A DNA stretch of 64,000 nt from an uncultured delta proteobacterium. GTDB taxonomy: Bacteria; Myxococcota_A; Polyangia; Polyangiales; Polyangiaceae. The stretch is from contig CAWAIF010000003.1 in NCBI GenBank assembly GCA_963782055.1, positions 5,568,001 to 5,632,000 of the forward strand, in the 5' to 3' direction. Positions within the stretch are counted from its first letter, which is position 1. The number at the start of each line of letters is the position of its first letter. Shown here piece by piece: positions 1 through 64,000 of the stretch. A program made the position numbers and the translations under genes. The notes beneath the pieces are model-generated. The model saw nothing but the letters and a program-made list of their open reading frames with translations. It made no database searches and had not been told where the DNA came from.

Positions 1-9
1 CTTCACGGG

Positions 10-915
10 TCAGCCTAGGAGCGCGTCGACCACGATCGCCGCGAAGAGGCCGACGAGATAGACGAGCGAGGTCAAGAAGACGAGCCGCGCCGACCTGAGG
101 GAGGCGCCGCGGCGCAGGCCGACGAGGCCTGTCCCGAGCCAGCCGGCGCCGAGGAGGACCGCCAGCACCAGGTACAGGTGGTGCGAGACGTGGAGCGGCA
201 CCAGCAGCACGCTCACGCAGAGCAGGGCGCCGACGTAGCGGACGATGGAGTGCCGGGCGGCGTTGTCGCCCTCCACGTTGGGCAGCACCACGAGGCCCGC
301 GCGCTGGTACTCCAGCTTGCGAAACAGGGCGATCGCGTGAAAATGCGGGATCTGCCAGAGAAAGAGGATGGCGAAGAGGACCAGCCCACCGGCGTCGACG
401 CGGCCGGTCGCGGCTGTCCACCCGAGGAGCGGGGGGATCGCGCCGGGAACGGCGCCGACCTGCAACGCCCAGTGCGAGCGCTGCTTGAGCGGCGTGTACG
501 CCAGCACGTAGAGCAGGTTGGCCAGCAGGGCGAGCAGCGCGGTGGTCCCGTTGACGCCCAGCGCGAGGATCGGGAGCGAGGCGACCGAGAGCGCCACGCC
601 GAACCACAGCGCGACGGCAGGCGCCATGCGACGCGCCGGCAGCGGGCGATCCTTCGTCCGCTTCATGAGGCCGTCGATGTCGCGCTCGATGACCATGTTG
701 AGCGCGTTGGCGCCGGCGACGACGAGCGCGGTGCCGAGCAGGGTGAGGGCGACGGTGAGCGGCGCCACCTTGGCGGGCGCCAGCCAGAGGCCTCCGCCCG
801 TGGTGACGAGCACCATCGCGGTGATCCGCGGCTTGGTCAGCGCGACGAGATCACGCAGGGCGAGGCGGGGACGATCGGCCTCGAGCGCGCTGGAAATGGC
901 GTGGGGACTCTGCAC
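10..915 (-). CDS. cyoE: Protoheme IX farnesyltransferase (heme O synthase)
   Basis: LTKPRI, NALNMVIERDIDGLMKRTKDRPL, YTPLK, GAVPGAIPPLLGW and FLWQIPHF motifs of the UbiA/CyoE/CtaB family; GTG start. Confidence 0.95.
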   Translation of the reverse strand: MQSPHAISSALEADRPRLALRDLVALTKPRITAMVLVTTGGGLWLAPAKVAPLTVALTLLGTALVVAGANALNMVIERDIDGLMKRTKDRPLPARRMAPAVALWFGVALSVASLPILALGVNGTTALLALLANLLYVLAYTPLKQRSHWALQVGAVPGAIPPLLGWTAATGRVDAGGLVLFAILFLWQIPHFHAIALFRKLEYQRAGLVVLPNVEGDNAARHSIVRYVGALLCVSVLLVPLHVSHHLYLVLAVLLGAGWLGTGLVGLRRGASLRSARLVFLTSLVYLVGLFAAIVVDALLG

Positions 916-1012
916 GGGAAAGGCGCGCGAGTTTTAGGAAAGGGAGACGCGCGCGTCAACCGGAACACGCCTCCGCGGCGAAGCGTGACCGCGTGCCCCG
1001 TCTTCCTGAAGC

Positions 1013-1735
1013 TCAGCGCAGGGCATCGACGAGCGCGACGCCGGTGATCGCCAGCCAGGCGAACGCCAGCGCGCCGAACCCGAGGGCTCGGACGAGGAGC
1101 TGCCAGACGGGCGCCTCGTCGTGGCCGCTCCACGACTCGAAGGGGAAGCGCCATGGGCGCGCGGTGCATGCGGCGGTCGCCCGGTAGCGAACGGTCCGCG
1201 GCGGGGCGACACGGTAGGCGGCCTGCTCGCCGACCTCTTCCTCGGCGTGGACCAGCAGGCACGCCTCGCGCTCGCCGGTGGCGGCGGCGGACCAGAGCTG
1301 CTCGCGCACCGCCGAGAGATCGACGCTGGACTCCGACACGCCCACGCCCAAGGGCGCTCCGCCGGCGTCCAGACGGGCGCGCACCCAGCCAGAGCTCCCC
1401 GGCTCGAGGCTCGCGAGAGGGACGGGCGGCGCGGGCGTGGGCACGGAGAAGGCGCGGTGCTTCGGCGCGACACGCAGCACGCCACCAAGGCCGCGGCCGC
1501 CGACGCCGAGCATCGCCACGGCGTGGACGACGCCGACCGCTCCCTGCCCGACGGCGATCACCCCGACCGCGACCTGACCGATGGCGACCACGCCCCGCGC
1601 GAGCTGGCCGATCGCGATCACTCCGAGGGCGCTCTGGCCGAGGGCGATCACGCCGACGGCCTCCTGGCCGACCGCGACGAGCCCTGGACTTCTGGGATCG
1701 GTCGAGAAGAGCCTCACGCTGCGTGATCGTAGCAT
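1013..1735 (-). CDS. Hypothetical membrane protein with 10-aa G-V-I-A-x-G-Q-x-A-x repeats
   Basis: 3' part of ORF 1013..2665; five decapeptide repeats and a C-terminal hydrophobic helix; start ATG 1735 or GTG 1717. Confidence 0.65.
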   Translation of the reverse strand: MLRSRSVRLFSTDPRSPGLVAVGQEAVGVIALGQSALGVIAIGQLARGVVAIGQVAVGVIAVGQGAVGVVHAVAMLGVGGRGLGGVLRVAPKHRAFSVPTPAPPVPLASLEPGSSGWVRARLDAGGAPLGVGVSESSVDLSAVREQLWSAAATGEREACLLVHAEEEVGEQAAYRVAPPRTVRYRATAACTARPWRFPFESWSGHDEAPVWQLLVRALGFGALAFAWLAITGVALVDALR

Positions 1736-1840
1736 CCCGCAGCGCGTGCAGCCCCGCGCACTGCTTGCGCGATCGGCGCCGAGCAGGCACGCAGGATTCG
1801 CAAAGGGTGAGGCGGCACGACCCTCGCAAGAATGCGCCGC

Positions 1841-2440
1841 ATGAGCGACAAACCGCACCCCCGCACCGTCGTCCTCGCCGCGATCGACGCATCTCCCGCG
1901 TCTGCGCACGTGGTCGCGTCCGCCGCCCGGTTCGCCACCACCCCGGGCGGCGAGCTGCACATCGTCCACGTCATCGACAGCGCGGACGCCAAGCACTACC
2001 GCGAGCAGGTCGCACGCGCGGCGAAGCTGCTCGACGCGGCCGCGAAGGACGCGCCGCGGGTGGAGCACGTGACGCTGCACATCGCCGCGGGCACCGCGTG
2101 GCGAGAGATCCTGCAGATCGCCGCCAACACGCAGGCAGACGTGCTCGTCATCGGGTCGCACGACCTGAGCTCCATCGAGAAGCTGGTGCTCGGCAGTGTC
2201 GCCGACCCGGTCGTGCACAAGGCGCAGTGCCCGGTGTTCGTCGTGCGTCGGAAGGATTACCACAACAAGGCCGTCCCGGAGATCGAGCCTCCGTGCCCCG
2301 ACTGCCTCACCGCGCAGCGCGAGTCGGGCGGGCGCGAGCTGTGGTGCGAGCATCACAAGGGGCGCCACGCGCACGGGCGGACGCACTACGAGCTGCCGGA
2401 GCCGTTCGCCCTCGGGATGATGCTCATCCGCGACGAGTAG
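1841..2440 (+). CDS. Universal stress protein with C-terminal Cys/His cluster
   Basis: VVLAAIDAS, ADVLVIGSH, LVLGSVADPVVHKAQCPVFVV (Usp domain); tail PCPDC...WCEHH. Confidence 0.9.
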   Translation: MSDKPHPRTVVLAAIDASPASAHVVASAARFATTPGGELHIVHVIDSADAKHYREQVARAAKLLDAAAKDAPRVEHVTLHIAAGTAWREILQIAANTQADVLVIGSHDLSSIEKLVLGSVADPVVHKAQCPVFVVRRKDYHNKAVPEIEPPCPDCLTAQRESGGRELWCEHHKGRHAHGRTHYELPEPFALGMMLIRDE

Positions 2441-2444
2441 GGGC

Positions 2445-5400
2445 TCACCCGCCGTCGCCGCCCCGCGCGCTCTCCCCGGACGGGAGAGAGGACGAGGCCA
2501 GGGCGAGGAGGCGGGCGTTGGCGTCGGCGCGCAGGAAGAGATCGCGCTCTCGCGGGGGGAGGCGGGCGGCGCGGGACAGCAGGCGTGCCCGCGCCGGCTC
2601 CAGGAGCGCGCGGGCGCGAGCCTCGCGGCCTGTGGCCAGAGCGGCGCGCGCGCCCGCGAGGACAATCTCCGACTCGCCGGCGTCGGTGCCCCCTAGCTGC
2701 TCGAAGATGGCGACGGCCTCGTCGGCCGCGACGCTTCCACCGGCGACGTCGCCCGCGTCCAGACGCGCGGTGCCGAGCAAGGCGAGCGCGTAAGCGCGCA
2801 GGGGTGGGGTGGAGTCGAGCACCTCGATCGCCGCGCGCGCCTCCCCCTCGGCGGCGCGGAGATCTCCCGCCTTGCGCGCGGCGGAGGCCAGGTAGATGTG
2901 GCAGCCTCCCTCCATGCGGCGGTGGCCCTGCGCGGCGAAGTCGGCGCGCGCCTGCCGGAGCATGGCGATACCCTCCTCCACCTGGCCACTCTGCACGAGG
3001 GCGTAACCTACGTTCTGGCGGGCGAGCGCGGTCACGTTTCGCAGGCCGAGTCGCTCCGCCTCCGCCATGAGACGGCCTCCCTCGGCGACCGCGGCCTCGT
3101 AGTCCCCCACCTCGAGCAGACCGTTGACGATGTTGCCGCGCTGGGCGAGCGCGTTGCGGAGGTCGCCGACCTCGGCGAAGAGGGCCGCCGCGCGGGTGAT
3201 CGCGGCCAGCGCGCGCGGCACGTCGCCGGTGGCCATCGCGTGCAGGCCGCTGCTTCGGAAGAAGCGCGCGAGCACCTGGGGGTTGCGCGCGCCCAGCGTC
3301 GTGGCCTGCAGCTCGATGGAGTCCAGGATCTCCCGCGCGAGCGGGGCGTTGCCCTGGAGCGGGAGGAACCCAGCGACGACGCAGAGCGCGACGACCTTCG
3401 CCTCCAGCGCGGCGCCTTCCACCGGGGCATCGCGTATGCGCGCGGTCAGCTCCAGCACGCCCGCGGCGTCGCCGAGGCGCGAGAGCGCGGCGCCCGCGTA
3501 GCCGCCCGCGCGGAACCAGCCCTCGGAGGAGGCGGGCAGCGCGTCCATCGCCCAGCGGGCGCGCTCGGCGCAGCCGGCGAGGTCTCCCATCCAGAAGCAC
3601 GTCTCGGCGACCACGACCTCCAGGTCGCCGCGCAGCGCGCCCTCGGCGCCGCAGCGGAGCGCGAGGGCTGCGCGGTCCTTCACGCCCTGGAAGTCCACGC
3701 CCTCCAGCGCCTGCGCGGCGGCGCGGACGTAGGCGCGGGCCGCCACCGCGAGCAGGCCGCCGAGCTCGGCGTGGGTGGCGACGAGCATGGCGTCGGGGGA
3801 GCGGCGCTCCGAGAGCCAGTCGACGGCGAGGCGATGCCCGAGGGCGCGGTCCTCCGCGGTGAGGGTGGCGTAGGCGGCGTCGCGCAGCAGCGTGTGGAGA
3901 AAGGCGAACTCGGGATCGGCGTCGGCGCCGGGCTGGCTGGGCGACGCCGTGCCCGGCGCCACGAGCACCTCGCGACCGACGAGATCGTCCAGGTGCGCGC
4001 GGACGCCGCGGCGATCGGCGGACCCGAGCAGGGCGCACACACCCGACAGGACGAAGCGCTGGCCGAGCACGCTCGCCGCGCGCAGCACGTGGCGCTGCTC
4101 GGCCGGCAGCGTGTCCAGACGAGCACCCAGCGCCGCGAGCACCGTACCGGAGCTGGCGTCCGGTGCCCGGCCCTCCTTCACGCCGCGCGCGGTCTCCTCC
4201 AGGAAGAGCGGGTTGCCGCGCCCCACCTCCAGCACCTGCCGCACGACCTCGTCCCCGGCGTCGGCGCCCAGACGCTGCCGGACGAGGCGCTCGCTCGCGC
4301 GCGGCGCGAGGGGGCCGAGCGCGATGCGCGTGACCGCGCGGCCCTCGAAGGCGCCGGGGAGCCTGTCGTCCACCTCCGGCCGCGCGAGCGCCAGGACGAA
4401 GGTGGGGCTCGACTCCAGATCGCGCAGCGCGCCGTCCAGGAGCTTCATGCTGGCGCGATCGCACCACTGCAGGTCGTCGAGCACGATCACCAGCGGCTGG
4501 TGCGTCATCGCGCGCATGAGGTCGGTGAAGGCGCGGCGGACGTGGTCGGCCATCGTCATCGCGTCGGCGCGGGCGGCGCGCAGGGCCACGCCCGGCTCCG
4601 TGGCGGACGCGGCCCCCAGGATCTCGCCGAGGAAGTCGGCGAGGCGCGCGACGTCGTCCGGCGCGAGCTGCGCCGAGGCGAGGAAGACGTCCAGCCGCTG
4701 GCGGCGGCGCTCGGGCGAGTCGGCGAAGTCGACGCCGGCGAAGGCCCCGACGAGCTGCGAGGCCATCCCGAAGGTGGAGCCCGCCGAGAGCTCGTCGCAG
4801 CAGACCTCGCAGGTGCGTGGCGGCGGCGCCATCGCGCCGAAGCGGAGGAGGATCTCGCTCGCGAGGCGCGTCTTGCCGGTGCCGGGCGGCGCGGTGACGA
4901 GCGCGACGCGCACCTCCCCCTCGCCGACCGACTCCTCGCGCGCGGCGAGCAGCGCGGCCAGCTCGCGGTCGCGTCCGAGCATGGTGGACGACGCGCGCCG
5001 GGGCCCGCTCGTGGGCTCGGCGTCCACCCGCGCGAGCTCGCCGCGGCGAGTCACGGCCACGCGCACGCCTCCAAGGTCGACGGTGAGGGGGTCGACGAAG
5101 ACGCCTGTCTCCCCCGCCTGCAGGCAGCGCCGGGCGAGCGCGGCGGCGGCATCCACGGCCTCGCCGAAGGGCATGCGACCGCGGAGACGTCCCAGCCCCG
5201 ACGCGACCACCACGCGGGGCAGCGACGCGGCGCGGCGGAGCTGGAGCGCGGCGCGCACCGCACGCGACACGCGGTCGGCGGCGCTCCCCTCCCCGCCCGC
5301 GCTGCCGACGATCGAGCCGTCCGCCAGGCGCTCCAGCACGACGCCGAAGCTCTCCTCGAACGTGTCCAGACGGATCGGCTGGTCCTCCAGCGCGAGCGTC

Positions 5401-6329
5401 TCGCCCATCGGGTCGGGGGCGTCGTCGCGCGCGGCGAGGATCACGTGGACCATGCGCTGCTCGTCGGAGGTGAGCGACGGCGCGGCGGTCGCCCGCACCG
5501 AGCCCGTCCCCTCCAGCGAGCACGCGGCGAGGAGCGCCGCGGCGGTCGTGCCGTCCGCGGGGCGCTCCTCCGGCGCCTTGGCCAGCAGACGGTCGCAGAG
5601 CTCGTCGACGGCGACGGGGACCCCGGGGACGAGCGCGCGCAGGCGCGGCGGCGCCTCCAGGAGGATCTTCGCGAGCACCGCCACCGCGTGCTCGCCGACG
5701 AACGGCGCACGGCCGGCGAGGCACTCGAACAGGACGCAGCCCAGCGAGTAGACGTCGGCGCGCGCGTCGACCGCGCGCGAGCCGCGGGCCTGCTCCGGTG
5801 CCATGTACCCCGGCGTGCCGACCACCAGCCCCGTGCGCGTGCGGCGCGGCGCGCCGGCCTGCAAGGCGACGCCGAAGTCGACCAGCACCGGGCGCGACAC
5901 GTCGCCGCCCTCCAGCAGGATGTTGCTCGGCTTGACGTCGCGGTGAACGATGCCGAGCGCGTGCGCGGTGCCGAGCGCCTCGGCGACGCGCGTCGCGAGG
6001 GCGATCGCCTCCGCGGGGCCGAGCGCGCCTCGAGTGAGCCGCCACGAGAGGTCCTCGCCCTCGACCCACTGCATGACGAGGAACAGGTCCCCGGAGGAGG
6101 CCACGCCGTGCGCGAAGTACCGAACGATGGCGGGGTGACGCAGCTCGCCGAGCACCTTCGCCTCGCGGAGGAAGCGCTCGGTGTGGCCGGGCGTCGGCTC
6201 GAGCAGCACCTTGACCGCCACAGGCGCGCCGGTGATCCGGTCCCTGGCACGGAACACCAGGCCCATCCCCCCTTCGGCCACGGGCGCGACGATCTCGAAG
6301 CGGTCTTCGATGACGTCACCGGGCCGCAT
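2445..6329 (-). CDS. Ser/Thr protein kinase - P-loop ATPase - TPR-like multidomain protein
   Basis: AEGGMG, VAVK, HRDVKPSN, DFG, GTPGYMAPE; Walker A PPGTGKT, Walker B VIVLDDLQW; helical repeat C-terminus. Confidence 0.92.
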   Translation of the reverse strand: MRPGDVIEDRFEIVAPVAEGGMGLVFRARDRITGAPVAVKVLLEPTPGHTERFLREAKVLGELRHPAIVRYFAHGVASSGDLFLVMQWVEGEDLSWRLTRGALGPAEAIALATRVAEALGTAHALGIVHRDVKPSNILLEGGDVSRPVLVDFGVALQAGAPRRTRTGLVVGTPGYMAPEQARGSRAVDARADVYSLGCVLFECLAGRAPFVGEHAVAVLAKILLEAPPRLRALVPGVPVAVDELCDRLLAKAPEERPADGTTAAALLAACSLEGTGSVRATAAPSLTSDEQRMVHVILAARDDAPDPMGETLALEDQPIRLDTFEESFGVVLERLADGSIVGSAGGEGSAADRVSRAVRAALQLRRAASLPRVVVASGLGRLRGRMPFGEAVDAAAALARRCLQAGETGVFVDPLTVDLGGVRVAVTRRGELARVDAEPTSGPRRASSTMLGRDRELAALLAAREESVGEGEVRVALVTAPPGTGKTRLASEILLRFGAMAPPPRTCEVCCDELSAGSTFGMASQLVGAFAGVDFADSPERRRQRLDVFLASAQLAPDDVARLADFLGEILGAASATEPGVALRAARADAMTMADHVRRAFTDLMRAMTHQPLVIVLDDLQWCDRASMKLLDGALRDLESSPTFVLALARPEVDDRLPGAFEGRAVTRIALGPLAPRASERLVRQRLGADAGDEVVRQVLEVGRGNPLFLEETARGVKEGRAPDASSGTVLAALGARLDTLPAEQRHVLRAASVLGQRFVLSGVCALLGSADRRGVRAHLDDLVGREVLVAPGTASPSQPGADADPEFAFLHTLLRDAAYATLTAEDRALGHRLAVDWLSERRSPDAMLVATHAELGGLLAVAARAYVRAAAQALEGVDFQGVKDRAALALRCGAEGALRGDLEVVVAETCFWMGDLAGCAERARWAMDALPASSEGWFRAGGYAGAALSRLGDAAGVLELTARIRDAPVEGAALEAKVVALCVVAGFLPLQGNAPLAREILDSIELQATTLGARNPQVLARFFRSSGLHAMATGDVPRALAAITRAAALFAEVGDLRNALAQRGNIVNGLLEVGDYEAAVAEGGRLMAEAERLGLRNVTALARQNVGYALVQSGQVEEGIAMLRQARADFAAQGHRRMEGGCHIYLASAARKAGDLRAAEGEARAAIEVLDSTPPLRAYALALLGTARLDAGDVAGGSVAADEAVAIFEQLGGTDAGESEIVLAGARAALATGREARARALLEPARARLLSRAARLPPRERDLFLRADANARLLALASSSLPSGESARGGDGG

Positions 6330-6371
6330 GGGGCCGATTATGCCACGACCACCGCGCGCGCAGTCACGCGG

Positions 6372-9300
6372 TCACGGCCGCGCCGTGCTCGCGCCGAGCG
6401 CGAGCAGCCGCGCGTTCTCCGGCACGGCGAAGAAGGAGCGGCGCAGGCTCTCGTCGGTGACGGTCGCGCCGCGCGTGCGCAGCCGGGCCTGGGCGTCCCG
6501 CGCGTACGCCTCCGCCCCGGGGTCGCCCGCGGCGGCCAGCACCTCGGCCCGGACGCGCCGGATGAGCCACTCGCCCGTGTCCACCGAGAGCGCCGACTCC
6601 AGGATGGCCGCCGCCTCTCCCGATCGCTCCAGCGCCATCGCCACGTCACCGCGCGCGAGCAGGACGTCGGCAAGCACCGCGAGGGCCCGCGCGCGCGTGG
6701 GCGGTACGTGGGCCAGATCGGCCGCGGCGCCGCGCGCCTCGGCGAGCGCCTCGTCCAGCTTGCCCTCGTGCAGCAGCAGCTCGGCGACGTACGACCGCAC
6801 CCCGCCCGCCAGGCGCTCGGAGCCGTGCGAGAGGAACGCCGCGTGGGCCTCGCGCTGCGCGGCGAGCGCTTCGTCCCGTTTGCCCTCGCGCGCCAGGACG
6901 ATGCCCTCGATGTGCATGGCGCCGGCGAGCGGGCCGGCCAGCGCGTAGCGCTCGGCGACGTGACGGCCGGACTCCAGCGTCTCGCGCGCGTCCAGCCCGA
7001 GGTCGAGCCGCGCGAAGGCGAGGTTGATCGTCTGCAGGCACGCGCTGCGCAGGTCGCCCGCGCGCTCGAAGGCCTCGACGCAGGCGTGCGTGCGGAGCAT
7101 GTACTCCTCCGGCAGCCCGCGCAGCCCGGCGCGCGTGGCGAGGGCCTGCTCCAGCCGCGCCTTCGCCAGCTCGGTCACGGTGAGGGACGCGGCGCGCTCG
7201 ACGAGGATGTCGGCGCGGGGGTCGCCGCGCACCATGAGCTGCAGGGCCGCGCGGCAGAAGGCGATCGCCGCGGCGGGCTCGTCGGCGGGCGACGCGGGGG
7301 ACGCGGCGAGCAGCGCGCCGACGACGCGCTCGAAGCCCTCGTTGTCGCCGGTGGCGCCGCGCGAGACCGCCCCCTCCGCCGCCGCGCGGAACCAGCGGGT
7401 GCCACCGGCGGGGAGCTCCGCCATCGCCTCGCCGGCGCGGGTGGCCGCGCGGTCGTACTCGCCGCGCCACCGGTGGGCCTCGGCGAGCACGACGAGCACG
7501 TCGCGACGCGCGGCCACGCTCACCTCGTCCTGCGCCGGCTGCCCCGCCAGCGCGCGCGTGGCGAGGTCGACGACCGCGGCGAGATCGCTGGCCTCCAGGG
7601 CGAGCGTCGCCGCCGCCGCCAGCCAGCGCGCCGCCGCGGAGGCGTCCCCGCCGCGTGCGTAATGCTCCGCCAGCACCGACGGATCGCGCTCCCCGTGCGA
7701 CTCCAGCCACGCGCCGGCCAGCGCGTGCGCCGTCCTCCGGTCGCCCTCGGTCAGCATGGCGTAGGCCGCGTCCCGGACCAGCGCGTGGCGGAACGTCCAG
7801 ACGCCGGGCTCGCGCTGCGCGAGCACCTCGCGCTCCACCAGCCAGGCACACCAGGCGTCGACGTTGTCGCGGGAGGCGCCCTCGCCGAGCAACGCCGCGG
7901 CGGCGTCCGAGCCGAACGACTGCCCGAGCACGCTGCCCGCGCGCAGCACGCGCCGCGCCTCCGGCTCCAGGCCGGCGAGGCGCGCCTCCAGCACCGCGAT
8001 GGCCGCGCCGGGCACCTCGTCACCGTCCATGGAGGAGAAGGCGCGCACGAGCTCCTCGGCGAAGAAGGGGCTGCCGCCGCTCCGCTCCACGATGGTGGCC
8101 ACGGTCTTCGGGTCGGCCGACGGCCCGAGGGCGGCGCGCACCAGCGCCGCCGTCGCCTTCGCGCCGAGCTTGGCCAGGGAGATGCTCATCGGCTGTCGCT
8201 CGGAGAGCATGCGGAAGTAGGCGTCCTTCGACTCCGGCCGGCCGACGAGCAGGACGAAGAGGGGCAGGTCGCGCGCGATGCGCAGCGCGGCGTCGATGGC
8301 GCGCACCGACGCCGCGTCCGCCCACTGCAGGTCCTCCACCAGGAGCACGAGCGGTCGGGTCGCCTGCGCGCGCACCAGGTCCTCCCACGCGCGGCGGACC
8401 TGATCGCTCATCAGCATGGGCTCGCCGCGCGCGGCGGCGAGCTGCGCGCTCGGCGAGGGAACCGGCTCCCCGGCGACCTCCGCGAGGAACTCGGCGACCC
8501 GGTCGGCGTCGTCGGGGCCGAGCGCGCCGGTGGCCAGCCGGCGAAGGGCGAGGTGGAGCGGCTCCGCAGGGGCCTCGCCCGCGCTCGCGGCCGCGCTCCT
8601 CACGACCTGCGCCAGCACCGCGAGGGCGGTGGAGGTCTGCGTGGGGTCCGCGCCGGCGATCCACACCGCGCGCGCGTCGCCCTGGATCCGCGCCAGCGTC
8701 TCCTCGCGCACCCGCGTCTTGCCGATGCCGGACGGCCCCGTGAGGATGGCGACGCGCGCGACGCTCTCGCCGGCGCTCTCGGCGAAGAGGGAGGTGATGA
8801 GGCCGATCTCCCGCTCGCGGCCGACGCACGGCGTGGCCTTGCCGAGCAGGGGCGCCGGGGGCGGCGGGGGGCCGGAGCTGCGCGCCGGCCGGCGCGGGCC
8901 GCCGTGGGCCTCGCGGACGAGCTCGAAGTCGCCCTCCGCGGTGGTGCGCAGCTCGAAGCGCTCTCCGAGCAGGCGTGCGGTGTCGGCGTCCAGGCGCACG
9001 TCGGCGCCGGGCCTCCGCGCCGCGGCGTCGATCGCGCGCATCGTCCCGGTGCCGCCACGGACGGTGGCCACCGTGCACGGCGCGCTCGCGTCGAAGCGTC
9101 GGACCGCCAGCGCGCCGCGGGCCGCGCGGAACGCGCGCTCCACCGCGCCCGACGACTCGCCGGCGAACTCGGCGATGAGGATGCCGTCGCCGACGACGTC
9201 CACCAGGCCGCCGAGCGCGCGCAGCTCCTCCAGCAGCGGCTCCGGCGCGCCGCTCACCCGGGCGACGAGCACGGTGGCCGCGCGCTGCTCGCCCACGCTG

Positions 9301-10163
9301 ACGCTGCGCTCGCCGCGACCGGTGCTGGAGGTGAGCTCGGCCTCGATGGCGGCGAGCTCGGAGGCGACCGCCGCGCCGTGGGGCGGGCGGCCCTCCGGCG
9401 CCTTGGCGAGCATCCTCCCGAGGAGGCTGTCGAGGACATCCGGGATCCCCGCGCGCCGGCTCGACGGGGGCGCCGCCTCGTCGAAGAGCACGCGCGCCAC
9501 CATCGCCACGTCGCTGTCGGCGGCGAAGGGGCGCTCGCCGGTGAGGCACTCGTAGAGCACGCACCCGAGGGAGAACACGTCCGCCCTCGCGTCCACGGCG
9601 CCCTCCCCTCGCGCCTGCTCCGGCGCCGCGTAGCCCGCGGTGCCCACCGGCCCGGTGTGCGTGCGCCCGTGCACCGCGATGCCGAAGTCGAGCACCTTGA
9701 CGCGCCCGAGGTCGCCCCCGATCAGCATCACGTTGCCCGGCGTGACGTCACGATGGACGACGCCCCACGTGTGAGCGGCCGCGAGCCCCTCGGCGACGCG
9801 ACGCGCGACCCCCACCGCCTCTGCCACGCCGAGCGGCCCTTGCTTGAGGCGCGCCCGCAGCGTCTCGCCCTCCAGCCACTCCGTGGCGAGGTACGCGCGC
9901 CCCGCCTCGTCCACACCGAACGCCACGCAGCGCACGATGGACGGGTGGGAGAGCTGCAGGAGCATCTGCCCCTCCTGCCGGAGCGCGCTACCGTCGCCCG
10001 CCTCCAGGTGGAGGATCTTGAGCGCCACCACCTCGCCGCGATCCCGGTCGGTCGCCCGGTACACGATCCCCATGCCGCCCTCGCCGGCCACCGCCTCGAT
10101 CACATAACGGCCGGCGACGACGTCGCCCGGCCCGGCCGGGAGGGAGCGGCCGCGCGGGCTCAT
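6372..10163 (-). CDS. Ser/Thr protein kinase - P-loop ATPase - TPR-like multidomain protein (paralog of 2445..6329)
   Basis: GEGGMG, VALK, HRDVTPGN, DFG, GTAGYAAPE; GPSGIGKT, VLLVEDLQWAD; start ATG 10163 overlaps the stop of the upstream histidine kinase (ATGA). Confidence 0.9.
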   Translation of the reverse strand: MSPRGRSLPAGPGDVVAGRYVIEAVAGEGGMGIVYRATDRDRGEVVALKILHLEAGDGSALRQEGQMLLQLSHPSIVRCVAFGVDEAGRAYLATEWLEGETLRARLKQGPLGVAEAVGVARRVAEGLAAAHTWGVVHRDVTPGNVMLIGGDLGRVKVLDFGIAVHGRTHTGPVGTAGYAAPEQARGEGAVDARADVFSLGCVLYECLTGERPFAADSDVAMVARVLFDEAAPPSSRRAGIPDVLDSLLGRMLAKAPEGRPPHGAAVASELAAIEAELTSSTGRGERSVSVGEQRAATVLVARVSGAPEPLLEELRALGGLVDVVGDGILIAEFAGESSGAVERAFRAARGALAVRRFDASAPCTVATVRGGTGTMRAIDAAARRPGADVRLDADTARLLGERFELRTTAEGDFELVREAHGGPRRPARSSGPPPPPAPLLGKATPCVGREREIGLITSLFAESAGESVARVAILTGPSGIGKTRVREETLARIQGDARAVWIAGADPTQTSTALAVLAQVVRSAAASAGEAPAEPLHLALRRLATGALGPDDADRVAEFLAEVAGEPVPSPSAQLAAARGEPMLMSDQVRRAWEDLVRAQATRPLVLLVEDLQWADAASVRAIDAALRIARDLPLFVLLVGRPESKDAYFRMLSERQPMSISLAKLGAKATAALVRAALGPSADPKTVATIVERSGGSPFFAEELVRAFSSMDGDEVPGAAIAVLEARLAGLEPEARRVLRAGSVLGQSFGSDAAAALLGEGASRDNVDAWCAWLVEREVLAQREPGVWTFRHALVRDAAYAMLTEGDRRTAHALAGAWLESHGERDPSVLAEHYARGGDASAAARWLAAAATLALEASDLAAVVDLATRALAGQPAQDEVSVAARRDVLVVLAEAHRWRGEYDRAATRAGEAMAELPAGGTRWFRAAAEGAVSRGATGDNEGFERVVGALLAASPASPADEPAAAIAFCRAALQLMVRGDPRADILVERAASLTVTELAKARLEQALATRAGLRGLPEEYMLRTHACVEAFERAGDLRSACLQTINLAFARLDLGLDARETLESGRHVAERYALAGPLAGAMHIEGIVLAREGKRDEALAAQREAHAAFLSHGSERLAGGVRSYVAELLLHEGKLDEALAEARGAAADLAHVPPTRARALAVLADVLLARGDVAMALERSGEAAAILESALSVDTGEWLIRRVRAEVLAAAGDPGAEAYARDAQARLRTRGATVTDESLRRSFFAVPENARLLALGASTARP

Positions 10164-11581
10164 GACGGCGCGGGAGGCCGCATCGAGGGTCTGCGGGCGG
10201 GCATCACGATCGCGACCTCTGTTCCCTTGCCCACCTCGCTCCGGATCTCCACGTGCCCTCCGAGCGCGCTCACCAGACCGTACACGGCGCTCAGCCCCAG
10301 ACCGCTCTTCGACGCGCCCTTGTTGGAGCGCGAATAGAAGGGGTCGAAGACGCGAGCGATCTGGTCGGGCGGGATGCCGCGTCCCTCGTCGGTCACCGAG
10401 AGCACCACGCGCTCTCCCTCGTTGCGCACGCTCGCCGCGATGGTGCCGCCGCCGGGCATGGCCTCCACCGCGTTGCGGGCGATCTGGTAGAGGGCCTCCG
10501 CCAGCGCGGCGACGTGGCACTCGATGGCGCCCACCTTCGGGTCGTAGCGGCGCTCGACGATCACACCGGAGCGCGCCCGGCCGATGGCGCTCTCCAGCGC
10601 GAAGTCGAGCATGGCCGAGACATCCGCCGGCTCCAGCACGCCCTCGCTCGCCATGGCGAAGCGCCGGAGCCGGCCCACCGTCTTCTTGATGCGCAGCAGC
10701 CCACCCTCGCTGCGCTTGAGCGCGCCGCGGGCGAGCTCCACGTCGTGGTCCAGATCGCGCAGCGCCTGCTGGTTGGAGGCGCTGCTCACCGCGAGCGCGT
10801 TGTTCAGCTCGTGCGCCATCCCGCCGACGAGGACCCGCAGGGCCTCCAGCTTCTCCACCACGACGAGCTGCTCCTGCACGCGGCGCAGGCGCGCGAGCGC
10901 GGCGCTGATGCGCTCGGTGCGCATGAAGACGCGCAGGCGGCGGCGACGGCGCGAGAGGGCGAGCACGACGCACCCGGCGGCGACCGACGCGGTGACGAGG
11001 TGCAGCGGCAACGGCGCGGCGGCCGCGCCGACGAGGAGCGCGGCGTACGAGGCGAGCCCCGCCGCGACCGCCGTGCGACCGGGCGCAGGCACCACCGCCG
11101 CGAGCAGCAGGGTGAGCAGCGGAAGGACGAGCACGTACGGGCTGTAGGCACCGCCGGTGCCGCGAATGGCCACGCCCCACGCCAGCAGCGCGAGCACCGT
11201 GACCACGGTGTGCGCGGTCACGATCCCGACGAGGCTCCTGCGCGCCGCGAGGACCACCGCGACGCCGGCGCCCAGCACGACCGCCGCGCCCGCCTCCGCC
11301 GTCGTCGCGCTGCGGTCGGGCGGGAACGTGGCGAGCGCCACGTCCAGCACGGCGACGATGCCAGACAGCGCCGCGGCGACGGCGAGCGTCGGGACCACGA
11401 AGCGCACCAGCTCCGCCCGCCGCTCCGCCATGAAGCGCTTGCGCGGCCGGCCCTTCCGCAACACGTGCTCGCCGTACCGCTCGGCGCGATCGCGTAGCTC
11501 GCTCGGCGGCGGGAGCGAGAAGCTGGATCGCGGGGCGACGGCGGCGGGGTCGGCCCCGGCGCCGGTGTGGGGGCCGCTCAT
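10160..11581 (-). CDS. Membrane-bound sensor histidine kinase
   Basis: Multi-TM N-terminus; H-box AHELNNAL, N-box NAVEAM, DEGRGI, FDPFYS, GLGLS. Confidence 0.92.
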   Translation of the reverse strand: MSGPHTGAGADPAAVAPRSSFSLPPPSELRDRAERYGEHVLRKGRPRKRFMAERRAELVRFVVPTLAVAAALSGIVAVLDVALATFPPDRSATTAEAGAAVVLGAGVAVVLAARRSLVGIVTAHTVVTVLALLAWGVAIRGTGGAYSPYVLVLPLLTLLLAAVVPAPGRTAVAAGLASYAALLVGAAAAPLPLHLVTASVAAGCVVLALSRRRRRLRVFMRTERISAALARLRRVQEQLVVVEKLEALRVLVGGMAHELNNALAVSSASNQQALRDLDHDVELARGALKRSEGGLLRIKKTVGRLRRFAMASEGVLEPADVSAMLDFALESAIGRARSGVIVERRYDPKVGAIECHVAALAEALYQIARNAVEAMPGGGTIAASVRNEGERVVLSVTDEGRGIPPDQIARVFDPFYSRSNKGASKSGLGLSAVYGLVSALGGHVEIRSEVGKGTEVAIVMPARRPSMRPPAPS

Positions 11582-11641
11582 TTGGAGATCATCCTAGCCC
11601 GAAAGCGCGCCGACGCGGCGACGCCCGTGGATGGGGCCGGA

Positions 11642-12577
11642 TCAGAAGGAGCCAGCCACGCCGGCGCCGAGCGGAGAGACGTACGGGCGGACGTGCAGGC
11701 CGCCGTCCATCGGCGGGGCCTTGTGCCTGGGCTCGGTCAGGAGAGTCACGACCCCCGCCGCGATGCCGACGAAGCCGGCGATCAGGGTGACGTCGGCGGC
11801 GGTGCGGGAGGTGATGCCGTCCGACCGTACGCCCGGATCCTGGAACCCCGCGTTGCCGCGCGTGTTGTACTGGCTGGCGAGGTCGATCGCGCGCACGCCG
11901 AAGAAGATGCCCAGGCCGGCGGAGACGGCGCCGGCTCCCACCAGCGAGTAGCCGACGATGCGCCGCACGTTGGTCGGGTGACGGGACGGCGCGACGGGCG
12001 CGAGGGAGAGGTCGATGCTGGCCACCTCGCCGGCCTCCACGTCCACCGTCGCCTCCGCCGGCGCGTGGTCCGCTGCCTCCGCGTGCACGTGGTGCATGCC
12101 CAGCGTCAGGCGCACGTCGGTGAAGTCTCCGGGGATGAGCGCCACGGGCTGGTCGTCGACGGTCGCGCGCGCGCCGGTGGGAACCACCCGCAGGCGGAAG
12201 GTCCCCAGGTGGGCGCGCACGCTCTCGAGCGTGCTGCGCGCGCCCTCCACCTCGTCGTCGCTGGCCTTGGGATCCTCTTCCAAGAAGCGGACCAGATCGC
12301 GCTCGGCCTGCACGTACTCGCCCGTGTGTGCGCGCGCGACGCCGAGGTCGAGCAGGATGCTCGGATGGGAGAAGAGCGCGTACGCCTGCTCGAACTCCTT
12401 CTTCGCCGCCTGGTAGTCCTGGTGCTCGAGCGCGGTGACGCCGCGACGGAAGGCGGCGCGGGAGGCCTCGCGCGGGTCGGCGCCGGCGGCGCGCGCCATC
12501 GCCGGGGCGAGCAGGAGCAGCACGACGGCTCCCATCCTTGTGAACGCGCGGGTGCGCACGAGAGGTCCATAGCGCAT
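11642..12577 (-). CDS. Secreted TPR + PEGA-domain protein
   Basis: Internal signal peptide (RAFTRMGAVVLLLLAPAMARA), TPR-like AFRRGVTAL...FEQAYAL, PEGA-like VVPTGARATVDD, TM segments, C-terminal GVAGSF; start uncertain (12577/12559/12535). Confidence 0.75.
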   Translation of the reverse strand: MRYGPLVRTRAFTRMGAVVLLLLAPAMARAAGADPREASRAAFRRGVTALEHQDYQAAKKEFEQAYALFSHPSILLDLGVARAHTGEYVQAERDLVRFLEEDPKASDDEVEGARSTLESVRAHLGTFRLRVVPTGARATVDDQPVALIPGDFTDVRLTLGMHHVHAEAADHAPAEATVDVEAGEVASIDLSLAPVAPSRHPTNVRRIVGYSLVGAGAVSAGLGIFFGVRAIDLASQYNTRGNAGFQDPGVRSDGITSRTAADVTLIAGFVGIAAGVVTLLTEPRHKAPPMDGGLHVRPYVSPLGAGVAGSF

Positions 12578-13726
12578 TCCGGTGCGCGCCGACGCGCTCA
12601 CGCGATTCTGGTCGGCCACCAGCTCGCCGATGGCGAGCGCGGCGGTCAGCCCCGGCGACTCGATGCCCAGCAGGTTGACCCACCCGGGCATGCCGCGGTC
12701 GCTCTCCTCCTGCACGACGAAGTCGCGCGCCGGGTCGCCCGCGCGCCCGAGCTTGGGACGGATGCCCGCCTGGTCGGGCTCCAGGTCCTCCTCGCGCAGG
12801 CCGTCGAGATAGCGCGACGCGGCCGCGGCGAACGCCGCCCGGCGGGACGCGTCGACGCGGTAGTCGAGCGCGCGGCCCGCGATGGACTCCACGTCCGGCC
12901 CGAGCTTCACCCCGCCGTCGCGCTCCACCGTCGCGTGCACACCGAGCCCGGCGAGATCGCGCGGGGGCACCGGGTACACCAGGTGGGTCACCGCCGGCGC
13001 GCCGCGCACCCGGAAGTACGAGCCCTTCACCAACCGCTGCCTGTAGCCGGTGGCGTCGACGTCGACGCCCGCCATCGCGGCGACGCGGTCGGCGTCCAGG
13101 CCCGCGGCGTTGACGACGTGCGCGGCGTCCAGCTCCATGGCCCCGCCGGAGGGGTCGCGCAGCTCCAGCCGCCAGGCGCTCGCGACACGTGTGACGCGGA
13201 CCAGCTCGTGACGGTAGGCCACCTCGCACGCCGCGGCCTTCGCGGCGGCGGCGAGGCTCGCCATCAGCTCGTGCGCGTCCACGATACCCGAGCTCTCCGA
13301 GAAGAGCCCCGAGACGCCACGAACCCGCGGCTCCAGGCGCACGACCTCGCCGGCCGAGACGCGCCGGAGCGTGACGCCGCACGCCTCCGCGCGCGCCCGG
13401 ATGGCGTCGAGATCGCCCTCCTCCGCGGACGAGGCGGCGATCACCAGCTTGCCCACGCGGCGCACGAACACCTCGTGACGCGCGCACCACGCGTAGAGCA
13501 GCGCGTTCCCGCGGACGCATAGCCGGGCCTTGAGCGACCCGGGCCGGTAGTAGATGCCGGCGTGGACGACCTGCGAGTTGCGAGAGCTCGTCTCCTGCCC
13601 GAACCGCGCGTGGCGCTCCACCACCACGCAGGCTCGCCCGGCGCGCGCCAGCCGCTCCGCACACGCGAGGCCCACCACGCCGGCGCCCAGCACGGCGACG
13701 TCGCACTGGACTCGCGCGGTGGACAT
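11642..13726 (-). CDS. FAD-dependent oxidoreductase (L-2-hydroxyglutarate oxidase LhgO-like); as sequenced it reads in frame into the downstream TPR/PEGA gene (probable true end ~12598)
   Basis: GAGVVG, ETSSRNSQVVHAGIYY, GIRPKL, NLLGIESPGLTAALAIG; see finding on the 1-nt insertion at ~12606. Confidence 0.8.
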   Translation of the reverse strand: MSTARVQCDVAVLGAGVVGLACAERLARAGRACVVVERHARFGQETSSRNSQVVHAGIYYRPGSLKARLCVRGNALLYAWCARHEVFVRRVGKLVIAASSAEEGDLDAIRARAEACGVTLRRVSAGEVVRLEPRVRGVSGLFSESSGIVDAHELMASLAAAAKAAACEVAYRHELVRVTRVASAWRLELRDPSGGAMELDAAHVVNAAGLDADRVAAMAGVDVDATGYRQRLVKGSYFRVRGAPAVTHLVYPVPPRDLAGLGVHATVERDGGVKLGPDVESIAGRALDYRVDASRRAAFAAAASRYLDGLREEDLEPDQAGIRPKLGRAGDPARDFVVQEESDRGMPGWVNLLGIESPGLTAALAIGELVADQNRVSASARTGMRYGPLVRTRAFTRMGAVVLLLLAPAMARAAGADPREASRAAFRRGVTALEHQDYQAAKKEFEQAYALFSHPSILLDLGVARAHTGEYVQAERDLVRFLEEDPKASDDEVEGARSTLESVRAHLGTFRLRVVPTGARATVDDQPVALIPGDFTDVRLTLGMHHVHAEAADHAPAEATVDVEAGEVASIDLSLAPVAPSRHPTNVRRIVGYSLVGAGAVSAGLGIFFGVRAIDLASQYNTRGNAGFQDPGVRSDGITSRTAADVTLIAGFVGIAAGVVTLLTEPRHKAPPMDGGLHVRPYVSPLGAGVAGSF

Positions 13727-13768
13727 GGCCGGCAGCATGCAGGCCAGCTCGGGGCCGTGGCAAGGTGC

Positions 13769-14146
13769 TCAGGCGCCGAGCGCCCGCCTGATCTTGCGCT
13801 CCAGAGCCGCCAGGTTGACCGGCTTGGTGATGTAGTGACGCGCGCCGGCCTGGATGCCCCGGATGAGGTCGTGCGCGTTGTCGCGTCCGGTGAGGAAGAT
13901 GAGCGGGACCTTGCGCTTGGCCTGACGGCGGATGAGGTGCGCCATCGAGAGCCCGTCGAGTCGGGGCATGCCGATGTCGGCGATGATGAGGTCGGGGCCG
14001 GGGTCGCCGGTCGCCAGCCGCAGACCATCCACGCCGTTGGTCGCGAGGTCCACCTCGTAGTCCTCCGACAAGAGGCGGGCGAGCATCGGGCCAGCGATCG
14101 CGTCGTCGTCGACTACCAGGATCCGGCGGTGAGGTGTCGGGGGCAT
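13769..14146 (-). CDS. Single-domain response regulator (receiver)
   Basis: RILVVDDD, DLIIADIGMPRLDG, IFLTG, YITKP; start 14146 or 14161. Confidence 0.9.
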   Translation of the reverse strand: MPPTPHRRILVVDDDAIAGPMLARLLSEDYEVDLATNGVDGLRLATGDPGPDLIIADIGMPRLDGLSMAHLIRRQAKRKVPLIFLTGRDNAHDLIRGIQAGARHYITKPVNLAALERKIRRALGA

Positions 14147-14388
14147 CGATTGCGCTTCCATGACGGACAACATCGCAACGGGCGTGCCGACCAGGACCCC
14201 CAAAAGGATCACGGCGAAATGTGGCGTCGGAGGCGAACCGGCTGCGGCCACGCCGCAGCGATGTCGCCATCAGTCGTACGGTCGAGCCGAGGGGCGACCC
14301 GCAAGAGCCACAACCTGCCACGGAAAGGCCGTGGCCCGCAGGCGCTGCGCGGCGTTGGCGCGGCGTGACCATTGCACGGGCTCTTGCC

Positions 14389-15654
14389 ATGCACGCGGGA
14401 CAGCTGAAGCATCACGTCAGCGGGGAGATCGCCCGCGCCCCGCTCTACCCGCCGGCGCTCGCCGAGTCGCTCCTCCACGCGATGCGCTCGCACCCGGTGT
14501 GGACGTTCCTGCCCACGCTCCGCGCCACCGACCCGGCCGTCGCGCGAGCCAACCGGCAGAGTCTGGAGCGCGGCGCGCCGCTGCCCACGCAGTCGGAGCT
14601 GCGCGTGCTGCTGGAGGCCGCCTTCCTCGGCGGGCTTCTCGAGGAGGAGGGCCGCCGGGCCACCTTCACGCTGGCGTACGTGTCGCCCGCGGCCATCGCT
14701 CCGACCGACCACGAGGCGCTCGTCTTCGCGCGGCCGGTCCCGCTGCGCCCCCAGGCCATCGCCAAGCTGGCCCCCGCCACGCAACCGGACCGCACCTTCC
14801 TCGGCGTCTACCCCGACGCGACGGGCGCGCTGGCGATCTGGGGGCTGGTGCACCGCGGCGACCGTGCCCCGGCGATCGACACCGAGATGCGCGCGCCCTT
14901 CCTGCAGATCCGCGTCCACCGCCCGGGCACGATCAGCGTCTACTACATCGGGCGCCTCATGCTCCTGTACTCGCGTGGCGAGGCGCACTTCTTCGGCGAC
15001 GCGCTGGACCTCGCCGGCAGGCTCCAGCAGCGCGCGCATCTGCGACGCAACGTCTCGGAGGCACTCTGCCGGATCGCCCGGCGGATGCTCGCTCACGGCC
15101 GCGGTGGCACGCTCCTCGTCGTCCACGCCGGACGCCGGCCCGCGCGGGTGACACTGAACCGGTCCTTCGCGCCGGAGGCGGCGAGCGCGCGCCACCTGCT
15201 CGCGCGGGCGATGAGCAGCCACGAGGCCGCGGTGACGGGGGAGCTCCCTCACCTGGCCGCGGACCAGGCGGTGCTGCACCGCAAGCACCTGGAGCGGCGC
15301 CACGAGGAGGCGCTCTGGTTCGTGGCCCAGCTCACCGCTGTGGACGGCGCGACGGTGGTAGGCGACGACCTGTGCGTGCTCGGCTTCGGCGCGCAGATCC
15401 AGACGGGCGGCCGCTCCGACGACATCCTGATCACCGTGGAGAACGTCTACACCGGTGTGCAGCGGCCCGCCGACCTCGCCGAGTTCAACGGCAGCCGCCA
15501 CCGCTCGGCGATCCACTTCTGCGCGAGTCAGCCCGCCGGGCACCTCGCGCTCGCGCTCGTCGCGTCGCACGACGGGGACATCTCGGTGTTCTTGCGGGAG
15601 GGGGAGCACCAGGTGACGGCGATGCGGAGCTTCGAGCTGGGGATTGGGATCTGA
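14389..15654 (+). CDS. Soluble DisA_N (diadenylate cyclase, DAC)-like protein with N-terminal putative sensor domain
   Basis: HGRGGTLLVV, TAVDGATVV (DGA), GSRHRSA (RHR), VASHDG motifs of the DAC fold; no TM segment. Confidence 0.75.
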   Translation: MHAGQLKHHVSGEIARAPLYPPALAESLLHAMRSHPVWTFLPTLRATDPAVARANRQSLERGAPLPTQSELRVLLEAAFLGGLLEEEGRRATFTLAYVSPAAIAPTDHEALVFARPVPLRPQAIAKLAPATQPDRTFLGVYPDATGALAIWGLVHRGDRAPAIDTEMRAPFLQIRVHRPGTISVYYIGRLMLLYSRGEAHFFGDALDLAGRLQQRAHLRRNVSEALCRIARRMLAHGRGGTLLVVHAGRRPARVTLNRSFAPEAASARHLLARAMSSHEAAVTGELPHLAADQAVLHRKHLERRHEEALWFVAQLTAVDGATVVGDDLCVLGFGAQIQTGGRSDDILITVENVYTGVQRPADLAEFNGSRHRSAIHFCASQPAGHLALALVASHDGDISVFLREGEHQVTAMRSFELGIGI

Positions 15655-16030
15655 GAGGATGTGAACTTCGTTCACATCCCTCTCAGGACTGCCTGGGAGG
15701 GGCGGCACGCGCCCCCCCTCCCCGCGCAAGTGAATTGCGCGGGGCCCCTCCCCACGCGGGCCCTCCGCTACGCGTCGGGCGTTGCGACCGGGGAGGATGT
15801 GAACTTCGTTCACATCCCTCTCAGGACTGCCTGGGAGGGGCGGCACGCGCCCCCCCTCCCCGCGCAAGTGAATTGCGCGGGGCCCCTCCCCACGCGGGCC
15901 CTCCGCTACGCGTCGGGCGTTGCGACCGGGGAGGATGTGAACTTCGTTCACATCCCTCTCAGGACTGCCTGGGAGGGGCGGCACGCGCCCCCCTCCCCAC
16001 GCGGGCCCTCCGCTGCGCGTCGGGCTTCGC
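15655..16030. repeat. 138-bp tandem repeat (2 identical units + 1 shorter unit), hairpin-rich, REP/BIME-like
   Basis: Units start at 15655, 15793 and 15931; palindromes GGATGTGAAC-TTC-GTTCACATCC and CCCCGCGCAA-GTGAA-TTGCGCGGGG; lies between convergent genes. Confidence 0.95.
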
Positions 16031-16036
16031 GGGGGG

Positions 16037-17056
16037 TCAGGGCTTGCGGATCCCCAGGAGCTCCTCCTTGAAGTCGCGGGTCACCAGGAGCTTCAGCGCA
16101 TCGAGCAGCGGCCGGCCCTGATGAAGCACGTGGTAGACCTGCTCGGTGATGGGCATGTCCACGCCGAGGCGGCGCGCCAGCTCGTACGTCGCCGCGGAGG
16201 TGTAGAAGCCCTCCGCCACCGAGCGGCGACTCGCCAGGTACTTCTGCGGGTCCACGCCCTGCGCCACCTGGATGCCCAGCTCGTGGTTGCGTGAGAGGGA
16301 GCCGGTGCAGGTGAGCACCAGGTCGCCCACGCCCGCCATGCCGAGGAAGGTGAGCGGATCCCCGCCGAGGGCCACGCCCAGACGGGAGATCTCGGCCAGG
16401 CCGCGGGTGATGAGGGCGGCGCGCGCGTTGGTGCCGAGCCCGAGCGCCTCGCACGCGCCGGCGGCGACGGCGATGACGTTCTTCACCGAGCCGCCCACCT
16501 GCACCCCCACAGGGTCGGCGCTGGTGTAGACGCGGAAGAGCGGCGAGTGGAGCGTGCGCTGGACGAATCCGGCGGCCTCCGCGCTCTTCGAGGCGACCAC
16601 CACGTCGGTCGGCAGGCCGGTCGCCACCTCCCGCGCGAAGCTGGGGCCAGAGACGAAGCACAGACGGTCCGGGGCGACGGCGGGCATCGTCTCGGCGAGC
16701 ACCTCCGACATGAGCTCGAGCGAGCCCTCCTCGATGCCCTTGGAGGCGACGGCCACGATCGCCCCCGGTGGCACGTGCGGCGCGGCCACCGTGGAGACCG
16801 CGCGCATGTGCTTGGAGGGCGGCACCAGGATGACCAGCTCGGCGCCCTTCAGCGTGGCGGCGACGTCGCTGGACGCGACGATGGACTGCGGCAGCTTGAT
16901 GCCGGCGAGATAGACGCTGTTCTCGTGCCCCGCGTTGACGTCGCGCGCGACCTCCGGCTCGTGCGACCACGCCGACACCTCGTGACCGATGCGCGCGGCG
17001 TGCGCGGCGAGCGCGGTTCCCCAGGCCCCCAGGCCGATGACGGCGACCTTGCTCAT
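16037..17056 (-). CDS. gpsA: NAD(P)H-dependent glycerol-3-phosphate dehydrogenase
   Basis: GLGAWGTALA, SKGIE, SGPSFAREV, KNVIAVAAG, ITRGLAEI, GVGDLVLTC, SRN, EG. Confidence 0.97.
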   Translation of the reverse strand: MSKVAVIGLGAWGTALAAHAARIGHEVSAWSHEPEVARDVNAGHENSVYLAGIKLPQSIVASSDVAATLKGAELVILVPPSKHMRAVSTVAAPHVPPGAIVAVASKGIEEGSLELMSEVLAETMPAVAPDRLCFVSGPSFAREVATGLPTDVVVASKSAEAAGFVQRTLHSPLFRVYTSADPVGVQVGGSVKNVIAVAAGACEALGLGTNARAALITRGLAEISRLGVALGGDPLTFLGMAGVGDLVLTCTGSLSRNHELGIQVAQGVDPQKYLASRRSVAEGFYTSAATYELARRLGVDMPITEQVYHVLHQGRPLLDALKLLVTRDFKEELLGIRKP

Positions 17057-17147
17057 GGCCCGTTCGTTCTAAATCAGCGTGCGCGCTTCGGCTACGCCGA
17101 ACGCGACTTTCTTGGCCCGGATCGCGCCGGTGGTCTAGCGCAGACGG

Positions 17148-17321
17148 ATGCCCGCCGAGCCCACGCGCGCCCGCACGATCCTGCCCCCGCCGGGGGAGGT
17201 GTCGATGGACGCGATGCTGCGGGCGATCACGACGCGCCCGGAGCCGCCGCGACGCGAGGATTGCGCGCCGCCGGAGGACAACCGGCCGACCGTGCCGTGC
17301 CCCCTCTTGCCGGGCTGGTAG
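17148..17321 (+). CDS. Putative 57-aa Pro/Thr-rich small protein
   Basis: ATG 17148 to TAG 17321 (MPAEPTRARTILPPPGEVSMDAMLRAITTRPEPPRREDCAPPEDNRPTVPCPLLPGW); GGAGG precedes the internal ATG 17205; not listed in the ORF track. Confidence 0.4.
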   Translation: MPAEPTRARTILPPPGEVSMDAMLRAITTRPEPPRREDCAPPEDNRPTVPCPLLPGW

Positions 17322-17336
17322 GCTATCGTCCTCCGC

Positions 17337-18116
17337 ATGAGGGACAAGGTCATCGTCATCACCGGCGCCAGCGCGGGCATCGGCGCCGCCCTGGCCCAGC
17401 TCGTCGGCTCGCGCGGGGCGCGCCCGGTCCTGGTCGCGCGTCGCGAGCCGGAGCTCGAGGCCGTCGCCGCGCGCTCCGGCCCGGGCGCGCTGGTCGTCGT
17501 CGCCGACGTCACCCGCCGCGCAGACCACGAGCGCGTCCTTCGCGAGGCCATCGCCCACGCCGGCCACGTCGACGTGTGGGTCAACAACGCCGGACGCGGC
17601 ATCAGCCGCACCGTCTCCGAGCTGACCGACGAGGACCTCGACGAGATGATGCTGGTCAACGTCAAGTCCGCGCTTTACGGCATGCAGGCGGTGCTGCCGC
17701 ACTTCCTCGAGCGCGGCGCCGGCCACATCGTCAACGTCTCCTCGATGCTCGGCCGCGTCCCCTTCGCGCCGATCCGCTCCGCGTACTCCGCCGCCAAGCA
17801 CGCCCTCAACGCGCTGACCGCGAGCCTGCGCATGGAGCTGCGCGCCGACCATCCCGGCATCCACGTGACCACCGTCAGCCCCGGCGTCGTCGCGACCGAG
17901 TTCGGCAAGAACGCGGTCCACGGCGGGATGGACTCGCGCCAGCTCCCCAACGCCCAGACGGCCGAGCAGGTCGCCGAGGTGATCGCCGGCGTCATCGAGG
18001 CCCCGCGCGCCGACGTCTACACGCGGCCCGGCGCGCGGGAGATGGTCGCCGGTTACTTCGCCGCCGAGGACATGGCCGCCGCCGAGGCGGGCATGATGAT
18101 GCCCGTCCGGCGGTGA
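17337..18116 (+). CDS. SDR family NAD(P)-dependent oxidoreductase
   Basis: TGASAGIG, NNAG, NVSS, YSAAK. Confidence 0.95.
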   Translation: MRDKVIVITGASAGIGAALAQLVGSRGARPVLVARREPELEAVAARSGPGALVVVADVTRRADHERVLREAIAHAGHVDVWVNNAGRGISRTVSELTDEDLDEMMLVNVKSALYGMQAVLPHFLERGAGHIVNVSSMLGRVPFAPIRSAYSAAKHALNALTASLRMELRADHPGIHVTTVSPGVVATEFGKNAVHGGMDSRQLPNAQTAEQVAEVIAGVIEAPRADVYTRPGAREMVAGYFAAEDMAAAEAGMMMPVRR

Positions 18117-18124
18117 CCGGCGCC

Positions 18125-18400
18125 TCACGGGAGCGCGTCGAAGAGCGGGAGCGCGGCGGGCGCGGGGTAGAAGGCGACGTCGGCGGCGTAGCCGATGTCG
18201 GTGCTCGTGATGATGGTCTCGGGCACGGTCGGGTTGCCCGTGTTGGTGCTCACCGTGAGCTGGGTCGGCGAGAAGCGCGCGAGCTTGCCCGCGCTGTAGG
18301 CCACCCAGAGCCCACCGCCCTCGTCGAAGGCGAAGCCGGCGGGGATGGCGCTCACGTCGATCGCCATCACCACCTTCGCGGTGGCCACCTTGTCCCCGAG
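18125..18400 (-). pseudogene. C-terminal remnant of a beta-propeller-type (NHL/Vgb-like) protein
   Basis: PAGFAFDEGGGLWVA blade motif and ending YPAPAALPLFDALP; no signal peptide or N-terminal blades, and the upstream frame is antisense to the aminopeptidase. Confidence 0.55.
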
Positions 18401-18446
18401 CGCCCTGCGCTTGCGCGGTGCCCGCCCCGGCGGTCTACTGGAAGGG

Positions 18447-19460
18447 ATGGACCCGTCCGATCTGGACCGAGCGGCCGAGCTCCTCGTCCGGAGCGTACTC
18501 GAGCTCCAGCCGGACGAGCGCCTCCTCGTCATCTGCGACGAGGGCACGCGCGGCGCCGGCGACGCCATCCTCGGGGCGGGAGAGCTGGCGGGGGCGTTCG
18601 CGAAGCTGGTCGTCCTCGATCGCACCGCCGGCCCGCTGCGCTTCCTGCCGGAGGCCATCTCCCAGTCGCTCTCGGCGTGCGACGCCAGCGTATTTGTCGC
18701 GCTCTCCCTCCCACGAGAGATCTCGGCCCGCCAGCAGATCCTCCACAAGGTGCGCGAGCTGGGCATCCGCCACGCGCACATGCCGGGCATCGACGAGAGC
18801 GCCTTCATCCGCGGCGTGTCGATGGACTACCAGCGCGTCGCGGCCGCGGGCGCGGCGCTCCTGGCCCGGATCGAGGAGAAGCGGGTGCTGGAGGCGACGA
18901 GCGACTCCGGCACCAGCCTGCGGGTGGCGCTCGCGCACGACGCCCGGTGGCACGCGCAGCTCGGCACCATCCGCCGCGGCAAGTGGGGGAACCTGCCGGC
19001 GGGCGCGCTCTACGCGTCGCCCGAGTGGGTGAGCGGCACCTTCGTCGCCGACGCGTGCGTGGGGGAGTTCTTCGGCGAGCGGGAGGGCGTGCTGCTCGAG
19101 AAGCCGGTCGCCTTCACCATCGAGTCCGGTCGCGTGACGCGCGTCGAGGGCCCGGAGCTCCTCGCCGCCGACATCCGGGCGATGCTCCAGTTCGGCACCA
19201 ACTCCGATCGCGTGGGCCTGGTGTGCCTGGGCGTCAACGAGGGGATCGGCGCGCCGACCGGCCGCGCCATCATCGACCAGAACCGGCCCGGGATGCACAT
19301 CGTCATCGGCAATCCCGCGGCACGCTCGACCGGCGCGCGGTGGTCGGCGCCGACGTGCTTCGGCGCGTGCCAGGCGCGCGGGTCGGTGGCCGCCGGCCGC
19401 GCCATGATCGTGGAGCGCGGCCGCCTCCAGCTCACCCCCGCGGCCCCCCTCTCCACCTGA
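18447..19460 (+). CDS. Aminopeptidase, M29/AmpS-like (possibly degenerate)
   Basis: LELQPDERLLVICD, RHAHMPGI, GNLPAG, GTFVAD, GMHIVIG. Confidence 0.75.
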   Translation: MDPSDLDRAAELLVRSVLELQPDERLLVICDEGTRGAGDAILGAGELAGAFAKLVVLDRTAGPLRFLPEAISQSLSACDASVFVALSLPREISARQQILHKVRELGIRHAHMPGIDESAFIRGVSMDYQRVAAAGAALLARIEEKRVLEATSDSGTSLRVALAHDARWHAQLGTIRRGKWGNLPAGALYASPEWVSGTFVADACVGEFFGEREGVLLEKPVAFTIESGRVTRVEGPELLAADIRAMLQFGTNSDRVGLVCLGVNEGIGAPTGRAIIDQNRPGMHIVIGNPAARSTGARWSAPTCFGACQARGSVAAGRAMIVERGRLQLTPAAPLST

Positions 19461-19502
19461 CCCCCCCCAGCCCGCCCTCTCCCCGTGAGGAAGAGGGGGG
19501 AG
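19461..19502. repeat. Short REP-like imperfect hairpin between convergent genes
   Basis: CCCTCTCCCC-GTGA-GGAAGAGGG preceded by a C-rich tract. Confidence 0.35.
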
Positions 19503-19515
19503 ACAAGAGCGAGAG

Positions 19516-20778
19516 TCAGGGTGATGGGAGAGCGTCCAGGCGGAGGCGCCATGTCCAGGTGTGGGCAGACATGGAGCGGGCGGTGGCGGCGTCGACGACC
19601 TCGACGCCGAGCTCCTGGGCGTCGACGAAGACGAGACGGCCAGTGGTGCGTCCCTGCGGCGGCGTGAAGCGCACCCGCTTGCCGCTGGCGACGTCCAGCA
19701 CGTCCACCGCGGAGCGGTCCGGCTGCAGCCACACGCGCCAGGCCACGTGTCCGCCGCCGGCGATGGGATCCGGCATCAGCTGGGCGCTGGTGGGTGCGAG
19801 CCGACGCGGGGAGGGCGCCGCGGCGGCGAGCGGCGCGGAGAAGAGGTCGATGCCGGTGTAGTGGTTGTTCTTGTCCCGCCCCCGACCTTGCAGGAAGTAG
19901 ACGGTGGCGCCATCCAGCGCAGGCGCGCTCACGCCGCCGCCCGCGGGCGGCGCGTACCAGACCGCCGGCGGGGAGCTGCCGCGCTGGATGCCGACGACCT
20001 CTGGGATGGAGTCGGCGAGGAAGAGCGTCGTGTCGCCGCGCGCGACGGCGTGACCGATGGTGCTGCGGAAGGCGGGCCCCGCGCGCCACGTCGTGAAGTC
20101 GCCGGTGGACGGGGAGGAGCGCAGCACTCGCTCGCGGGCGTCGACGGCGCGGACGGACCTGCCGGCGAGGGCGAAGGGCTGGTCGAGGATGGTCTCGCCG
20201 AGCTTCGCCTCGGAGATGCGCGCGGCGGGCGCGGCCCACGCGGGCGACGGCGCGAACGGACCGGCGAGGAAGTCGAACTGGTGCGCGGTCGCGATCTCCA
20301 GCGCCGCGCCGTCGGCGCCGACGACCATCGGTCCGGCCGCGGTGCCGGTCGGACACTTCAGCTTCATCACGAGGCGCGGAGGCCCGTCGGGCGGGCCGAG
20401 GACGTAGCGCTCGCCGTCGCCGGAGAAGAGGACCGTGCTACGAATCATCACAATCGTGCCACCGTCGGCGAAGGCGCCCGTCGCGAAGAGCAGCGTCTGC
20501 GGATCGGGGGCGCCGAGCTCCTGACAGGCGCCCGCGGGGAGCCCGGTGCCCGCGCACGGGCGCCACACGATGCCGGTGGCCGCGTGCGCGGCGTCGTCGG
20601 CGATCTGCAACCGGCAACCGTCGACCGTGTGCGTCGTCCAGGTCGACGGCGCTGACGCCTCCACGCCGCCGTCGACGGGCGCGGGCGCCGTGGACGCGCC
20701 CGCCTCCACCGAAACTCGCGGGGATGCGTGCGGCCGGCACGCCGCGAACAGCAGGGTCAAGGCGGTGAGGACTCGCAC
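19516..20778 (-). CDS. Hypothetical lipoprotein (beta-rich)
   Basis: Lipobox-like LLFAAC after a hydrophobic leader; 3' part of ORF 19516..24045; start GTG 20778 or ATG 20814. Confidence 0.7.
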   Translation of the reverse strand: MRVLTALTLLFAACRPHASPRVSVEAGASTAPAPVDGGVEASAPSTWTTHTVDGCRLQIADDAAHAATGIVWRPCAGTGLPAGACQELGAPDPQTLLFATGAFADGGTIVMIRSTVLFSGDGERYVLGPPDGPPRLVMKLKCPTGTAAGPMVVGADGAALEIATAHQFDFLAGPFAPSPAWAAPAARISEAKLGETILDQPFALAGRSVRAVDARERVLRSSPSTGDFTTWRAGPAFRSTIGHAVARGDTTLFLADSIPEVVGIQRGSSPPAVWYAPPAGGGVSAPALDGATVYFLQGRGRDKNNHYTGIDLFSAPLAAAAPSPRRLAPTSAQLMPDPIAGGGHVAWRVWLQPDRSAVDVLDVASGKRVRFTPPQGRTTGRLVFVDAQELGVEVVDAATARSMSAHTWTWRLRLDALPSP

Positions 20779-20889
20779 GACGCGCAGGGTGCGCCATCCG
20801 GCGGTGGAACGCATGCCCGTTGGAGTCCCGCCGCGCGCCGGAGTTCCGCACCGGGGGGAACTTCGCGCGCGCCGCGCGGTCCGTTCCTC

Positions 20890-22236
20890 GTGAGACTCCG
20901 GCCCCTTCCGCCCGCCCTGCAGTCTTCCCGCGAGGGCGCACGCCGCGCCGCGCACGGCCCGTGGCTGGAGGCGACGCTCCTCTGGTGCGGCGATCCCCTG
21001 CGGGTGATCCACGTCGCCCCTCGCGCCACGCTCACCGCCGCAGACCTGGACGTCCCGGAGACCGAAGGCGCGGACCTGAGCGCGCCGCTGGTGCTGCCCG
21101 CGGCGCTCGGCGAACGCACCGTCACGGAGCTCGGCGCGCTGACGCTGCGCCTCGCGCTCGTGGAGGGCGCGCCGCCTCCCGCGCGACGGCGGCCGGAGCC
21201 CGCGCCGCTGCTCGGCACGCTGTCGTCGATCCTCGCCCACGCCCTCGCCGCGCTCGTACTGCTCTGGGGCCACGCGGCGGCCGGCGCGCAGGACGACGTG
21301 GTCACGGGCGATCAGGTCCACGTCATGCGGCGCTACCTGGAGGCGAGCGACGGGCGTGATCTCCCGCCGCGCGAGGGACCGGCGCTCGGCGCGGGCCCGC
21401 TGACGGAGGGAACGCCCGGCGGCACCGGCACGCGCGCGCGCGGCGAGGAGGGACGCATGGGCGTCGCCGGTCCGCACCTGCCGCGCTACGCGCTCGCCGG
21501 AGACGCGCGCGCGGCCCGCCGCGTGGACCGTGACAACGCGCTGCTCGAGGCGCGCGACTTCGGGATCATCGGCGTGATCGCGGCGCCGGAGCAGGGTGGT
21601 GGGCCGGCGTGGACCGACCCCGTCGACGCGCGCGGCGGCCTCTGGGGCGGCGACCTCGGTGACGCGATGGGCACCGGCGGCCTGGGCCTGAGCGGCACCG
21701 GCGAGGAAGGCGGCGGGAGGGGCGCGGGCGTCGGCCTGGGCGCCATCGGCACCGTGGGCCACGGCCGCGGGTCGGGGAGCGCGATGGAGAGCGGCGCGGG
21801 CGGCGTCGGCGGCACCTGCGACGACTCCTGCGTGGGGGGCAACCTCGGCCACGGGTCCGGCACCGGCGTCGCGGTGCGCTGGCATCGCGTGGGCGCCGTC
21901 GTCACGTGCGCCGCGGACGGGACCGGCGGGTGCGCCACCTCGGTGAGCGGGCGACTCCCGCCGGAGGTGATCCAGCGGGTGGTGCGCCAGAGCTTCGGCC
22001 GCTTCCGTTACTGCTACGAATCCGCGCTGCGGCGGAACCCTTCGGCCGCCGGGCGCGTGACGACGCGCTTCGTGATCGCGCGCGACGGGAGCGTCGGCGC
22101 GGTCACCGGCGCGAGCTCCGACCTGGCGCCGGACGTGGTCGGGTGCGTCCAGAACGCCTTCGGCTCCCTCTCCTTCCCCCAGCCGGCGGGGGGCGTGGTC
22201 ACCGTCACCTACCCCATCACCTTCACGCCCGATTGA
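20890..22236 (+). CDS. AgmX/PglI C-terminal (TonB_C-like) domain protein, GltG-like
   Basis: TM helix, Gly-rich linker (GGTGTRARGEEGRMG, GGLGLSGTG), GRLPPEVIQRVVRQSFGRFRYCYE...FPQPAGGVVTVTYPITF; start uncertain. Confidence 0.8.
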   Translation: MRLRPLPPALQSSREGARRAAHGPWLEATLLWCGDPLRVIHVAPRATLTAADLDVPETEGADLSAPLVLPAALGERTVTELGALTLRLALVEGAPPPARRRPEPAPLLGTLSSILAHALAALVLLWGHAAAGAQDDVVTGDQVHVMRRYLEASDGRDLPPREGPALGAGPLTEGTPGGTGTRARGEEGRMGVAGPHLPRYALAGDARAARRVDRDNALLEARDFGIIGVIAAPEQGGGPAWTDPVDARGGLWGGDLGDAMGTGGLGLSGTGEEGGGRGAGVGLGAIGTVGHGRGSGSAMESGAGGVGGTCDDSCVGGNLGHGSGTGVAVRWHRVGAVVTCAADGTGGCATSVSGRLPPEVIQRVVRQSFGRFRYCYESALRRNPSAAGRVTTRFVIARDGSVGAVTGASSDLAPDVVGCVQNAFGSLSFPQPAGGVVTVTYPITFTPD

Positions 22237-22264
22237 GAGACCATCTGCCCCAGCCCGGCGTGCC

Positions 22265-22294
22265 TTGAGTTGCACCGCAAGCGGTGCGTATTCT
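22265..22294 (+). promoter_or_regulatory. Putative sigma70-type promoter with a palindromic operator in the spacer
   Basis: TTGAGT-N18-TATTCT; GCACCGC-AA-GCGGTGC at 22272..22287; GGAGGA RBS before GTG 22318. Confidence 0.45.
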
Positions 22295-22317
22295 CGACGC
22301 TCACGCCGGAGGAACCC

Positions 22318-23172
22318 GTGGCCCAGCAACCCCCGTATCAGGGCGGCAACCGCCCCCAGCAGCCGATGCCCCAGGGCGCAGCCAAGTACGCCGACCTGCC
22401 GCAACACGCGCGCGAGCGTCTCGGACAGATGCGCGAGCGGCAGTTCTTCACCAGCGACCTCTCGGTGAACGAGTTCCTCCTCGTCAAGGAGGTGGGCTTT
22501 CACCCGGTGGGGCTGGTGCTCGGCAGCAGCATCTTCCACATCGGCTACCAGCTGGTGGGTTCCACCACCAACTGCGAGATGCAGCAGCTCACCCAGGCGC
22601 TCTACCAGGCGCGCGAGCTCGCGATGGTGCGCATGGAGGAGGAAGCGGACGCCCTCGGCGCCGACGGCATCGTCGGCGTGCGGCTGGACGTGCAGCTCCA
22701 CGCGTGGGGCTCCAACGTGGTGGAGTTCGTCGCCGTCGGCACCGCGGTCAAGCACGACCAGGGGCAGAACTGGCGCGCGCCCAACGGCAAGCCCTTCCAG
22801 TCCGACCTCTCCGGCCAGGACTTCTGGACGCTGCTGCGCGCCGGCTACCGCCCCCTCGGCTTCTGCATGGGCAACTGCGTCTACCACATCGGCAAGCAGG
22901 GCCTGATGGCGTGGCTGAAGGGCCCGCAGCAGGGCGAGATGCAGAACTACACCCAGGGCCTCTACGACGCGCGCGAGCTCGCGATGGAGCGCATGCAGTA
23001 CGAGGCGAACGAGCTCAACGCCGAGGGCATCGTCGGCGTGACCGTCGAGGAGAACAACCACACCTGGGACAACAACATCATCGAGTTCTCCGCCGTCGGC
23101 ACGGCGGTCGCGCCCATCTCGCGCGATCACAAGATCCCGGTCCCGTCCCTCATCCTCACCGTCAACGACTGA
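22318..23172 (+). CDS. Tandem double YbjQ/UPF0145 (putative heavy-metal-binding) domain protein, paralog 1
   Basis: Two repeats of F(T/Q)SDLS...ARELAM.RM..EA..L.A(D/E)GIVGV...EF.AVGTAV. Confidence 0.85.
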   Translation: MAQQPPYQGGNRPQQPMPQGAAKYADLPQHARERLGQMRERQFFTSDLSVNEFLLVKEVGFHPVGLVLGSSIFHIGYQLVGSTTNCEMQQLTQALYQARELAMVRMEEEADALGADGIVGVRLDVQLHAWGSNVVEFVAVGTAVKHDQGQNWRAPNGKPFQSDLSGQDFWTLLRAGYRPLGFCMGNCVYHIGKQGLMAWLKGPQQGEMQNYTQGLYDARELAMERMQYEANELNAEGIVGVTVEENNHTWDNNIIEFSAVGTAVAPISRDHKIPVPSLILTVND

Positions 23173-23187
23173 GCGGAGGAGGCTTCG

Positions 23188-24195
23188 ATGTCGCAGAAGA
23201 TGCCCTTCGATCTCGGTCAGAGCCTGCAGCACGTGCGGGCCGGCGGGCTGCCCATCCGCGCGCAGATGCGCCTCGCGGACGAGGCGGGCCCCAACAAGCG
23301 CCTCTTCACCAGCGACCTGTCGGTGAGCGAGTTCCTCCTCGTCGAGGAGAGCAAGGCGCGCCCCATCTCGCAGGTGATGGGCAGCAGCATCTATCACATC
23401 GGCGTCGTCGCCGATTACAAGGGCGGCGGGGATCAGATCTACGAGATCAAGACGCTCTCCGACGGCCACCGCGCGGCGCGCCGCCACGCGCTCTCGCGCC
23501 TCTTCCAGGAGGCGCAGATCGTCGGCGCCGACGCCGTCGTCGGCGTGCGGCTGCGCGAGCGCATGATCACGATGGGCCGCCACGGCAAGGGCGGCGACGA
23601 CGGCGGCGAGGTCATCGAGTTCACCGCCGTGGGCACGGCGATCGACGCCAACTGGATCACCCACCCGCCGAACCAGCCGGTCATCACCGACCTCTCCGGC
23701 CAGGAGCTCTGGGCCCTCCGGCAGGACGGCTTCGAGCCGTGCGGCTTCATCTTCGACTTCTGCCGCTACCACGTCTGGCACGTGCTCAAGGACTGGACGT
23801 CGGGCAGCGGCGAGGTGACCACCGCGATGCGGGCGATCGACCTCGCCCGCAAGGCGGTCGAGGCCAAGCTGGAGAAGCAGGCGGCGCACTTCCAGTCGGA
23901 GTTCGTCGTCGGGTCGGACGTCAAGATCGACATCCACGAGGTGCCGTGCGGGTGGGAGGGCTGCAAGCTCAACGACCTGGACGTGGACGTGAGCTGGTTC
24001 GGCACCGGCGTGCGGCGCGTCCCCCACTTCGAGCCGCCGGAGCACCCCAAGGCGCCCGCGCTCATCCTCTCGATGATGCCGCTCGGTCGCCGCAAGGACG
24101 AGGTCCTGGAGGACGAGGAGGACGAGGTGGCGGAGATGGCGCGCGAGGCGGAGAAGGAAGCGGCCGAGGAAGACGACGACGGAGGGCGCGAATGA
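23188..24195 (+). CDS. Tandem double YbjQ/UPF0145 domain protein, paralog 2 (acidic C-terminal tail)
   Basis: FTSDLSVSEF, GADAVVGVRL, EFTAVGTAI, TDLSGQE; GGAGG RBS. Confidence 0.85.
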   Translation: MSQKMPFDLGQSLQHVRAGGLPIRAQMRLADEAGPNKRLFTSDLSVSEFLLVEESKARPISQVMGSSIYHIGVVADYKGGGDQIYEIKTLSDGHRAARRHALSRLFQEAQIVGADAVVGVRLRERMITMGRHGKGGDDGGEVIEFTAVGTAIDANWITHPPNQPVITDLSGQELWALRQDGFEPCGFIFDFCRYHVWHVLKDWTSGSGEVTTAMRAIDLARKAVEAKLEKQAAHFQSEFVVGSDVKIDIHEVPCGWEGCKLNDLDVDVSWFGTGVRRVPHFEPPEHPKAPALILSMMPLGRRKDEVLEDEEDEVAEMAREAEKEAAEEDDDGGRE

Positions 24196-25193
24196 GCCAG
24201 CAACGTCCGCCGGGCGGGCCGCAGAACCCGCAGAACCCGCAGCAGTACGCCCAAGGTCACCCCTACGCGCCGCAGTCCGGCGTGTCCGCGCCGTACGCGC
24301 AGCAGCAGCGCGGGCCGGGCAACTACCCGCCTCCGCCCGCCGCGCCGGAGGGCTTCGCGCCCATGCCGGCCGATTTGCCGCAGCACGCGCGCGAGCGCCT
24401 CGTCGAGATGCGGCAGCGCCACCTGTTCACCAGCGACCTCTCGGTGAACGAGTTCCTCCTCATCAAGGAGGCGGGCTTCGACCCCCTCGGCCTGGTGATG
24501 GGCAGCTCCGTCTACCAGATGCAGCCGCGCATTCCCCAGATGTCGTACGGCGAGTACGGCACCGAGGTGGGCTGGATGTCGCACGCGCTCTACCACTCGC
24601 GCCAGCTCGCCATGAACCGCATGGAAGAGGAGGCCGACCAGCTCGGCGCGGACGGCATCGTCGGCGTGTGGCTGGACGTGAAGATGCACGCCTTCGGCAA
24701 GGGCATCCTGGAGTTCATGGCGGTGGGGACGGCGATCAAGCACCGTCACGGACACCCGTACCGCAACAAGCACGGCAAGCCCTTCCAGTCCGACCTCTCC
24801 GGTCAGGACTTCTGGACGCTCATCAAGGCCGGCTACAGGCCCTGCGGCTTCTGCATGGGCAACTGCGTCGCGTACGTCCCGCCGGAGACCCTCGGCCAGA
24901 TCGGCGGCGACAACCGCGAGCTCGCCGAGTACACGCACGTCATGTACGACGCCCGCGAGCTCGCCATCGGCCGCCTCCAGTACGAGGCGGAGACCCTCGG
25001 CGCCGAGGGCATCGTCGGCGTCACCGTCGAGGAGAAGGAGCACAGCTGGGGCGGCGCGGGCCGCTACGACGGCAACGCCGCGCTCTACAACGGCGAGCTC
25101 ATCGAGCTCTTCGTCGTGGGCACCGCCGTCGTCCGCTTCGACGAGGCCGGCGCCCTCCCCCCCGTGACCCTGGCCGTCCCGCTGGACACGTGA
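24192..25193 (+). CDS. Tandem double YbjQ/UPF0145 domain protein, paralog 3 (Q/P/G/Y-rich N-terminus)
   Basis: ATGA overlap with paralog 2; FTSDLSVNEF, LGADGIVGV, FQSDLSGQDFWTL, LGAEGIVGVTVEE. Confidence 0.85.
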   Translation: MSQQRPPGGPQNPQNPQQYAQGHPYAPQSGVSAPYAQQQRGPGNYPPPPAAPEGFAPMPADLPQHARERLVEMRQRHLFTSDLSVNEFLLIKEAGFDPLGLVMGSSVYQMQPRIPQMSYGEYGTEVGWMSHALYHSRQLAMNRMEEEADQLGADGIVGVWLDVKMHAFGKGILEFMAVGTAIKHRHGHPYRNKHGKPFQSDLSGQDFWTLIKAGYRPCGFCMGNCVAYVPPETLGQIGGDNRELAEYTHVMYDARELAIGRLQYEAETLGAEGIVGVTVEEKEHSWGGAGRYDGNAALYNGELIELFVVGTAVVRFDEAGALPPVTLAVPLDT

Positions 25194-25200
25194 GGTTCTG

Positions 25201-26025
25201 ATGCCCATCACCCAACGATCCGAGCCCGCCCTCAGCGACCTCTCCGTCACCGAATTTCTCACCCTCTCGCGCGCGGGCTTCCTGCCGATGGGCATGGTCA
25301 TCGGCACCAGCGTCTACGACGCAGGCTTCGCCGGCCCGTGGGGGCAGACGCGTGAGGTCACCGCCCTGAGCAACGCCATGCACAAGGCGCGGCACCTGGC
25401 GGTTGCGCGCATGCGCGATCAGGCCAAGGGCCACGGCGCCGAGGGCGTCGTCGGCGTCCGCCTGCAGGTCGAGCACCACGTCTGGCGCGGCGGCCACAAC
25501 GTCGCCAAGTTCGTGGCGCTCGGCACCGCCGTCGCGTTCGACCGCGAGCACGCCCCCCAGAAGCTGAAGCACGCCCCGAGCCTTCTGCTCGCCAAGGGGC
25601 GCCCCTTCACCTCCGACCTCTCCGGCCAGGACTTCATCACGCTGCTGCGCGCGGGCTTTCGCCCGGTGGAGCTGGCGATGGGGAGCTGCGTCTACGAGAT
25701 CAACGGCGCCTACTTCGGCACCTACCTGATGGGGAACAACTGGCAGGCCGAGGAGATGGTCCAGTACACGCAGGCCTTCTTCAACGCGCGCGAGGCGGCG
25801 ATGGAGCGCCTCACCGACGACCTGCACCGCGACCACCCGAAGAACAGCCCCGACGCCCCCTCCGGCATCGTGGGCGTCACGGTGGAGGAGAAGGTGCACC
25901 CCGGGCTGAACTTCGTCGTGGAGTACAGCGCCATCGGCACCGCCATCGCGCCCATCGCGCCGGACGACCCGCGCCGCGCCGCGCAGCTGCCCAACCCGAC
26001 CATCGTCGTCCCGCTGGACCGCTAG
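25201..26025 (+). CDS. Tandem double YbjQ/UPF0145 domain protein, paralog 4
   Basis: LSDLSVTEF, GAEGVVGVRL, FTSDLSGQDF, GIVGVTVEE, SAIGTAI. Confidence 0.85.
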   Translation: MPITQRSEPALSDLSVTEFLTLSRAGFLPMGMVIGTSVYDAGFAGPWGQTREVTALSNAMHKARHLAVARMRDQAKGHGAEGVVGVRLQVEHHVWRGGHNVAKFVALGTAVAFDREHAPQKLKHAPSLLLAKGRPFTSDLSGQDFITLLRAGFRPVELAMGSCVYEINGAYFGTYLMGNNWQAEEMVQYTQAFFNAREAAMERLTDDLHRDHPKNSPDAPSGIVGVTVEEKVHPGLNFVVEYSAIGTAIAPIAPDDPRRAAQLPNPTIVVPLDR

Positions 26026-26075
26026 CCGCCGACGCGGCGGGGCACGCGCCGCCTCGTGCTACCTTCCGGCGCCTC

Positions 26076-27602
26076 ATGGCGTCGAGCGTCCAGCACTTCG
26101 ATGACCTGGTCATCGGCTCGGGCATGGCGGGTCTGTCCGTCGCCGGGCTGCTCGCCCGGGCGGGGCGTCGCGTCGTGGTGCTCGAGGCGCACGACACGCC
26201 GGGAGGGTACGCGCACAGCTTCCGGATGAAGGAGTACCGCTTCTGCGCCCAGGTGCACTACCTCTTCAACTGCGGCGAGGGGGAGAGCGTCCACAACCTG
26301 CTGAGCAAGCTGGGCGTGGAGAAGGACGTCCCCTTCTTGCGGCTCGATCCCGAGGGCTTCGACCAGGTGGTGGTCGCGGGGGACCGGGTGCGCATCCCCA
26401 ACGGCCTGCGCAAGTTCCTCGGCCGGCTCCTGCGGCGCTTCCCGGAGGCGGAGCGGCCGCTGCGACGCTACTTCGACGTCGTCGCCCTCCTGGGCGCCGA
26501 GCTCGATCGCCTGGCGATGCCCGCGGGCCTGTCCATCGAGGCCGTCCGCGCGGCGGTCCGCGCGCGCCACGTGATCCGCTACCGGAGCTGGACGCTCCAG
26601 GACCTCTACGACCACGTGCACATGCCGCCGCGGCTGCGGGCGATCCTGGCCGGCCAGTGCGGCGACTACCTGTTGCCCCCGCGCGACGTCTCCCTGCTGC
26701 TGCACGTGGCCCTCGTCACCCTCTACGATCGCGGCGCCTATTACCCCGAGCACCACTACGGTCACTTCGTCGACACCCTCGCCGGGGTCGTGCGGCGCGC
26801 GCCCGGCTGCGCGCTCTTGCTCGAGCACGAGGTCGACCGGATCCACACCGACGGGAGGCGCGTCACCGGCGTCAGCACCACCCACGGCGCGCGCTTCACG
26901 GCGAGCCGCTACGTCTCCAACGCCGACCCGCGGCTGACCGCGCGGCTCGCGGGCCTCGACCGCCTGGAGGGCGGCCGGCGGCGGGGCGACTACGCCTACT
27001 CGTGCGGGACCTTCACCATGTACCTGGGCCTCCGCGGCCTGGACCTGCGCGAGCACGGCTTCGGCTCCTTCAACGTGTGGCACTACCCCCACGAGGACAT
27101 CAACCGCGTCTACGACGACCAGCTCCTGCGCCACGATCTCTCCGACCCGTGGCTCTTCCTCTCCACGCCGACGCTCCACTCCGACGCACCGGGGATCTGC
27201 CCGCCAAAAGACCAGATCCTGGAGGTCGCCACCGCGGCCGACCACGCGCACTTCGCCGCCCTGCGACGACGGGACCGGCGCGCGTACAACGTGGAGAAGA
27301 AGCGGATCCGCGAGCGCATCCTGGACGTCCTCGACGCCCGGTACGTGCCGGGCATTCGCGATCACCTCGTCATGCGCGTCACCGGCACGCCGGCGACCAA
27401 CGCCCGCTTCGTGCGCGCGCCGGAGGGCAACTCCTACGGCTCGGCGCTCACGCCCCAGAACGTCGGCCCGCACCGCCGGCCCTTCCGCTCGCGCCTGGAC
27501 AACCTCTGGCTGGCGAACGCGACCGCCGGCTTCCCGAGCGTGGCAGGGGCGATCGGCGCGGGGATACGCCTGTACGAGGAGCTGACGGGGGATCGCGTCT
27601 GA
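26076..27602 (+). CDS. Phytoene desaturase/CrtI-CrtH/RetSat-family FAD-dependent oxidoreductase
   Basis: VIGSGMAGL, VLEAHDTPGG, VSNADP, FTMYLG, TPATNARF...GNSYG, NLWLA. Confidence 0.85.
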   Translation: MASSVQHFDDLVIGSGMAGLSVAGLLARAGRRVVVLEAHDTPGGYAHSFRMKEYRFCAQVHYLFNCGEGESVHNLLSKLGVEKDVPFLRLDPEGFDQVVVAGDRVRIPNGLRKFLGRLLRRFPEAERPLRRYFDVVALLGAELDRLAMPAGLSIEAVRAAVRARHVIRYRSWTLQDLYDHVHMPPRLRAILAGQCGDYLLPPRDVSLLLHVALVTLYDRGAYYPEHHYGHFVDTLAGVVRRAPGCALLLEHEVDRIHTDGRRVTGVSTTHGARFTASRYVSNADPRLTARLAGLDRLEGGRRRGDYAYSCGTFTMYLGLRGLDLREHGFGSFNVWHYPHEDINRVYDDQLLRHDLSDPWLFLSTPTLHSDAPGICPPKDQILEVATAADHAHFAALRRRDRRAYNVEKKRIRERILDVLDARYVPGIRDHLVMRVTGTPATNARFVRAPEGNSYGSALTPQNVGPHRRPFRSRLDNLWLANATAGFPSVAGAIGAGIRLYEELTGDRV

Positions 27603-27607
27603 GGGGG

Positions 27608-27767
27608 GGCCCCTCCCGCGTCATGCTCGGGCTCGTGCTCGCTCGCGCGCGCGCCGCCCACATGTGCGGCATACACGGACTGCGGCACGCACGCGAGCTT
27701 GCGCGCGAGCCCTGCGCGTGACGCCCCTCCCCACGGTGTCGCGCTCCGCGCGCCACACGGGGAGGGT
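27608..27767 (-). repeat. Dispersed ~160-nt structured repeat, copy A
   Basis: Reverse complement matches 28792..28953 and 62014..62172. Confidence 0.9.
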
Positions 27768-27850
27768 GGTGCGCTGCCGGTGCGTCCCTCGAACGAGCGG
27801 AGGGCGTCCGATGAAGAGAGCACCGGCTCGGGCGCACGCTATGCTCGGAC

Positions 27851-28762
27851 ATGCGCCTGACGAGAGGGATCTCGGGAGCGGGGCTCGCGTGCGCGGTGGT
27901 CCTCGCGGGCTGCGGCGGCAAGGTGTTCCCGGACGCGGCGGACGCGAGCGGGAGCCCGGACGCCGGAGTCTCCGACGCCGCCGTCGACCATGACGCCACC
28001 GCGACGTGCCCGCCCTTCCAGACGCTCTGCGGGGGCGTGTGCGCCGACCTCGCCATCAACCCGAGCCACTGCGGCTCCTGCGCGATCGCCTGCGGCATGG
28101 CGAAGCTGTGCGTCCAGGGCAAATGCATGGGCGACTGCCCGCCGGGTCAGACCCCATGCGGGGACACCTGCGTCGACACCTCGTCCGACCCGAACGATTG
28201 CGGCCAGTGCGGTCACGCGTGCGGCGGGGGCTTCGCCTGCGTGAACGGCGCCTGCACCCTCGTGTGCGACGCCGACGCCGGTCTGACGGAGTGCAACGGG
28301 CAGTGCGTCGACACGAGCACCGACCCGAAGAACTGCGGGGCGTGCAACAGCCCGTGCATCGGGACGTGCTCCGGCGGCGTGTGCGGCGGCGGCGGCGTCT
28401 TCGTGGCGAAGCTCGGGGCGCAGTCCTTCTACAAGGTGCAGGTCAGCGGCACGATGAGCGACACCAACGTCCTCGACGCGTGCAAGGGCGCCGGCATGAC
28501 CGTCGGCTGCTCCGCGCAATCCTGCCCGCAGTACACCGACAACCTGTGCGTCCAGACGCAGGAGAGCTCCTGCGGCAACCCCATGCTCGACCTCGCGAAG
28601 GCCATCGGGTGCTCCACCCCGGCGACCTGCCCGCAGCTCGCCGGCGTCTACCAGTACATGGGGCAGAAGTGGCAGAGCGGCTCGGCGTGCGGCGCCGACG
28701 GAGGCCAGTGGTGCGCGGTCGGCGACCAGCACTCCGACCGCTGGGCCCTCTGCGTGCAGTGA
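27851..28762 (+). CDS. Cys-rich lipoprotein with Stig1/MXAN_6577-like repeats
   Basis: Lipobox LAGC; three C-x3-C-x-D-x4-P-x2-CGxC-x3-C repeats. Confidence 0.85.
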   Translation: MRLTRGISGAGLACAVVLAGCGGKVFPDAADASGSPDAGVSDAAVDHDATATCPPFQTLCGGVCADLAINPSHCGSCAIACGMAKLCVQGKCMGDCPPGQTPCGDTCVDTSSDPNDCGQCGHACGGGFACVNGACTLVCDADAGLTECNGQCVDTSTDPKNCGACNSPCIGTCSGGVCGGGGVFVAKLGAQSFYKVQVSGTMSDTNVLDACKGAGMTVGCSAQSCPQYTDNLCVQTQESSCGNPMLDLAKAIGCSTPATCPQLAGVYQYMGQKWQSGSACGADGGQWCAVGDQHSDRWALCVQ

Positions 28763-28791
28763 TCCCCGCCGAGGTCGGTGCCGGACGGGAC

Positions 28792-28953
28792 CCCCTCCTC
28801 CCCGTGTGGCGCGCGGAGCGCGACACCTTGGGGAGGACGCGTGCGCGCAGGGCTCGCGCGCAAGCTCTCGTGCGCGCCGGACCCCGTGCATCATGCACAT
28901 GTCGGGCGGCGCGCGCGAGAGCGAGCACGAGCCCGAGCACACGCGAGGAGGGG
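28792..28953 (+). repeat. Dispersed ~160-nt structured repeat, copy B
   Basis: CCCCTCCTC...GAGGAGGGG terminal complementarity; nested stems. Confidence 0.9.
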
Positions 28954-28982
28954 CAGCCCCCCTTCTCCCTCTCCCTCGCTCC

Positions 28983-30341
28983 CTAGTACCGCGGCTCGGT
29001 CGTGATCCCCGTGTGCGTCGGCGCCGGCTTCGGGTGGTACCAGTAGTGGCGCACTCGCTTCACCACGTGCTTCTTCCCCGCGTCCAGCGTGGGCGTGACC
29101 CCGTCGATGTCCAGCACCGTCGTGCTCTGCACGGTGACGGGCGCGGCCGACGGCACCGGCGCGGTCTCCGCAGGCGCCGGGTCCACCGAGGGCTGCGGCG
29201 CCGCCGCCGCTGCCGCCGACGATGAGGCAGGCAGCGCGCCGAGAGGCCGGGAGGGCTCGCTGCGGAAGACGAAGACCATCGCCACGGCGGCGGCCACCAC
29301 CGCGAAGAGCGCGAACCCGAGCCCCACGCGCGACGCCGCCGAGCCGACGCGCGTGTGCGTCGCCGCCGTCACCGCCGTCTCCGTCGGCACCGCGACGTGG
29401 CCGCCGTGGACGATGGGCAGCGCCCGCGGGGCCTCCGTCGCCGGGCCGAGCGCCCGCCACGCGCGCTGCATCTCCAGCGCGTCGGCGAAGCGGTCCCCCG
29501 ACTTGCGCGAGAGGCACCGCGCGAGCAGCGCGTCCAGCCCGGCGGGGATCATCGTCTGCGTGCAGTCGCGCACGCGCATCGCGTGCCCCTCCAGCTTCGC
29601 CGCGAGGATCGCCATCTGACCCTGCGCCTCGTAGGCGACGCGGCCGCAGAGCATCTCGAAGGCGACCATCGCCAGCGCGTAGAGGTCCGCCCGGCCGTCC
29701 ACGTCCGAGGCGCCGCGGATCTGCTCCGGCGCCATGTACGAGACGGTGCCTACCGACTCGCCGGTGATGGTGAGCTTCTCGCCGTCGCTCTGGTCCAGCT
29801 TGCAGACGCCGAAGTCCAGGATCATCGCGCGCTCGGTCTGCGGCGCGGGCGGCGGCGGCGCGGATGGGTCCAGCACGCCGGCGGGGAGGGTGGGCGCCTC
29901 CCCCTGGTCCAGGAAGATGTTGCCCGGCTTCAGGTCGCGGTGCACGACGCCGGCGGCGTGGGCGTCCGCCAGCCCGGAGAGCGCGTCGTCCACGATGCGC
30001 CGCACCTCGTCCCACGGGAGCACCGGCCGCACGCGCAGCCGCTCGGAGAGGGACTGGCCGTGGAGGCGGCGCATCACCAGGAAGAGCTCGCCGTCCTGCG
30101 TGCGGTCGATCTCGTAGACCTCCGGCACGAAGAGGCTCTTGATGCGCCGCGCGGCGACGGCCTCGCGCTCCAGGCGCGCCATCAGCGTGTCGTCCACCAC
30201 GGTGCGGCTGACCACCTTGATGGCCACCTCCGCGCCGTCGTACGTCCGCTTCGCGGCGAACACCTCCCCCATCCCGCCGCGTCCGATGCTGGACACGAGC
30301 AGGTATTTGCCCCGCAGGAGGGCGCCGGGCTGGAGTTGCAC
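28983..30341 (-). CDS. Membrane Ser/Thr protein kinase
   Basis: GRGGMG, VAIK, HRDLKPGN, DFG, GTVSYMAPE, TM helix, Pro/Ala-rich tail; GTG start. Confidence 0.92.
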   Translation of the reverse strand: MQLQPGALLRGKYLLVSSIGRGGMGEVFAAKRTYDGAEVAIKVVSRTVVDDTLMARLEREAVAARRIKSLFVPEVYEIDRTQDGELFLVMRRLHGQSLSERLRVRPVLPWDEVRRIVDDALSGLADAHAAGVVHRDLKPGNIFLDQGEAPTLPAGVLDPSAPPPPAPQTERAMILDFGVCKLDQSDGEKLTITGESVGTVSYMAPEQIRGASDVDGRADLYALAMVAFEMLCGRVAYEAQGQMAILAAKLEGHAMRVRDCTQTMIPAGLDALLARCLSRKSGDRFADALEMQRAWRALGPATEAPRALPIVHGGHVAVPTETAVTAATHTRVGSAASRVGLGFALFAVVAAAVAMVFVFRSEPSRPLGALPASSSAAAAAAPQPSVDPAPAETAPVPSAAPVTVQSTTVLDIDGVTPTLDAGKKHVVKRVRHYWYHPKPAPTHTGITTEPRY

Positions 30342-30376
30342 GCGGGTAATGTAGCAAAAAGTGGGCGCCCCGGGCT

Positions 30377-32044
30377 TCAGCCCGGCGCGCCCGTCTTCCG
30401 GAGCTGCTCCTTGAGGACCTTCCCGGTGGGATTGCGCGGCAGCGCGGGGAGCACGACGTACTCCCGCGGGACCTTCGGCCCGGCGAGGCGCTCGCGGAGA
30501 AACTGCTTGATCTGCTCGGCGTCCAGCGTGGCACCGGGGCGCGGGACCACGAAGGCCTTCACCCTCTCGCCCCACTCCGGGTCGGGCACGCCGATCACCG
30601 CGCCCTCGAAGACGTCGGGGTGCTCCTCCAGCGCCGACTCCACCTCCGCCGGGTACACGTTCACGCCGCCGGTGATGATCATGTCGCGCTTGCGGCCCTC
30701 GATGAAGTAGCGGCCGTCGATATCGCGCCGGGCGAGGTCGCCCACGCTGAAGAAGCCGGAGAGCATGCTGCGCTTCGTCGCGGCGTCGTCGTTGTGGTAG
30801 CCGGCGACGAGCTGCGAGTTCTTGACGTAGAGCTCGCCCACGGCGCCGTCCTTCACCGGCTGCTTCTGGTCGTCCACCAGCATGATCTCGTTGCCGGGCA
30901 GCGGCTTGCCGATGGTGCCTGGCGCGGCGCGCATGTCGGCGGGCTTGGCGAGGGTGACGAGGCCTGTCTCGGTGGAGCCGTAGAAGTTGAAGACGATGTC
31001 CCCGAAGAGGTCCATCGCCTCGCTGGCGAGCTGGCCGGTGAGCGCCGACCCCGCGCAGAAGATGGCGCGGAGCGAGCGCGTGCGCCGGCGCGCGACGGCC
31101 TCGGGCCCGAGCGCCGCCAGGCGGTGCAGCATCGTGGGGACCATCGCTGTCGTGGTGATCGCGTGGCGCTCCACCAGATCCAGGAACACCTCCGGCTTGA
31201 ACTCGTCGGCGATGACCGCCGTCGCGCCGATGGAGTGGGCGAAGGTCATGAAGGCCCACGCCGTCATGTGGTAGAGCGGACACACGACGAGGTGCACGTC
31301 GTCGACGCGCATCGGCGTCTCCGCCACCATCTCCGCCACGGTGACGAGCATCTCCCGCGGGAAGCGTCGGACGGCGCCCTTCGGCTTGCCGGTCGTGCCG
31401 GAGGTGTAGGTCACCACCGCGGCCGCCTCGTCGTCACCGGCGACGGTGCCGCTCTTGCCGCCGGCGAGCACGTCCTCGAAGCGCAGGCACCCGGGCACGT
31501 CGCCGCCGATGCTCACCAGCCGGTCCTTGCCGACGGGCAGGTTCGGCAGCGCCTGCTCGATCTGCGGCCACAGGTCGTGCTCGAAGACGACGAAGCGCGC
31601 GCCGCAGTTGGTCGCGAGGAACTCCAGCTCCTTCGCGGTCGACCGCCAGGACACCGCGACGGCCGCGGCGCCCACGCGCGCGGTGCCGGTGCTCGCCACC
31701 ACGAACTCCGGCCGGTTGCGCGTCATGAGCAGCACGCTCTGCCCGCGCCGAAGGCCGCGCGCGACCAGCCCGCTGCCGAAGCGACCAATCTGCTCGTCGA
31801 GCTGGGCGTAGGTGCGCGTCTCGTCGCGCCACACCAGCGCGGTGCGGTCGGGGTGGGCGCCGGCGTGGATGGAGTAGAGGGTGGACGGGTTCTGGTGGGG
31901 TCGCCCGAGCGCGCGCAGCACCGCGGCGAGGCCGCCCGGGCCGACGTCCCACATCATCCCGGAGGAGCGGGCGAGCCTGGCGATGGCGCGGACGCGGTGC
32001 GGCGCCTCCGTCACCCGCTGGCGGATGTCCTGGAGGGAGACCAC
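30377..32044 (-). CDS. Acyl-CoA synthetase / AMP-binding enzyme
   Basis: YTSGTTGKPKG, FYGSTE, GDLA, GRKRDMIITGGVNVYPAEVE, LPRNPTGK. Confidence 0.93.
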   Translation of the reverse strand: MVSLQDIRQRVTEAPHRVRAIARLARSSGMMWDVGPGGLAAVLRALGRPHQNPSTLYSIHAGAHPDRTALVWRDETRTYAQLDEQIGRFGSGLVARGLRRGQSVLLMTRNRPEFVVASTGTARVGAAAVAVSWRSTAKELEFLATNCGARFVVFEHDLWPQIEQALPNLPVGKDRLVSIGGDVPGCLRFEDVLAGGKSGTVAGDDEAAAVVTYTSGTTGKPKGAVRRFPREMLVTVAEMVAETPMRVDDVHLVVCPLYHMTAWAFMTFAHSIGATAVIADEFKPEVFLDLVERHAITTTAMVPTMLHRLAALGPEAVARRRTRSLRAIFCAGSALTGQLASEAMDLFGDIVFNFYGSTETGLVTLAKPADMRAAPGTIGKPLPGNEIMLVDDQKQPVKDGAVGELYVKNSQLVAGYHNDDAATKRSMLSGFFSVGDLARRDIDGRYFIEGRKRDMIITGGVNVYPAEVESALEEHPDVFEGAVIGVPDPEWGERVKAFVVPRPGATLDAEQIKQFLRERLAGPKVPREYVVLPALPRNPTGKVLKEQLRKTGAPG

Positions 32045-32048
32045 GCGC

Positions 32049-32456
32049 CTAGGCCTTGGGCTCGCGCGCCAGGAGCTTGGTGGAGATGTGCTCGCCCAGC
32101 GCCTCGCTCATCATCTTCTCGACGAAGTCCTCCAGCGCCTCGCGCTCGGAGTCCTGGGCGAAGAGGAAGCGGATGCCCATCCCCGGCTGCGAGCTGGCCT
32201 TGGCGGCGTCCGCCTCGGTCGTGACCCACATCACCTGGCCGCGAAGCCTGAGCTGCTTGTCCTGGGTGGGCAGCGAGAGCACGAAGACGAACTCGGTCCC
32301 CACGTCGAGCGGCTTGGTGGTGCGGATGAAGGTGCCGCCCTTGGAGATGTTCTTCGTGTAGTCGGCGAAGAAGGTGTTGATGCGCTTGTAGTCGACCCGC
32401 AGCGTGATGGCCGCGCGGTCCTCGATTCGCCGCTCGGAGGGCGGGGTCTCCACCAT
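32049..32456 (-). CDS. PilZ-domain protein (myxobacterial TIGR02266 type)
   Basis: ERRIEDR (RxxxR), NISKGG, GMGIRF. Confidence 0.88.
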   Translation of the reverse strand: MVETPPSERRIEDRAAITLRVDYKRINTFFADYTKNISKGGTFIRTTKPLDVGTEFVFVLSLPTQDKQLRLRGQVMWVTTEADAAKASSQPGMGIRFLFAQDSEREALEDFVEKMMSEALGEHISTKLLAREPKA

Positions 32457-32522
32457 GCGCAGGCACGTTAGCACGACCCTGGGCCTGGCGTCCGGCGCCT
32501 GGCGACCCTACCTTGAGAGGCC

Positions 32523-33467
<945 letters not shown>

Positions 33468-33533
33468 GCGCGCGCCGCGACGTCCCGGGCCGGTTGGTCC
33501 CCGTCGCGGCCGCGCGTATGCTCATCGCCACCC

Positions 33534-34316
33534 ATGGAGGCTCCCCCGCGCGCGTGCCGCCCCCGGACCCTTCGCGTCGCGCTCGCGCTCGTCGTCGCCG
33601 GGTGCGGCGCGGGCGGGCAGCAAACCACCGGCGCCTCGACACCGGCCACGGGGACGATCACCATCCCGAGCGCCGCCCCGAGCGCGAGCGCGCCCGCCGC
33701 CTCCGCCACGGCGGTCTCGCTGGCCGAGCCTCCGCCGCGCACCAACCACGGCTCCGGCCCGGACGGATGCTTCACGCGCGAGGAGCTCGCCGCGCGGCAG
33801 GCGCAGGTGAAGTCCGACCGAAGGGCGACCTACGTCGAGGCGCTCCGCCGCGACGGCCTGCGGCCGGTGCACCTCACGGCCCGCAGGCTGCGCAGCGGGA
33901 GCACGGCGATTGAGTTCCGCGGGCCCGTCCCGCCGGCGCACGTCGAGGAGCGCGAGATCGCGCCTCACCGCCGCGTGAAGCTCATCGTCACGCCGCCCAC
34001 CGGGGGCTGCGGGGATTTATCGACGGCCTTCGAGTTCGCCCGCGGGGGCGATCGCGTGTGGCTGGTGCAGCGCCACGTGCACAGCCGGAAGATCGAGGTC
34101 GCGCTGTGCGGGTGTCCGGGCTGCAAGTGCGAGTCTCCCGATGAGCCCGGGTGCGGCGGCGTGGCGATGGCCCTGACGACCATCCTCGGCTACGAGCTGC
34201 CCGACGGGACGCACTTCGCCGGGACGCGCGAGGTGGAGTACGTGGAGGACTTCGTCGACGTCACCAAGGTGATGCAGCCGCAGCCCGCGTGCGTGGCGCC
34301 GCAACCGCGGCCGTGA
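33534..34316 (+). CDS. Hypothetical lipoprotein with Cys cluster
   Basis: Lipobox VAGC, Ser/Ala/Pro linker, CGCPGCKC...CGG. Confidence 0.7.
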   Translation: MEAPPRACRPRTLRVALALVVAGCGAGGQQTTGASTPATGTITIPSAAPSASAPAASATAVSLAEPPPRTNHGSGPDGCFTREELAARQAQVKSDRRATYVEALRRDGLRPVHLTARRLRSGSTAIEFRGPVPPAHVEEREIAPHRRVKLIVTPPTGGCGDLSTAFEFARGGDRVWLVQRHVHSRKIEVALCGCPGCKCESPDEPGCGGVAMALTTILGYELPDGTHFAGTREVEYVEDFVDVTKVMQPQPACVAPQPRP

Positions 34317-34535
34317 GCGCTGCGCGAGCGTCGTGGGGGCGGCGCGCCGCCGGCGGTCTGAGCGACGCAGTCGTCCTCGCACGCCTGCACGCTGGCGCAC
34401 ACGGGCGGCTGGCGAAGCTGGCTGTTGCTGCAGCAGGTCGCGCGCTGCGAGAGGTATGCGCACTGCGGCCACGAGCAGCCGCTCGTCTGCGCGATGCAAT
34501 GGTCGAACTGCGCGGTGAGCGGGTCCGAAGCGTGC

Positions 34536-37367
34536 GTGCGTGATACGCTGACGCGCATCGACGAGCACTTCCGAAGGCGACGCCGTCTCGCGGCCACCAG
34601 CGCGCACGAGCTCTGGGAGGTGGTCGGGGCACGCACGGGGCGGCGCGGCGTCATGAAGGTGGCGCGGGCGGGGGACGTGGCGCGAGAAGCGGAGATGCTG
34701 CGGCGGGCGGCGGGGGACGGCGTGGTCGCGCTGCTCGCGCACCCCGACCCGACCCGGCTGGTCATGGCGCGCGTCGCCGGGCCGACGCTCGCCGAGGTGC
34801 TGGCCCGACGGCGCCTCGGGACGCGACAGGTCCGCGCCCTCGCGCTCCGCCTGGGCGGCGTGCTCGTGCGGGTGCATCGCGCCGGGGTGGTCCATGGGGA
34901 CGTGTCGCCGGACAACGTCATCCTCGTCGGCGGGGACCCGTCGCGCGCGACGCTGGTGGACTTCGACACCGCGCGCGCCGCCGGGACCCCCTTCGGTCCG
35001 CGCGTGACGGCGGCGTTCACCGCGCCGGAGCGCCTCGCCGGGCCCTGCGACGCAGACCCGCGCGCCGACGTCTTCTCCCTGGGGGCGCTGCTCGCTGCGT
35101 GCAGAATACAACGATCGCCCTTCGAGGAGGAGACGCGCGACGCGACCGTGCTGCGCGTGCTGGTCGTCGACCCTCCGCGCCCTCGCGGCGCGGGCACGGC
35201 GGAGGCGCGGGCGCTTCGCGCGATGCTGCAGAAGGACCCGGCGCTGCGACCGGCGGACGCGCGCACCGCCGTCGCCGCGCTGCTCGCGCCGCGGGGAGGT
35301 GCGGCGGCGTCGATGGACCTGCGCCTCGGGGTGGTGCGACCGGAGGACGCCGGCGCCCCCTACGCCGCCCTCGCGCCGGCCCTGCGCGCCGCGCTCGCCC
35401 TGGAGGCGGACGTCCCTTTTGCCGATGCACGCGCCGCCGTCCGCAAGGTGCTCCCGCGGCGCGACGCGCACCTCGCCGACGTGGCCGTGGGCGTGATCGC
35501 GCCGGCGGCGGCGCCCCCCTCCAGCCTGACGCCGCTCCTCCTCGACCCGGCCCTGCGGCGCGCGCACAAGCACCAGGCGGCGCTGGCGGTGACGTCGGCG
35601 CTCATGGCGCGCGGCGCGCCGCTGCGGGTGCGCGGACACCTGGATCCCGCGACGCGCGAGGTCGTCGACGCGCTGGGCGGCGCCGCCAGCGTGGCGCCCT
35701 CCTCCCGAGCGCTGCCGCCCTCGTCGCGCGCGACGCGCGATCCGGTGAGGGCCCGCGCGGTGACGCACGCGCTCGGCGGCGCGTTCGACGCCGAGCTCTT
35801 CGCCGAGGTGATGGGCGTGCCCGGCAGCGAGGCGGCCACGATGCTCGACATGCTCGCGGCGGAGGGGAGCGTCGCGCGCGACGCGCTGGACGCCTACCGG
35901 GAGGCGGGAGAGGCCGGCAGGAGCGCATACGGGATGCTCTCCGAGCCCGAGCGCCGGCGCGTCCACGCGCGCATCGCCGCCGCGCTCTCGGCGGTCGCGC
36001 CGGAGGCGCACGGCCGGCGCGCGACGCACCTCGCGGCCGCCGGATCGTTCCTGCGGGCCGCGCACGAGTACGACCTCGCCGCGCAGTCGGCGCTGGAGGC
36101 CAGTGACCTCGCGGGAGCGGCGCGGTGGCTGGACGCCGCCGAGCGCGTGCTGGCCGCCGCGCCGACCTCGGCCGCGAGCAGGTTGCTGCGCGGCATGGTG
36201 GACCTGCATCGCGCCCAGGGGCAGCGATGGACGGGCGAGAACGCGCAGGCGGGTTCCCGCGCGCGCGCCGCCCTGGCGCGGCTGCCCGCCGGATCGAGCG
36301 CGTGGTGCGAGGCGCTCGGAGAGCGCGCCACCGCCGCGGGCAAGCTGGGCGATCTCGCCGAGGTCCTCGCCGTCGCGGCCGGGCTCCACGTCGCGCCCGT
36401 CTCGGAGCACGCCGCCTTCGCGTGGGATCGGGCGTGCGCCCGCACCGCGGTGCAGCTCTTCTTCCACGGGGAGGTGCCGCGAGCCCGCGCCCTCACGCGA
36501 CTCTTCCTGCGACGCACCGTCCGCGCCGACGGCACCCCGGACGAGCGCCGCCGCGGCCTCTCGCCCGGCGCGCTCGTGACCGAGGCGGTGTTCTCCGGCA
36601 GGCTGGACGAGTACCTCGCCCGGCTGCGCGCCGGCGTCGCGCAGTTCGGCGCGCTGGGCGACGAGCGCTCGGCGTGCATGTACGGCGCTAGCGTGGGCTA
36701 CGCGTGCGCGCAGCTCGGCGACTTCGCCCGGGCGGAGCGCTCCCTGCGCGGCGTGATGGCGCGGGCGGAGGCGGCCGGACTCCCGATGCTCGTCACTCTC
36801 GCCCGGCACAACCTCGGCCTCGCGCTGACGTACCGGCCGGGGGCCATCGAGGAGGCGGTGGCCGTGGAGAGCACGGCCATCGACGCCCTCCGGACCCAGG
36901 GGGATCTGCGCTACCTCGCGGGCAGCCTCGCCTACCGGGCGCGCATGCACGTCGCCCGAGGCGACGCGCGTCTCGCCGAGGCGGACGCGCGGGAGGCGGT
37001 GCAGATCGCCGCGCGCGTCGCCGCGGTCGAGCCCCTGGCGTGGGGCGCGCTGGCGGAGGCGCTGCTGCTCGCGCACGAGCCCGACGAGGCGCTGGCCGCC
37101 GCCGAGGACGCCAGGCGCGCGATGGATTGGGCGGGGCCTGGCGAGTCGCACGAGGCCCTGGTGTGGCTCGCCGCCGCGCGCGCGCTCGAGACGCTGGGAC
37201 GCAGGGAGGAAGCCCGGCGCGAGATCGCGGCGGCGTGCGCCGGCATCCGGGCCCGCGCGCGCCGCATCCGGTCGCCGAGCTGGCGCGCGCGGTTTCTCCG
37301 GTCCGCGCCCGATCACGCCGCCACGTTCGCCCTCGCCCGCGCCCTTCGTGCCGCCGCGCGCCCGTGA
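34536..37367 (+). CDS. Degenerate Ser/Thr kinase - TPR-like protein
   Basis: VMK, HGDVSPDN, DFD (not DFG), FTAPE, ADVFSLG; no Gly-loop and no Walker A; C-terminus resembles the kinases at 2.4-10.1 kb; start uncertain. Confidence 0.75.
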   Translation: MRDTLTRIDEHFRRRRRLAATSAHELWEVVGARTGRRGVMKVARAGDVAREAEMLRRAAGDGVVALLAHPDPTRLVMARVAGPTLAEVLARRRLGTRQVRALALRLGGVLVRVHRAGVVHGDVSPDNVILVGGDPSRATLVDFDTARAAGTPFGPRVTAAFTAPERLAGPCDADPRADVFSLGALLAACRIQRSPFEEETRDATVLRVLVVDPPRPRGAGTAEARALRAMLQKDPALRPADARTAVAALLAPRGGAAASMDLRLGVVRPEDAGAPYAALAPALRAALALEADVPFADARAAVRKVLPRRDAHLADVAVGVIAPAAAPPSSLTPLLLDPALRRAHKHQAALAVTSALMARGAPLRVRGHLDPATREVVDALGGAASVAPSSRALPPSSRATRDPVRARAVTHALGGAFDAELFAEVMGVPGSEAATMLDMLAAEGSVARDALDAYREAGEAGRSAYGMLSEPERRRVHARIAAALSAVAPEAHGRRATHLAAAGSFLRAAHEYDLAAQSALEASDLAGAARWLDAAERVLAAAPTSAASRLLRGMVDLHRAQGQRWTGENAQAGSRARAALARLPAGSSAWCEALGERATAAGKLGDLAEVLAVAAGLHVAPVSEHAAFAWDRACARTAVQLFFHGEVPRARALTRLFLRRTVRADGTPDERRRGLSPGALVTEAVFSGRLDEYLARLRAGVAQFGALGDERSACMYGASVGYACAQLGDFARAERSLRGVMARAEAAGLPMLVTLARHNLGLALTYRPGAIEEAVAVESTAIDALRTQGDLRYLAGSLAYRARMHVARGDARLAEADAREAVQIAARVAAVEPLAWGALAEALLLAHEPDEALAAAEDARRAMDWAGPGESHEALVWLAAARALETLGRREEARREIAAACAGIRARARRIRSPSWRARFLRSAPDHAATFALARALRAAARP

Positions 37368-37381
37368 TACACACGGGGCGC

Positions 37382-38734
37382 GTGACCCGCCAACGTCCTC
37401 GCACGCGACCTCATGGGGAGACGGCGCCGCTGGACGCGCCGGAGCGACGGCTCGCGGTCTACGTCGTGGGCGAGCCCGGGCGGCCGCCGGTGCCCCTCGA
37501 TCGCACGCTGCGCGTCGGCCGGGACGAGGACTGCGACATCGCGCTGAACCACGCCTCGGTCTCCAGGCTGCACGCCACCCTCGAGCCCGCCAACGACGCG
37601 GGCGAGGTGACGGTGGTCGACTGCGGGAGCCGCAACGGGACGTGGGTCGGCGACGCCAAGCTCCCGCCGCGCGGGCGCGGCTACGCCACGCGCACCACCA
37701 TCGTGCGCGTCGGCGACGTGGCGCTCGTGCTGGACGGCGCGCGGGCCGCGGCGCCCGCCACGGAGGAAGGTGCGGGTGCCGCCCTGCTGCAGCCGCTCGG
37801 GGCGATGAAGGAGGTGCTCGACCTCGCCGGGCGACTCGCCGCCGACGACATCACCGTCCTCATCACCGGGGAGACGGGCGTCGGCAAGGAGATCATGGCG
37901 CGCTGGCTCCACGAGCACTCCGCGCGCGCCTCCGGCCCGCTCGTCCCGGTGCACGCCGCGGCGCTCAGCCCGAGCCTCTTCGAGAGCGAGCTCTTCGGTC
38001 ACGAGCGCGGCGCCTTCACCGGGGCGGCCACCGAGCGCGACGGCCTGCTCGCCCAGGCCGACGGCGGCACGCTCTTCTTCGACGAGATCGGCGAGCTGCC
38101 GCTCGACCTGCAGCCGAAGCTGCTGCGCGTGCTGGAGGACCGTCGCGTCGTGCGGGTGGGTGGGCGGACGGCGCGCGTGGTCGACGTGCGCATCGTCGCG
38201 GCGACGAACCGCGATCTGCAGGCGGAGGTCGCCCGGGGCGCCTTCCGCGCCGACCTCTACTTCCGGCTGGGCGCCTTTCCGCTGGTCATCCCGCCGCTGC
38301 GCGAGCGCGTCGCGGAGGTCCCCGCGCTGGCGCGCGCGCTGCTCGCCGCCGCGTGCGCGCGCCGCGGCCGCGCGCCGGCGTCGCTCACCGAGGCGGCGCT
38401 GGCGCGGCTCGCGGAGCACCCCTGGCCGGGGAACGTGCGCGAGCTGTCCAGCGCCCTCTCCCGCGCGCTCTTGATGGCGCCGCCGGGCGCGATCGCGCTC
38501 GACGCCCTCGACGTGACGCGCGCGCTCGGCGCGACGACCTCGCCCGCGCACGGGACCGCGCCGGCGACGGCCGCGGAGCCCGACGACGAGCGCGCGCGCA
38601 TCGAGCAAGCCCTGGCCCGCCACGCGGGCAACCAGAGCGCGGCGGCGGCGGAGCTGCGCATCGCCCGGCGCACCCTCCTCTACAAGCTCGACCGCCTCGG
38701 CATCCCGCGCCCGCGCAAGACGAAGAAGCGCTGA
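37382..38734 (+). CDS. FHA-domain sigma54-dependent enhancer-binding protein (Fis-type HTH)
   Basis: FHA (GR, SVSRLHA, SRNGT), [44 protein letters not shown]...RRTLLYKL. Confidence 0.95.
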
Positions 38735-38746
38735 CACCGCGGCGGG

Positions 38747-38843
38747 TTGCACACGAGGCGCTGCGCTCGAAGTGCAATCGCGTGCGCTCGGCCACGCCGG
38801 AGGCCTGATTTCCGCGGCGCTCACGCGTGGCCCCGCGCTTGCT
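38747..38843 (+). promoter_or_regulatory. sigma54 (-24/-12) promoter with upstream inverted repeat
   Basis: TGGCCC-CGCGC-TTGCT at 38828..38843 (GG-N10-GC); TTGCAC-N19-GTGCAA at 38747..38777. Confidence 0.7.
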
Positions 38844-38882
38844 CTGTCTGGGGCATCCCCCCACAGGAAAGGGTCTTAAGTC

Positions 38883-40034
38883 ATGAATCGCTCGAGCGCG
38901 TCGCTGTTCGTCCTTCTTCTCCCCCTCACGGTGGCTTGCGGCCCGGGTGCTGGGTCCGATCCCGCCGACGGCGGCGGCCAGCCCGACGCGGGTCCGGGGG
39001 CCGACGCCGACGCCGGCGCGCCCGGGCTCGGCTTCCGCCCGACCAACCTCCCGGCGGCCATCGACTTCAGTCACGTGGGCGATCTCGTCTTCGACGCGAA
39101 CAAGTGCGGCAACAGCATCAACCTCAACGATCAGGGCGGCACCACGTGCGACGGCCCCGGCACCGGCGTCTACGACAGCTTCGTCGTCACGCAGGTCGAT
39201 GGCAGCAAGCTGCGCGTCTTCGTCGCGCGCAACATCCGGATCGCGGAGGGCATCGACGTCACCGCCGAGGGCACGCAGCCCGTCGCGCTCGTCGCCCTCG
39301 ACACCATCGAGATCCTCGGCACGCTCGACGGCTCCAGCGGGCGCGCCGGCGGCTTCAACCAGCCCAACGGCGACCAGGCCGACGGCAAGGGCCCGGGCGG
39401 CGGCCTCTACGACAACGGCACGCTCAAGGGCGGCGGCGGCGCGTACTGCGGCGCGGGCGGCGCGTCGGGCAACGGCGCGGCCAAGGGCGGGAAGGCCTAC
39501 GGCAACGCCGCGCTCAGCCCGCTCGTCGGCGGCTCCACCGGCGGCGGCGCGTACCCCGGCGCGGGCGGCGGCGCGATCCAGCTCGTCGCCGGCAACAAGA
39601 TCCACGTCGGCGCGAATGGGTGGGTGAGCGTCGGCGGCGGCGGCGGCCAGACCGGCGGCGGCGGGGCGGGCGGCGCGCTCCTGCTCGAGGCACCCACGGT
39701 GGCGATCGACGGCGCCCTCGCGGCCAACGGCGGCGGCGGCGGCGCGGGCGGCGGCGCCATCTACGGCGAGGACGCCAAGCCGAGCGCCACCCAGGCGAAG
39801 GGCGGCGTGGGCACGGGCGGCGACGGCAGCGGCGGCAACGGCGGCGCCGGCTCGCTCCTCGACGGCGCCGACGGCACGCCGGGCGACGCGCAGCTCCTGA
39901 CGCACGGCAACGGCGGCGCGGGCGTGGGCCGCATCCGCATCAACACCACCACCGGCAAGGCGATCATCTCCGGCGTCGTGTCTCCTTCCGCCGGCACCTC
40001 GTGCGGGACACAGGGGATCCTGATCGCCCTCTGA
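38883..40034 (+). CDS. Glycine-rich lipoprotein
   Basis: Lipobox TVAC; repeated GGG(A/G)GG blocks alternating with beta-strands (AIQLVA, ALLLEA, RIRI). Confidence 0.8.
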   Translation: MNRSSASLFVLLLPLTVACGPGAGSDPADGGGQPDAGPGADADAGAPGLGFRPTNLPAAIDFSHVGDLVFDANKCGNSINLNDQGGTTCDGPGTGVYDSFVVTQVDGSKLRVFVARNIRIAEGIDVTAEGTQPVALVALDTIEILGTLDGSSGRAGGFNQPNGDQADGKGPGGGLYDNGTLKGGGGAYCGAGGASGNGAAKGGKAYGNAALSPLVGGSTGGGAYPGAGGGAIQLVAGNKIHVGANGWVSVGGGGGQTGGGGAGGALLLEAPTVAIDGALAANGGGGGAGGGAIYGEDAKPSATQAKGGVGTGGDGSGGNGGAGSLLDGADGTPGDAQLLTHGNGGAGVGRIRINTTTGKAIISGVVSPSAGTSCGTQGILIAL

Positions 40035-40058
40035 TCGCCGGCGTCGCGCGTCCAACGA

Positions 40059-40094
40059 CGAAGGCCCGGGCTCCCTCGCGAGCTCGGGCCTTCG
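40059..40094. terminator. Stem-loop between convergent genes (probable terminator)
   Basis: CGAAGGCCCG(GGCTC)...(GAGCT)CGGGCCTTCG. Confidence 0.65.
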
Positions 40095-40137
40095 CGTTTC
40101 CTTCGCCTTGGCGCGGCCGCGCCGACGCGAGGCGCGG

Positions 40138-41403
40138 TCACTCCTTCGCCGCGTGGTGCCCGCCGAACGTGTACCCCACGCTCACCCCGATGAGGTTCGC
40201 GAAGCCGCTGTAGCTCCCGGGGAACTGCGGCGCGGTGCTGTTGCGCGAGGTGAGGAGGATGAACTCGTAGCCCAGGTCCGCCTTGAAGCCGCTCTTGTGG
40301 CGGTAGCCGGCGCCCAGGCAGAAGCCGACGCGCGTGGAGTCGGGCAGGTCGGGGAGGGTGGTCTCGTCGGGCGAGGGGGTCGGGTCGATCACCACGCCCG
40401 CCCGGCCGCTCCACGCGTCGCTGAAGGTGAACTCGCCGCCCAGGTGGAAGTTGACCGTGCTGCTCCAGTTCTTCGGCTCGTGGGTGGCGAGGCTGCCGGT
40501 CGCGTCGTCGGGGAAGGCGACGTCGATGCTCTGGAAGTGCTCCCAGCCGTAGTAGACGACGTCGGCGTCCAGCAGCAGCTTGGGCGTGGGACGCACCGCG
40601 ATGCCGGCGGCGAAGCTGTCGGGCAGCACCAGGCGCGTGGTGACGCGCTGGTCGTGGATGGTGCCGGCGAGCGTCTGCGGGATGCCGCCGAAGTGGGCGT
40701 TGCCGGCGTAGTCGATGGCCACCGCGCTGCGGTAGTGCAGGCCGAAGGAGAGGACCTTGGGGACCGCCTCCACCTGGATGCCCACGTTGCCCCCCACGCC
40801 CCAGCCATCGCCGCCCAGCTCCGACGACCCGAAGCCGCCGCTGGGGAGTGCGATGTCGCGCTGGAGGTCGACGGTGGAATAGACGACCTGCAGGCCGGCG
40901 CCCACGCGGAGCGGGCCGAAGCGGTAGGCGACGGTGGGGTTGGCGTCGTAGCTGGCGACGTTGCCGTAGGTGAGGAAGGAGCGCCCCTCCCACCCAGCCG
41001 GCCACTTGAGCGTCAGGCCGTATGGCGTGAAGAGGCCGATGCCGACGGACAGGTTCTTGGTGATCCCCCCCACCGCATAGAACTGGAAGGGCGGGACGAC
41101 GCTGAAGGGCGTGGTGGTGGAGGCCCCCTTCGGGTTCTCGAAGGTGGAGCTCGGCAGGATGAGGGTGTCGCCCACCTCCATCTCCAGCTTCTTCCCCTGC
41201 GAGATGCCGGCCGGGTTGTAGTAGACGGCCGACGGGTCGTCGATGAAGCCGGTGACGGCGGCGCCCATGCTGGTGGCGCGGGCCGACTGCACGTCGAGGC
41301 CGATGCCGGCGGCGCGCGCGTCGGGCGCGCCGAGGGCGAGGCACGCCGCGCCGGCGGCGAGCAAGGGCAAGGTGCGTGTGGCGTGGAACCGATGGTGGGT
41401 CAT
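40138..41403 (-). CDS. fadL: OmpP1/FadL/TodX family outer-membrane long-chain fatty acid transporter
   Basis: Signal peptide, QSARATSMGAA, DDPSAVYYNPAG, GLFTPYGL, NPTVAY, LPDSTR. Confidence 0.9.
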   Translation of the reverse strand: MTHHRFHATRTLPLLAAGAACLALGAPDARAAGIGLDVQSARATSMGAAVTGFIDDPSAVYYNPAGISQGKKLEMEVGDTLILPSSTFENPKGASTTTPFSVVPPFQFYAVGGITKNLSVGIGLFTPYGLTLKWPAGWEGRSFLTYGNVASYDANPTVAYRFGPLRVGAGLQVVYSTVDLQRDIALPSGGFGSSELGGDGWGVGGNVGIQVEAVPKVLSFGLHYRSAVAIDYAGNAHFGGIPQTLAGTIHDQRVTTRLVLPDSFAAGIAVRPTPKLLLDADVVYYGWEHFQSIDVAFPDDATGSLATHEPKNWSSTVNFHLGGEFTFSDAWSGRAGVVIDPTPSPDETTLPDLPDSTRVGFCLGAGYRHKSGFKADLGYEFILLTSRNSTAPQFPGSYSGFANLIGVSVGYTFGGHHAAKE

Positions 41404-44342
41404 GGCAGCGTCCCGGTGGCGAGGAAGGTGGCGACCTGGAGCTGCGCCTTACCGGTCAGCGCGAGGCCCGCGCTGCCCTGCGGCGGCTGCAACAGGAAGC
41501 CGTCGCGCGTGGCGGGTGGCGCGCTGGTCGCGTCGAAGCCGTCCCCCGCCTCGGTGAACTGGTAACAGAAGAGCGGCGAGCTGCAGCCGTACCCGGGTGG
41601 CGTCGGGACGAAGGCGCGGTTCGCGCTCGCCACCAGCGCGAGGCTGGATGCGTCGGGGATGACCTGATCGCCCTCGATGAACTGCAGGAACGCCCGCCGC
41701 GCCGCGTTCGGCGCGGTGTACGTGTTGCCGCCGACGGTCACGTCCGCCGGGTGCGTGAGGCGATAGCCCATGTTGACCGGGTCCGCCGGGTCCAGGATCC
41801 ACTGCGCGACGCCGAGGAACTGGTCGAACGCCGGTGTGCCGGGCTGCAGGCCGAGCAGGCCGAGCTCGCCGAGGAGCGCCGTCTTCTGCGTGGCGAAGGC
41901 GGGTGCGGTCAGGATGAGCTGCACCAGCGATCCGCCGGGCGTGTTGAGCGCCACGCGGGTGGTGTCCGGCGCGACGGCGTTGAAGAGGGTGCCCAGGATG
42001 CTCCCCAGGTTCTGGCCGACGTAACCGATCTTCGTCGGGTCGAAGCCCGCGCCCGCCAGGTCGGCGAGGCTGCCGGTCCCCTGCCCTTCCACCACGCGCG
42101 CGAGCTGCGAGAGGTCGATGACGCTCTGCCGGAAGTTGTCACGCGACGCGAAGAAGTTGGTCAGGCTGAGCAGGTTCCATCCGGAGATGACGGGGCGCCC
42201 CGAGCTGTCGCGCAGGAAGTCGCCGCCCTCGCACTTCTGGTCGGCGGTCACGCAGCGGCCCTGCCCCTGCGAGGCGCAGAAGAGGTTGCCCGTCGGGTCG
42301 CCGCCGGTGGGACCGCAGGCGAGGCGGGTCGCGTCGAGGCGCGCCACGCAGCGGCCGATGAGCGGGTCCTCGTCGCATTTCTGGTTGACCGGATCGGCGC
42401 ACGACGCGTCGTCGGTCTGCTGCTGGGTGGCGGCCTTCGAGCCGGTGCAGGACGAGCGCTCACCGTGGAGGAGGGAGTCCGCCGCCAGGGTGGCCTGCCC
42501 CGCCTGCGCCAGGGAGTTGGCCAGGGCGATGGAGTCGTTGCGCGAGCGCGTGAAGGCGTGGCCGAAGATGGTCACCGGGTAGCCCGTCTGCGGCGCCGCG
42601 GTGGCGGGCAGGTAGAGCACGAAGGGCACCGGCTCGATCTTGGGGTTCTGCACGTCCAGCGTGCCCTGCGGCCCGGTGACCGCGACGGGCGTGAGCATCT
42701 CCCCGACATACACCTTGCCGATCGCGGAGAAGGGGATGCTGCCGGCGGACGCGATCGTCTGGTACTGCGTGGTCGCGTCGGCGATGTACAGCGGCTTGTC
42801 GGGCAGCACCTGCGCGAGCGACGGGCCGCGCGGGTAGGCGTAGAGCTGGTCGAGGATGCTCGCCTCCGACTGCGTGGTGAAGGCGAAGGCGAGCGCGACC
42901 TGGGTGCGCGCGACGCCCGCCGCCTGGAGGCCGTCGAACAGCGGCGACATGGCCAGGCGGAGCGGCTCGAGCTGCTGCGCCTGCGCGTCGGTGAGCAGGT
43001 TGATGGTGGTGTGGGTGCCGTCGAAGAGCGGGTGCGTGAGCCGGAGCATCGCGAAGATGGGGTTGGCGATGACCGGCTTGCCCGCGGTGTCGGCGACGCC
43101 GCTCGTGACGAAGGCCGCGTAGGTGGTCTGCTCGTCCAGCGGCGCGCGCAGGCTCCACTGGAGCTGCTGCGGCGAGGTCTGCGGGTTGCCGTTCGCGTCG
43201 GCGCTGGACATGCAGTTCAGGCACGGCGAAAACTGCGGCTGCGTCTGCTCCGCCTTGGGCGCCTGCGAGGCCACCGGGACCAGCCCGACCGAGGTGGTGC
43301 TGAGCGACTTGGGGTCGATCTCCGCCTGGGCGACCGCGCCGAGGGTGTCGGAGTTCTCGCTCACCGGCGGGGCGGTGGTGGAGAAGCCGTCCAGGGTGTT
43401 CAGGCCGCAGGTGATGGCGATCTGCGGGTCGGTCGGCGCGGCGCAGTCGGCGCTGGTGAGCGGCTGGAAGGTCTTGGGGTTGGGGAGGTTCACCTTCCCG
43501 CCGCTGCGCAGGACGTCGTTGGGGAAGGGCACGACGTTGTTGGCGGGGTCGAAGGTCGCCTCGCCGGCGTCGACGATGGTGAACGTCCACGCGATCGGGA
43601 TCATGTCGCGCGTGAGACCCTGCGCGGCGAGCGCGTCGAGCAGGGGCGCGTACGCGCGGCGGAGCTGCTCGAGCTGGATGGCGGTGGCGGTCTGGTCGGC
43701 GAGGCGCGCCGCCGGGTCGGTCTGAGCGGACGGGATGATGTCCACCGCAGGCTTGCAGTCGGGGGAGGTGAGGTCCTGGCACGTGACCAGCGGGGTGCTG
43801 CTGGAGACCAGCGCCCAGGTCTCCGAGCCGATGACATCCTCCCCCGCGGCGCCGCGCAGGCCGGTCGCGCCGCCGACGAGGACCGCCGCGTACTTGTGCG
43901 CGCGCGTCCAGGCCCCTCCAGGCGGCGGGATGGCGATCGCGCGGTTCGTCGCGTCGTAGACCGGCGTCACGGCCACCGGCGTCTGCGAGGGCGCTGCGGT
44001 GGTGCCCAGGTCGAAGACGAGCACCGTCTGCGGCGTGACCGTCGTGGGGTCCAGGTCCCCGCTCACCGTCACCTCCCCGGTGCTCTCGAAGGGGAACCCC
44101 GACAGCGTGCCGAGGTAGTCGGTCTCGAACTGCCGCTGCGCGTCGCTCTCCCCCGGGGTGGGCGGGACGACGATGAGCCCCGTCGACGGGTCCTTCGCGA
44201 GATCGTTGGGCGAGGGCACCACGGGGACCTCCGCCCCCGGGTCGAATTGCACCACGATCGTGGCGGATGGGGGCGGGTTCTGCGGCACGTTTGGCGCGCA
44301 GGCCGCGAGCAGCACGAGGAGAGGAGGAAGGAGGCGTTTCAC
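41400..44342 (-). CDS. VolA/Pla-1-like surface lipoprotein (Ig-like domains + alpha/beta hydrolase), catalytic residues apparently substituted
   Basis: Lipobox LAAC; P(S/F)PND and GFST motifs; YPVTIFGH, RDNFRQSVIDL, YVGQNLG, WILDPADP, GDQVIP, RDGFLL; ATGA overlap with fadL. Confidence 0.8.
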   Translation of the reverse strand: MKRLLPPLLVLLAACAPNVPQNPPPSATIVVQFDPGAEVPVVPSPNDLAKDPSTGLIVVPPTPGESDAQRQFETDYLGTLSGFPFESTGEVTVSGDLDPTTVTPQTVLVFDLGTTAAPSQTPVAVTPVYDATNRAIAIPPPGGAWTRAHKYAAVLVGGATGLRGAAGEDVIGSETWALVSSSTPLVTCQDLTSPDCKPAVDIIPSAQTDPAARLADQTATAIQLEQLRRAYAPLLDALAAQGLTRDMIPIAWTFTIVDAGEATFDPANNVVPFPNDVLRSGGKVNLPNPKTFQPLTSADCAAPTDPQIAITCGLNTLDGFSTTAPPVSENSDTLGAVAQAEIDPKSLSTTSVGLVPVASQAPKAEQTQPQFSPCLNCMSSADANGNPQTSPQQLQWSLRAPLDEQTTYAAFVTSGVADTAGKPVIANPIFAMLRLTHPLFDGTHTTINLLTDAQAQQLEPLRLAMSPLFDGLQAAGVARTQVALAFAFTTQSEASILDQLYAYPRGPSLAQVLPDKPLYIADATTQYQTIASAGSIPFSAIGKVYVGEMLTPVAVTGPQGTLDVQNPKIEPVPFVLYLPATAAPQTGYPVTIFGHAFTRSRNDSIALANSLAQAGQATLAADSLLHGERSSCTGSKAATQQQTDDASCADPVNQKCDEDPLIGRCVARLDATRLACGPTGGDPTGNLFCASQGQGRCVTADQKCEGGDFLRDSSGRPVISGWNLLSLTNFFASRDNFRQSVIDLSQLARVVEGQGTGSLADLAGAGFDPTKIGYVGQNLGSILGTLFNAVAPDTTRVALNTPGGSLVQLILTAPAFATQKTALLGELGLLGLQPGTPAFDQFLGVAQWILDPADPVNMGYRLTHPADVTVGGNTYTAPNAARRAFLQFIEGDQVIPDASSLALVASANRAFVPTPPGYGCSSPLFCYQFTEAGDGFDATSAPPATRDGFLLQPPQGSAGLALTGKAQLQVATFLATGTLP

Positions 44343-44549
44343 GACCTCAGCCCAAAGCAATGGACGGGCCAGTGGCCGAGGGCAGAGCGCTCACGCACGC
44401 TTTCGTGCTCACGTGCAGAATTCACACGCAGTCCGATCGCCCGGTGAGAATCGTTTGCGCCCGGCTCACGTCCGGCGAATAGCCGCGCCCGGACCCAAAC
44501 TATCACTATAGGGATAGACTGGGCGCGCGGATCATGCTGCGATGCGATC

Positions 44550-45413
44550 ATGCTGGCTCGCTCACTCGCGCTCGTCGCCTTCGCGCTCGTCTGGGGTTGC
44601 TCGGGGCCGGCGGGACCACCGGACACGGCGGGGGACGGCGGCGGCATGCCCGGGCCCGACGCTGGCGCCGCGCCTGACGGAGACCTCGCCGACGGCCCGA
44701 CGACCACCCACCAGGCGGAGGTCTACGTGCTCGACGGCATCGGCGGCGGCGTGGAAGGGAGCGCCAACTTCTACGACGGACCGGGCATCACCTACTTCGA
44801 TGTCGGCGATCACCCGGACATCTACGGGTGCGACCGCACCCGTGCAGGCGCGTGCGTGTTCCACGACAACAAGAAGTGCCTCGGCCCGCCGAGCGGCAGC
44901 GGGCGGTCCGCCGGGTCGATCACCATCGGCGATCCGGGCGGAGGGAGCCTGGTGCTGGACCCCTCGGCGCCGCCGGTCGACTACCCGGCGCAGTCGAGCA
45001 CCATGCTGTCGTGGCAGGCCGGCGACGCCGTGAGCGTGTCCGCCTCCGGCGCCGACGTCCCGCCGTTCGACGAGTCCGTCGCCTTCCCCGACACGACGAC
45101 GGTCTCGACGCCCACGGCCACCACCCCGGTCAGCCGCGCCGCCGATCTCCCCGTCGCGTGGACTCCCTTCGCACGGGGAACCGTGCACCTGGTGATCACC
45201 GATCAGACGGCGGCGGCTGTCGTGTGCTCCTTCCCGGGCGGCGACGGGTCCGGCAGCGTCCCGGCGAAGGTCCTCGCCCCGCTCGCCGCGGGGATGGGGG
45301 CGATCAAGATCAACACACGCGACGAGGCCAGCGTGATCACGGGCGACTGGACGGTCACGTTGGTGGCGCAGCGGTACCTGAACATCGGCGGCGGCAACAC
45401 GACGATCCAGTAG
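44550..45413 (+). CDS. Hypothetical lipoprotein
   Basis: Lipobox VWGC, DAG-type acidic linker, beta-rich domain. Confidence 0.75.
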   Translation: MLARSLALVAFALVWGCSGPAGPPDTAGDGGGMPGPDAGAAPDGDLADGPTTTHQAEVYVLDGIGGGVEGSANFYDGPGITYFDVGDHPDIYGCDRTRAGACVFHDNKKCLGPPSGSGRSAGSITIGDPGGGSLVLDPSAPPVDYPAQSSTMLSWQAGDAVSVSASGADVPPFDESVAFPDTTTVSTPTATTPVSRAADLPVAWTPFARGTVHLVITDQTAAAVVCSFPGGDGSGSVPAKVLAPLAAGMGAIKINTRDEASVITGDWTVTLVAQRYLNIGGGNTTIQ

Positions 45414-45484
45414 TCGCCCGCCCTGCGGCCCGGGGCGTCCCGCGGCAGCCATGCCCTGCCGGGCCGCGTGATACCATCCACCGC

Positions 45485-47425
45485 ATGACGCGCTCCTGGC
45501 TGCGCACCGCCGGGCTCTCCTTCGCCACCGCCGTGATCATCGTCGCGTGCGGGTCGCGCACGGGCTTGCTCTCGCCGGAGCAGCCGCCCCCCGGGGACGC
45601 GTCGACCGATCAGACGCTGGACGTCACCGCCGAGGACGCGCCCCCGCTCGGCGACGGCCCCATCATCGAGGGCGGCCCGCTCGACGTCGCCACCGACTGC
45701 GGGCAGCCGCCCTACTGCGACCCGAACGACCTGGGCTACGTCTACCAGTGCGGCGAGCGCATCTTCCAGTGCAGCTCCCTCGAGCAGTGCTACGAGGGCA
45801 AGTGCCGCAACCCCTGCCTCGACACGCTCGGGCAGGACACCTCCAACGGCTGCGAGTTTTACGCCGCGGAGATGGACATGGTCCCCGAGGCGGCGGGCGT
45901 CTGCTACGCGGTCTTCATCGTCAACCAGTGGAAGACGGGCGAGCCGGCGCGCATCCAGGTCGATCGCGGCGGCACCATCCTGCCCATCGCGCAGTTCGCC
46001 CGCATCCCGCAGGGCTTCGGCACCGGCATCACCTACGGCCCGTACGACCCGAACCAGGGTCTGGCCAAGGACGAGATCGCCGTCCTCTTCCTGTCGCGCG
46101 ATCCGGCGGCGGAGAACGACGCCAACCCCATCTCCCCGCGCAAGCTCGCGGCGTGCCCGGCGGGCGTCACGCCGGCGGTCGTGGGTGACGCCTCGCTGCA
46201 CGGCACCGGCAAGGCGACGGGCACCAAGGGCGCCTTCCACATCAAGACCAACGTCCCCGTCGTCGCGTACTCCATGCTGCCCTTCGGCGCCGGGCGCGCG
46301 CGCGTCACCGGCGCGACCTTGCTCTTGCCGACCAACGTTTGGGGAGACAACTACGTCGCCGCCAACGCCTACGAGGCGCCCACCTCCTTCCAGGAAGATC
46401 GCGCCGGCCCGACGCTCATGGTCCTCGCCAAGCAGGACGCCACCACCGTGACGATCAAGCCGGTGGCGGACATCCTGGCCGGCGGCGGCCTCGGGGCCAC
46501 CACGAAGGGCACGACCGGCACCTACACGATCAACAAGGGCGAGTACCTGCAGTTCACCCAGCCGAGCGAGCTCACCGGCAGCCCCATCCAGGCCTCCAGC
46601 CCCGTCGCCGTCATCGGCGGCTCCACGCTGATGGACGTGCCCGTCACGCGCATCCGCGCCGACAGCGGCCACCAGATGCTGCCGCCGGTGAAGTCGCTGG
46701 GCCACGAGTACGTGGCGGTGCGCTACCGCTCGCGCAACACGCAGATCGACGAGTTCGAGCCGTATCGCATGGTCGGCGTGGTGGACGGCACCACCCTCAC
46801 CTACGAGCCGTCCACGCCCATCGGCGCGCCGGTCACCCTGAGCGCCGGGCAGGTGGTGGAGTTCCAGGAGGCGAACCCCTTCGTGGTGCGCAGCCAGGAC
46901 GCGCAGCACCCCTTCTACATGGCGCAGTACATGACGGGCGGCGAGCCGTACGACGGCACCGGCGATCCGGAGTTCGTCAACATCGTCACGCCGGCGCAGT
47001 ACCTGCCGCGCTACACCTTCTTCACCGATCCGACCTACCCCGAGACCAACCTGGTCATCGTGCGGCAGAAGGACGCGCAGCTCGGCTTCCCCGACGTCAC
47101 GCTGGACTGCGCGGGCACGCTCACCGGCTGGCAGGCGGTGGGCAACGGCGGCACCTACCAGTTCGTGCGCGTGGACCTCTCCACCGGAGACTTCCAGGGC
47201 GTCGGCAACTGCAACAACGGCGTGCACACCATCGAGGGCACCTTCAACGTCGATGGCGGCGCCGACCAGGCGCGCTTCGGCGTGACGGTCTGGGGCTGGG
47301 GCAACCCGGTGACGTGGGCGCCGGACGAGGAAGACAACCCCAAGTTCACGCGGTGGGTGAGCTACGCGTACCCCGCCGGGGCGAACATCGGGGAGCTCAA
47401 CTCGGTGATCTTCCCGGCCAAGTGA
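45485..47425 (+). CDS. IgGFc-binding protein N-terminal domain lipoprotein
   Basis: Lipobox VAC, SNGCEFYA, ATLLLPTNVWG, LTGSPIQA, GDPEF, SYAYPAG. Confidence 0.82.
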   Translation: MTRSWLRTAGLSFATAVIIVACGSRTGLLSPEQPPPGDASTDQTLDVTAEDAPPLGDGPIIEGGPLDVATDCGQPPYCDPNDLGYVYQCGERIFQCSSLEQCYEGKCRNPCLDTLGQDTSNGCEFYAAEMDMVPEAAGVCYAVFIVNQWKTGEPARIQVDRGGTILPIAQFARIPQGFGTGITYGPYDPNQGLAKDEIAVLFLSRDPAAENDANPISPRKLAACPAGVTPAVVGDASLHGTGKATGTKGAFHIKTNVPVVAYSMLPFGAGRARVTGATLLLPTNVWGDNYVAANAYEAPTSFQEDRAGPTLMVLAKQDATTVTIKPVADILAGGGLGATTKGTTGTYTINKGEYLQFTQPSELTGSPIQASSPVAVIGGSTLMDVPVTRIRADSGHQMLPPVKSLGHEYVAVRYRSRNTQIDEFEPYRMVGVVDGTTLTYEPSTPIGAPVTLSAGQVVEFQEANPFVVRSQDAQHPFYMAQYMTGGEPYDGTGDPEFVNIVTPAQYLPRYTFFTDPTYPETNLVIVRQKDAQLGFPDVTLDCAGTLTGWQAVGNGGTYQFVRVDLSTGDFQGVGNCNNGVHTIEGTFNVDGGADQARFGVTVWGWGNPVTWAPDEEDNPKFTRWVSYAYPAGANIGELNSVIFPAK

Positions 47426-47492
47426 GGATCGCGCTGCGCGCGACGTATCGGATGGCGGGGTGTCTCGTGGCGATCGCGTCGGCGCTCGCCGC

Positions 47493-48329
47493 TCAGATCT
47501 CGGTCATCATCGTCGTGAGGATGTAGTCCGCGCAGAAGATGATGACGATGCTCGCGACGACGGCCTTCGCGGTCGCCTCGCCCACGCCGCGCGCGCCGCC
47601 GGAGGCGTAGAAGCCCTTCTTGCAGCAGATGACGCTGACGAGCGCGCCGAAGACGGTGGCCTTCACCAGGCACATCCGCACGTCCTTCCACTCCAGAAAC
47701 TGGCGGACGCGATCGAGGAACAGGCCCGGGTCGAGGCCCTGCCACACCACCGCGACGACGTAGGAGCCGGCCATGCCGGCGAGGCCGAAGAGCAGCGCCA
47801 GGAGCGGCAGGGTCAGGGTGCTCGCGACGACCCGCGGGACGACGAGGTACTGCACCGGGCTGACGCCCATCGTGGTGATGGCGTCGATCTGCTCGGTGAC
47901 GCGCATGTTGCCGAGCTCGCTCGCCATGGTGCTGCCCGCGCGCGCCGTCAGCACGACCGCCGCGAGGACGGGGGCGAGCTCGCGCGCCAGGGCCAGGGCG
48001 ACGACGCCGCCCACCATGTTCTCGGCGGAGAACTGCCGGAAGCCGACGATGGTGCTGACGGTGAAGGCCATACCGGTGAAGAGGCCGACCAGCCCGACGA
48101 TGAAGACCGACCCGGCGCCGACGAAGTCCAGCGCGGCGAGGGTCTGCGCGGCGCGAAAGGGCGGGCGCAGCAACCACGCCACCGTCTGCAGCGCCAGCGT
48201 CACGGTGCCCCCGATGTCGTCGAGCAGATCGACGAAGGGGGAGACGACGCGCCCGAGGAGCGCGCTCACGCTCCACTCGCTCCGGGGCGGTCCGGCGTCC
48301 ATCTCCGCGTTGGTCACGCGGCGGAGCAT
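47493..48329 (-). CDS. mlaE: MlaE family lipid asymmetry ABC transporter permease
   Basis: RELAPVLAAVVLTARAGSTMASELGNMRVTEQIDAITTMGVSP, GGARGVGEAT; start 48329 or 48302. Confidence 0.92.
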   Translation of the reverse strand: MLRRVTNAEMDAGPPRSEWSVSALLGRVVSPFVDLLDDIGGTVTLALQTVAWLLRPPFRAAQTLAALDFVGAGSVFIVGLVGLFTGMAFTVSTIVGFRQFSAENMVGGVVALALARELAPVLAAVVLTARAGSTMASELGNMRVTEQIDAITTMGVSPVQYLVVPRVVASTLTLPLLALLFGLAGMAGSYVVAVVWQGLDPGLFLDRVRQFLEWKDVRMCLVKATVFGALVSVICCKKGFYASGGARGVGEATAKAVVASIVIIFCADYILTTMMTEI

Positions 48330-48407
48330 ACTGCACCTTCCGCGCGTGCGCCGCGTCCGCGCGCAGTTGGCCGCGCTTCCCGCGGCCACCTCGGCTACGC
48401 TCGGCCG

Positions 48408-49757
48408 ATGCACGGGCTCTGGACCATGGTGCGCGACGGCGGCTGGGGCGCGCTCTTCGCGCTCTTCCTCGGCGTGCTGGGCTTGTTGATCGCGCTGGGT
48501 GCCGTGGTCGCCCTCATGGCCTCACGCCGGGCGGGGTACTACGTCGGCGTGGCGGCGCTGCTGGTCGCGTCGCTCACCGCCGGCGTCGGCCTGCTCGGGA
48601 TGTCCATCGGCTGGCACAAGGTGCAGGCGGCGGCGGCGGGTGGGCTGGTGAGCGGCGTGACGCAGGAGCGCCTCCTCGAGGAGGGTTACCGCGAGGCGCA
48701 GGACTCGGCGAAGGTCGGCTTCGGTGCTGCGCTCCTGCCGCTCCTCCTCGGCGCGATCGCCGTGCTCGCCGGCGCCGGGGCCCGACGCAAGGATGCTCCG
48801 CCGCCGCAGGCGTGGCGCCCGCTCGGCGCCCCGCCGCCCCCCCCGGCGGGCGGGAACGGCGGCCGCTGGGCCTTCGGCAGCATCGCCATCCTGCTCGCCT
48901 TGATCACCAGCGGGGGCGCGCTCGCCGCGACCACCACCGACCCACCGAAGGGCAAGTACGACTTCGCCCCCGACGACACGGACGCGTGGAAGCTCGCCGA
49001 GGCGCGCGAGAACGCCGACAAGGATCCCGACGCGGGCTGCGATCAGCTCGACGACGTCCTCGCGCGCTTCTGGCTGGCGAGCGACCGCGACGAGTGGCCT
49101 CGTCACTTCGCGCGCGATCCCGCGACGCTCATCCCCGACTGGAAGACGACGGCGACCACCTGCGCGCGCCGCATCTGGGAGAACGTGAAGAAGGACGGGA
49201 CCTGGACGCGCCCGCCGGCGACCGGCGCCACGTGGGTCGCGGTGACGCCTCGCGACTGGGACAGAGCGCTGCTCCTGCAGTCTCCGCTCCTGGTGGACGA
49301 GGCGCTTCACGCCGAGATCCTCGCGGCGCCGACGCCGCTGGTGAAGCGGCAGCTCGGCGACGGCGGCATCACGCCCGACCTGCGCGACGTGCTGGGGGTG
49401 CTCGCCGGCGATGCGGGAGCGCCGCCGCCGAGCGCGAAGACCGTCACCGGCGCGACGTCGGTCAGCGGCCGGCTCCCCCCGGAGGTCATCCGGCGCATCG
49501 TGCAGCGACACATGGGGGCCATCCGCACGTGCTACTCCGACGGCCTGCGCAAGAATCCCGACCTCTCCGGGAAGGTGAACGTGAGCTTCGTCATCGGACG
49601 CGACGGCGACGTCACCAGCGCCAAGAGCACCGACTACACCCTGCCCGACGCTGCGGTGCGGGCGTGCATCGTGAAGGTGTTCCGGACGATGACCTTCCCC
49701 CAACCAGAGGGCGGCATCGTGACCGTCCACTATCCGATCGTCCTCGAGTCCACATGA
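48408..49757 (+). CDS. Multi-TM membrane protein with C-terminal AgmX/PglI (TonB_C-like) domain
   Basis: Four hydrophobic helices, then GRLPPEVIRRIVQRHMGAIRTCY...FPQPEGGIVTVHYPI. Confidence 0.8.
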   Translation: MHGLWTMVRDGGWGALFALFLGVLGLLIALGAVVALMASRRAGYYVGVAALLVASLTAGVGLLGMSIGWHKVQAAAAGGLVSGVTQERLLEEGYREAQDSAKVGFGAALLPLLLGAIAVLAGAGARRKDAPPPQAWRPLGAPPPPPAGGNGGRWAFGSIAILLALITSGGALAATTTDPPKGKYDFAPDDTDAWKLAEARENADKDPDAGCDQLDDVLARFWLASDRDEWPRHFARDPATLIPDWKTTATTCARRIWENVKKDGTWTRPPATGATWVAVTPRDWDRALLLQSPLLVDEALHAEILAAPTPLVKRQLGDGGITPDLRDVLGVLAGDAGAPPPSAKTVTGATSVSGRLPPEVIRRIVQRHMGAIRTCYSDGLRKNPDLSGKVNVSFVIGRDGDVTSAKSTDYTLPDAAVRACIVKVFRTMTFPQPEGGIVTVHYPIVLEST

Positions 49758-50377
49758 ACGCACGCTCCTCGCCCGCCGCGCTGCGCAACCGGGGCCCCAT
49801 CCTGGAGGTCCTGACGCGCGTTCTGCCCGCGCGCGGGCTGGTGCTGGAGATCGCCAGCGGCACGGGCGAGCACGCCGTCTTCTTCGCCCGCGGCCTGCCC
49901 GCGATCGAGTGGCAGCCCAGCGACGTCGACGCGGAGGCGCTGGAGAGCATCGCGGCGCGGCGGGAGGCCGAGCCGTCGCCCAACCTGCGGGCGCCGCTGC
50001 CGCTGGACGTGTGCGCGGCGGCGTGGCCCATCGCGCGCGCCGACGCCGTCTTCTGCGCCAACATGATCCACGCCTCGCCGCCCGAGACGACGCCAGGCCT
50101 CCTGCGCGGCGCGGCGCGCGTGCTGGAAGAAGGCGGGGTGCTCGTCACCTACGGCCCGTACCGGATCGGCGGCGCGCACACCGCAGAGAGCAACGTGGAG
50201 TTCGACGCGTGGCTCGAGGGGCGGGACCCGCGCTGGGGGGTGCGCGACCTGGAGGTCGTGGTGGAGGTGGCGGCCGGGGCGGGCCTCGTCCTGGAGGAGC
50301 GGGTGCCGATGCCGGCGAACAACTACGTGCTCGTGTTCCGCAAGGGCGCGGCCGCGCCTAGTAGAGGTACGGGATGA
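49754..50377 (+). CDS. DUF938 class I SAM-dependent methyltransferase
   Basis: RNRGPIL, LEIASGTGEH, WQPSD, NMIH, YGPY, SNVEFD, MPANN; ATGA overlap. Confidence 0.9.
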   Translation: MNARSSPAALRNRGPILEVLTRVLPARGLVLEIASGTGEHAVFFARGLPAIEWQPSDVDAEALESIAARREAEPSPNLRAPLPLDVCAAAWPIARADAVFCANMIHASPPETTPGLLRGAARVLEEGGVLVTYGPYRIGGAHTAESNVEFDAWLEGRDPRWGVRDLEVVVEVAAGAGLVLEERVPMPANNYVLVFRKGAAAPSRGTG

Positions 50378-51041
50378 AACGCTTGGTGTGGCGGGACCAC
50401 TCGCGGTAGGCGTCGCCGTAGTGGGACTCGAGGTAGCGGTCGAGCACCGGGATCTGCGAGAAGACGAAGCCGCCCACCTCGATCAGGACGATGACCGCGG
50501 ACCACGGGTTGCGCGTGACCAGCGCCCACGCCACGCCCCACACCGAATCGCCGAAGTAGTTGGGGTGGCGGCAGAGAGCGAAGAAGCCGCCGGTGAAGAG
50601 CTGGCCCCGGTGCTCGGGGTTCGCCTTGAAGGCGCGCCGCTGCAGCTCCGAGCCTGTGTTGAAGACGCTGCCGACGAAGAAGGCGACGAACCAGACCAGG
50701 TCCCACGTGCCCAGCGGGGCGGTGGCCCCCGCCCCGAGGAGGGCGAAGCCGCACTGGTAGACGCCGCTGGCGAAGATGACCGGCACCGCCTCGCTCCAGC
50801 CGAAGCGACGCTGGAGCAGGTACACGCCGGTGAGGGTCATCCGGACCCACAGCACCACGCCGAAGGCTGCGAGGACGATGCGCCGGCCGGCGTCCCCCGC
50901 CATCCACGTCCGGCCCACCCAGTGGCCGACCACCGCGTAGCCGCCACCGAGCAGGATCCACAGCGCGACGCCGAGCTCGGCCAGGTGCAGCACCACCCAG
51001 GTCCAGCGGGGTATCCGTGACGTCTCTTCCTGTCCGTGCAT
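50358..51041 (-). CDS. DUF1295 / steroid 5-alpha-reductase-like membrane protein
   Basis: SELQRRAFK, GGFFALCRHPNYFGD, YREW...TKRFIP. Confidence 0.85.
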   Translation of the reverse strand: MHGQEETSRIPRWTWVVLHLAELGVALWILLGGGYAVVGHWVGRTWMAGDAGRRIVLAAFGVVLWVRMTLTGVYLLQRRFGWSEAVPVIFASGVYQCGFALLGAGATAPLGTWDLVWFVAFFVGSVFNTGSELQRRAFKANPEHRGQLFTGGFFALCRHPNYFGDSVWGVAWALVTRNPWSAVIVLIEVGGFVFSQIPVLDRYLESHYGDAYREWSRHTKRFIPYLY

Positions 51042-51151
51042 GGCTCCTGTCTCCCGCGGTGGCTCCGGCGCAGCCACGTGTCCAGCATAGCGGCGACGAG
51101 CGGCGACCGCCTGCGACGGCGCGCCAATCTGCTGCGCGCACGCGCCAGCGC

Positions 51152-51636
51152 TCAGGGGCGACGCACCGCGACCGGACGCGCGTGTCGCGAGCGATACTGG
51201 CTCGGCGTCTCGCCCTCCCACCGCTTGAAGGCGGTGGCGAACGCCGCGGCGTCGGCGTAGCCGAGCAGGTAGGCGATCTCTCCGATGCGCAGCCGATCGC
51301 TCTGCAGGTGCATCACCGCGAGCTCCCTGCGCGTGTCGTCGAGCAGCCGGCGGAAGCTGACGCGCCGCTCGGTCAGCCGCCGCTGCAGGGTACCCCGAAC
51401 GGCACGGCGGCGCCGGCGTGCAGGCCCAGCCCCGGCTTCTGCCACTGCTCCTGCGCGAGCTTCCAGCTCAGGGTGCTGCGCGCGATGGACACCCGGGCGT
51501 CGGGATCGTCCAGCACATCGCGCGCGATGCCGACGCCCTCGCGGATGCGCTCCACGTCGAGGCCGAGCGCCGCGAACCCGGCGAACGAGGCCCTGAGGGC
51601 GGTCGACCAGAGGCCGGTCTCCGCGCGCTCGGTCAT
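51152..51636 (-). pseudogene. AraC-family regulator with a large internal deletion and frameshift
   Basis: N-terminal part (...DPDARVS...PGLGLHAG...PFG) in one frame joins the HTH (TLQRRL...IGEIAYLLGYADAAAF..AFKRWEGETP) in another frame at ~51392. Confidence 0.8.
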
Positions 51637-51769
51637 CGATGGTCTCCGGTGGCTGGCATGCGGCGACGACCATCATACAAGCGCGGCGCCGTCGCGAGGA
51701 CGCGCGCCCCGGCGCGTGGTTGTGATCTCCACGCGCCGGGGCCGATCCCGACTCGCCACGCTTGGACGG

Positions 51770-52924
51770 TCAGTGGCGCAAGAGGAGGTCGACGCGACGG
51801 TCCACGGCCCACGCGGCTTCATCTGTCCCGGTGGCGTCGAGCTCGCCGCGCGAGGTCTCGTTGATCTTGCTCTCGTCCATTCCATGCTGCTCGAGGAAGC
51901 TCCCGACGGTGTTCGCGCGTCGCGCGCCGAGGGCCTGGTTGTACTCGACGGTGCCGCGCGGGTCGGCGCGCCCGACCAGCTGCATCTCGGAGCCCTTGAG
52001 GGGCCCGGTGGTGAAGCACTCGGCGACCTTCTTCAGCACCTCCTCGTCTTCCGGCAGGAGGGCGCTCTCGTCGAAGTTGAACTTGGGCGCCGTGTCGATG
52101 TTGTCCAGGTCCATCTTGCAGGCCGCCAGGACCTCCTCGGAGATGGAGAGGGAGGGGCTCACCGGCCTCATCTTCTCCGGCGGGGGCGCGGTGACGGGCG
52201 CGGGCGGCGGCAGCGTCGCCCGTGTCACCTGGGTCTGCGAGACCGGAATCGCCTCGCCGGCGTACGCGTTCGTCACGTCGAAGCGACCCTGGACGCCGGC
52301 GAAGACGAAGGTGCTGACACGCGGGTCGTTCAGGGCCACCTGGGGGCCGTTGTTCTGCCAGAGCGGCAGGTTGAGGTCGGCCCCGATGACGGGCGCGATG
52401 GCGACGTCCTTGTCGACCCGGATGTCCATGCCCACGGTGAGCTTCGCCAGCTCGAAGCCGTGGGTGAGCAGGTTCGGTGCGGGGTCGGGGTGCGTCTCCC
52501 AGAGCAGGCGATACCCCGTCCCGAGCTGCACCCACGGATCGGCGCGCGTGTACGGCGAGAGGTGATAGGCGGCGTTGATGCCGGCGGTGAGCCCGCGGGC
52601 TCCGGACGCGCGCTCCGCGGTGAGCTCCTGATACTGGCCGGCGAGACCGATCGACCAGTGCGGATCGATGCGGTAGCCGACGCCGAGGTCGACGGCGATA
52701 CCCGGCGTGACGACGTCCGGGAGCGCGACGCCCCCCTGCAGCATGCCGAAGCCCTGTGTGTAGCCCGTGCCGACCGACAGCTCGAGCGCCTTGATCGGGG
52801 CATCCACATGCTGCTGCAAGTACGATGGCTCCTCTCCGGCTGAGGGCGTCGTTTGTGCGCGCGCCTGCATGGCGGAGGCGAGCACGAGACCGATGGCTGA
52901 CACCGTGGCGAGTTTGGCGTTCAT
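51770..52924 (-). CDS. OmpA family protein (N-terminal beta-barrel + OmpA_C/Pal domain)
   Basis: AAGGAGG RBS, signal peptide, FNFDES, GRADPRGTVEYNQALGARRA, SRGE, DRRVD. Confidence 0.9.
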   Translation of the reverse strand: MNAKLATVSAIGLVLASAMQARAQTTPSAGEEPSYLQQHVDAPIKALELSVGTGYTQGFGMLQGGVALPDVVTPGIAVDLGVGYRIDPHWSIGLAGQYQELTAERASGARGLTAGINAAYHLSPYTRADPWVQLGTGYRLLWETHPDPAPNLLTHGFELAKLTVGMDIRVDKDVAIAPVIGADLNLPLWQNNGPQVALNDPRVSTFVFAGVQGRFDVTNAYAGEAIPVSQTQVTRATLPPPAPVTAPPPEKMRPVSPSLSISEEVLAACKMDLDNIDTAPKFNFDESALLPEDEEVLKKVAECFTTGPLKGSEMQLVGRADPRGTVEYNQALGARRANTVGSFLEQHGMDESKINETSRGELDATGTDEAAWAVDRRVDLLLRH

Positions 52925-52980
52925 GGCGCCCTCCTTTCCGAGTAACTCGGGGGGGACCGAGTGGGATGCTGGTGCACCAG

Positions 52981-52996
52981 TGCATCCGATGTGCCA
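52981..52996 (-). promoter_or_regulatory. sigma54 (-24/-12) promoter of the OmpA gene
   Basis: Minus strand TGGCAC-ATCGG-ATGCA. Confidence 0.7.
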
Positions 52997-53414
52997 CTTC
53001 GCATTACACGGTAGTTTTATACTGTCAGCGCGTTGGCGCTCCGCGGCACCCCATCCGGTCCGGACTCTCGACACAGCTGCACGGGCAGCGTCGAAACGAA
53101 GATGGTTCGCCGATGCACCCTGCCGAGTGTGAGCAGACCTTCGGCTCATCCGCGCTGGGCGACGCTGTCGACGCGGCTGTCCGCGCTCGGAGGCTCACGT
53201 GTCGGTGCTTCCCACCTCGGGTCTTCACAGGACGCATCGCATGCGCACCGGGGTGCGCGGCCGCGCGCACCCACGTGCGCGGGAAGCCACGGCTTCACGC
53301 CACCCCGTACCCCCGGTTCACAGCTCCCGCCCTGGCCACCGGATCGCAAGGAGGCGGACAATCGCGCGCTCGCGCCCACGGCAGGAGTCTGCGCCCCCGC
53401 CCCATGACGCACCG

Positions 53415-53430
53415 TGGCATGCAGGATGCT
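53415..53430 (+). promoter_or_regulatory. sigma54 (-24/-12) promoter of the lipoprotein operon
   Basis: TGGCAT-GCAGG-ATGCT, 12 nt before GTG 53443. Confidence 0.65.
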
Positions 53431-53442
53431 TGAGGCGGCCCC

Positions 53443-54114
53443 GTGCACGGCCCACCCCCCCGCCACTTGCCGTGGGCTTGCCTGCTCCTGGCGGGCTGCG
53501 CCTTCCCGACGGCGGTGCCGCAGGCCCGCGTGCGGAGGGGCCCCGCCTACGCGCAGGTGGTGACGCCTCTCGCAGCGCTCCCGGTGACGTGCGCGGAGGT
53601 CCGCTCGCGCAGGCTGCCCGCCGCGTGCACCCCGGGCCGCATCGATGCCGTGGCCAGCGCCGCGCGCCTCGCGCTGGAGTTCGACGGACACGGCGTCGTC
53701 GACACCGAGCGCATCAACGTCCTCGCACGCCACCGCACGACGGTCACGCACGACGAAGCGACGGCGCGCCCTGCCGCGCCCCAGAACCCGCTCCGGCCGC
53801 CGCCCTCTTCGGGCGACTCCGTCACGATGCTCGAGGGGGGGGCGACATGGAGCGACGCCCCCGCCGACCAGCGCAGCGCCCTCCTCGCCGCCATGGGCGT
53901 GCACGGCCTGCTCGCCGTGCGGATCACGGTGGGGCCCGCGCGGGGCGCGTCGGCGGAGCAGACGGTCACCGCGCAGGTGACCGTGTCGCGGCTCGCTCCC
54001 GCCCAGCTCGTGTGGGAGAGCCGGTGCAGCGCAGAGACCGGAGACTACCACTCGGTGGACCAGGCCTTCGACATCGCGACGCGGTGCGCGCTGGAGAGTC
54101 CGTCGCTGTGGTGA
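53443..54114 (+). CDS. Lipoprotein, CsgG/LpoB-like alpha/beta fold (inferred), paralog 1
   Basis: Lipobox LAGC; RLALEFDGH, LVWESRC, TRCALE. Confidence 0.7.
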   Translation: MHGPPPRHLPWACLLLAGCAFPTAVPQARVRRGPAYAQVVTPLAALPVTCAEVRSRRLPAACTPGRIDAVASAARLALEFDGHGVVDTERINVLARHRTTVTHDEATARPAAPQNPLRPPPSSGDSVTMLEGGATWSDAPADQRSALLAAMGVHGLLAVRITVGPARGASAEQTVTAQVTVSRLAPAQLVWESRCSAETGDYHSVDQAFDIATRCALESPSLW

Positions 54115-54770
54115 GGCGCCTCCTCGCAGCGACCGGGATCGCGGTCGCGCTGGGCGCGTGCGCGACGCCGGCGGAGATCCAGCCGCCCGTCCTCCGCGTG
54201 CGACGCGGGCCTGCCGCCTCGCGCCCCGTCCATCGCGTGGTGGCGACACGCGCGACGTGCGGCTCCTTCTCGTCGCTGGCGGGCGACGCGGGGGCGGTCG
54301 CCTCGGCGCCCTGCAGCCCGGACGCGGTCCGCGGCGTGGACGAGCTCGTCCGCGCGGCGCTCGAGTTTCGCGGCTACGACGTGCTGGACGCCGAGGCGAT
54401 CAACGCGGTCACCGCCGCGCGCTCCGAGACGACCACCGAGCGCTCCGACAGACCAGGCGCGACGCGGTCTTCGGTCACCACGGTCGAGGAGGGCTCCCGG
54501 TTCGAGGACCGGACACCCCTCGAGCAGACCGCCATCCTCCGGAAGCTCGGCGCCGACGGCGTGGTCTCGACGCGCATCTGGATCGGCGCGCGCGCGGGGG
54601 CGATGAGCATGGAGCGCACCGCCACGGTGCAGGTGACGCTCGCCGGCGCGGCCGACGGCGCGCTCGTGTGGTCGCGCCGGTGCGATCTCCTCGTGGGCGG
54701 GCTCACCGCGACCGACGCGGTGGCGATGGAGCACGGCGCGCGGTGCGCCATGGCCGGGGACGCGCCGTGA
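54111..54770 (+). CDS. Lipoprotein, paralog 2
   Basis: GTGA overlap; lipobox LGAC; RAALEFRGY, LGADGV, LVWSRRC, ARCAMA. Confidence 0.7.
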   Translation: MRRLLAATGIAVALGACATPAEIQPPVLRVRRGPAASRPVHRVVATRATCGSFSSLAGDAGAVASAPCSPDAVRGVDELVRAALEFRGYDVLDAEAINAVTAARSETTTERSDRPGATRSSVTTVEEGSRFEDRTPLEQTAILRKLGADGVVSTRIWIGARAGAMSMERTATVQVTLAGAADGALVWSRRCDLLVGGLTATDAVAMEHGARCAMAGDAP

Positions 54771-55396
54771 GGCGAGGTGCGGCAGGCGCCGTCCTCCTCG
54801 CCTCCGGGCACCTGCTCGGCTGCAGCGTGGGGGTGGGCGGTGCGTACGTCGGCAAGTACCGCGCGCACGACGCCGTGCAGTACGAGGCGTGCCTCGAGGA
54901 CGCGGCTGGCCGCTGCGCGGACACGAGGGTCTCCACCCGTCACGTCCCCGCCCGCTCCTTCACCGGCGCGGTCCTCGCCTTCCCCGCGCTGGGCGCTGCG
55001 GTGGTGACTCACGACGGCGACACCTCGGCGCGCTTTCGCGTGGACGGGTCGCTGGAGGTCCTCGCGGGCAAGGGACGCTTCGCGGTGGGCGGGCGCACCG
55101 ATGTCCTCTTCGACGATCAGGGCGCGGTGTCCGTCCCGGTGACGATCGTCGGGCACGCGTCGCTGCTGGAGCGTCTCAGCGTCCACGCCGGCGTCGGGTA
55201 CGTCCCGTACTCCAACCTCGCCGGAGAGATCTCTCTCGTCGGCGCGCGCGCGCTGGCCGGCGTCCAGATCGGCCTCATCCGGGCGTCGCAGACGAGCTAC
55301 GTCGTGCTCACCGTCGAGACCGACCTGACGTGGGTCGACTTCACCACCTCCTATCTCTCCAACGGCTACACCACCCACCTGGGGTTCTTCTTCTGA
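54767..55396 (+). CDS. Putative outer-membrane beta-strand-rich lipoprotein
   Basis: GTGA overlap; LLGC; alternating amphipathic strands; C-terminal YTTHLGFFF. Confidence 0.65.
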   Translation: MRRGAAGAVLLASGHLLGCSVGVGGAYVGKYRAHDAVQYEACLEDAAGRCADTRVSTRHVPARSFTGAVLAFPALGAAVVTHDGDTSARFRVDGSLEVLAGKGRFAVGGRTDVLFDDQGAVSVPVTIVGHASLLERLSVHAGVGYVPYSNLAGEISLVGARALAGVQIGLIRASQTSYVVLTVETDLTWVDFTTSYLSNGYTTHLGFFF

Positions 55397-55427
55397 GCCT
55401 CGCTTCTCCACCGACCAAGGGACTCGC

Positions 55428-56141
55428 ATGAAATCGACCATCTTTGCCGTCGCCTTTCTCGCGCTCGGCGCTTGCGCGAGCCCCCCGCGGCCGCTCTCTC
55501 CGGAGGTCGCGCTCGGCCCGGCGCGCGCCGCCCGTCCGGCGCGCGTGCTCGTCACCAGGGCGCACTGCGGCTCGATGGAGTACCGGTGCCCCGCCGACTA
55601 CGGGCGCACCGTCGACCAGATCATCCGCTCGCAGCTGGAGTTCACCGGCCACTCCCTGGTCGAGGGCGACGCGCTGCTGCGCACCACGCGCGCGCGCCAC
55701 GAGGAGCACCAGGACTCCAGCACCACGACCGAGAGTCACCACGAGACGGTCACCGGCCGGGAGATTGGCGCTCCCCTCGGCCTGAACCGCCGGACGAAGT
55801 CGGAGGCCGTCACCACGACGACCACCGAGACGGGCCTCGTCGTCCTCGACGGCCCCACCTTCGAGGATCTCTCGGTCGACGAGCGCAAGGAGGTCCTCGC
55901 CAAGTCGGGCGCCGACGCCGCGCTGTCGGTGCGGGTGGTCATCGGCGGCCAGCAGGGCGTCTGGTTGCCCGACCAGAACGTCGAGGTGACGGTGAAGATG
56001 TCGGAGGGCGACGCGATGGTCTGGGCCTCGCGCTGCCTCGCCAGCTCCAACGACTACGCGACGGTGAGCGCGGCGCTCGAGGCGGCCTCGCGCTGCGCGA
56101 TGGACGGGGCGACGTCTGCGGGAGCGGGCCCGCGCCCCTGA
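55428..56141 (+). CDS. Lipoprotein, paralog 3
   Basis: Lipobox LGAC; RSQLEFTGH, SGADAAL, MVWASRC, SRCAMD; Thr-rich insert. Confidence 0.75.
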   Translation: MKSTIFAVAFLALGACASPPRPLSPEVALGPARAARPARVLVTRAHCGSMEYRCPADYGRTVDQIIRSQLEFTGHSLVEGDALLRTTRARHEEHQDSSTTTESHHETVTGREIGAPLGLNRRTKSEAVTTTTTETGLVVLDGPTFEDLSVDERKEVLAKSGADAALSVRVVIGGQQGVWLPDQNVEVTVKMSEGDAMVWASRCLASSNDYATVSAALEAASRCAMDGATSAGAGPRP

Positions 56142-56173
56142 CGTTGGCGCACGGCGACCCGCGCGACCGCGGG

Positions 56174-57145
56174 CTACGACGCCGCGGGCGGCCGGACCCA
56201 CTCGAGCTGGCTCACCTCGAAGTCGCACACGCCCAGCGCGGGGCCGGGCTCGCCGCGCGCGGCCGTCTCGGCGAGCACGTCCTTCGCGAACCGGCGGAGC
56301 CTGCGGTGCGCGCCGTCCGCCGTGTTGATCGCGTCCAGCGTCGCGTCCGGCACGCCGAGCTCGAGGTCGGCGTCGTACGGGCCTGCCGCGATGCGCTCCC
56401 GGATGCGCTCGTCGGAGTAGCGGGCGTCGCCGGTCAGGAGCACCGCGCGCGGGGGAAAGGCGGGCTCCTCCAGGTCGTAGACCAAAAGGAGCGCGTCGCG
56501 CTCGCCGAGCCCCTGCGCGAGCCGCGTCACCTCGTCGACGGCGCACCGCTTCGCGCGCGCGCCCAGCCGGGGCGCGCCGCGCCGGCTGGTGAACTCCGGG
56601 GACTCGTCGCCCGTCGGGTCGATGCCCATGCTCGTCGCCGACCAGGTGCGCCGCCACACGCGCGCGATCCCGTCGCCGTCCCACTCCACGCGGTACGCCT
56701 CCACCTCGGCGGCGAGGTTGATCTTGCGCACGGCGAAGGTGACGTGCCCGTCCTCCCACGCGAAGCGGAACCAGCCCACGCCGGTCGGCGCGGCGGAGGC
56801 GAGCCAGAGCAGGCGACCGTCCCGCACCTCGCCCGCCCAGACCTTCGAGCAGCGCCCGTCCTCGGACCGCCGCCCACGCACCGCGGTGTCCGTCCACTCG
56901 AAGGTGTCGGTCCAGAGCACGCGACCGGCGCGCATCGCCTCCCGCCGCAGGACGCGACCGGACGCGTCGAGATCGAAGGTCCAGCACTCCTGGCTGCGCG
57001 ACGGACGTTCCCGCAGCCGCGGTCTGGAGGCGCCGTACGCCTCCGGCACGATCGGGTTGAGCAAGTCGGCGTCGTCGGACGCGTGGAGGGTGCGCGCGAC
57101 GACGCCCACGGGGATCACCGGCGCCTCGTCCAGCATGCGATTCAT
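56174..57145 (-). CDS. Hypothetical protein
   Basis: 3' part of ORF 56174..58789 with normal amino-acid composition; could start at GTG 57214 (GTGA overlap). Confidence 0.6.
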   Translation of the reverse strand: MNRMLDEAPVIPVGVVARTLHASDDADLLNPIVPEAYGASRPRLRERPSRSQECWTFDLDASGRVLRREAMRAGRVLWTDTFEWTDTAVRGRRSEDGRCSKVWAGEVRDGRLLWLASAAPTGVGWFRFAWEDGHVTFAVRKINLAAEVEAYRVEWDGDGIARVWRRTWSATSMGIDPTGDESPEFTSRRGAPRLGARAKRCAVDEVTRLAQGLGERDALLLVYDLEEPAFPPRAVLLTGDARYSDERIRERIAAGPYDADLELGVPDATLDAINTADGAHRRLRRFAKDVLAETAARGEPGPALGVCDFEVSQLEWVRPPAAS

Positions 57146-57210
57146 GCCGCCGGGATAGCCGGGGGGATCGGAGGCCATCGCGCGGGTGAGCGTCGGGGTC
57201 AGGGCGACGG

Positions 57211-58350
57211 TCACGGGAGCCGCTCCGCCCGCGTCGCGACCATGTCCAGGAGGTCCCCCTGCGTGAGCTGCATGTCCAGGACGTGCAGGCCGAGCGGCCC
57301 GAGCAGGCCGCGGCCGTCGAAGTCTCGGTCGAAGTCGATGGGGCTGACGCGCGCGTCGCCGGGGGGCGGTGTGGTGGTCACGGCGAGGTACGCGTAGTCC
57401 CCGGGGCCGCGCACGCACCGGCCGGAGTAGAAGTCGGGCAGCACCACGAAGGGCGTGACGATGCCGTCGACGCCCCGCAGGTGCCGCCGCGTCATCGCGT
57501 CGAGCGGCATGACCGCCCGCGAGAAGCGGTGCTCGGCGTCGCTCCCGACGTTCGCGGGGTCGACGCACGCCGCCCGCAGCCCGGGCTTGGGGTACCAGCT
57601 GCGCGGGTGGACCGGGTGGTCGGCGCGATACGAGCGATACGCCACGACGCACCCCGTCTCGGTGGCGCTCGCGCACACCGGGAGGTTCCGGAAGGTCCCG
57701 CCGGTGCGCTTGCCCGGCGCCACCTCCACGTCGCCGCCGATGGGCATCGCGAGCAGGAGCCGGTCGCGCATCGACGGGTCCTCGTCGAAGAACTCGCGCA
57801 AGAGACGCACCACCATCTCGGCGCCCTGCGAGTGGCCGATGAGGACGATCTTGCGCCCGTGGTTGTACGCCGCCAGGTACTGCTTGAACGCCGCCTCCAC
57901 GTCGGCGTAGGCGATCGCCAGCCCGCGCTCCAGCCGCTCGTGCGGGCGCAGGTACGTCCCGATGGTGACCTGCCGGTAGTAGGGCACGTACAGGGCGCAC
58001 GCCTCGCGGAAGTTCGCCGCCTGCGCGAAGGTCGTCCGGTCGATGCGCGCGTCGGGGAAGGCCGCGTGGTTGCCGGGCACCAGCTGCAGGTCGACGGTCG
58101 GGTAGACGTAGAAGCAGTCCACCTTCGGGTTGGCGGCGGTCTTGCCCGGCACGACGCGCCGGGATCCGTCGGGGAGGATCTCGGTGGCGGTGCGGTCCGC
58201 CGCGCACGCGTCGTCGCGACCGGGCAGGCACAGCCACCTCGCCGGATCGGCGTAGCCGAGCGGGGCGCGGAGCGCCGCGGTGCCCGCCAGGCCGTGACCG
58301 CAGCCGGCGAAGAGCGCGAGCAGGAGCAGCACGAGGAGAGCGCGACGCAT
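57211..58350 (-). CDS. DUF3089 alpha/beta hydrolase lipoprotein
   Basis: Lipobox FAGC; WLCLP, VDCFYVYPTV, PYYRQ, LIGHSQG, GLHVLD. Confidence 0.88.
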   Translation of the reverse strand: MRRALLVLLLLALFAGCGHGLAGTAALRAPLGYADPARWLCLPGRDDACAADRTATEILPDGSRRVVPGKTAANPKVDCFYVYPTVDLQLVPGNHAAFPDARIDRTTFAQAANFREACALYVPYYRQVTIGTYLRPHERLERGLAIAYADVEAAFKQYLAAYNHGRKIVLIGHSQGAEMVVRLLREFFDEDPSMRDRLLLAMPIGGDVEVAPGKRTGGTFRNLPVCASATETGCVVAYRSYRADHPVHPRSWYPKPGLRAACVDPANVGSDAEHRFSRAVMPLDAMTRRHLRGVDGIVTPFVVLPDFYSGRCVRGPGDYAYLAVTTTPPPGDARVSPIDFDRDFDGRGLLGPLGLHVLDMQLTQGDLLDMVATRAERLP

Positions 58351-58408
58351 CCGGCAGAGCATAGCCGGATCGCGGCAAAATCGGCCCGGGCGGCGATTGT
58401 GCGTTGCA

Positions 58409-58424
58409 TTCTGTAATTACAGAA
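58409..58424. promoter_or_regulatory. Perfect 16-bp AT-rich palindrome, probable repressor operator between divergent genes
   Basis: TTCTGTAATTACAGAA, flanked by GTGCG...CGCAC. Confidence 0.65.
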
Positions 58425-58439
58425 CGCACACTGATCCTC

Positions 58440-59207
58440 ATGGCGACGGCGACCCATCCCCAGGTCGCGGACTTGCAGCTCGCGAGCCCGCCCCAGAGCA
58501 GCAAGGAGCTGGTGCGCACGGCCTCCGCCGGCCGCCTGACGGACGAGCGCCGCGAGCGCGTGCGCGCCGCGGCGCTCGCGGAGATCCCGCGCTGGTACAA
58601 CCCCTGGGCCCACCTGGGCGCGACGCTCTCCATCGGCCTGGTGGTGCTCGCCATCTCCATCTGGCGCCTGCACGCGCCCAGCGCGCTGGAGTGGCTCGTC
58701 GTGCCGGCGGTGTTCTTGCTCGCCAACGGGTTCGAGTGGCGCGTCCACAAGCACGTGCTGCACCGGCGCCGCTGGCCGGTGCAGATCATCTACGATCGTC
58801 ACACCCCCATGCACCACATGGTCTACGTGGAGCAGGACATGCAGGTGCGCTCCTGGCAGGAGCTGCGGCTGGTCCTCATGCCCGCGCTCGGCATCCTGGC
58901 CATCGTCCTCTTGACGGCGCCCTTCGCCGCCGGCGTGGCGTGGCTCTGGTCGGCCAACGCCGGGTGGCTCCTCCTCGTGACGGCGAGCCTCTACATGGTC
59001 AGCTACGAGGTCTTCCACCTCGCCTACCACCTGCCTGCGCACAGCTTCATCGGCCGCACGCGTCTCATCCAGGTGCTGCGCGCGCACCACGCGCGCCACC
59101 ACGAGCCGCGACTCATGCAGAAGTACAACTTCAACGTGACCATCCCCCTGTTCGACTGGATCCTGGGGACCGTGGCGCCGGACGACCCGCCGGACCCCGC
59201 GGCCTGA
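58440..59207 (+). CDS. Sterol desaturase / fatty acid hydroxylase family protein
   Basis: His boxes HKHVLH, HTPMHH, HLAYH, HHARHH; NFNVTIPLFDWILGT. Confidence 0.88.
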   Translation: MATATHPQVADLQLASPPQSSKELVRTASAGRLTDERRERVRAAALAEIPRWYNPWAHLGATLSIGLVVLAISIWRLHAPSALEWLVVPAVFLLANGFEWRVHKHVLHRRRWPVQIIYDRHTPMHHMVYVEQDMQVRSWQELRLVLMPALGILAIVLLTAPFAAGVAWLWSANAGWLLLVTASLYMVSYEVFHLAYHLPAHSFIGRTRLIQVLRAHHARHHEPRLMQKYNFNVTIPLFDWILGTVAPDDPPDPAA

Positions 59208-59273
59208 GGTCGGCCGAAGCCCTGGGTGCGGCGCCGGGGGATCCTTTCGACGCGCGACCCGTATCTGTCCAGG

Positions 59274-59900
59274 ATGCGCTGGATCCTGACCCTGCTTCTG
59301 CTCGCCGGGTGCGGCGGCCCTCCGGGTAGCACCACGGGCGTGGTGACGCAGCCGGACCAGGCGCAGGCACCGCCGGGGACGAGCGGCCACGTCCCCTCTG
59401 CCGCGGCGTCCAGGGCGACGACGACGTACGCGTGGCGCTGGGACGGAGACGAGCCCGGATTCGGGCGCTCCTTCTATCACACGCCGCGGAGCGTGACCGG
59501 CGGCGGGCTCACCTGCACGTTCACCTACAGCGAAGCCGCCCGCCTCGCGAGGACTGCATGCGACGTCTCGGGGCGCGAGCTTTGGCATCACGACGAAGGG
59601 GACGCGTTCGTCGAGGACGCCTCGCTCCTGCTCGACCACGGGACGCTCTACGTCGCGCGCTACTCCGACATCTCCAACGGGTGCACGGTCCACGCGTTCG
59701 ATGCGCGCGCCGGCGTCGTGCGCTGGACGACCCCGCTGCGCGGCCTGGGCCCCGTGGCCCACAGCGAGTACCTGAACGCCGTCGAGCTCCGCCTCGTCGG
59801 CGGGCGCGCCGTGGCCTTCGGCTGGGAGAGCGCAGGGCGGTACGTCGAGGCGCTCGACCCGTCGACCGGCGCGGTGACCTACCACGCGCTCGTCCCCTGA
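59274..59900 (+). CDS. Hypothetical lipoprotein with PQQ-like propeller blades
   Basis: Lipobox LAGC; DVSGRELW, AFDARAGVVRW, ALDPSTG. Confidence 0.7.
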   Translation: MRWILTLLLLAGCGGPPGSTTGVVTQPDQAQAPPGTSGHVPSAAASRATTTYAWRWDGDEPGFGRSFYHTPRSVTGGGLTCTFTYSEAARLARTACDVSGRELWHHDEGDAFVEDASLLLDHGTLYVARYSDISNGCTVHAFDARAGVVRWTTPLRGLGPVAHSEYLNAVELRLVGGRAVAFGWESAGRYVEALDPSTGAVTYHALVP

Positions 59901-59912
59901 GGCGGGGCGCGT

Positions 59913-61091
59913 TCACCCGCGGCGGAGTCCGAGGCGCGCCCGATCGAACTCCAGCGAACGCTTCCACAGGACGGCGGGCAGGCGCTCGTTGGCGGCGGTG
60001 CGCTCGAGGTCGAGCCCGGCGGGCGTCCACACCAGCCACACCTTGCGCTGGTGACGCTGGCCGGGCAGGAGGACCAGGCGCGTCGCGCGGGTGGGCGGGA
60101 CGCGCGCGAGCTGCCAGGGCGCGCACTCCCAGAGCGCGCGACGCAGCGCCATCCTCCATCGCGGGGCCAGGGCGCTGTCGTAGGCGGTGAGCGGGCGCCC
60201 CTCCAGGACCCTCTGCACGTGCTCGCTCACGCGGATCCCGTACTGCGCGAGCGCCTCGTCGAAGGCGCCGGCGTCGAGCTGCGCGACGCACGCGAGGGCG
60301 CGCCGTCGATCGCGCAGAGCGGGCGCGCGGGCGCCTCTCCGCCACAGGTGCGGGGCGGCGTCCCAGCGGTGCGTCGCGTTGTCCGGACGCACGTCGCGCA
60401 GCCCCAGCGTCACCTCGGGGCCCGCGGAGCGACGCGGCGGCGAGCTCGCACACAGCCACACGCCGCGGCCCTGCGACAGCCGCGCGCGCGAGGCGATGGG
60501 GGCGAGGAGCACGTCGGCGTCGAGGGGGATGCGCCCGTCATCCTCCCGCGGGAAGCTCGCCGCGAGGGCGACCGGGTCGAGCGCCGCGAGCGCCGCCCGC
60601 AGCTGCCGCTCCCCCTCCGGCGTCGGCGCCAGCTTGCGGGGGACGGCGGCGCGGACGAGCACGACCGGCTCCGCCCGGCGGCCCGCGGCGATCGCCGCGA
60701 GCACCGGCCGCACCTCCTCGAGCACCGGCGACGGCGCGCCCCGCTCCAGCGGGAGCCGCGATCGCCGCCAGCCGTCCAGGAGGCTCACGGCGCTCGCCAG
60801 CACGCAGGTGCGCTGCAGGTGATCGTCGTCGGCGTGAAGGTCCCAGTGCGGCCTGCCCTTTCCGGGGAACGGGTCCCACGAGATCACGCCATCGCGGACG
60901 ACCGACGGCACCACGTCGACCTTCCCCCGGACGCCCTCCGCGCGGAGCCGCATCGCGGGGACGCCGAGCGGACGGAAGGTGGGGAGGTGCTCCGCCGACC
61001 ACCCGGGCCCGAGCGCGCCGAGCAGCTCGTCCAGGAAGGCGCGTCGCGCGTCCGGCTTCGCTCGCCCCTTCCGAGGTCGCATGGACCTCAC
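59913..61091 (-). CDS. Hypothetical protein
   Basis: Long ORF with Trp/Arg-rich globular composition; GTG 61091 or ATG 61082. Confidence 0.6.
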   Translation of the reverse strand: MRSMRPRKGRAKPDARRAFLDELLGALGPGWSAEHLPTFRPLGVPAMRLRAEGVRGKVDVVPSVVRDGVISWDPFPGKGRPHWDLHADDDHLQRTCVLASAVSLLDGWRRSRLPLERGAPSPVLEEVRPVLAAIAAGRRAEPVVLVRAAVPRKLAPTPEGERQLRAALAALDPVALAASFPREDDGRIPLDADVLLAPIASRARLSQGRGVWLCASSPPRRSAGPEVTLGLRDVRPDNATHRWDAAPHLWRRGARAPALRDRRRALACVAQLDAGAFDEALAQYGIRVSEHVQRVLEGRPLTAYDSALAPRWRMALRRALWECAPWQLARVPPTRATRLVLLPGQRHQRKVWLVWTPAGLDLERTAANERLPAVLWKRSLEFDRARLGLRRG

Positions 61092-61204
61092 GCCGGCAGC
61101 GGCTCGCGCGCGGAGCGCCGCGCGACGGCGAGGAGCACCGTGCCGGCGAGCACCACGCCCGCGTGACGAGGGCTCGTCGCGCTCATGACGAATGTGATGA
61201 TCAT
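61088..61204 (-). pseudogene. 38-codon remnant paralogous to the C-terminus of the neighbouring membrane protein
   Basis: HAGVVLAGTVLLAVARRSARE vs HAAVVLIGVVLVAIARRGARD in 61284..61931. Confidence 0.55.
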
Positions 61205-61283
61205 TGTCCGGCGCACGACCCCCTCCCTCACGGCTCATCCTACTTGGATGTGCGGCGGCTCGGGTGGAATCTCTCGTGATCGC

Positions 61284-61931
61284 TCAGCCCGGCGCCTGTC
61301 TCGCGGCGCCCGCGGTCGCCCCGCCCCCGTCGCGCGCCCCGCGCCGCGCGATCGCCACGAGCACGACGCCGATCAGCACCACCGCCGCGTGGGCTACGCC
61401 GAGGGACGCCACGTAGTCCTGGCCCAGCGGCGCGACGCCGAGGGCGACCACGGCGAGCGCGATCCCCGCGACCAGGGGCGCCGCGCGACGCGCCTGGTTC
61501 ATGTCGCCGGACGCGTCGCGCGCCCACCGCGCGAACGCCCCGATCGCCGCCGCCGTCGCGACGAGGTAGAGGCCGTGGAGGCTGGCGGAGAGCACGTCGC
61601 AGGACACGCTCTCCGCGGAGAGGCGGACCGGATCGCACGGGAAGGTGGCGCAGTTGACGGTCCCCGCGCTCGCCACCCGCTCGCCCGCCAGGATCTGCAC
61701 GAGCAGGATCAGCGCCCGCAGCACGCTCACCGCGACCACGACCCACGCGAAGGACCTCGCGACGCCGACGGCGCGCCCGGGGGACGCCTTCGTCTCCATC
61801 ACGGGGTGCCGGTAGGGATCGCCCGGTCGCGTGCGCGTCCACGGCCGCGGATCGTCGGCCCGTCCCCAGGTGCCCACCATCGTCAGCACCGCGACGATCC
61901 CGGATCCCGCGGCTACCTGGAGCGCTGTCAT
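61284..61931 (-). CDS. Hypothetical multi-pass membrane protein
   Basis: Several hydrophobic helices, GDPYR motif, Cys-containing loop; start 61931 or 61799. Confidence 0.6.
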   Translation of the reverse strand: MTALQVAAGSGIVAVLTMVGTWGRADDPRPWTRTRPGDPYRHPVMETKASPGRAVGVARSFAWVVVAVSVLRALILLVQILAGERVASAGTVNCATFPCDPVRLSAESVSCDVLSASLHGLYLVATAAAIGAFARWARDASGDMNQARRAAPLVAGIALAVVALGVAPLGQDYVASLGVAHAAVVLIGVVLVAIARRGARDGGGATAGAARQAPG

Positions 61932-62013
61932 CGCCACGGGGGACAGTGTACGCCTCCGCGCGCCCGCCGTCGCGGGTTCGTCCCCCGCGCCGAGGTCCGC
62001 CGCGTGCAGCCCA

Positions 62014-62172
62014 CCCTCCTCCCCGTGTGGCGCGCGGAGCGCGACACCGTGGGGAGGACGCGTGCGCGCAGGGCCCACGCGCAAGCTCGCGCGCGCGCCG
62101 GCGCCCGTGATCACGCGCCCACCGACGGCGTGCGCGCGAGCGAGCATGGGCCCGAGCACACGCGAGGAGGGG
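62014..62172 (+). repeat. Dispersed ~160-nt structured repeat, copy C
   Basis: Same orientation and family as 28792..28953. Confidence 0.9.
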
Positions 62173-62188
62173 CCCCCCTCCTCCCCCC

Positions 62189-63694
62189 TCAAAGCGGATA
62201 CCGCAACGTCATCCCGAACACCGTCACCATCACCAGCACCACAGGCACCAGCACCACGAACACCAGGAACGTGTACCCCATCACGTCCCGCGCCCGCAGC
62301 CCGAACAGCCCCAGGATGGGCAGCATCCAGAACGGCTGCACCAGGTTGGCGAGCGCCTCGCCCAGATCGTAGACGGCGACCATCCAGCCGAGGTGCACGT
62401 GGAGATCGTGCGCCGCCTGCATCACGTACGGCGCCTCGATCACCCACTTGGACCCGCCGCTCGGGACGAAGACGCCGAGCACCATGCTGTAGACGGCGAT
62501 GAGCGCGGGGAAGGCCCTCGGCCCGCCGGCGAGGCTCGCCAGGCCGTGGGCGATGTGCTCGTTCAGCTTCGTCGTGGTGATGATGGCGGCGATCGCGCCG
62601 TAGAAGGGGAACTGCAGGATGACGCCCCACACGCCGGGCGTGGCCTCGCGCACCGCGCGCATCAGCCGCGCGGGCGTGCCGTGCAGGGCGACGCCCACGG
62701 TGAGGAAGGCGAGGTTCATCCGGTCCAGATCGATGGCGTACAGCGGGTCCTTCGCCTCCGCGAAGTAGCGGACCAGGTACGCGCCGGCGAGCAGCACGAA
62801 GAGGGCGGCGGGGACGCGCGAGTGCTCCAGCGCCTCGCCCGGCGTCCCCTTGCGCTCCGGGTCCGGCCGGTCGAGCGGCGACACGCCCAGGTCGATCCCC
62901 ATCTGCTCGGCGGTGCGCGCGCGCGAGCCCGTCGGCACGGCGAAGAGCACCACGACGGTCACCAGCGCGATCTCCACCACCACCGAGACGAGGCTCTGCC
63001 AGAGGAAGATGGTGTGCGTCAGCGGGATCATCCCCTCCGGCACCAGCCCGCCGGCGGCGACGATGGTGCGGATGTCGTGCGGCAGCGCGGACTTGGTCGC
63101 CATCTGCAGGGCGGCGGACCCGGAGAGCCCCTGCGCCCACACGCTGCCCAGCCCCAGGAACGCGCTCGCCGCGATGGCGCGGTAGTCCACGCCGCGCACC
63201 CGCCGCGCGACCTCCTTGGCGAGCATCGCGCTGAAGATGAGGGAGAAGCCCCAGTTGAGCCACGACGACGCCATGGCGAAGAGCGCCACCATGGCGATGG
63301 CGCGCCGCGGATCGCGCGGGAGGGAGGCGAGGCGCACGATGAGCCGCCCGACGGGCTTGCTCGTGGCGACGACGTAGCCGGTGATGATCACCAGCGCCAT
63401 CTCGATGGTGAACTTCAGGATGGCGGTGCTGAAGAACCCCGTGCCCCACGCGCCCACCACCTCGCCCGTCGCCGCGCGCACGCCCAGGCGCCCGGAGAGG
63501 GTGATCACCCCGGCGACGAAGACGATGAACGTCGCGAGCAGGGCGAAGACGAAGGCGTCGGGGATCCACCGCTCCGTCCACGCGGTGAACCGCGCGGCGA
63601 CGCGGGCGAGCCGCGACGTGGGCTCCTCGCCGCCCGCCGGACGCTTCGGCGCGGGCGAGTCACCGAGGGACGCGGGGAGATCGGCGCCGGACAT
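62189..63694 (-). CDS. atoE: Short-chain fatty acid transporter (TIGR00366/AtoE family)
   Basis: ERWIPDAFVFA, WLNWG, VDYR, GLSGSA, LQFPFY, FVPSGGSKW, NLVQPFWMLP, ARDVMGY. Confidence 0.88.
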   Translation of the reverse strand: MSGADLPASLGDSPAPKRPAGGEEPTSRLARVAARFTAWTERWIPDAFVFALLATFIVFVAGVITLSGRLGVRAATGEVVGAWGTGFFSTAILKFTIEMALVIITGYVVATSKPVGRLIVRLASLPRDPRRAIAMVALFAMASSWLNWGFSLIFSAMLAKEVARRVRGVDYRAIAASAFLGLGSVWAQGLSGSAALQMATKSALPHDIRTIVAAGGLVPEGMIPLTHTIFLWQSLVSVVVEIALVTVVVLFAVPTGSRARTAEQMGIDLGVSPLDRPDPERKGTPGEALEHSRVPAALFVLLAGAYLVRYFAEAKDPLYAIDLDRMNLAFLTVGVALHGTPARLMRAVREATPGVWGVILQFPFYGAIAAIITTTKLNEHIAHGLASLAGGPRAFPALIAVYSMVLGVFVPSGGSKWVIEAPYVMQAAHDLHVHLGWMVAVYDLGEALANLVQPFWMLPILGLFGLRARDVMGYTFLVFVVLVPVVLVMVTVFGMTLRYPL

Positions 63695-63740
63695 GCGGCG
63701 CGCAGGATGGCGCGATCCGAGAGGAAGAGGAAGAGGGGGG

Positions 63741-63905
63741 CCCCTCCTCGCGCGTGCTCGGGCCCATGCTCGGTCTCGCGCGCGCCGCCCGGATGCACGG
63801 GATCACGGGCGACGGCGCGCACGAGACCTTGCGCGTGGGCCCTGCGCGCGCGCGTCCTCCCCCGGCCCATCGCTCGCTCACGCTCGCTCGGGCGGGGAGG
63901 AGGGG
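63741..63905 (-). repeat. Dispersed ~160-nt structured repeat, copy D
   Basis: Reverse-complement copy with compensatory changes. Confidence 0.88.
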
Positions 63906-63974
63906 TCCGTCCATGAGCCAGCCTCGGCGCTTCATCTACGTGACCGAGTCACGCCCGCCAGGGGCCGAGCATGG

Positions 63975-64000
63975 CCCCTCCTCCCCGTCCGAGCGAAGCG
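63975..64000 (+). repeat. Start of probable copy E (cut off by the window end)
   Basis: CCCCTCCTCCCCGTCCGAGCG matches the 5' end of copy D. Confidence 0.55.

Follow-up and report, generated by a model that had tools for sequence, protein, structure and literature searches.

The intergenic element of about 160 nt that recurs in the stretch of DNA analyzed here (the window, 64,000 nt of an uncultured member of the Polyangiaceae) probably forms the end of a small selfish cassette carrying a gene for a DUF559 nuclease, and most of its copies would then be gene-less derivatives of this cassette. The initial annotation had proposed a non-autonomous element whose protein partner is encoded elsewhere, and this is supported. 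An HUH enzyme (RAYT or IS200 type) is not supported as this partner, PF01797 having 0 matches in the genome, which is 97% complete; the partner is the Vsr-like DUF559 nuclease.

The element consists of a pyrimidine block (Y), its Watson-Crick partner (R) and an antiparallel mirror block (R'), which is the order of a class II purine-motif intrastrand triplex with a stem of 7-8 triplets, and both short loops of the classical triplex are replaced by hairpins (~26 and ~107 nt). All four copies described initially are present in the window at the positions given for them and align with a mean column identity of 82%. Parsing of the sequence places copy A, a solo long-armed element of the C-G-G type, at 27610..27766 on the minus strand (Y block 27766-27759, 26-nt hairpin loop, R block 27732-27725, 107-nt arm 27724-27618, mirror third strand 27617-27610), and parse and fold place copy B, a solo element of the T-A-A type, at 28796..28953 on the plus strand (Y block 28796-28803, hairpin loop 28804-28829, R block 28830-28837, arm 28838-28945, third strand 28946-28953). 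These two point outward from a gene for a Cys-rich STIG1-like protein (27851..28762, plus strand; PF04885, E 1.9e-11), which may be cargo or a bystander; the geometry of the pair is that of two-ended DUF559 cassettes. Copy C, likewise delimited by sequence parse, occupies 62017..62172 on the plus strand (Y block 62017-62024, hairpin loop, R block 62051-62058, 106-nt arm, third strand 62165-62172) and is preceded by a remnant of the DUF559 cassette linker of ~35 nt (61984..62016, plus strand), for which an anchored alignment gave a score of 45 against a null maximum of 18 in 60 random windows; the same alignment revealed no significant linker remnant at copies A, B and D. The parse of copy D (63741..63901, minus strand) yields a Y block at 63901-63894, a 31-nt hairpin loop of another type (tandem GA), an R block at 63862-63855, a 106-nt arm and a third strand at 63748-63741. 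A fifth copy had been suspected from position 63975 onward, and element sequence is indeed found there (63979..64000, plus strand, continuing ~35 nt beyond the window), but it is a 3'-truncated fragment comprising the Y block and the first hairpin, which ends after the first motif strand, lacks the third purine block and forms an outward doublet with copy D.

A genome-wide HMM search retrieved 64 matches, 49 of them full-length and one a reverse-strand shadow. The copies are intergenic, dispersed and located on both strands, with inverted doublets among them, and inspection by eye revealed no strong replichore strand bias of the genome copies. Copy B folds with a z-score of about -7 relative to 200 dinucleotide shuffles, both as DNA and as RNA. 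The proposal that differences between copies preserve pairing was examined on 44 of the 49 aligned copies and borne out: 95.2% of the stem cells are paired (shuffle mean 85.5, 0/500; slid controls 26-55%) and two-sided changes occur at 18 of 45 stem pairs. One-sided intermediates are few, almost every change in the stems affecting both partners, and template-switch correction of hairpins could be the source of these two-sided changes instead of selection. The polarity of the G-U wobbles is also kept, with 32 G-T versus 4 A-C cells counted over the long arms of 39 copies, and the earlier suggestion that selection acts on a single-stranded fold with defined polarity is supported, templated correction being its alternative. 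The supposed complementarity of the two ends is not conserved: a run of at least 7 nt was found in only 14 of 44 copies, and the element thus lacks the conserved terminal inverted repeats of a classical MITE. What is conserved is that the two purine blocks mirror each other. Shuffling of modules among subfamilies was also observed.

When the duplex changes, the third strand changes with it. Within this genome, this applies to 29 of 31 rows (T-A-A 21, C-G-G 8), and the C-G-G state may have a single origin, against which the well-supported branches do not speak. A permutation within the genome is uninformative because there is no variation in the first seven columns of R. In 91 parsed elements, 469 of 637 triplet cells are compatible without any mirror constraint, whereas 5000 permutations gave a mean of 419 and a maximum of 442, related elements not being independent of each other; the parser succeeded for 53 of 59 flanks in one set and for 38 of 107 in another, and many rows were lost or parsed out of register. 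In sister species, the A-T pair is shifted to another position and the third strand shifts along. The two hairpins measure about 21-45 and 17-130 nt, their stems covary, and the long one contains two to three repeats of a single internal-loop motif, GCGCA opposite GAGCAY. In 53 of 56 copies the first hairpin has either a loop closed by G..A or a TT loop, and 31 of these loops are GNA triloops, which are DNA-type mini-hairpins.

The element is a long-armed variant of the BoxC/PIT/TM triplex repeat, so that "undescribed", as the initial annotation had it, is only partly right: the core belongs to a described type. Similarity to BoxC/PIT/TM_ECO, as far as the latter is portrayed in the main text of Holder et al. 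2015 (PMC4666352), extends from the Y-R-R' order and the G-rich mirror strands to the intergenic, dispersed occurrence on both strands, the inverted doublets, the sparseness near the terminus and the variable flanks, and the classical short family is also present in this genome. The ITxF rule demands a stem of 6-15 triplets with at most one mismatch and loops of 1-6 nt. The stem of 7-8 triplets conforms to it, and a detector applying this stem rule gives 54 hits at 5' ends of HMM copies; the loops (~26 and ~107 nt) are far longer and hairpin-folded, and the element is therefore not a member of BoxC/PIT/TM in the strict sense. While the TM_ECO consensus is given there with 9-nt stems and loops of 3-6 and 3 nt, the loops here are long covarying hairpins with repeated internal-loop motifs, and the element is tied to a nuclease gene, which does not figure in the main text of PMC4666352. 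According to that text, BoxC/PIT has been known since the 1990s without function, mobilizer or in vivo triplex evidence, and the published TM gave no triplex footprint in vivo.

The element is linked to DUF559 genes. In the orientation of the element, a full cassette comprises an opposite-strand DUF559 gene (122-130 aa), a long leader hairpin that covers the start codon, a short linker and the element itself. All 11 intact DUF559 genes of the genome lie 190-260 nt from a copy, behind the leader hairpin, and a copy is found on the 5' side of all 11 of these as well as of eight broken loci; copies on both sides occur at two broken cassettes. The leader hairpin is retained with z<-3 at 34 of 38 loci in the genus even though its sequence has diverged. 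The encoded protein falls into PF04480 and has profile matches to 3hrl (E 3e-32) and to an intron endonuclease, 3r3p (E 1.6e-5); the match to NF007294 stays below the cut-off of that model. D58, E69, H75 and D84 are invariant across 16 aligned rows, and dN is lower than dS in 53 of 55 pairs, at a dN/dS of only about 0.6. Cassette copies are only 74-98% identical and therefore do not support recent jumping, and the close pairs may be local duplications. Homology stops at the DUF559 stop codon. Leaving aside the 10 reference cassettes, 28 of the 49 copies retain between 20 and 635 nt of cassette sequence (20-635 nt) as nested remnants whose truncations are anchored at the 3' end of the element. 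In relatives, a triplex is present in 27 of 52 DUF559 upstream flanks compared with 2 of 400 random windows. Across phyla, the triplex detector found an outward-pointing triplex at 39 of 69 DUF559 loci, at 17 of them on both sides, and none at the other 30; distal and reversed controls gave 1/63 and 0/69. Classical short TMs bracket DUF559 in a genome of the same family and in other phyla, while at least 30 short TMs in the present genome have no adjoining DUF559 gene. Six outward pairs in relatives that enclose more than 300 nt contain unrelated ORFs and no intact DUF559 gene, which may reflect cargo capture or independent insertion alike.

The copies show a polarity with respect to host stop codons. 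As had been noted for three copies in the window, 3' ends lie close to stop codons of opposite-strand genes: 7 nt from the stop of a FAD oxidoreductase gene (26076-27602) for copy A, 29 nt from that of a Ser/Thr kinase gene (28983-31283) for copy B and 16 nt from that of a short-chain fatty acid transporter gene (62189-63694) for copy C. Copy D, with its 3' end directed at the start of the transporter gene 46 nt away, represents a minority arrangement: genome-wide, 38 of 53 3'-complete copies are located within 50 nt of a stop, compared with 36% of gap ends being stops according to our own gene calls. In five of five genomes of the genus a conserved gene directly follows the kinase gene, and copy B is thus situated at a synteny break; truncation of the kinase gene by the element can be rejected, since its end is identical in all five relatives. 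The genes flanking the A/B and C/D regions lie apart in these five genomes, so that no insertion junction can be defined, and with synteny this broken the comparison with relatives revealed neither an empty site nor a target duplication; a defined second end was likewise not found. One DNA sequencing run yielded short low-depth contigs, in which the sole informative joint matches another cassette copy and so carries no information on excision.

Cleavage and mobility are inferred. The element would fold in transient single-stranded DNA, with Y pairing to R and the mirror block R' laid back along R; the DUF559 nuclease would recognize and nick the folded element, and host repair or recombination would copy the element end, along with more or less of the adjoining cassette, into new positions immediately after stop codons of host genes. 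A function of the leader hairpin may be to silence the nuclease in read-through transcripts. That nucleases with this fold can act selfishly has a precedent in Vsr-like/EDxHD homing endonucleases such as I-Bth0305I, which belong to the same nuclease group (the accounts in PMC2677866, PMC3943268 and PMC3424549, as far as covered here, class DUF559 with Vsr and 3r3p); unlike these, the present protein is not associated with an intron or intein, lacks a NUMOD-type extension, comprises only about 125 aa and is associated with many unrelated sites instead of one homing site.

A different precedent is Ssn, a GIY-YIG nuclease, with its NTS/SRM repeats (Chenal et al. 2025, PMC11893778, in the part covered here), where a small stand-alone nuclease gene also lies beside a dispersed hairpin repeat that is proposed as the ssDNA substrate of the nuclease, in an IS-like architecture. 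As in that system, the nuclease gene is flanked by the repeat, on one side in 11 of 11 intact genes. Our repeat differs by its triplex core and the nuclease, judged by its sequence, is Vsr-like DUF559, neither DUF559 nor Vsr being mentioned in that part of PMC11893778. By analogy, the pair could be domesticated, with DUF559 cutting ssDNA at the repeats for purposes of the host, such as processing of incoming DNA or recombination hot spots, and spread being a slow by-product. Copies at synteny breaks and the variability of TM loci in E. coli reported in PMC4666352 would fit. A host function would need one gene, however, and the seven genomes of the genus contain 8-23 DUF559 matches each, many of them broken, with a patchy distribution elsewhere, which makes domestication unlikely.

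We consider it still less likely that the element acts at the RNA level behind many genes, be it as an ncRNA or as a 3'-UTR structure for stability or termination. Its strong covarying stems and its position beside stop codons are compatible with this, and as RNA its two strands fold to about the same degree. The conserved mirror block, on the other hand, agrees with a purine-motif triplex, a structure that RNA cannot adopt (PMC4666352, main text). In most copies, the strand with the wobbles runs antisense to the neighboring host transcript, and this strand is favored by DNA energies in 36 of 49 copies but by RNA energies in only 15 of 49; for these reasons the RNA reading is disfavored. Moreover, Rfam yielded nothing at gathering score in the window and one chance miRNA match on three cassette loci, scans around copies A and B revealed neither a promoter nor a terminator-like site, and PIT motifs are summarized in the main text of PMC4666352 as devoid of promoter or terminator activity.

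A role as substrate of another enzyme, with DUF559 as a passenger, appears very improbable. Hairpin repeats in outward doublets, with gene-less copies outnumbering gene-bearing ones, do resemble REP/REPIN/BIME sequences with their RAYT (TnpA-REP) or IS200/IS605 elements, but no Y1/HUH gene exists in the genome, and the unit is much longer and contains a triplex. The 3'-anchored truncations resemble retro-copies, the genome has 13 RVT_1 matches, and msDNA-like repeats occur in a myxobacterium (Nannocystis), all in favor of a reverse transcriptase making msDNA-like copies; yet the nearest such gene is 5.9 kb from any copy, which also rejects a retron msr-msd directly upstream of it, and triplex motifs bracket DUF559 in many phyla. 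A neutral repeat that is kept symmetrical by slippage, template switching or gene conversion and recognized by no enzyme would agree with the two-sided changes and shuffled modules, but it is hardly credible, as it leaves the fixed mismatched motifs, the DUF559 linkage and the third-strand tracking unexplained, the latter because template switching copies complements and not mirror images.

The selfish DUF559 cassette is our preferred reading. A link between DUF559 and BoxC/PIT was not found in the open-access papers and the main text of PMC4666352, to which the search extended. Somewhat tentatively, DUF559 proteins may be the missing enzymes of BoxC/PIT, that is, triplex-reading nucleases that spread transposase-free mobile elements across bacteria; in this genus the triplex would then have acquired hairpin arms carrying recurrent motifs for protein binding, and the three-strand covariation could be evolutionary evidence of triplexes in cells. 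This multi-copy DUF559 unit with a triplex end offers a direct test of how BoxC/PIT-type repeats spread. Given a third strand that has kept pace with the duplex in evolution, and a nuclease of 125 aa linked to the repeat, the questions of function and of triplex formation both reduce to one assay, purified DUF559 on folded oligonucleotides, and a nuclease specific for single-stranded triplexes, if true, would be a new kind of tool.

The four full copies of the element reported for the window (C3:5568001-5632000, on contig C3 of a 7.58 Mb, 72% GC and 97% complete genome) are indeed present, at window positions 27608-27767 (A, minus strand), 28792-28953 (B, plus), 62014-62172 (C, plus) and 63741-63905 (D, minus), while the supposed fifth copy at 63975 is a truncated fragment. 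Iterated nhmmer searching of the genome gave 64 hits, 49 of them full-length and one a reverse-strand shadow, and the covariance model proposed in the initial annotation yielded 58 matches. The predicted fold was borne out by copy B (z about -7 against shuffles) and by pairing that is kept through sequence change: in an alignment of 44 of the 49, the paired fraction is 95.2% of cells, which 0 of 500 shuffles equalled, and 18 of 45 pairs are altered on both sides, with slid controls pairing at 26-55%. The wobble polarity claimed for the 16-bp stem was recovered in the long arm as well: with five rows left out because their subfamily has another register, 39 copies gave 32 G-T versus 4 A-C cells. 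Complementarity between the two ends is not conserved; a match of at least 7 nt occurs in 14 of 44 copies.

About 20 copies share upstream sequence of up to 600 nt, and this shared region is a gene for a Vsr-like DUF559 nuclease on the strand opposite to the element. The genome contains 11 intact DUF559 ORFs (122-130 aa) and 8 broken loci, and each of the 16 ORFs whose start can be recognised has a long or short element beside it, the distance being 190-260 nt where the ORF is intact. Both 3hrl (E 3e-32) and the intron endonuclease 3r3p (E 1.6e-5) are matched by the protein, and its residues D58, E69, H75 and D84 do not vary across 16 aligned rows. Its nearest named relatives are Polyangiaceae and Myxococcales records, which makes Polyangiaceae the probable family of this genome. 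PMC3424549 places Vsr and DUF559 in one group. A leader hairpin with a 26-bp outer stem spans the start codon and first codons of the gene and reaches z<-3 at 34 of 38 same-genus loci despite diverged sequence, and at 1 of 18 loci in other genera. Copies of the cassette, i.e., gene, leader hairpin, linker and element, are 74-98% identical. dN is below dS in 53 of 55 pairs but the ratio of means is 0.61, and constraint on DUF559 is therefore weak. Cassette remnants of 20-635 nt accompany 28 of 49 copies (10 reference cassettes excluded), all reaching out from the element to different lengths and nested within one another; in the window, copy C retains 35 nt, and alignment of A, B and D to the cassette sequence gave no remnant above the null. 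Another short palindromic repeat, of the GCCGCCGATATTGGCG type, directly follows some DUF559 stops (loci L029, L030 and L041; L051 in a sister genome) and also occurs upstream of one solo, i.e., gene-less, copy. Some DUF559 genes of sister genomes (L098, L100, L058) form tail-to-tail or head-to-head pairs spaced by no more than about 300 nt. Contig C2 ends within an element copy (C2:556521-556580), and in fragmented relatives many of the DUF559 hits are found at the ends of contigs; element and DUF559 counts are lower bounds because hairpins break assemblies.

In every copy a Y block (CCTCCCC) is followed by a hairpin of 22-33 nt, an R block (GGGGAGG), a hairpin arm of 105-110 nt and GGAGGGG, the mirror image of the R block. 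Two tandem triplex-like units at window positions 15712-15934 (minus strand) carry the same Y and R blocks on other arms and were both missed by the HMM. According to Holder et al. (PMC4666352), a class II triplex consists of Y, R and a reverse-Hoogsteen strand; its triplets are A(T)-A-T and G-G-C, and its loops are 1-6 nt long. The same authors state that RNA cannot adopt a purine-motif triplex. An RNA element, with the covarying pairs on its side and this chemistry against it, is improbable. The position at which the third strand has to begin is also where the arm is closed, with one-base register slips in some subfamilies. Among 44 rows, the arm-adjacent triplet is T-A-A in 21, C-G-G in 8 and T-A-G, which is T-A-T in the true register, in 2; the third strand is compatible in 29 of the 31 rows with a duplex pair (permutation p<1/20000), and in the 13 rows lacking one it carries C in 9, G in 2 and T in 2. 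The C-G-G state may have a single origin in this genome, no well-supported branches speaking against it. In sister species the A-T pair occupies another position and the third strand shifts with it. Across 91 elements parsed with no mirror constraint (from 53 of the genome's own 59 copies and 38 of 107 flanks in relatives), 469 of 637 triplet cells are compatible (permutation mean 419, maximum 442), kin among these elements not being independent. The arms carry two to three near-invariant repeats of an internal-loop motif, GCGCA opposite GAGCAY, which recurs across the genus on arms that otherwise differ. First-hairpin loops are G..A-closed or TT in 53 of 56 copies, with GNA triloops in 31, and we take them to be DNA-type mini-hairpins.

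DUF559 matches were obtained in 24 of 41 genomes searched, with 8-23 per genome in all seven of the genus, and long-armed model matches in nine, these seven plus two more; the latter counts per genome are at-least values, 68 candidates having been scored in each. The DUF559 numbers per genome speak against a domesticated nuclease-repeat pair of the Ssn-like kind, which is unlikely. Of the upstream DUF559 flanks from relatives, 27 of 52 have an outward triplex within 600 nt, compared with 7 of 55 downstream flanks and 2 of 400 random windows. In a sample from many phyla (80 loci, 69 with full flanks, including two duplicate same-genus loci), such a triplex occurs within 350 nt at 39 of 69 loci and on both sides at 17; controls gave 1 of 63 (distal) and 0 of 69 (reversed). 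The second loop is at most 20 nt in 55 of the 63 triplex motifs listed for these loci and motif-bearing arms occur at only three myxococcal loci, which sets the long-armed form apart. Short-armed forms (arms of 22-48 nt) bridge it and the classical TM, and the latter flanks DUF559 on both sides in a genome of the same family (L070).

The proximity of 3' ends to opposite-strand stop codons, first seen in the window, extends to the genome: among the 53 copies with a complete 3' end, 38 have it no more than 50 nt from one, against a background of 36% (calls from our own gene caller). The cassette therefore reads on in the direction of the host gene, with the wobbles on the template strand. Classical TMs of the genome have the same polarity (25 of 30). 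The kinase beside copy B ends identically in five of five relatives, where it is followed by a spacer rich in purines and by a conserved gene; here, copy B sits at that break. The best match to this post-kinase gene in the present genome lies elsewhere, at C3:1155279-1156635, with another element copy at its stop. Close pairs among the matches listed for relatives, which were all but 9, are, judged by eye, outward in 13 cases, direct in one and inward in none; A/B is likewise outward, and C/D inward. No long-armed copy (P 0.0016 for 40 clusters) and no DUF559 was found in C3:2575151-4164694 (1.59 Mb), which spans the GC-skew peak, dnaA being on C2; PMC4666352 describes a similar origin-side bias for TM_ECO, the E. 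coli version, in K-12. A second repeat family comprises at least 30 classical short BoxC/TM copies with 7-nt and 3-nt loops (e.g., C3:5644334, C3:1815346), of which none adjoins a DUF559 gene and some lie within the terminus region avoided by the long form. Eight RVT_1 matches with identical scores (L002-L008, C3:6984743) probably represent a single group II intron-like element present in several copies; there are four other RT loci, one of them split. None of the genome's RVT_1 matches is near an element copy, and the element as substrate of an enzyme other than DUF559 is improbable. A neutral, self-correcting repeat, which would keep its pairing but must also account for the recurrent DUF559 gene, is very improbable.

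The long-armed element has the triplex geometry of BoxC/PIT/TM but fails its loop-length definition, and is a variant of it. A DUF559-BoxC link was not found in the open-access literature, including the main text of PMC4666352. We consider it probable that the element forms the folded terminus of a selfish cassette carrying DUF559, although this genome and its relatives yielded neither an empty site nor a target duplication nor a fixed second end and PMC4666352 reports no in vivo footprint for published TM, both of which count against it. Binding, cutting and movement are what we infer here. The element would fold as single-stranded DNA at the cassette end and be nicked by the cassette's own nuclease, host repair would copy this end to sites behind stop codons, and variable truncation during copying would leave solo copies. 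The leader hairpin may silence the nuclease in read-through transcripts, as do the leaders of IS200 and T4 homing endonucleases.
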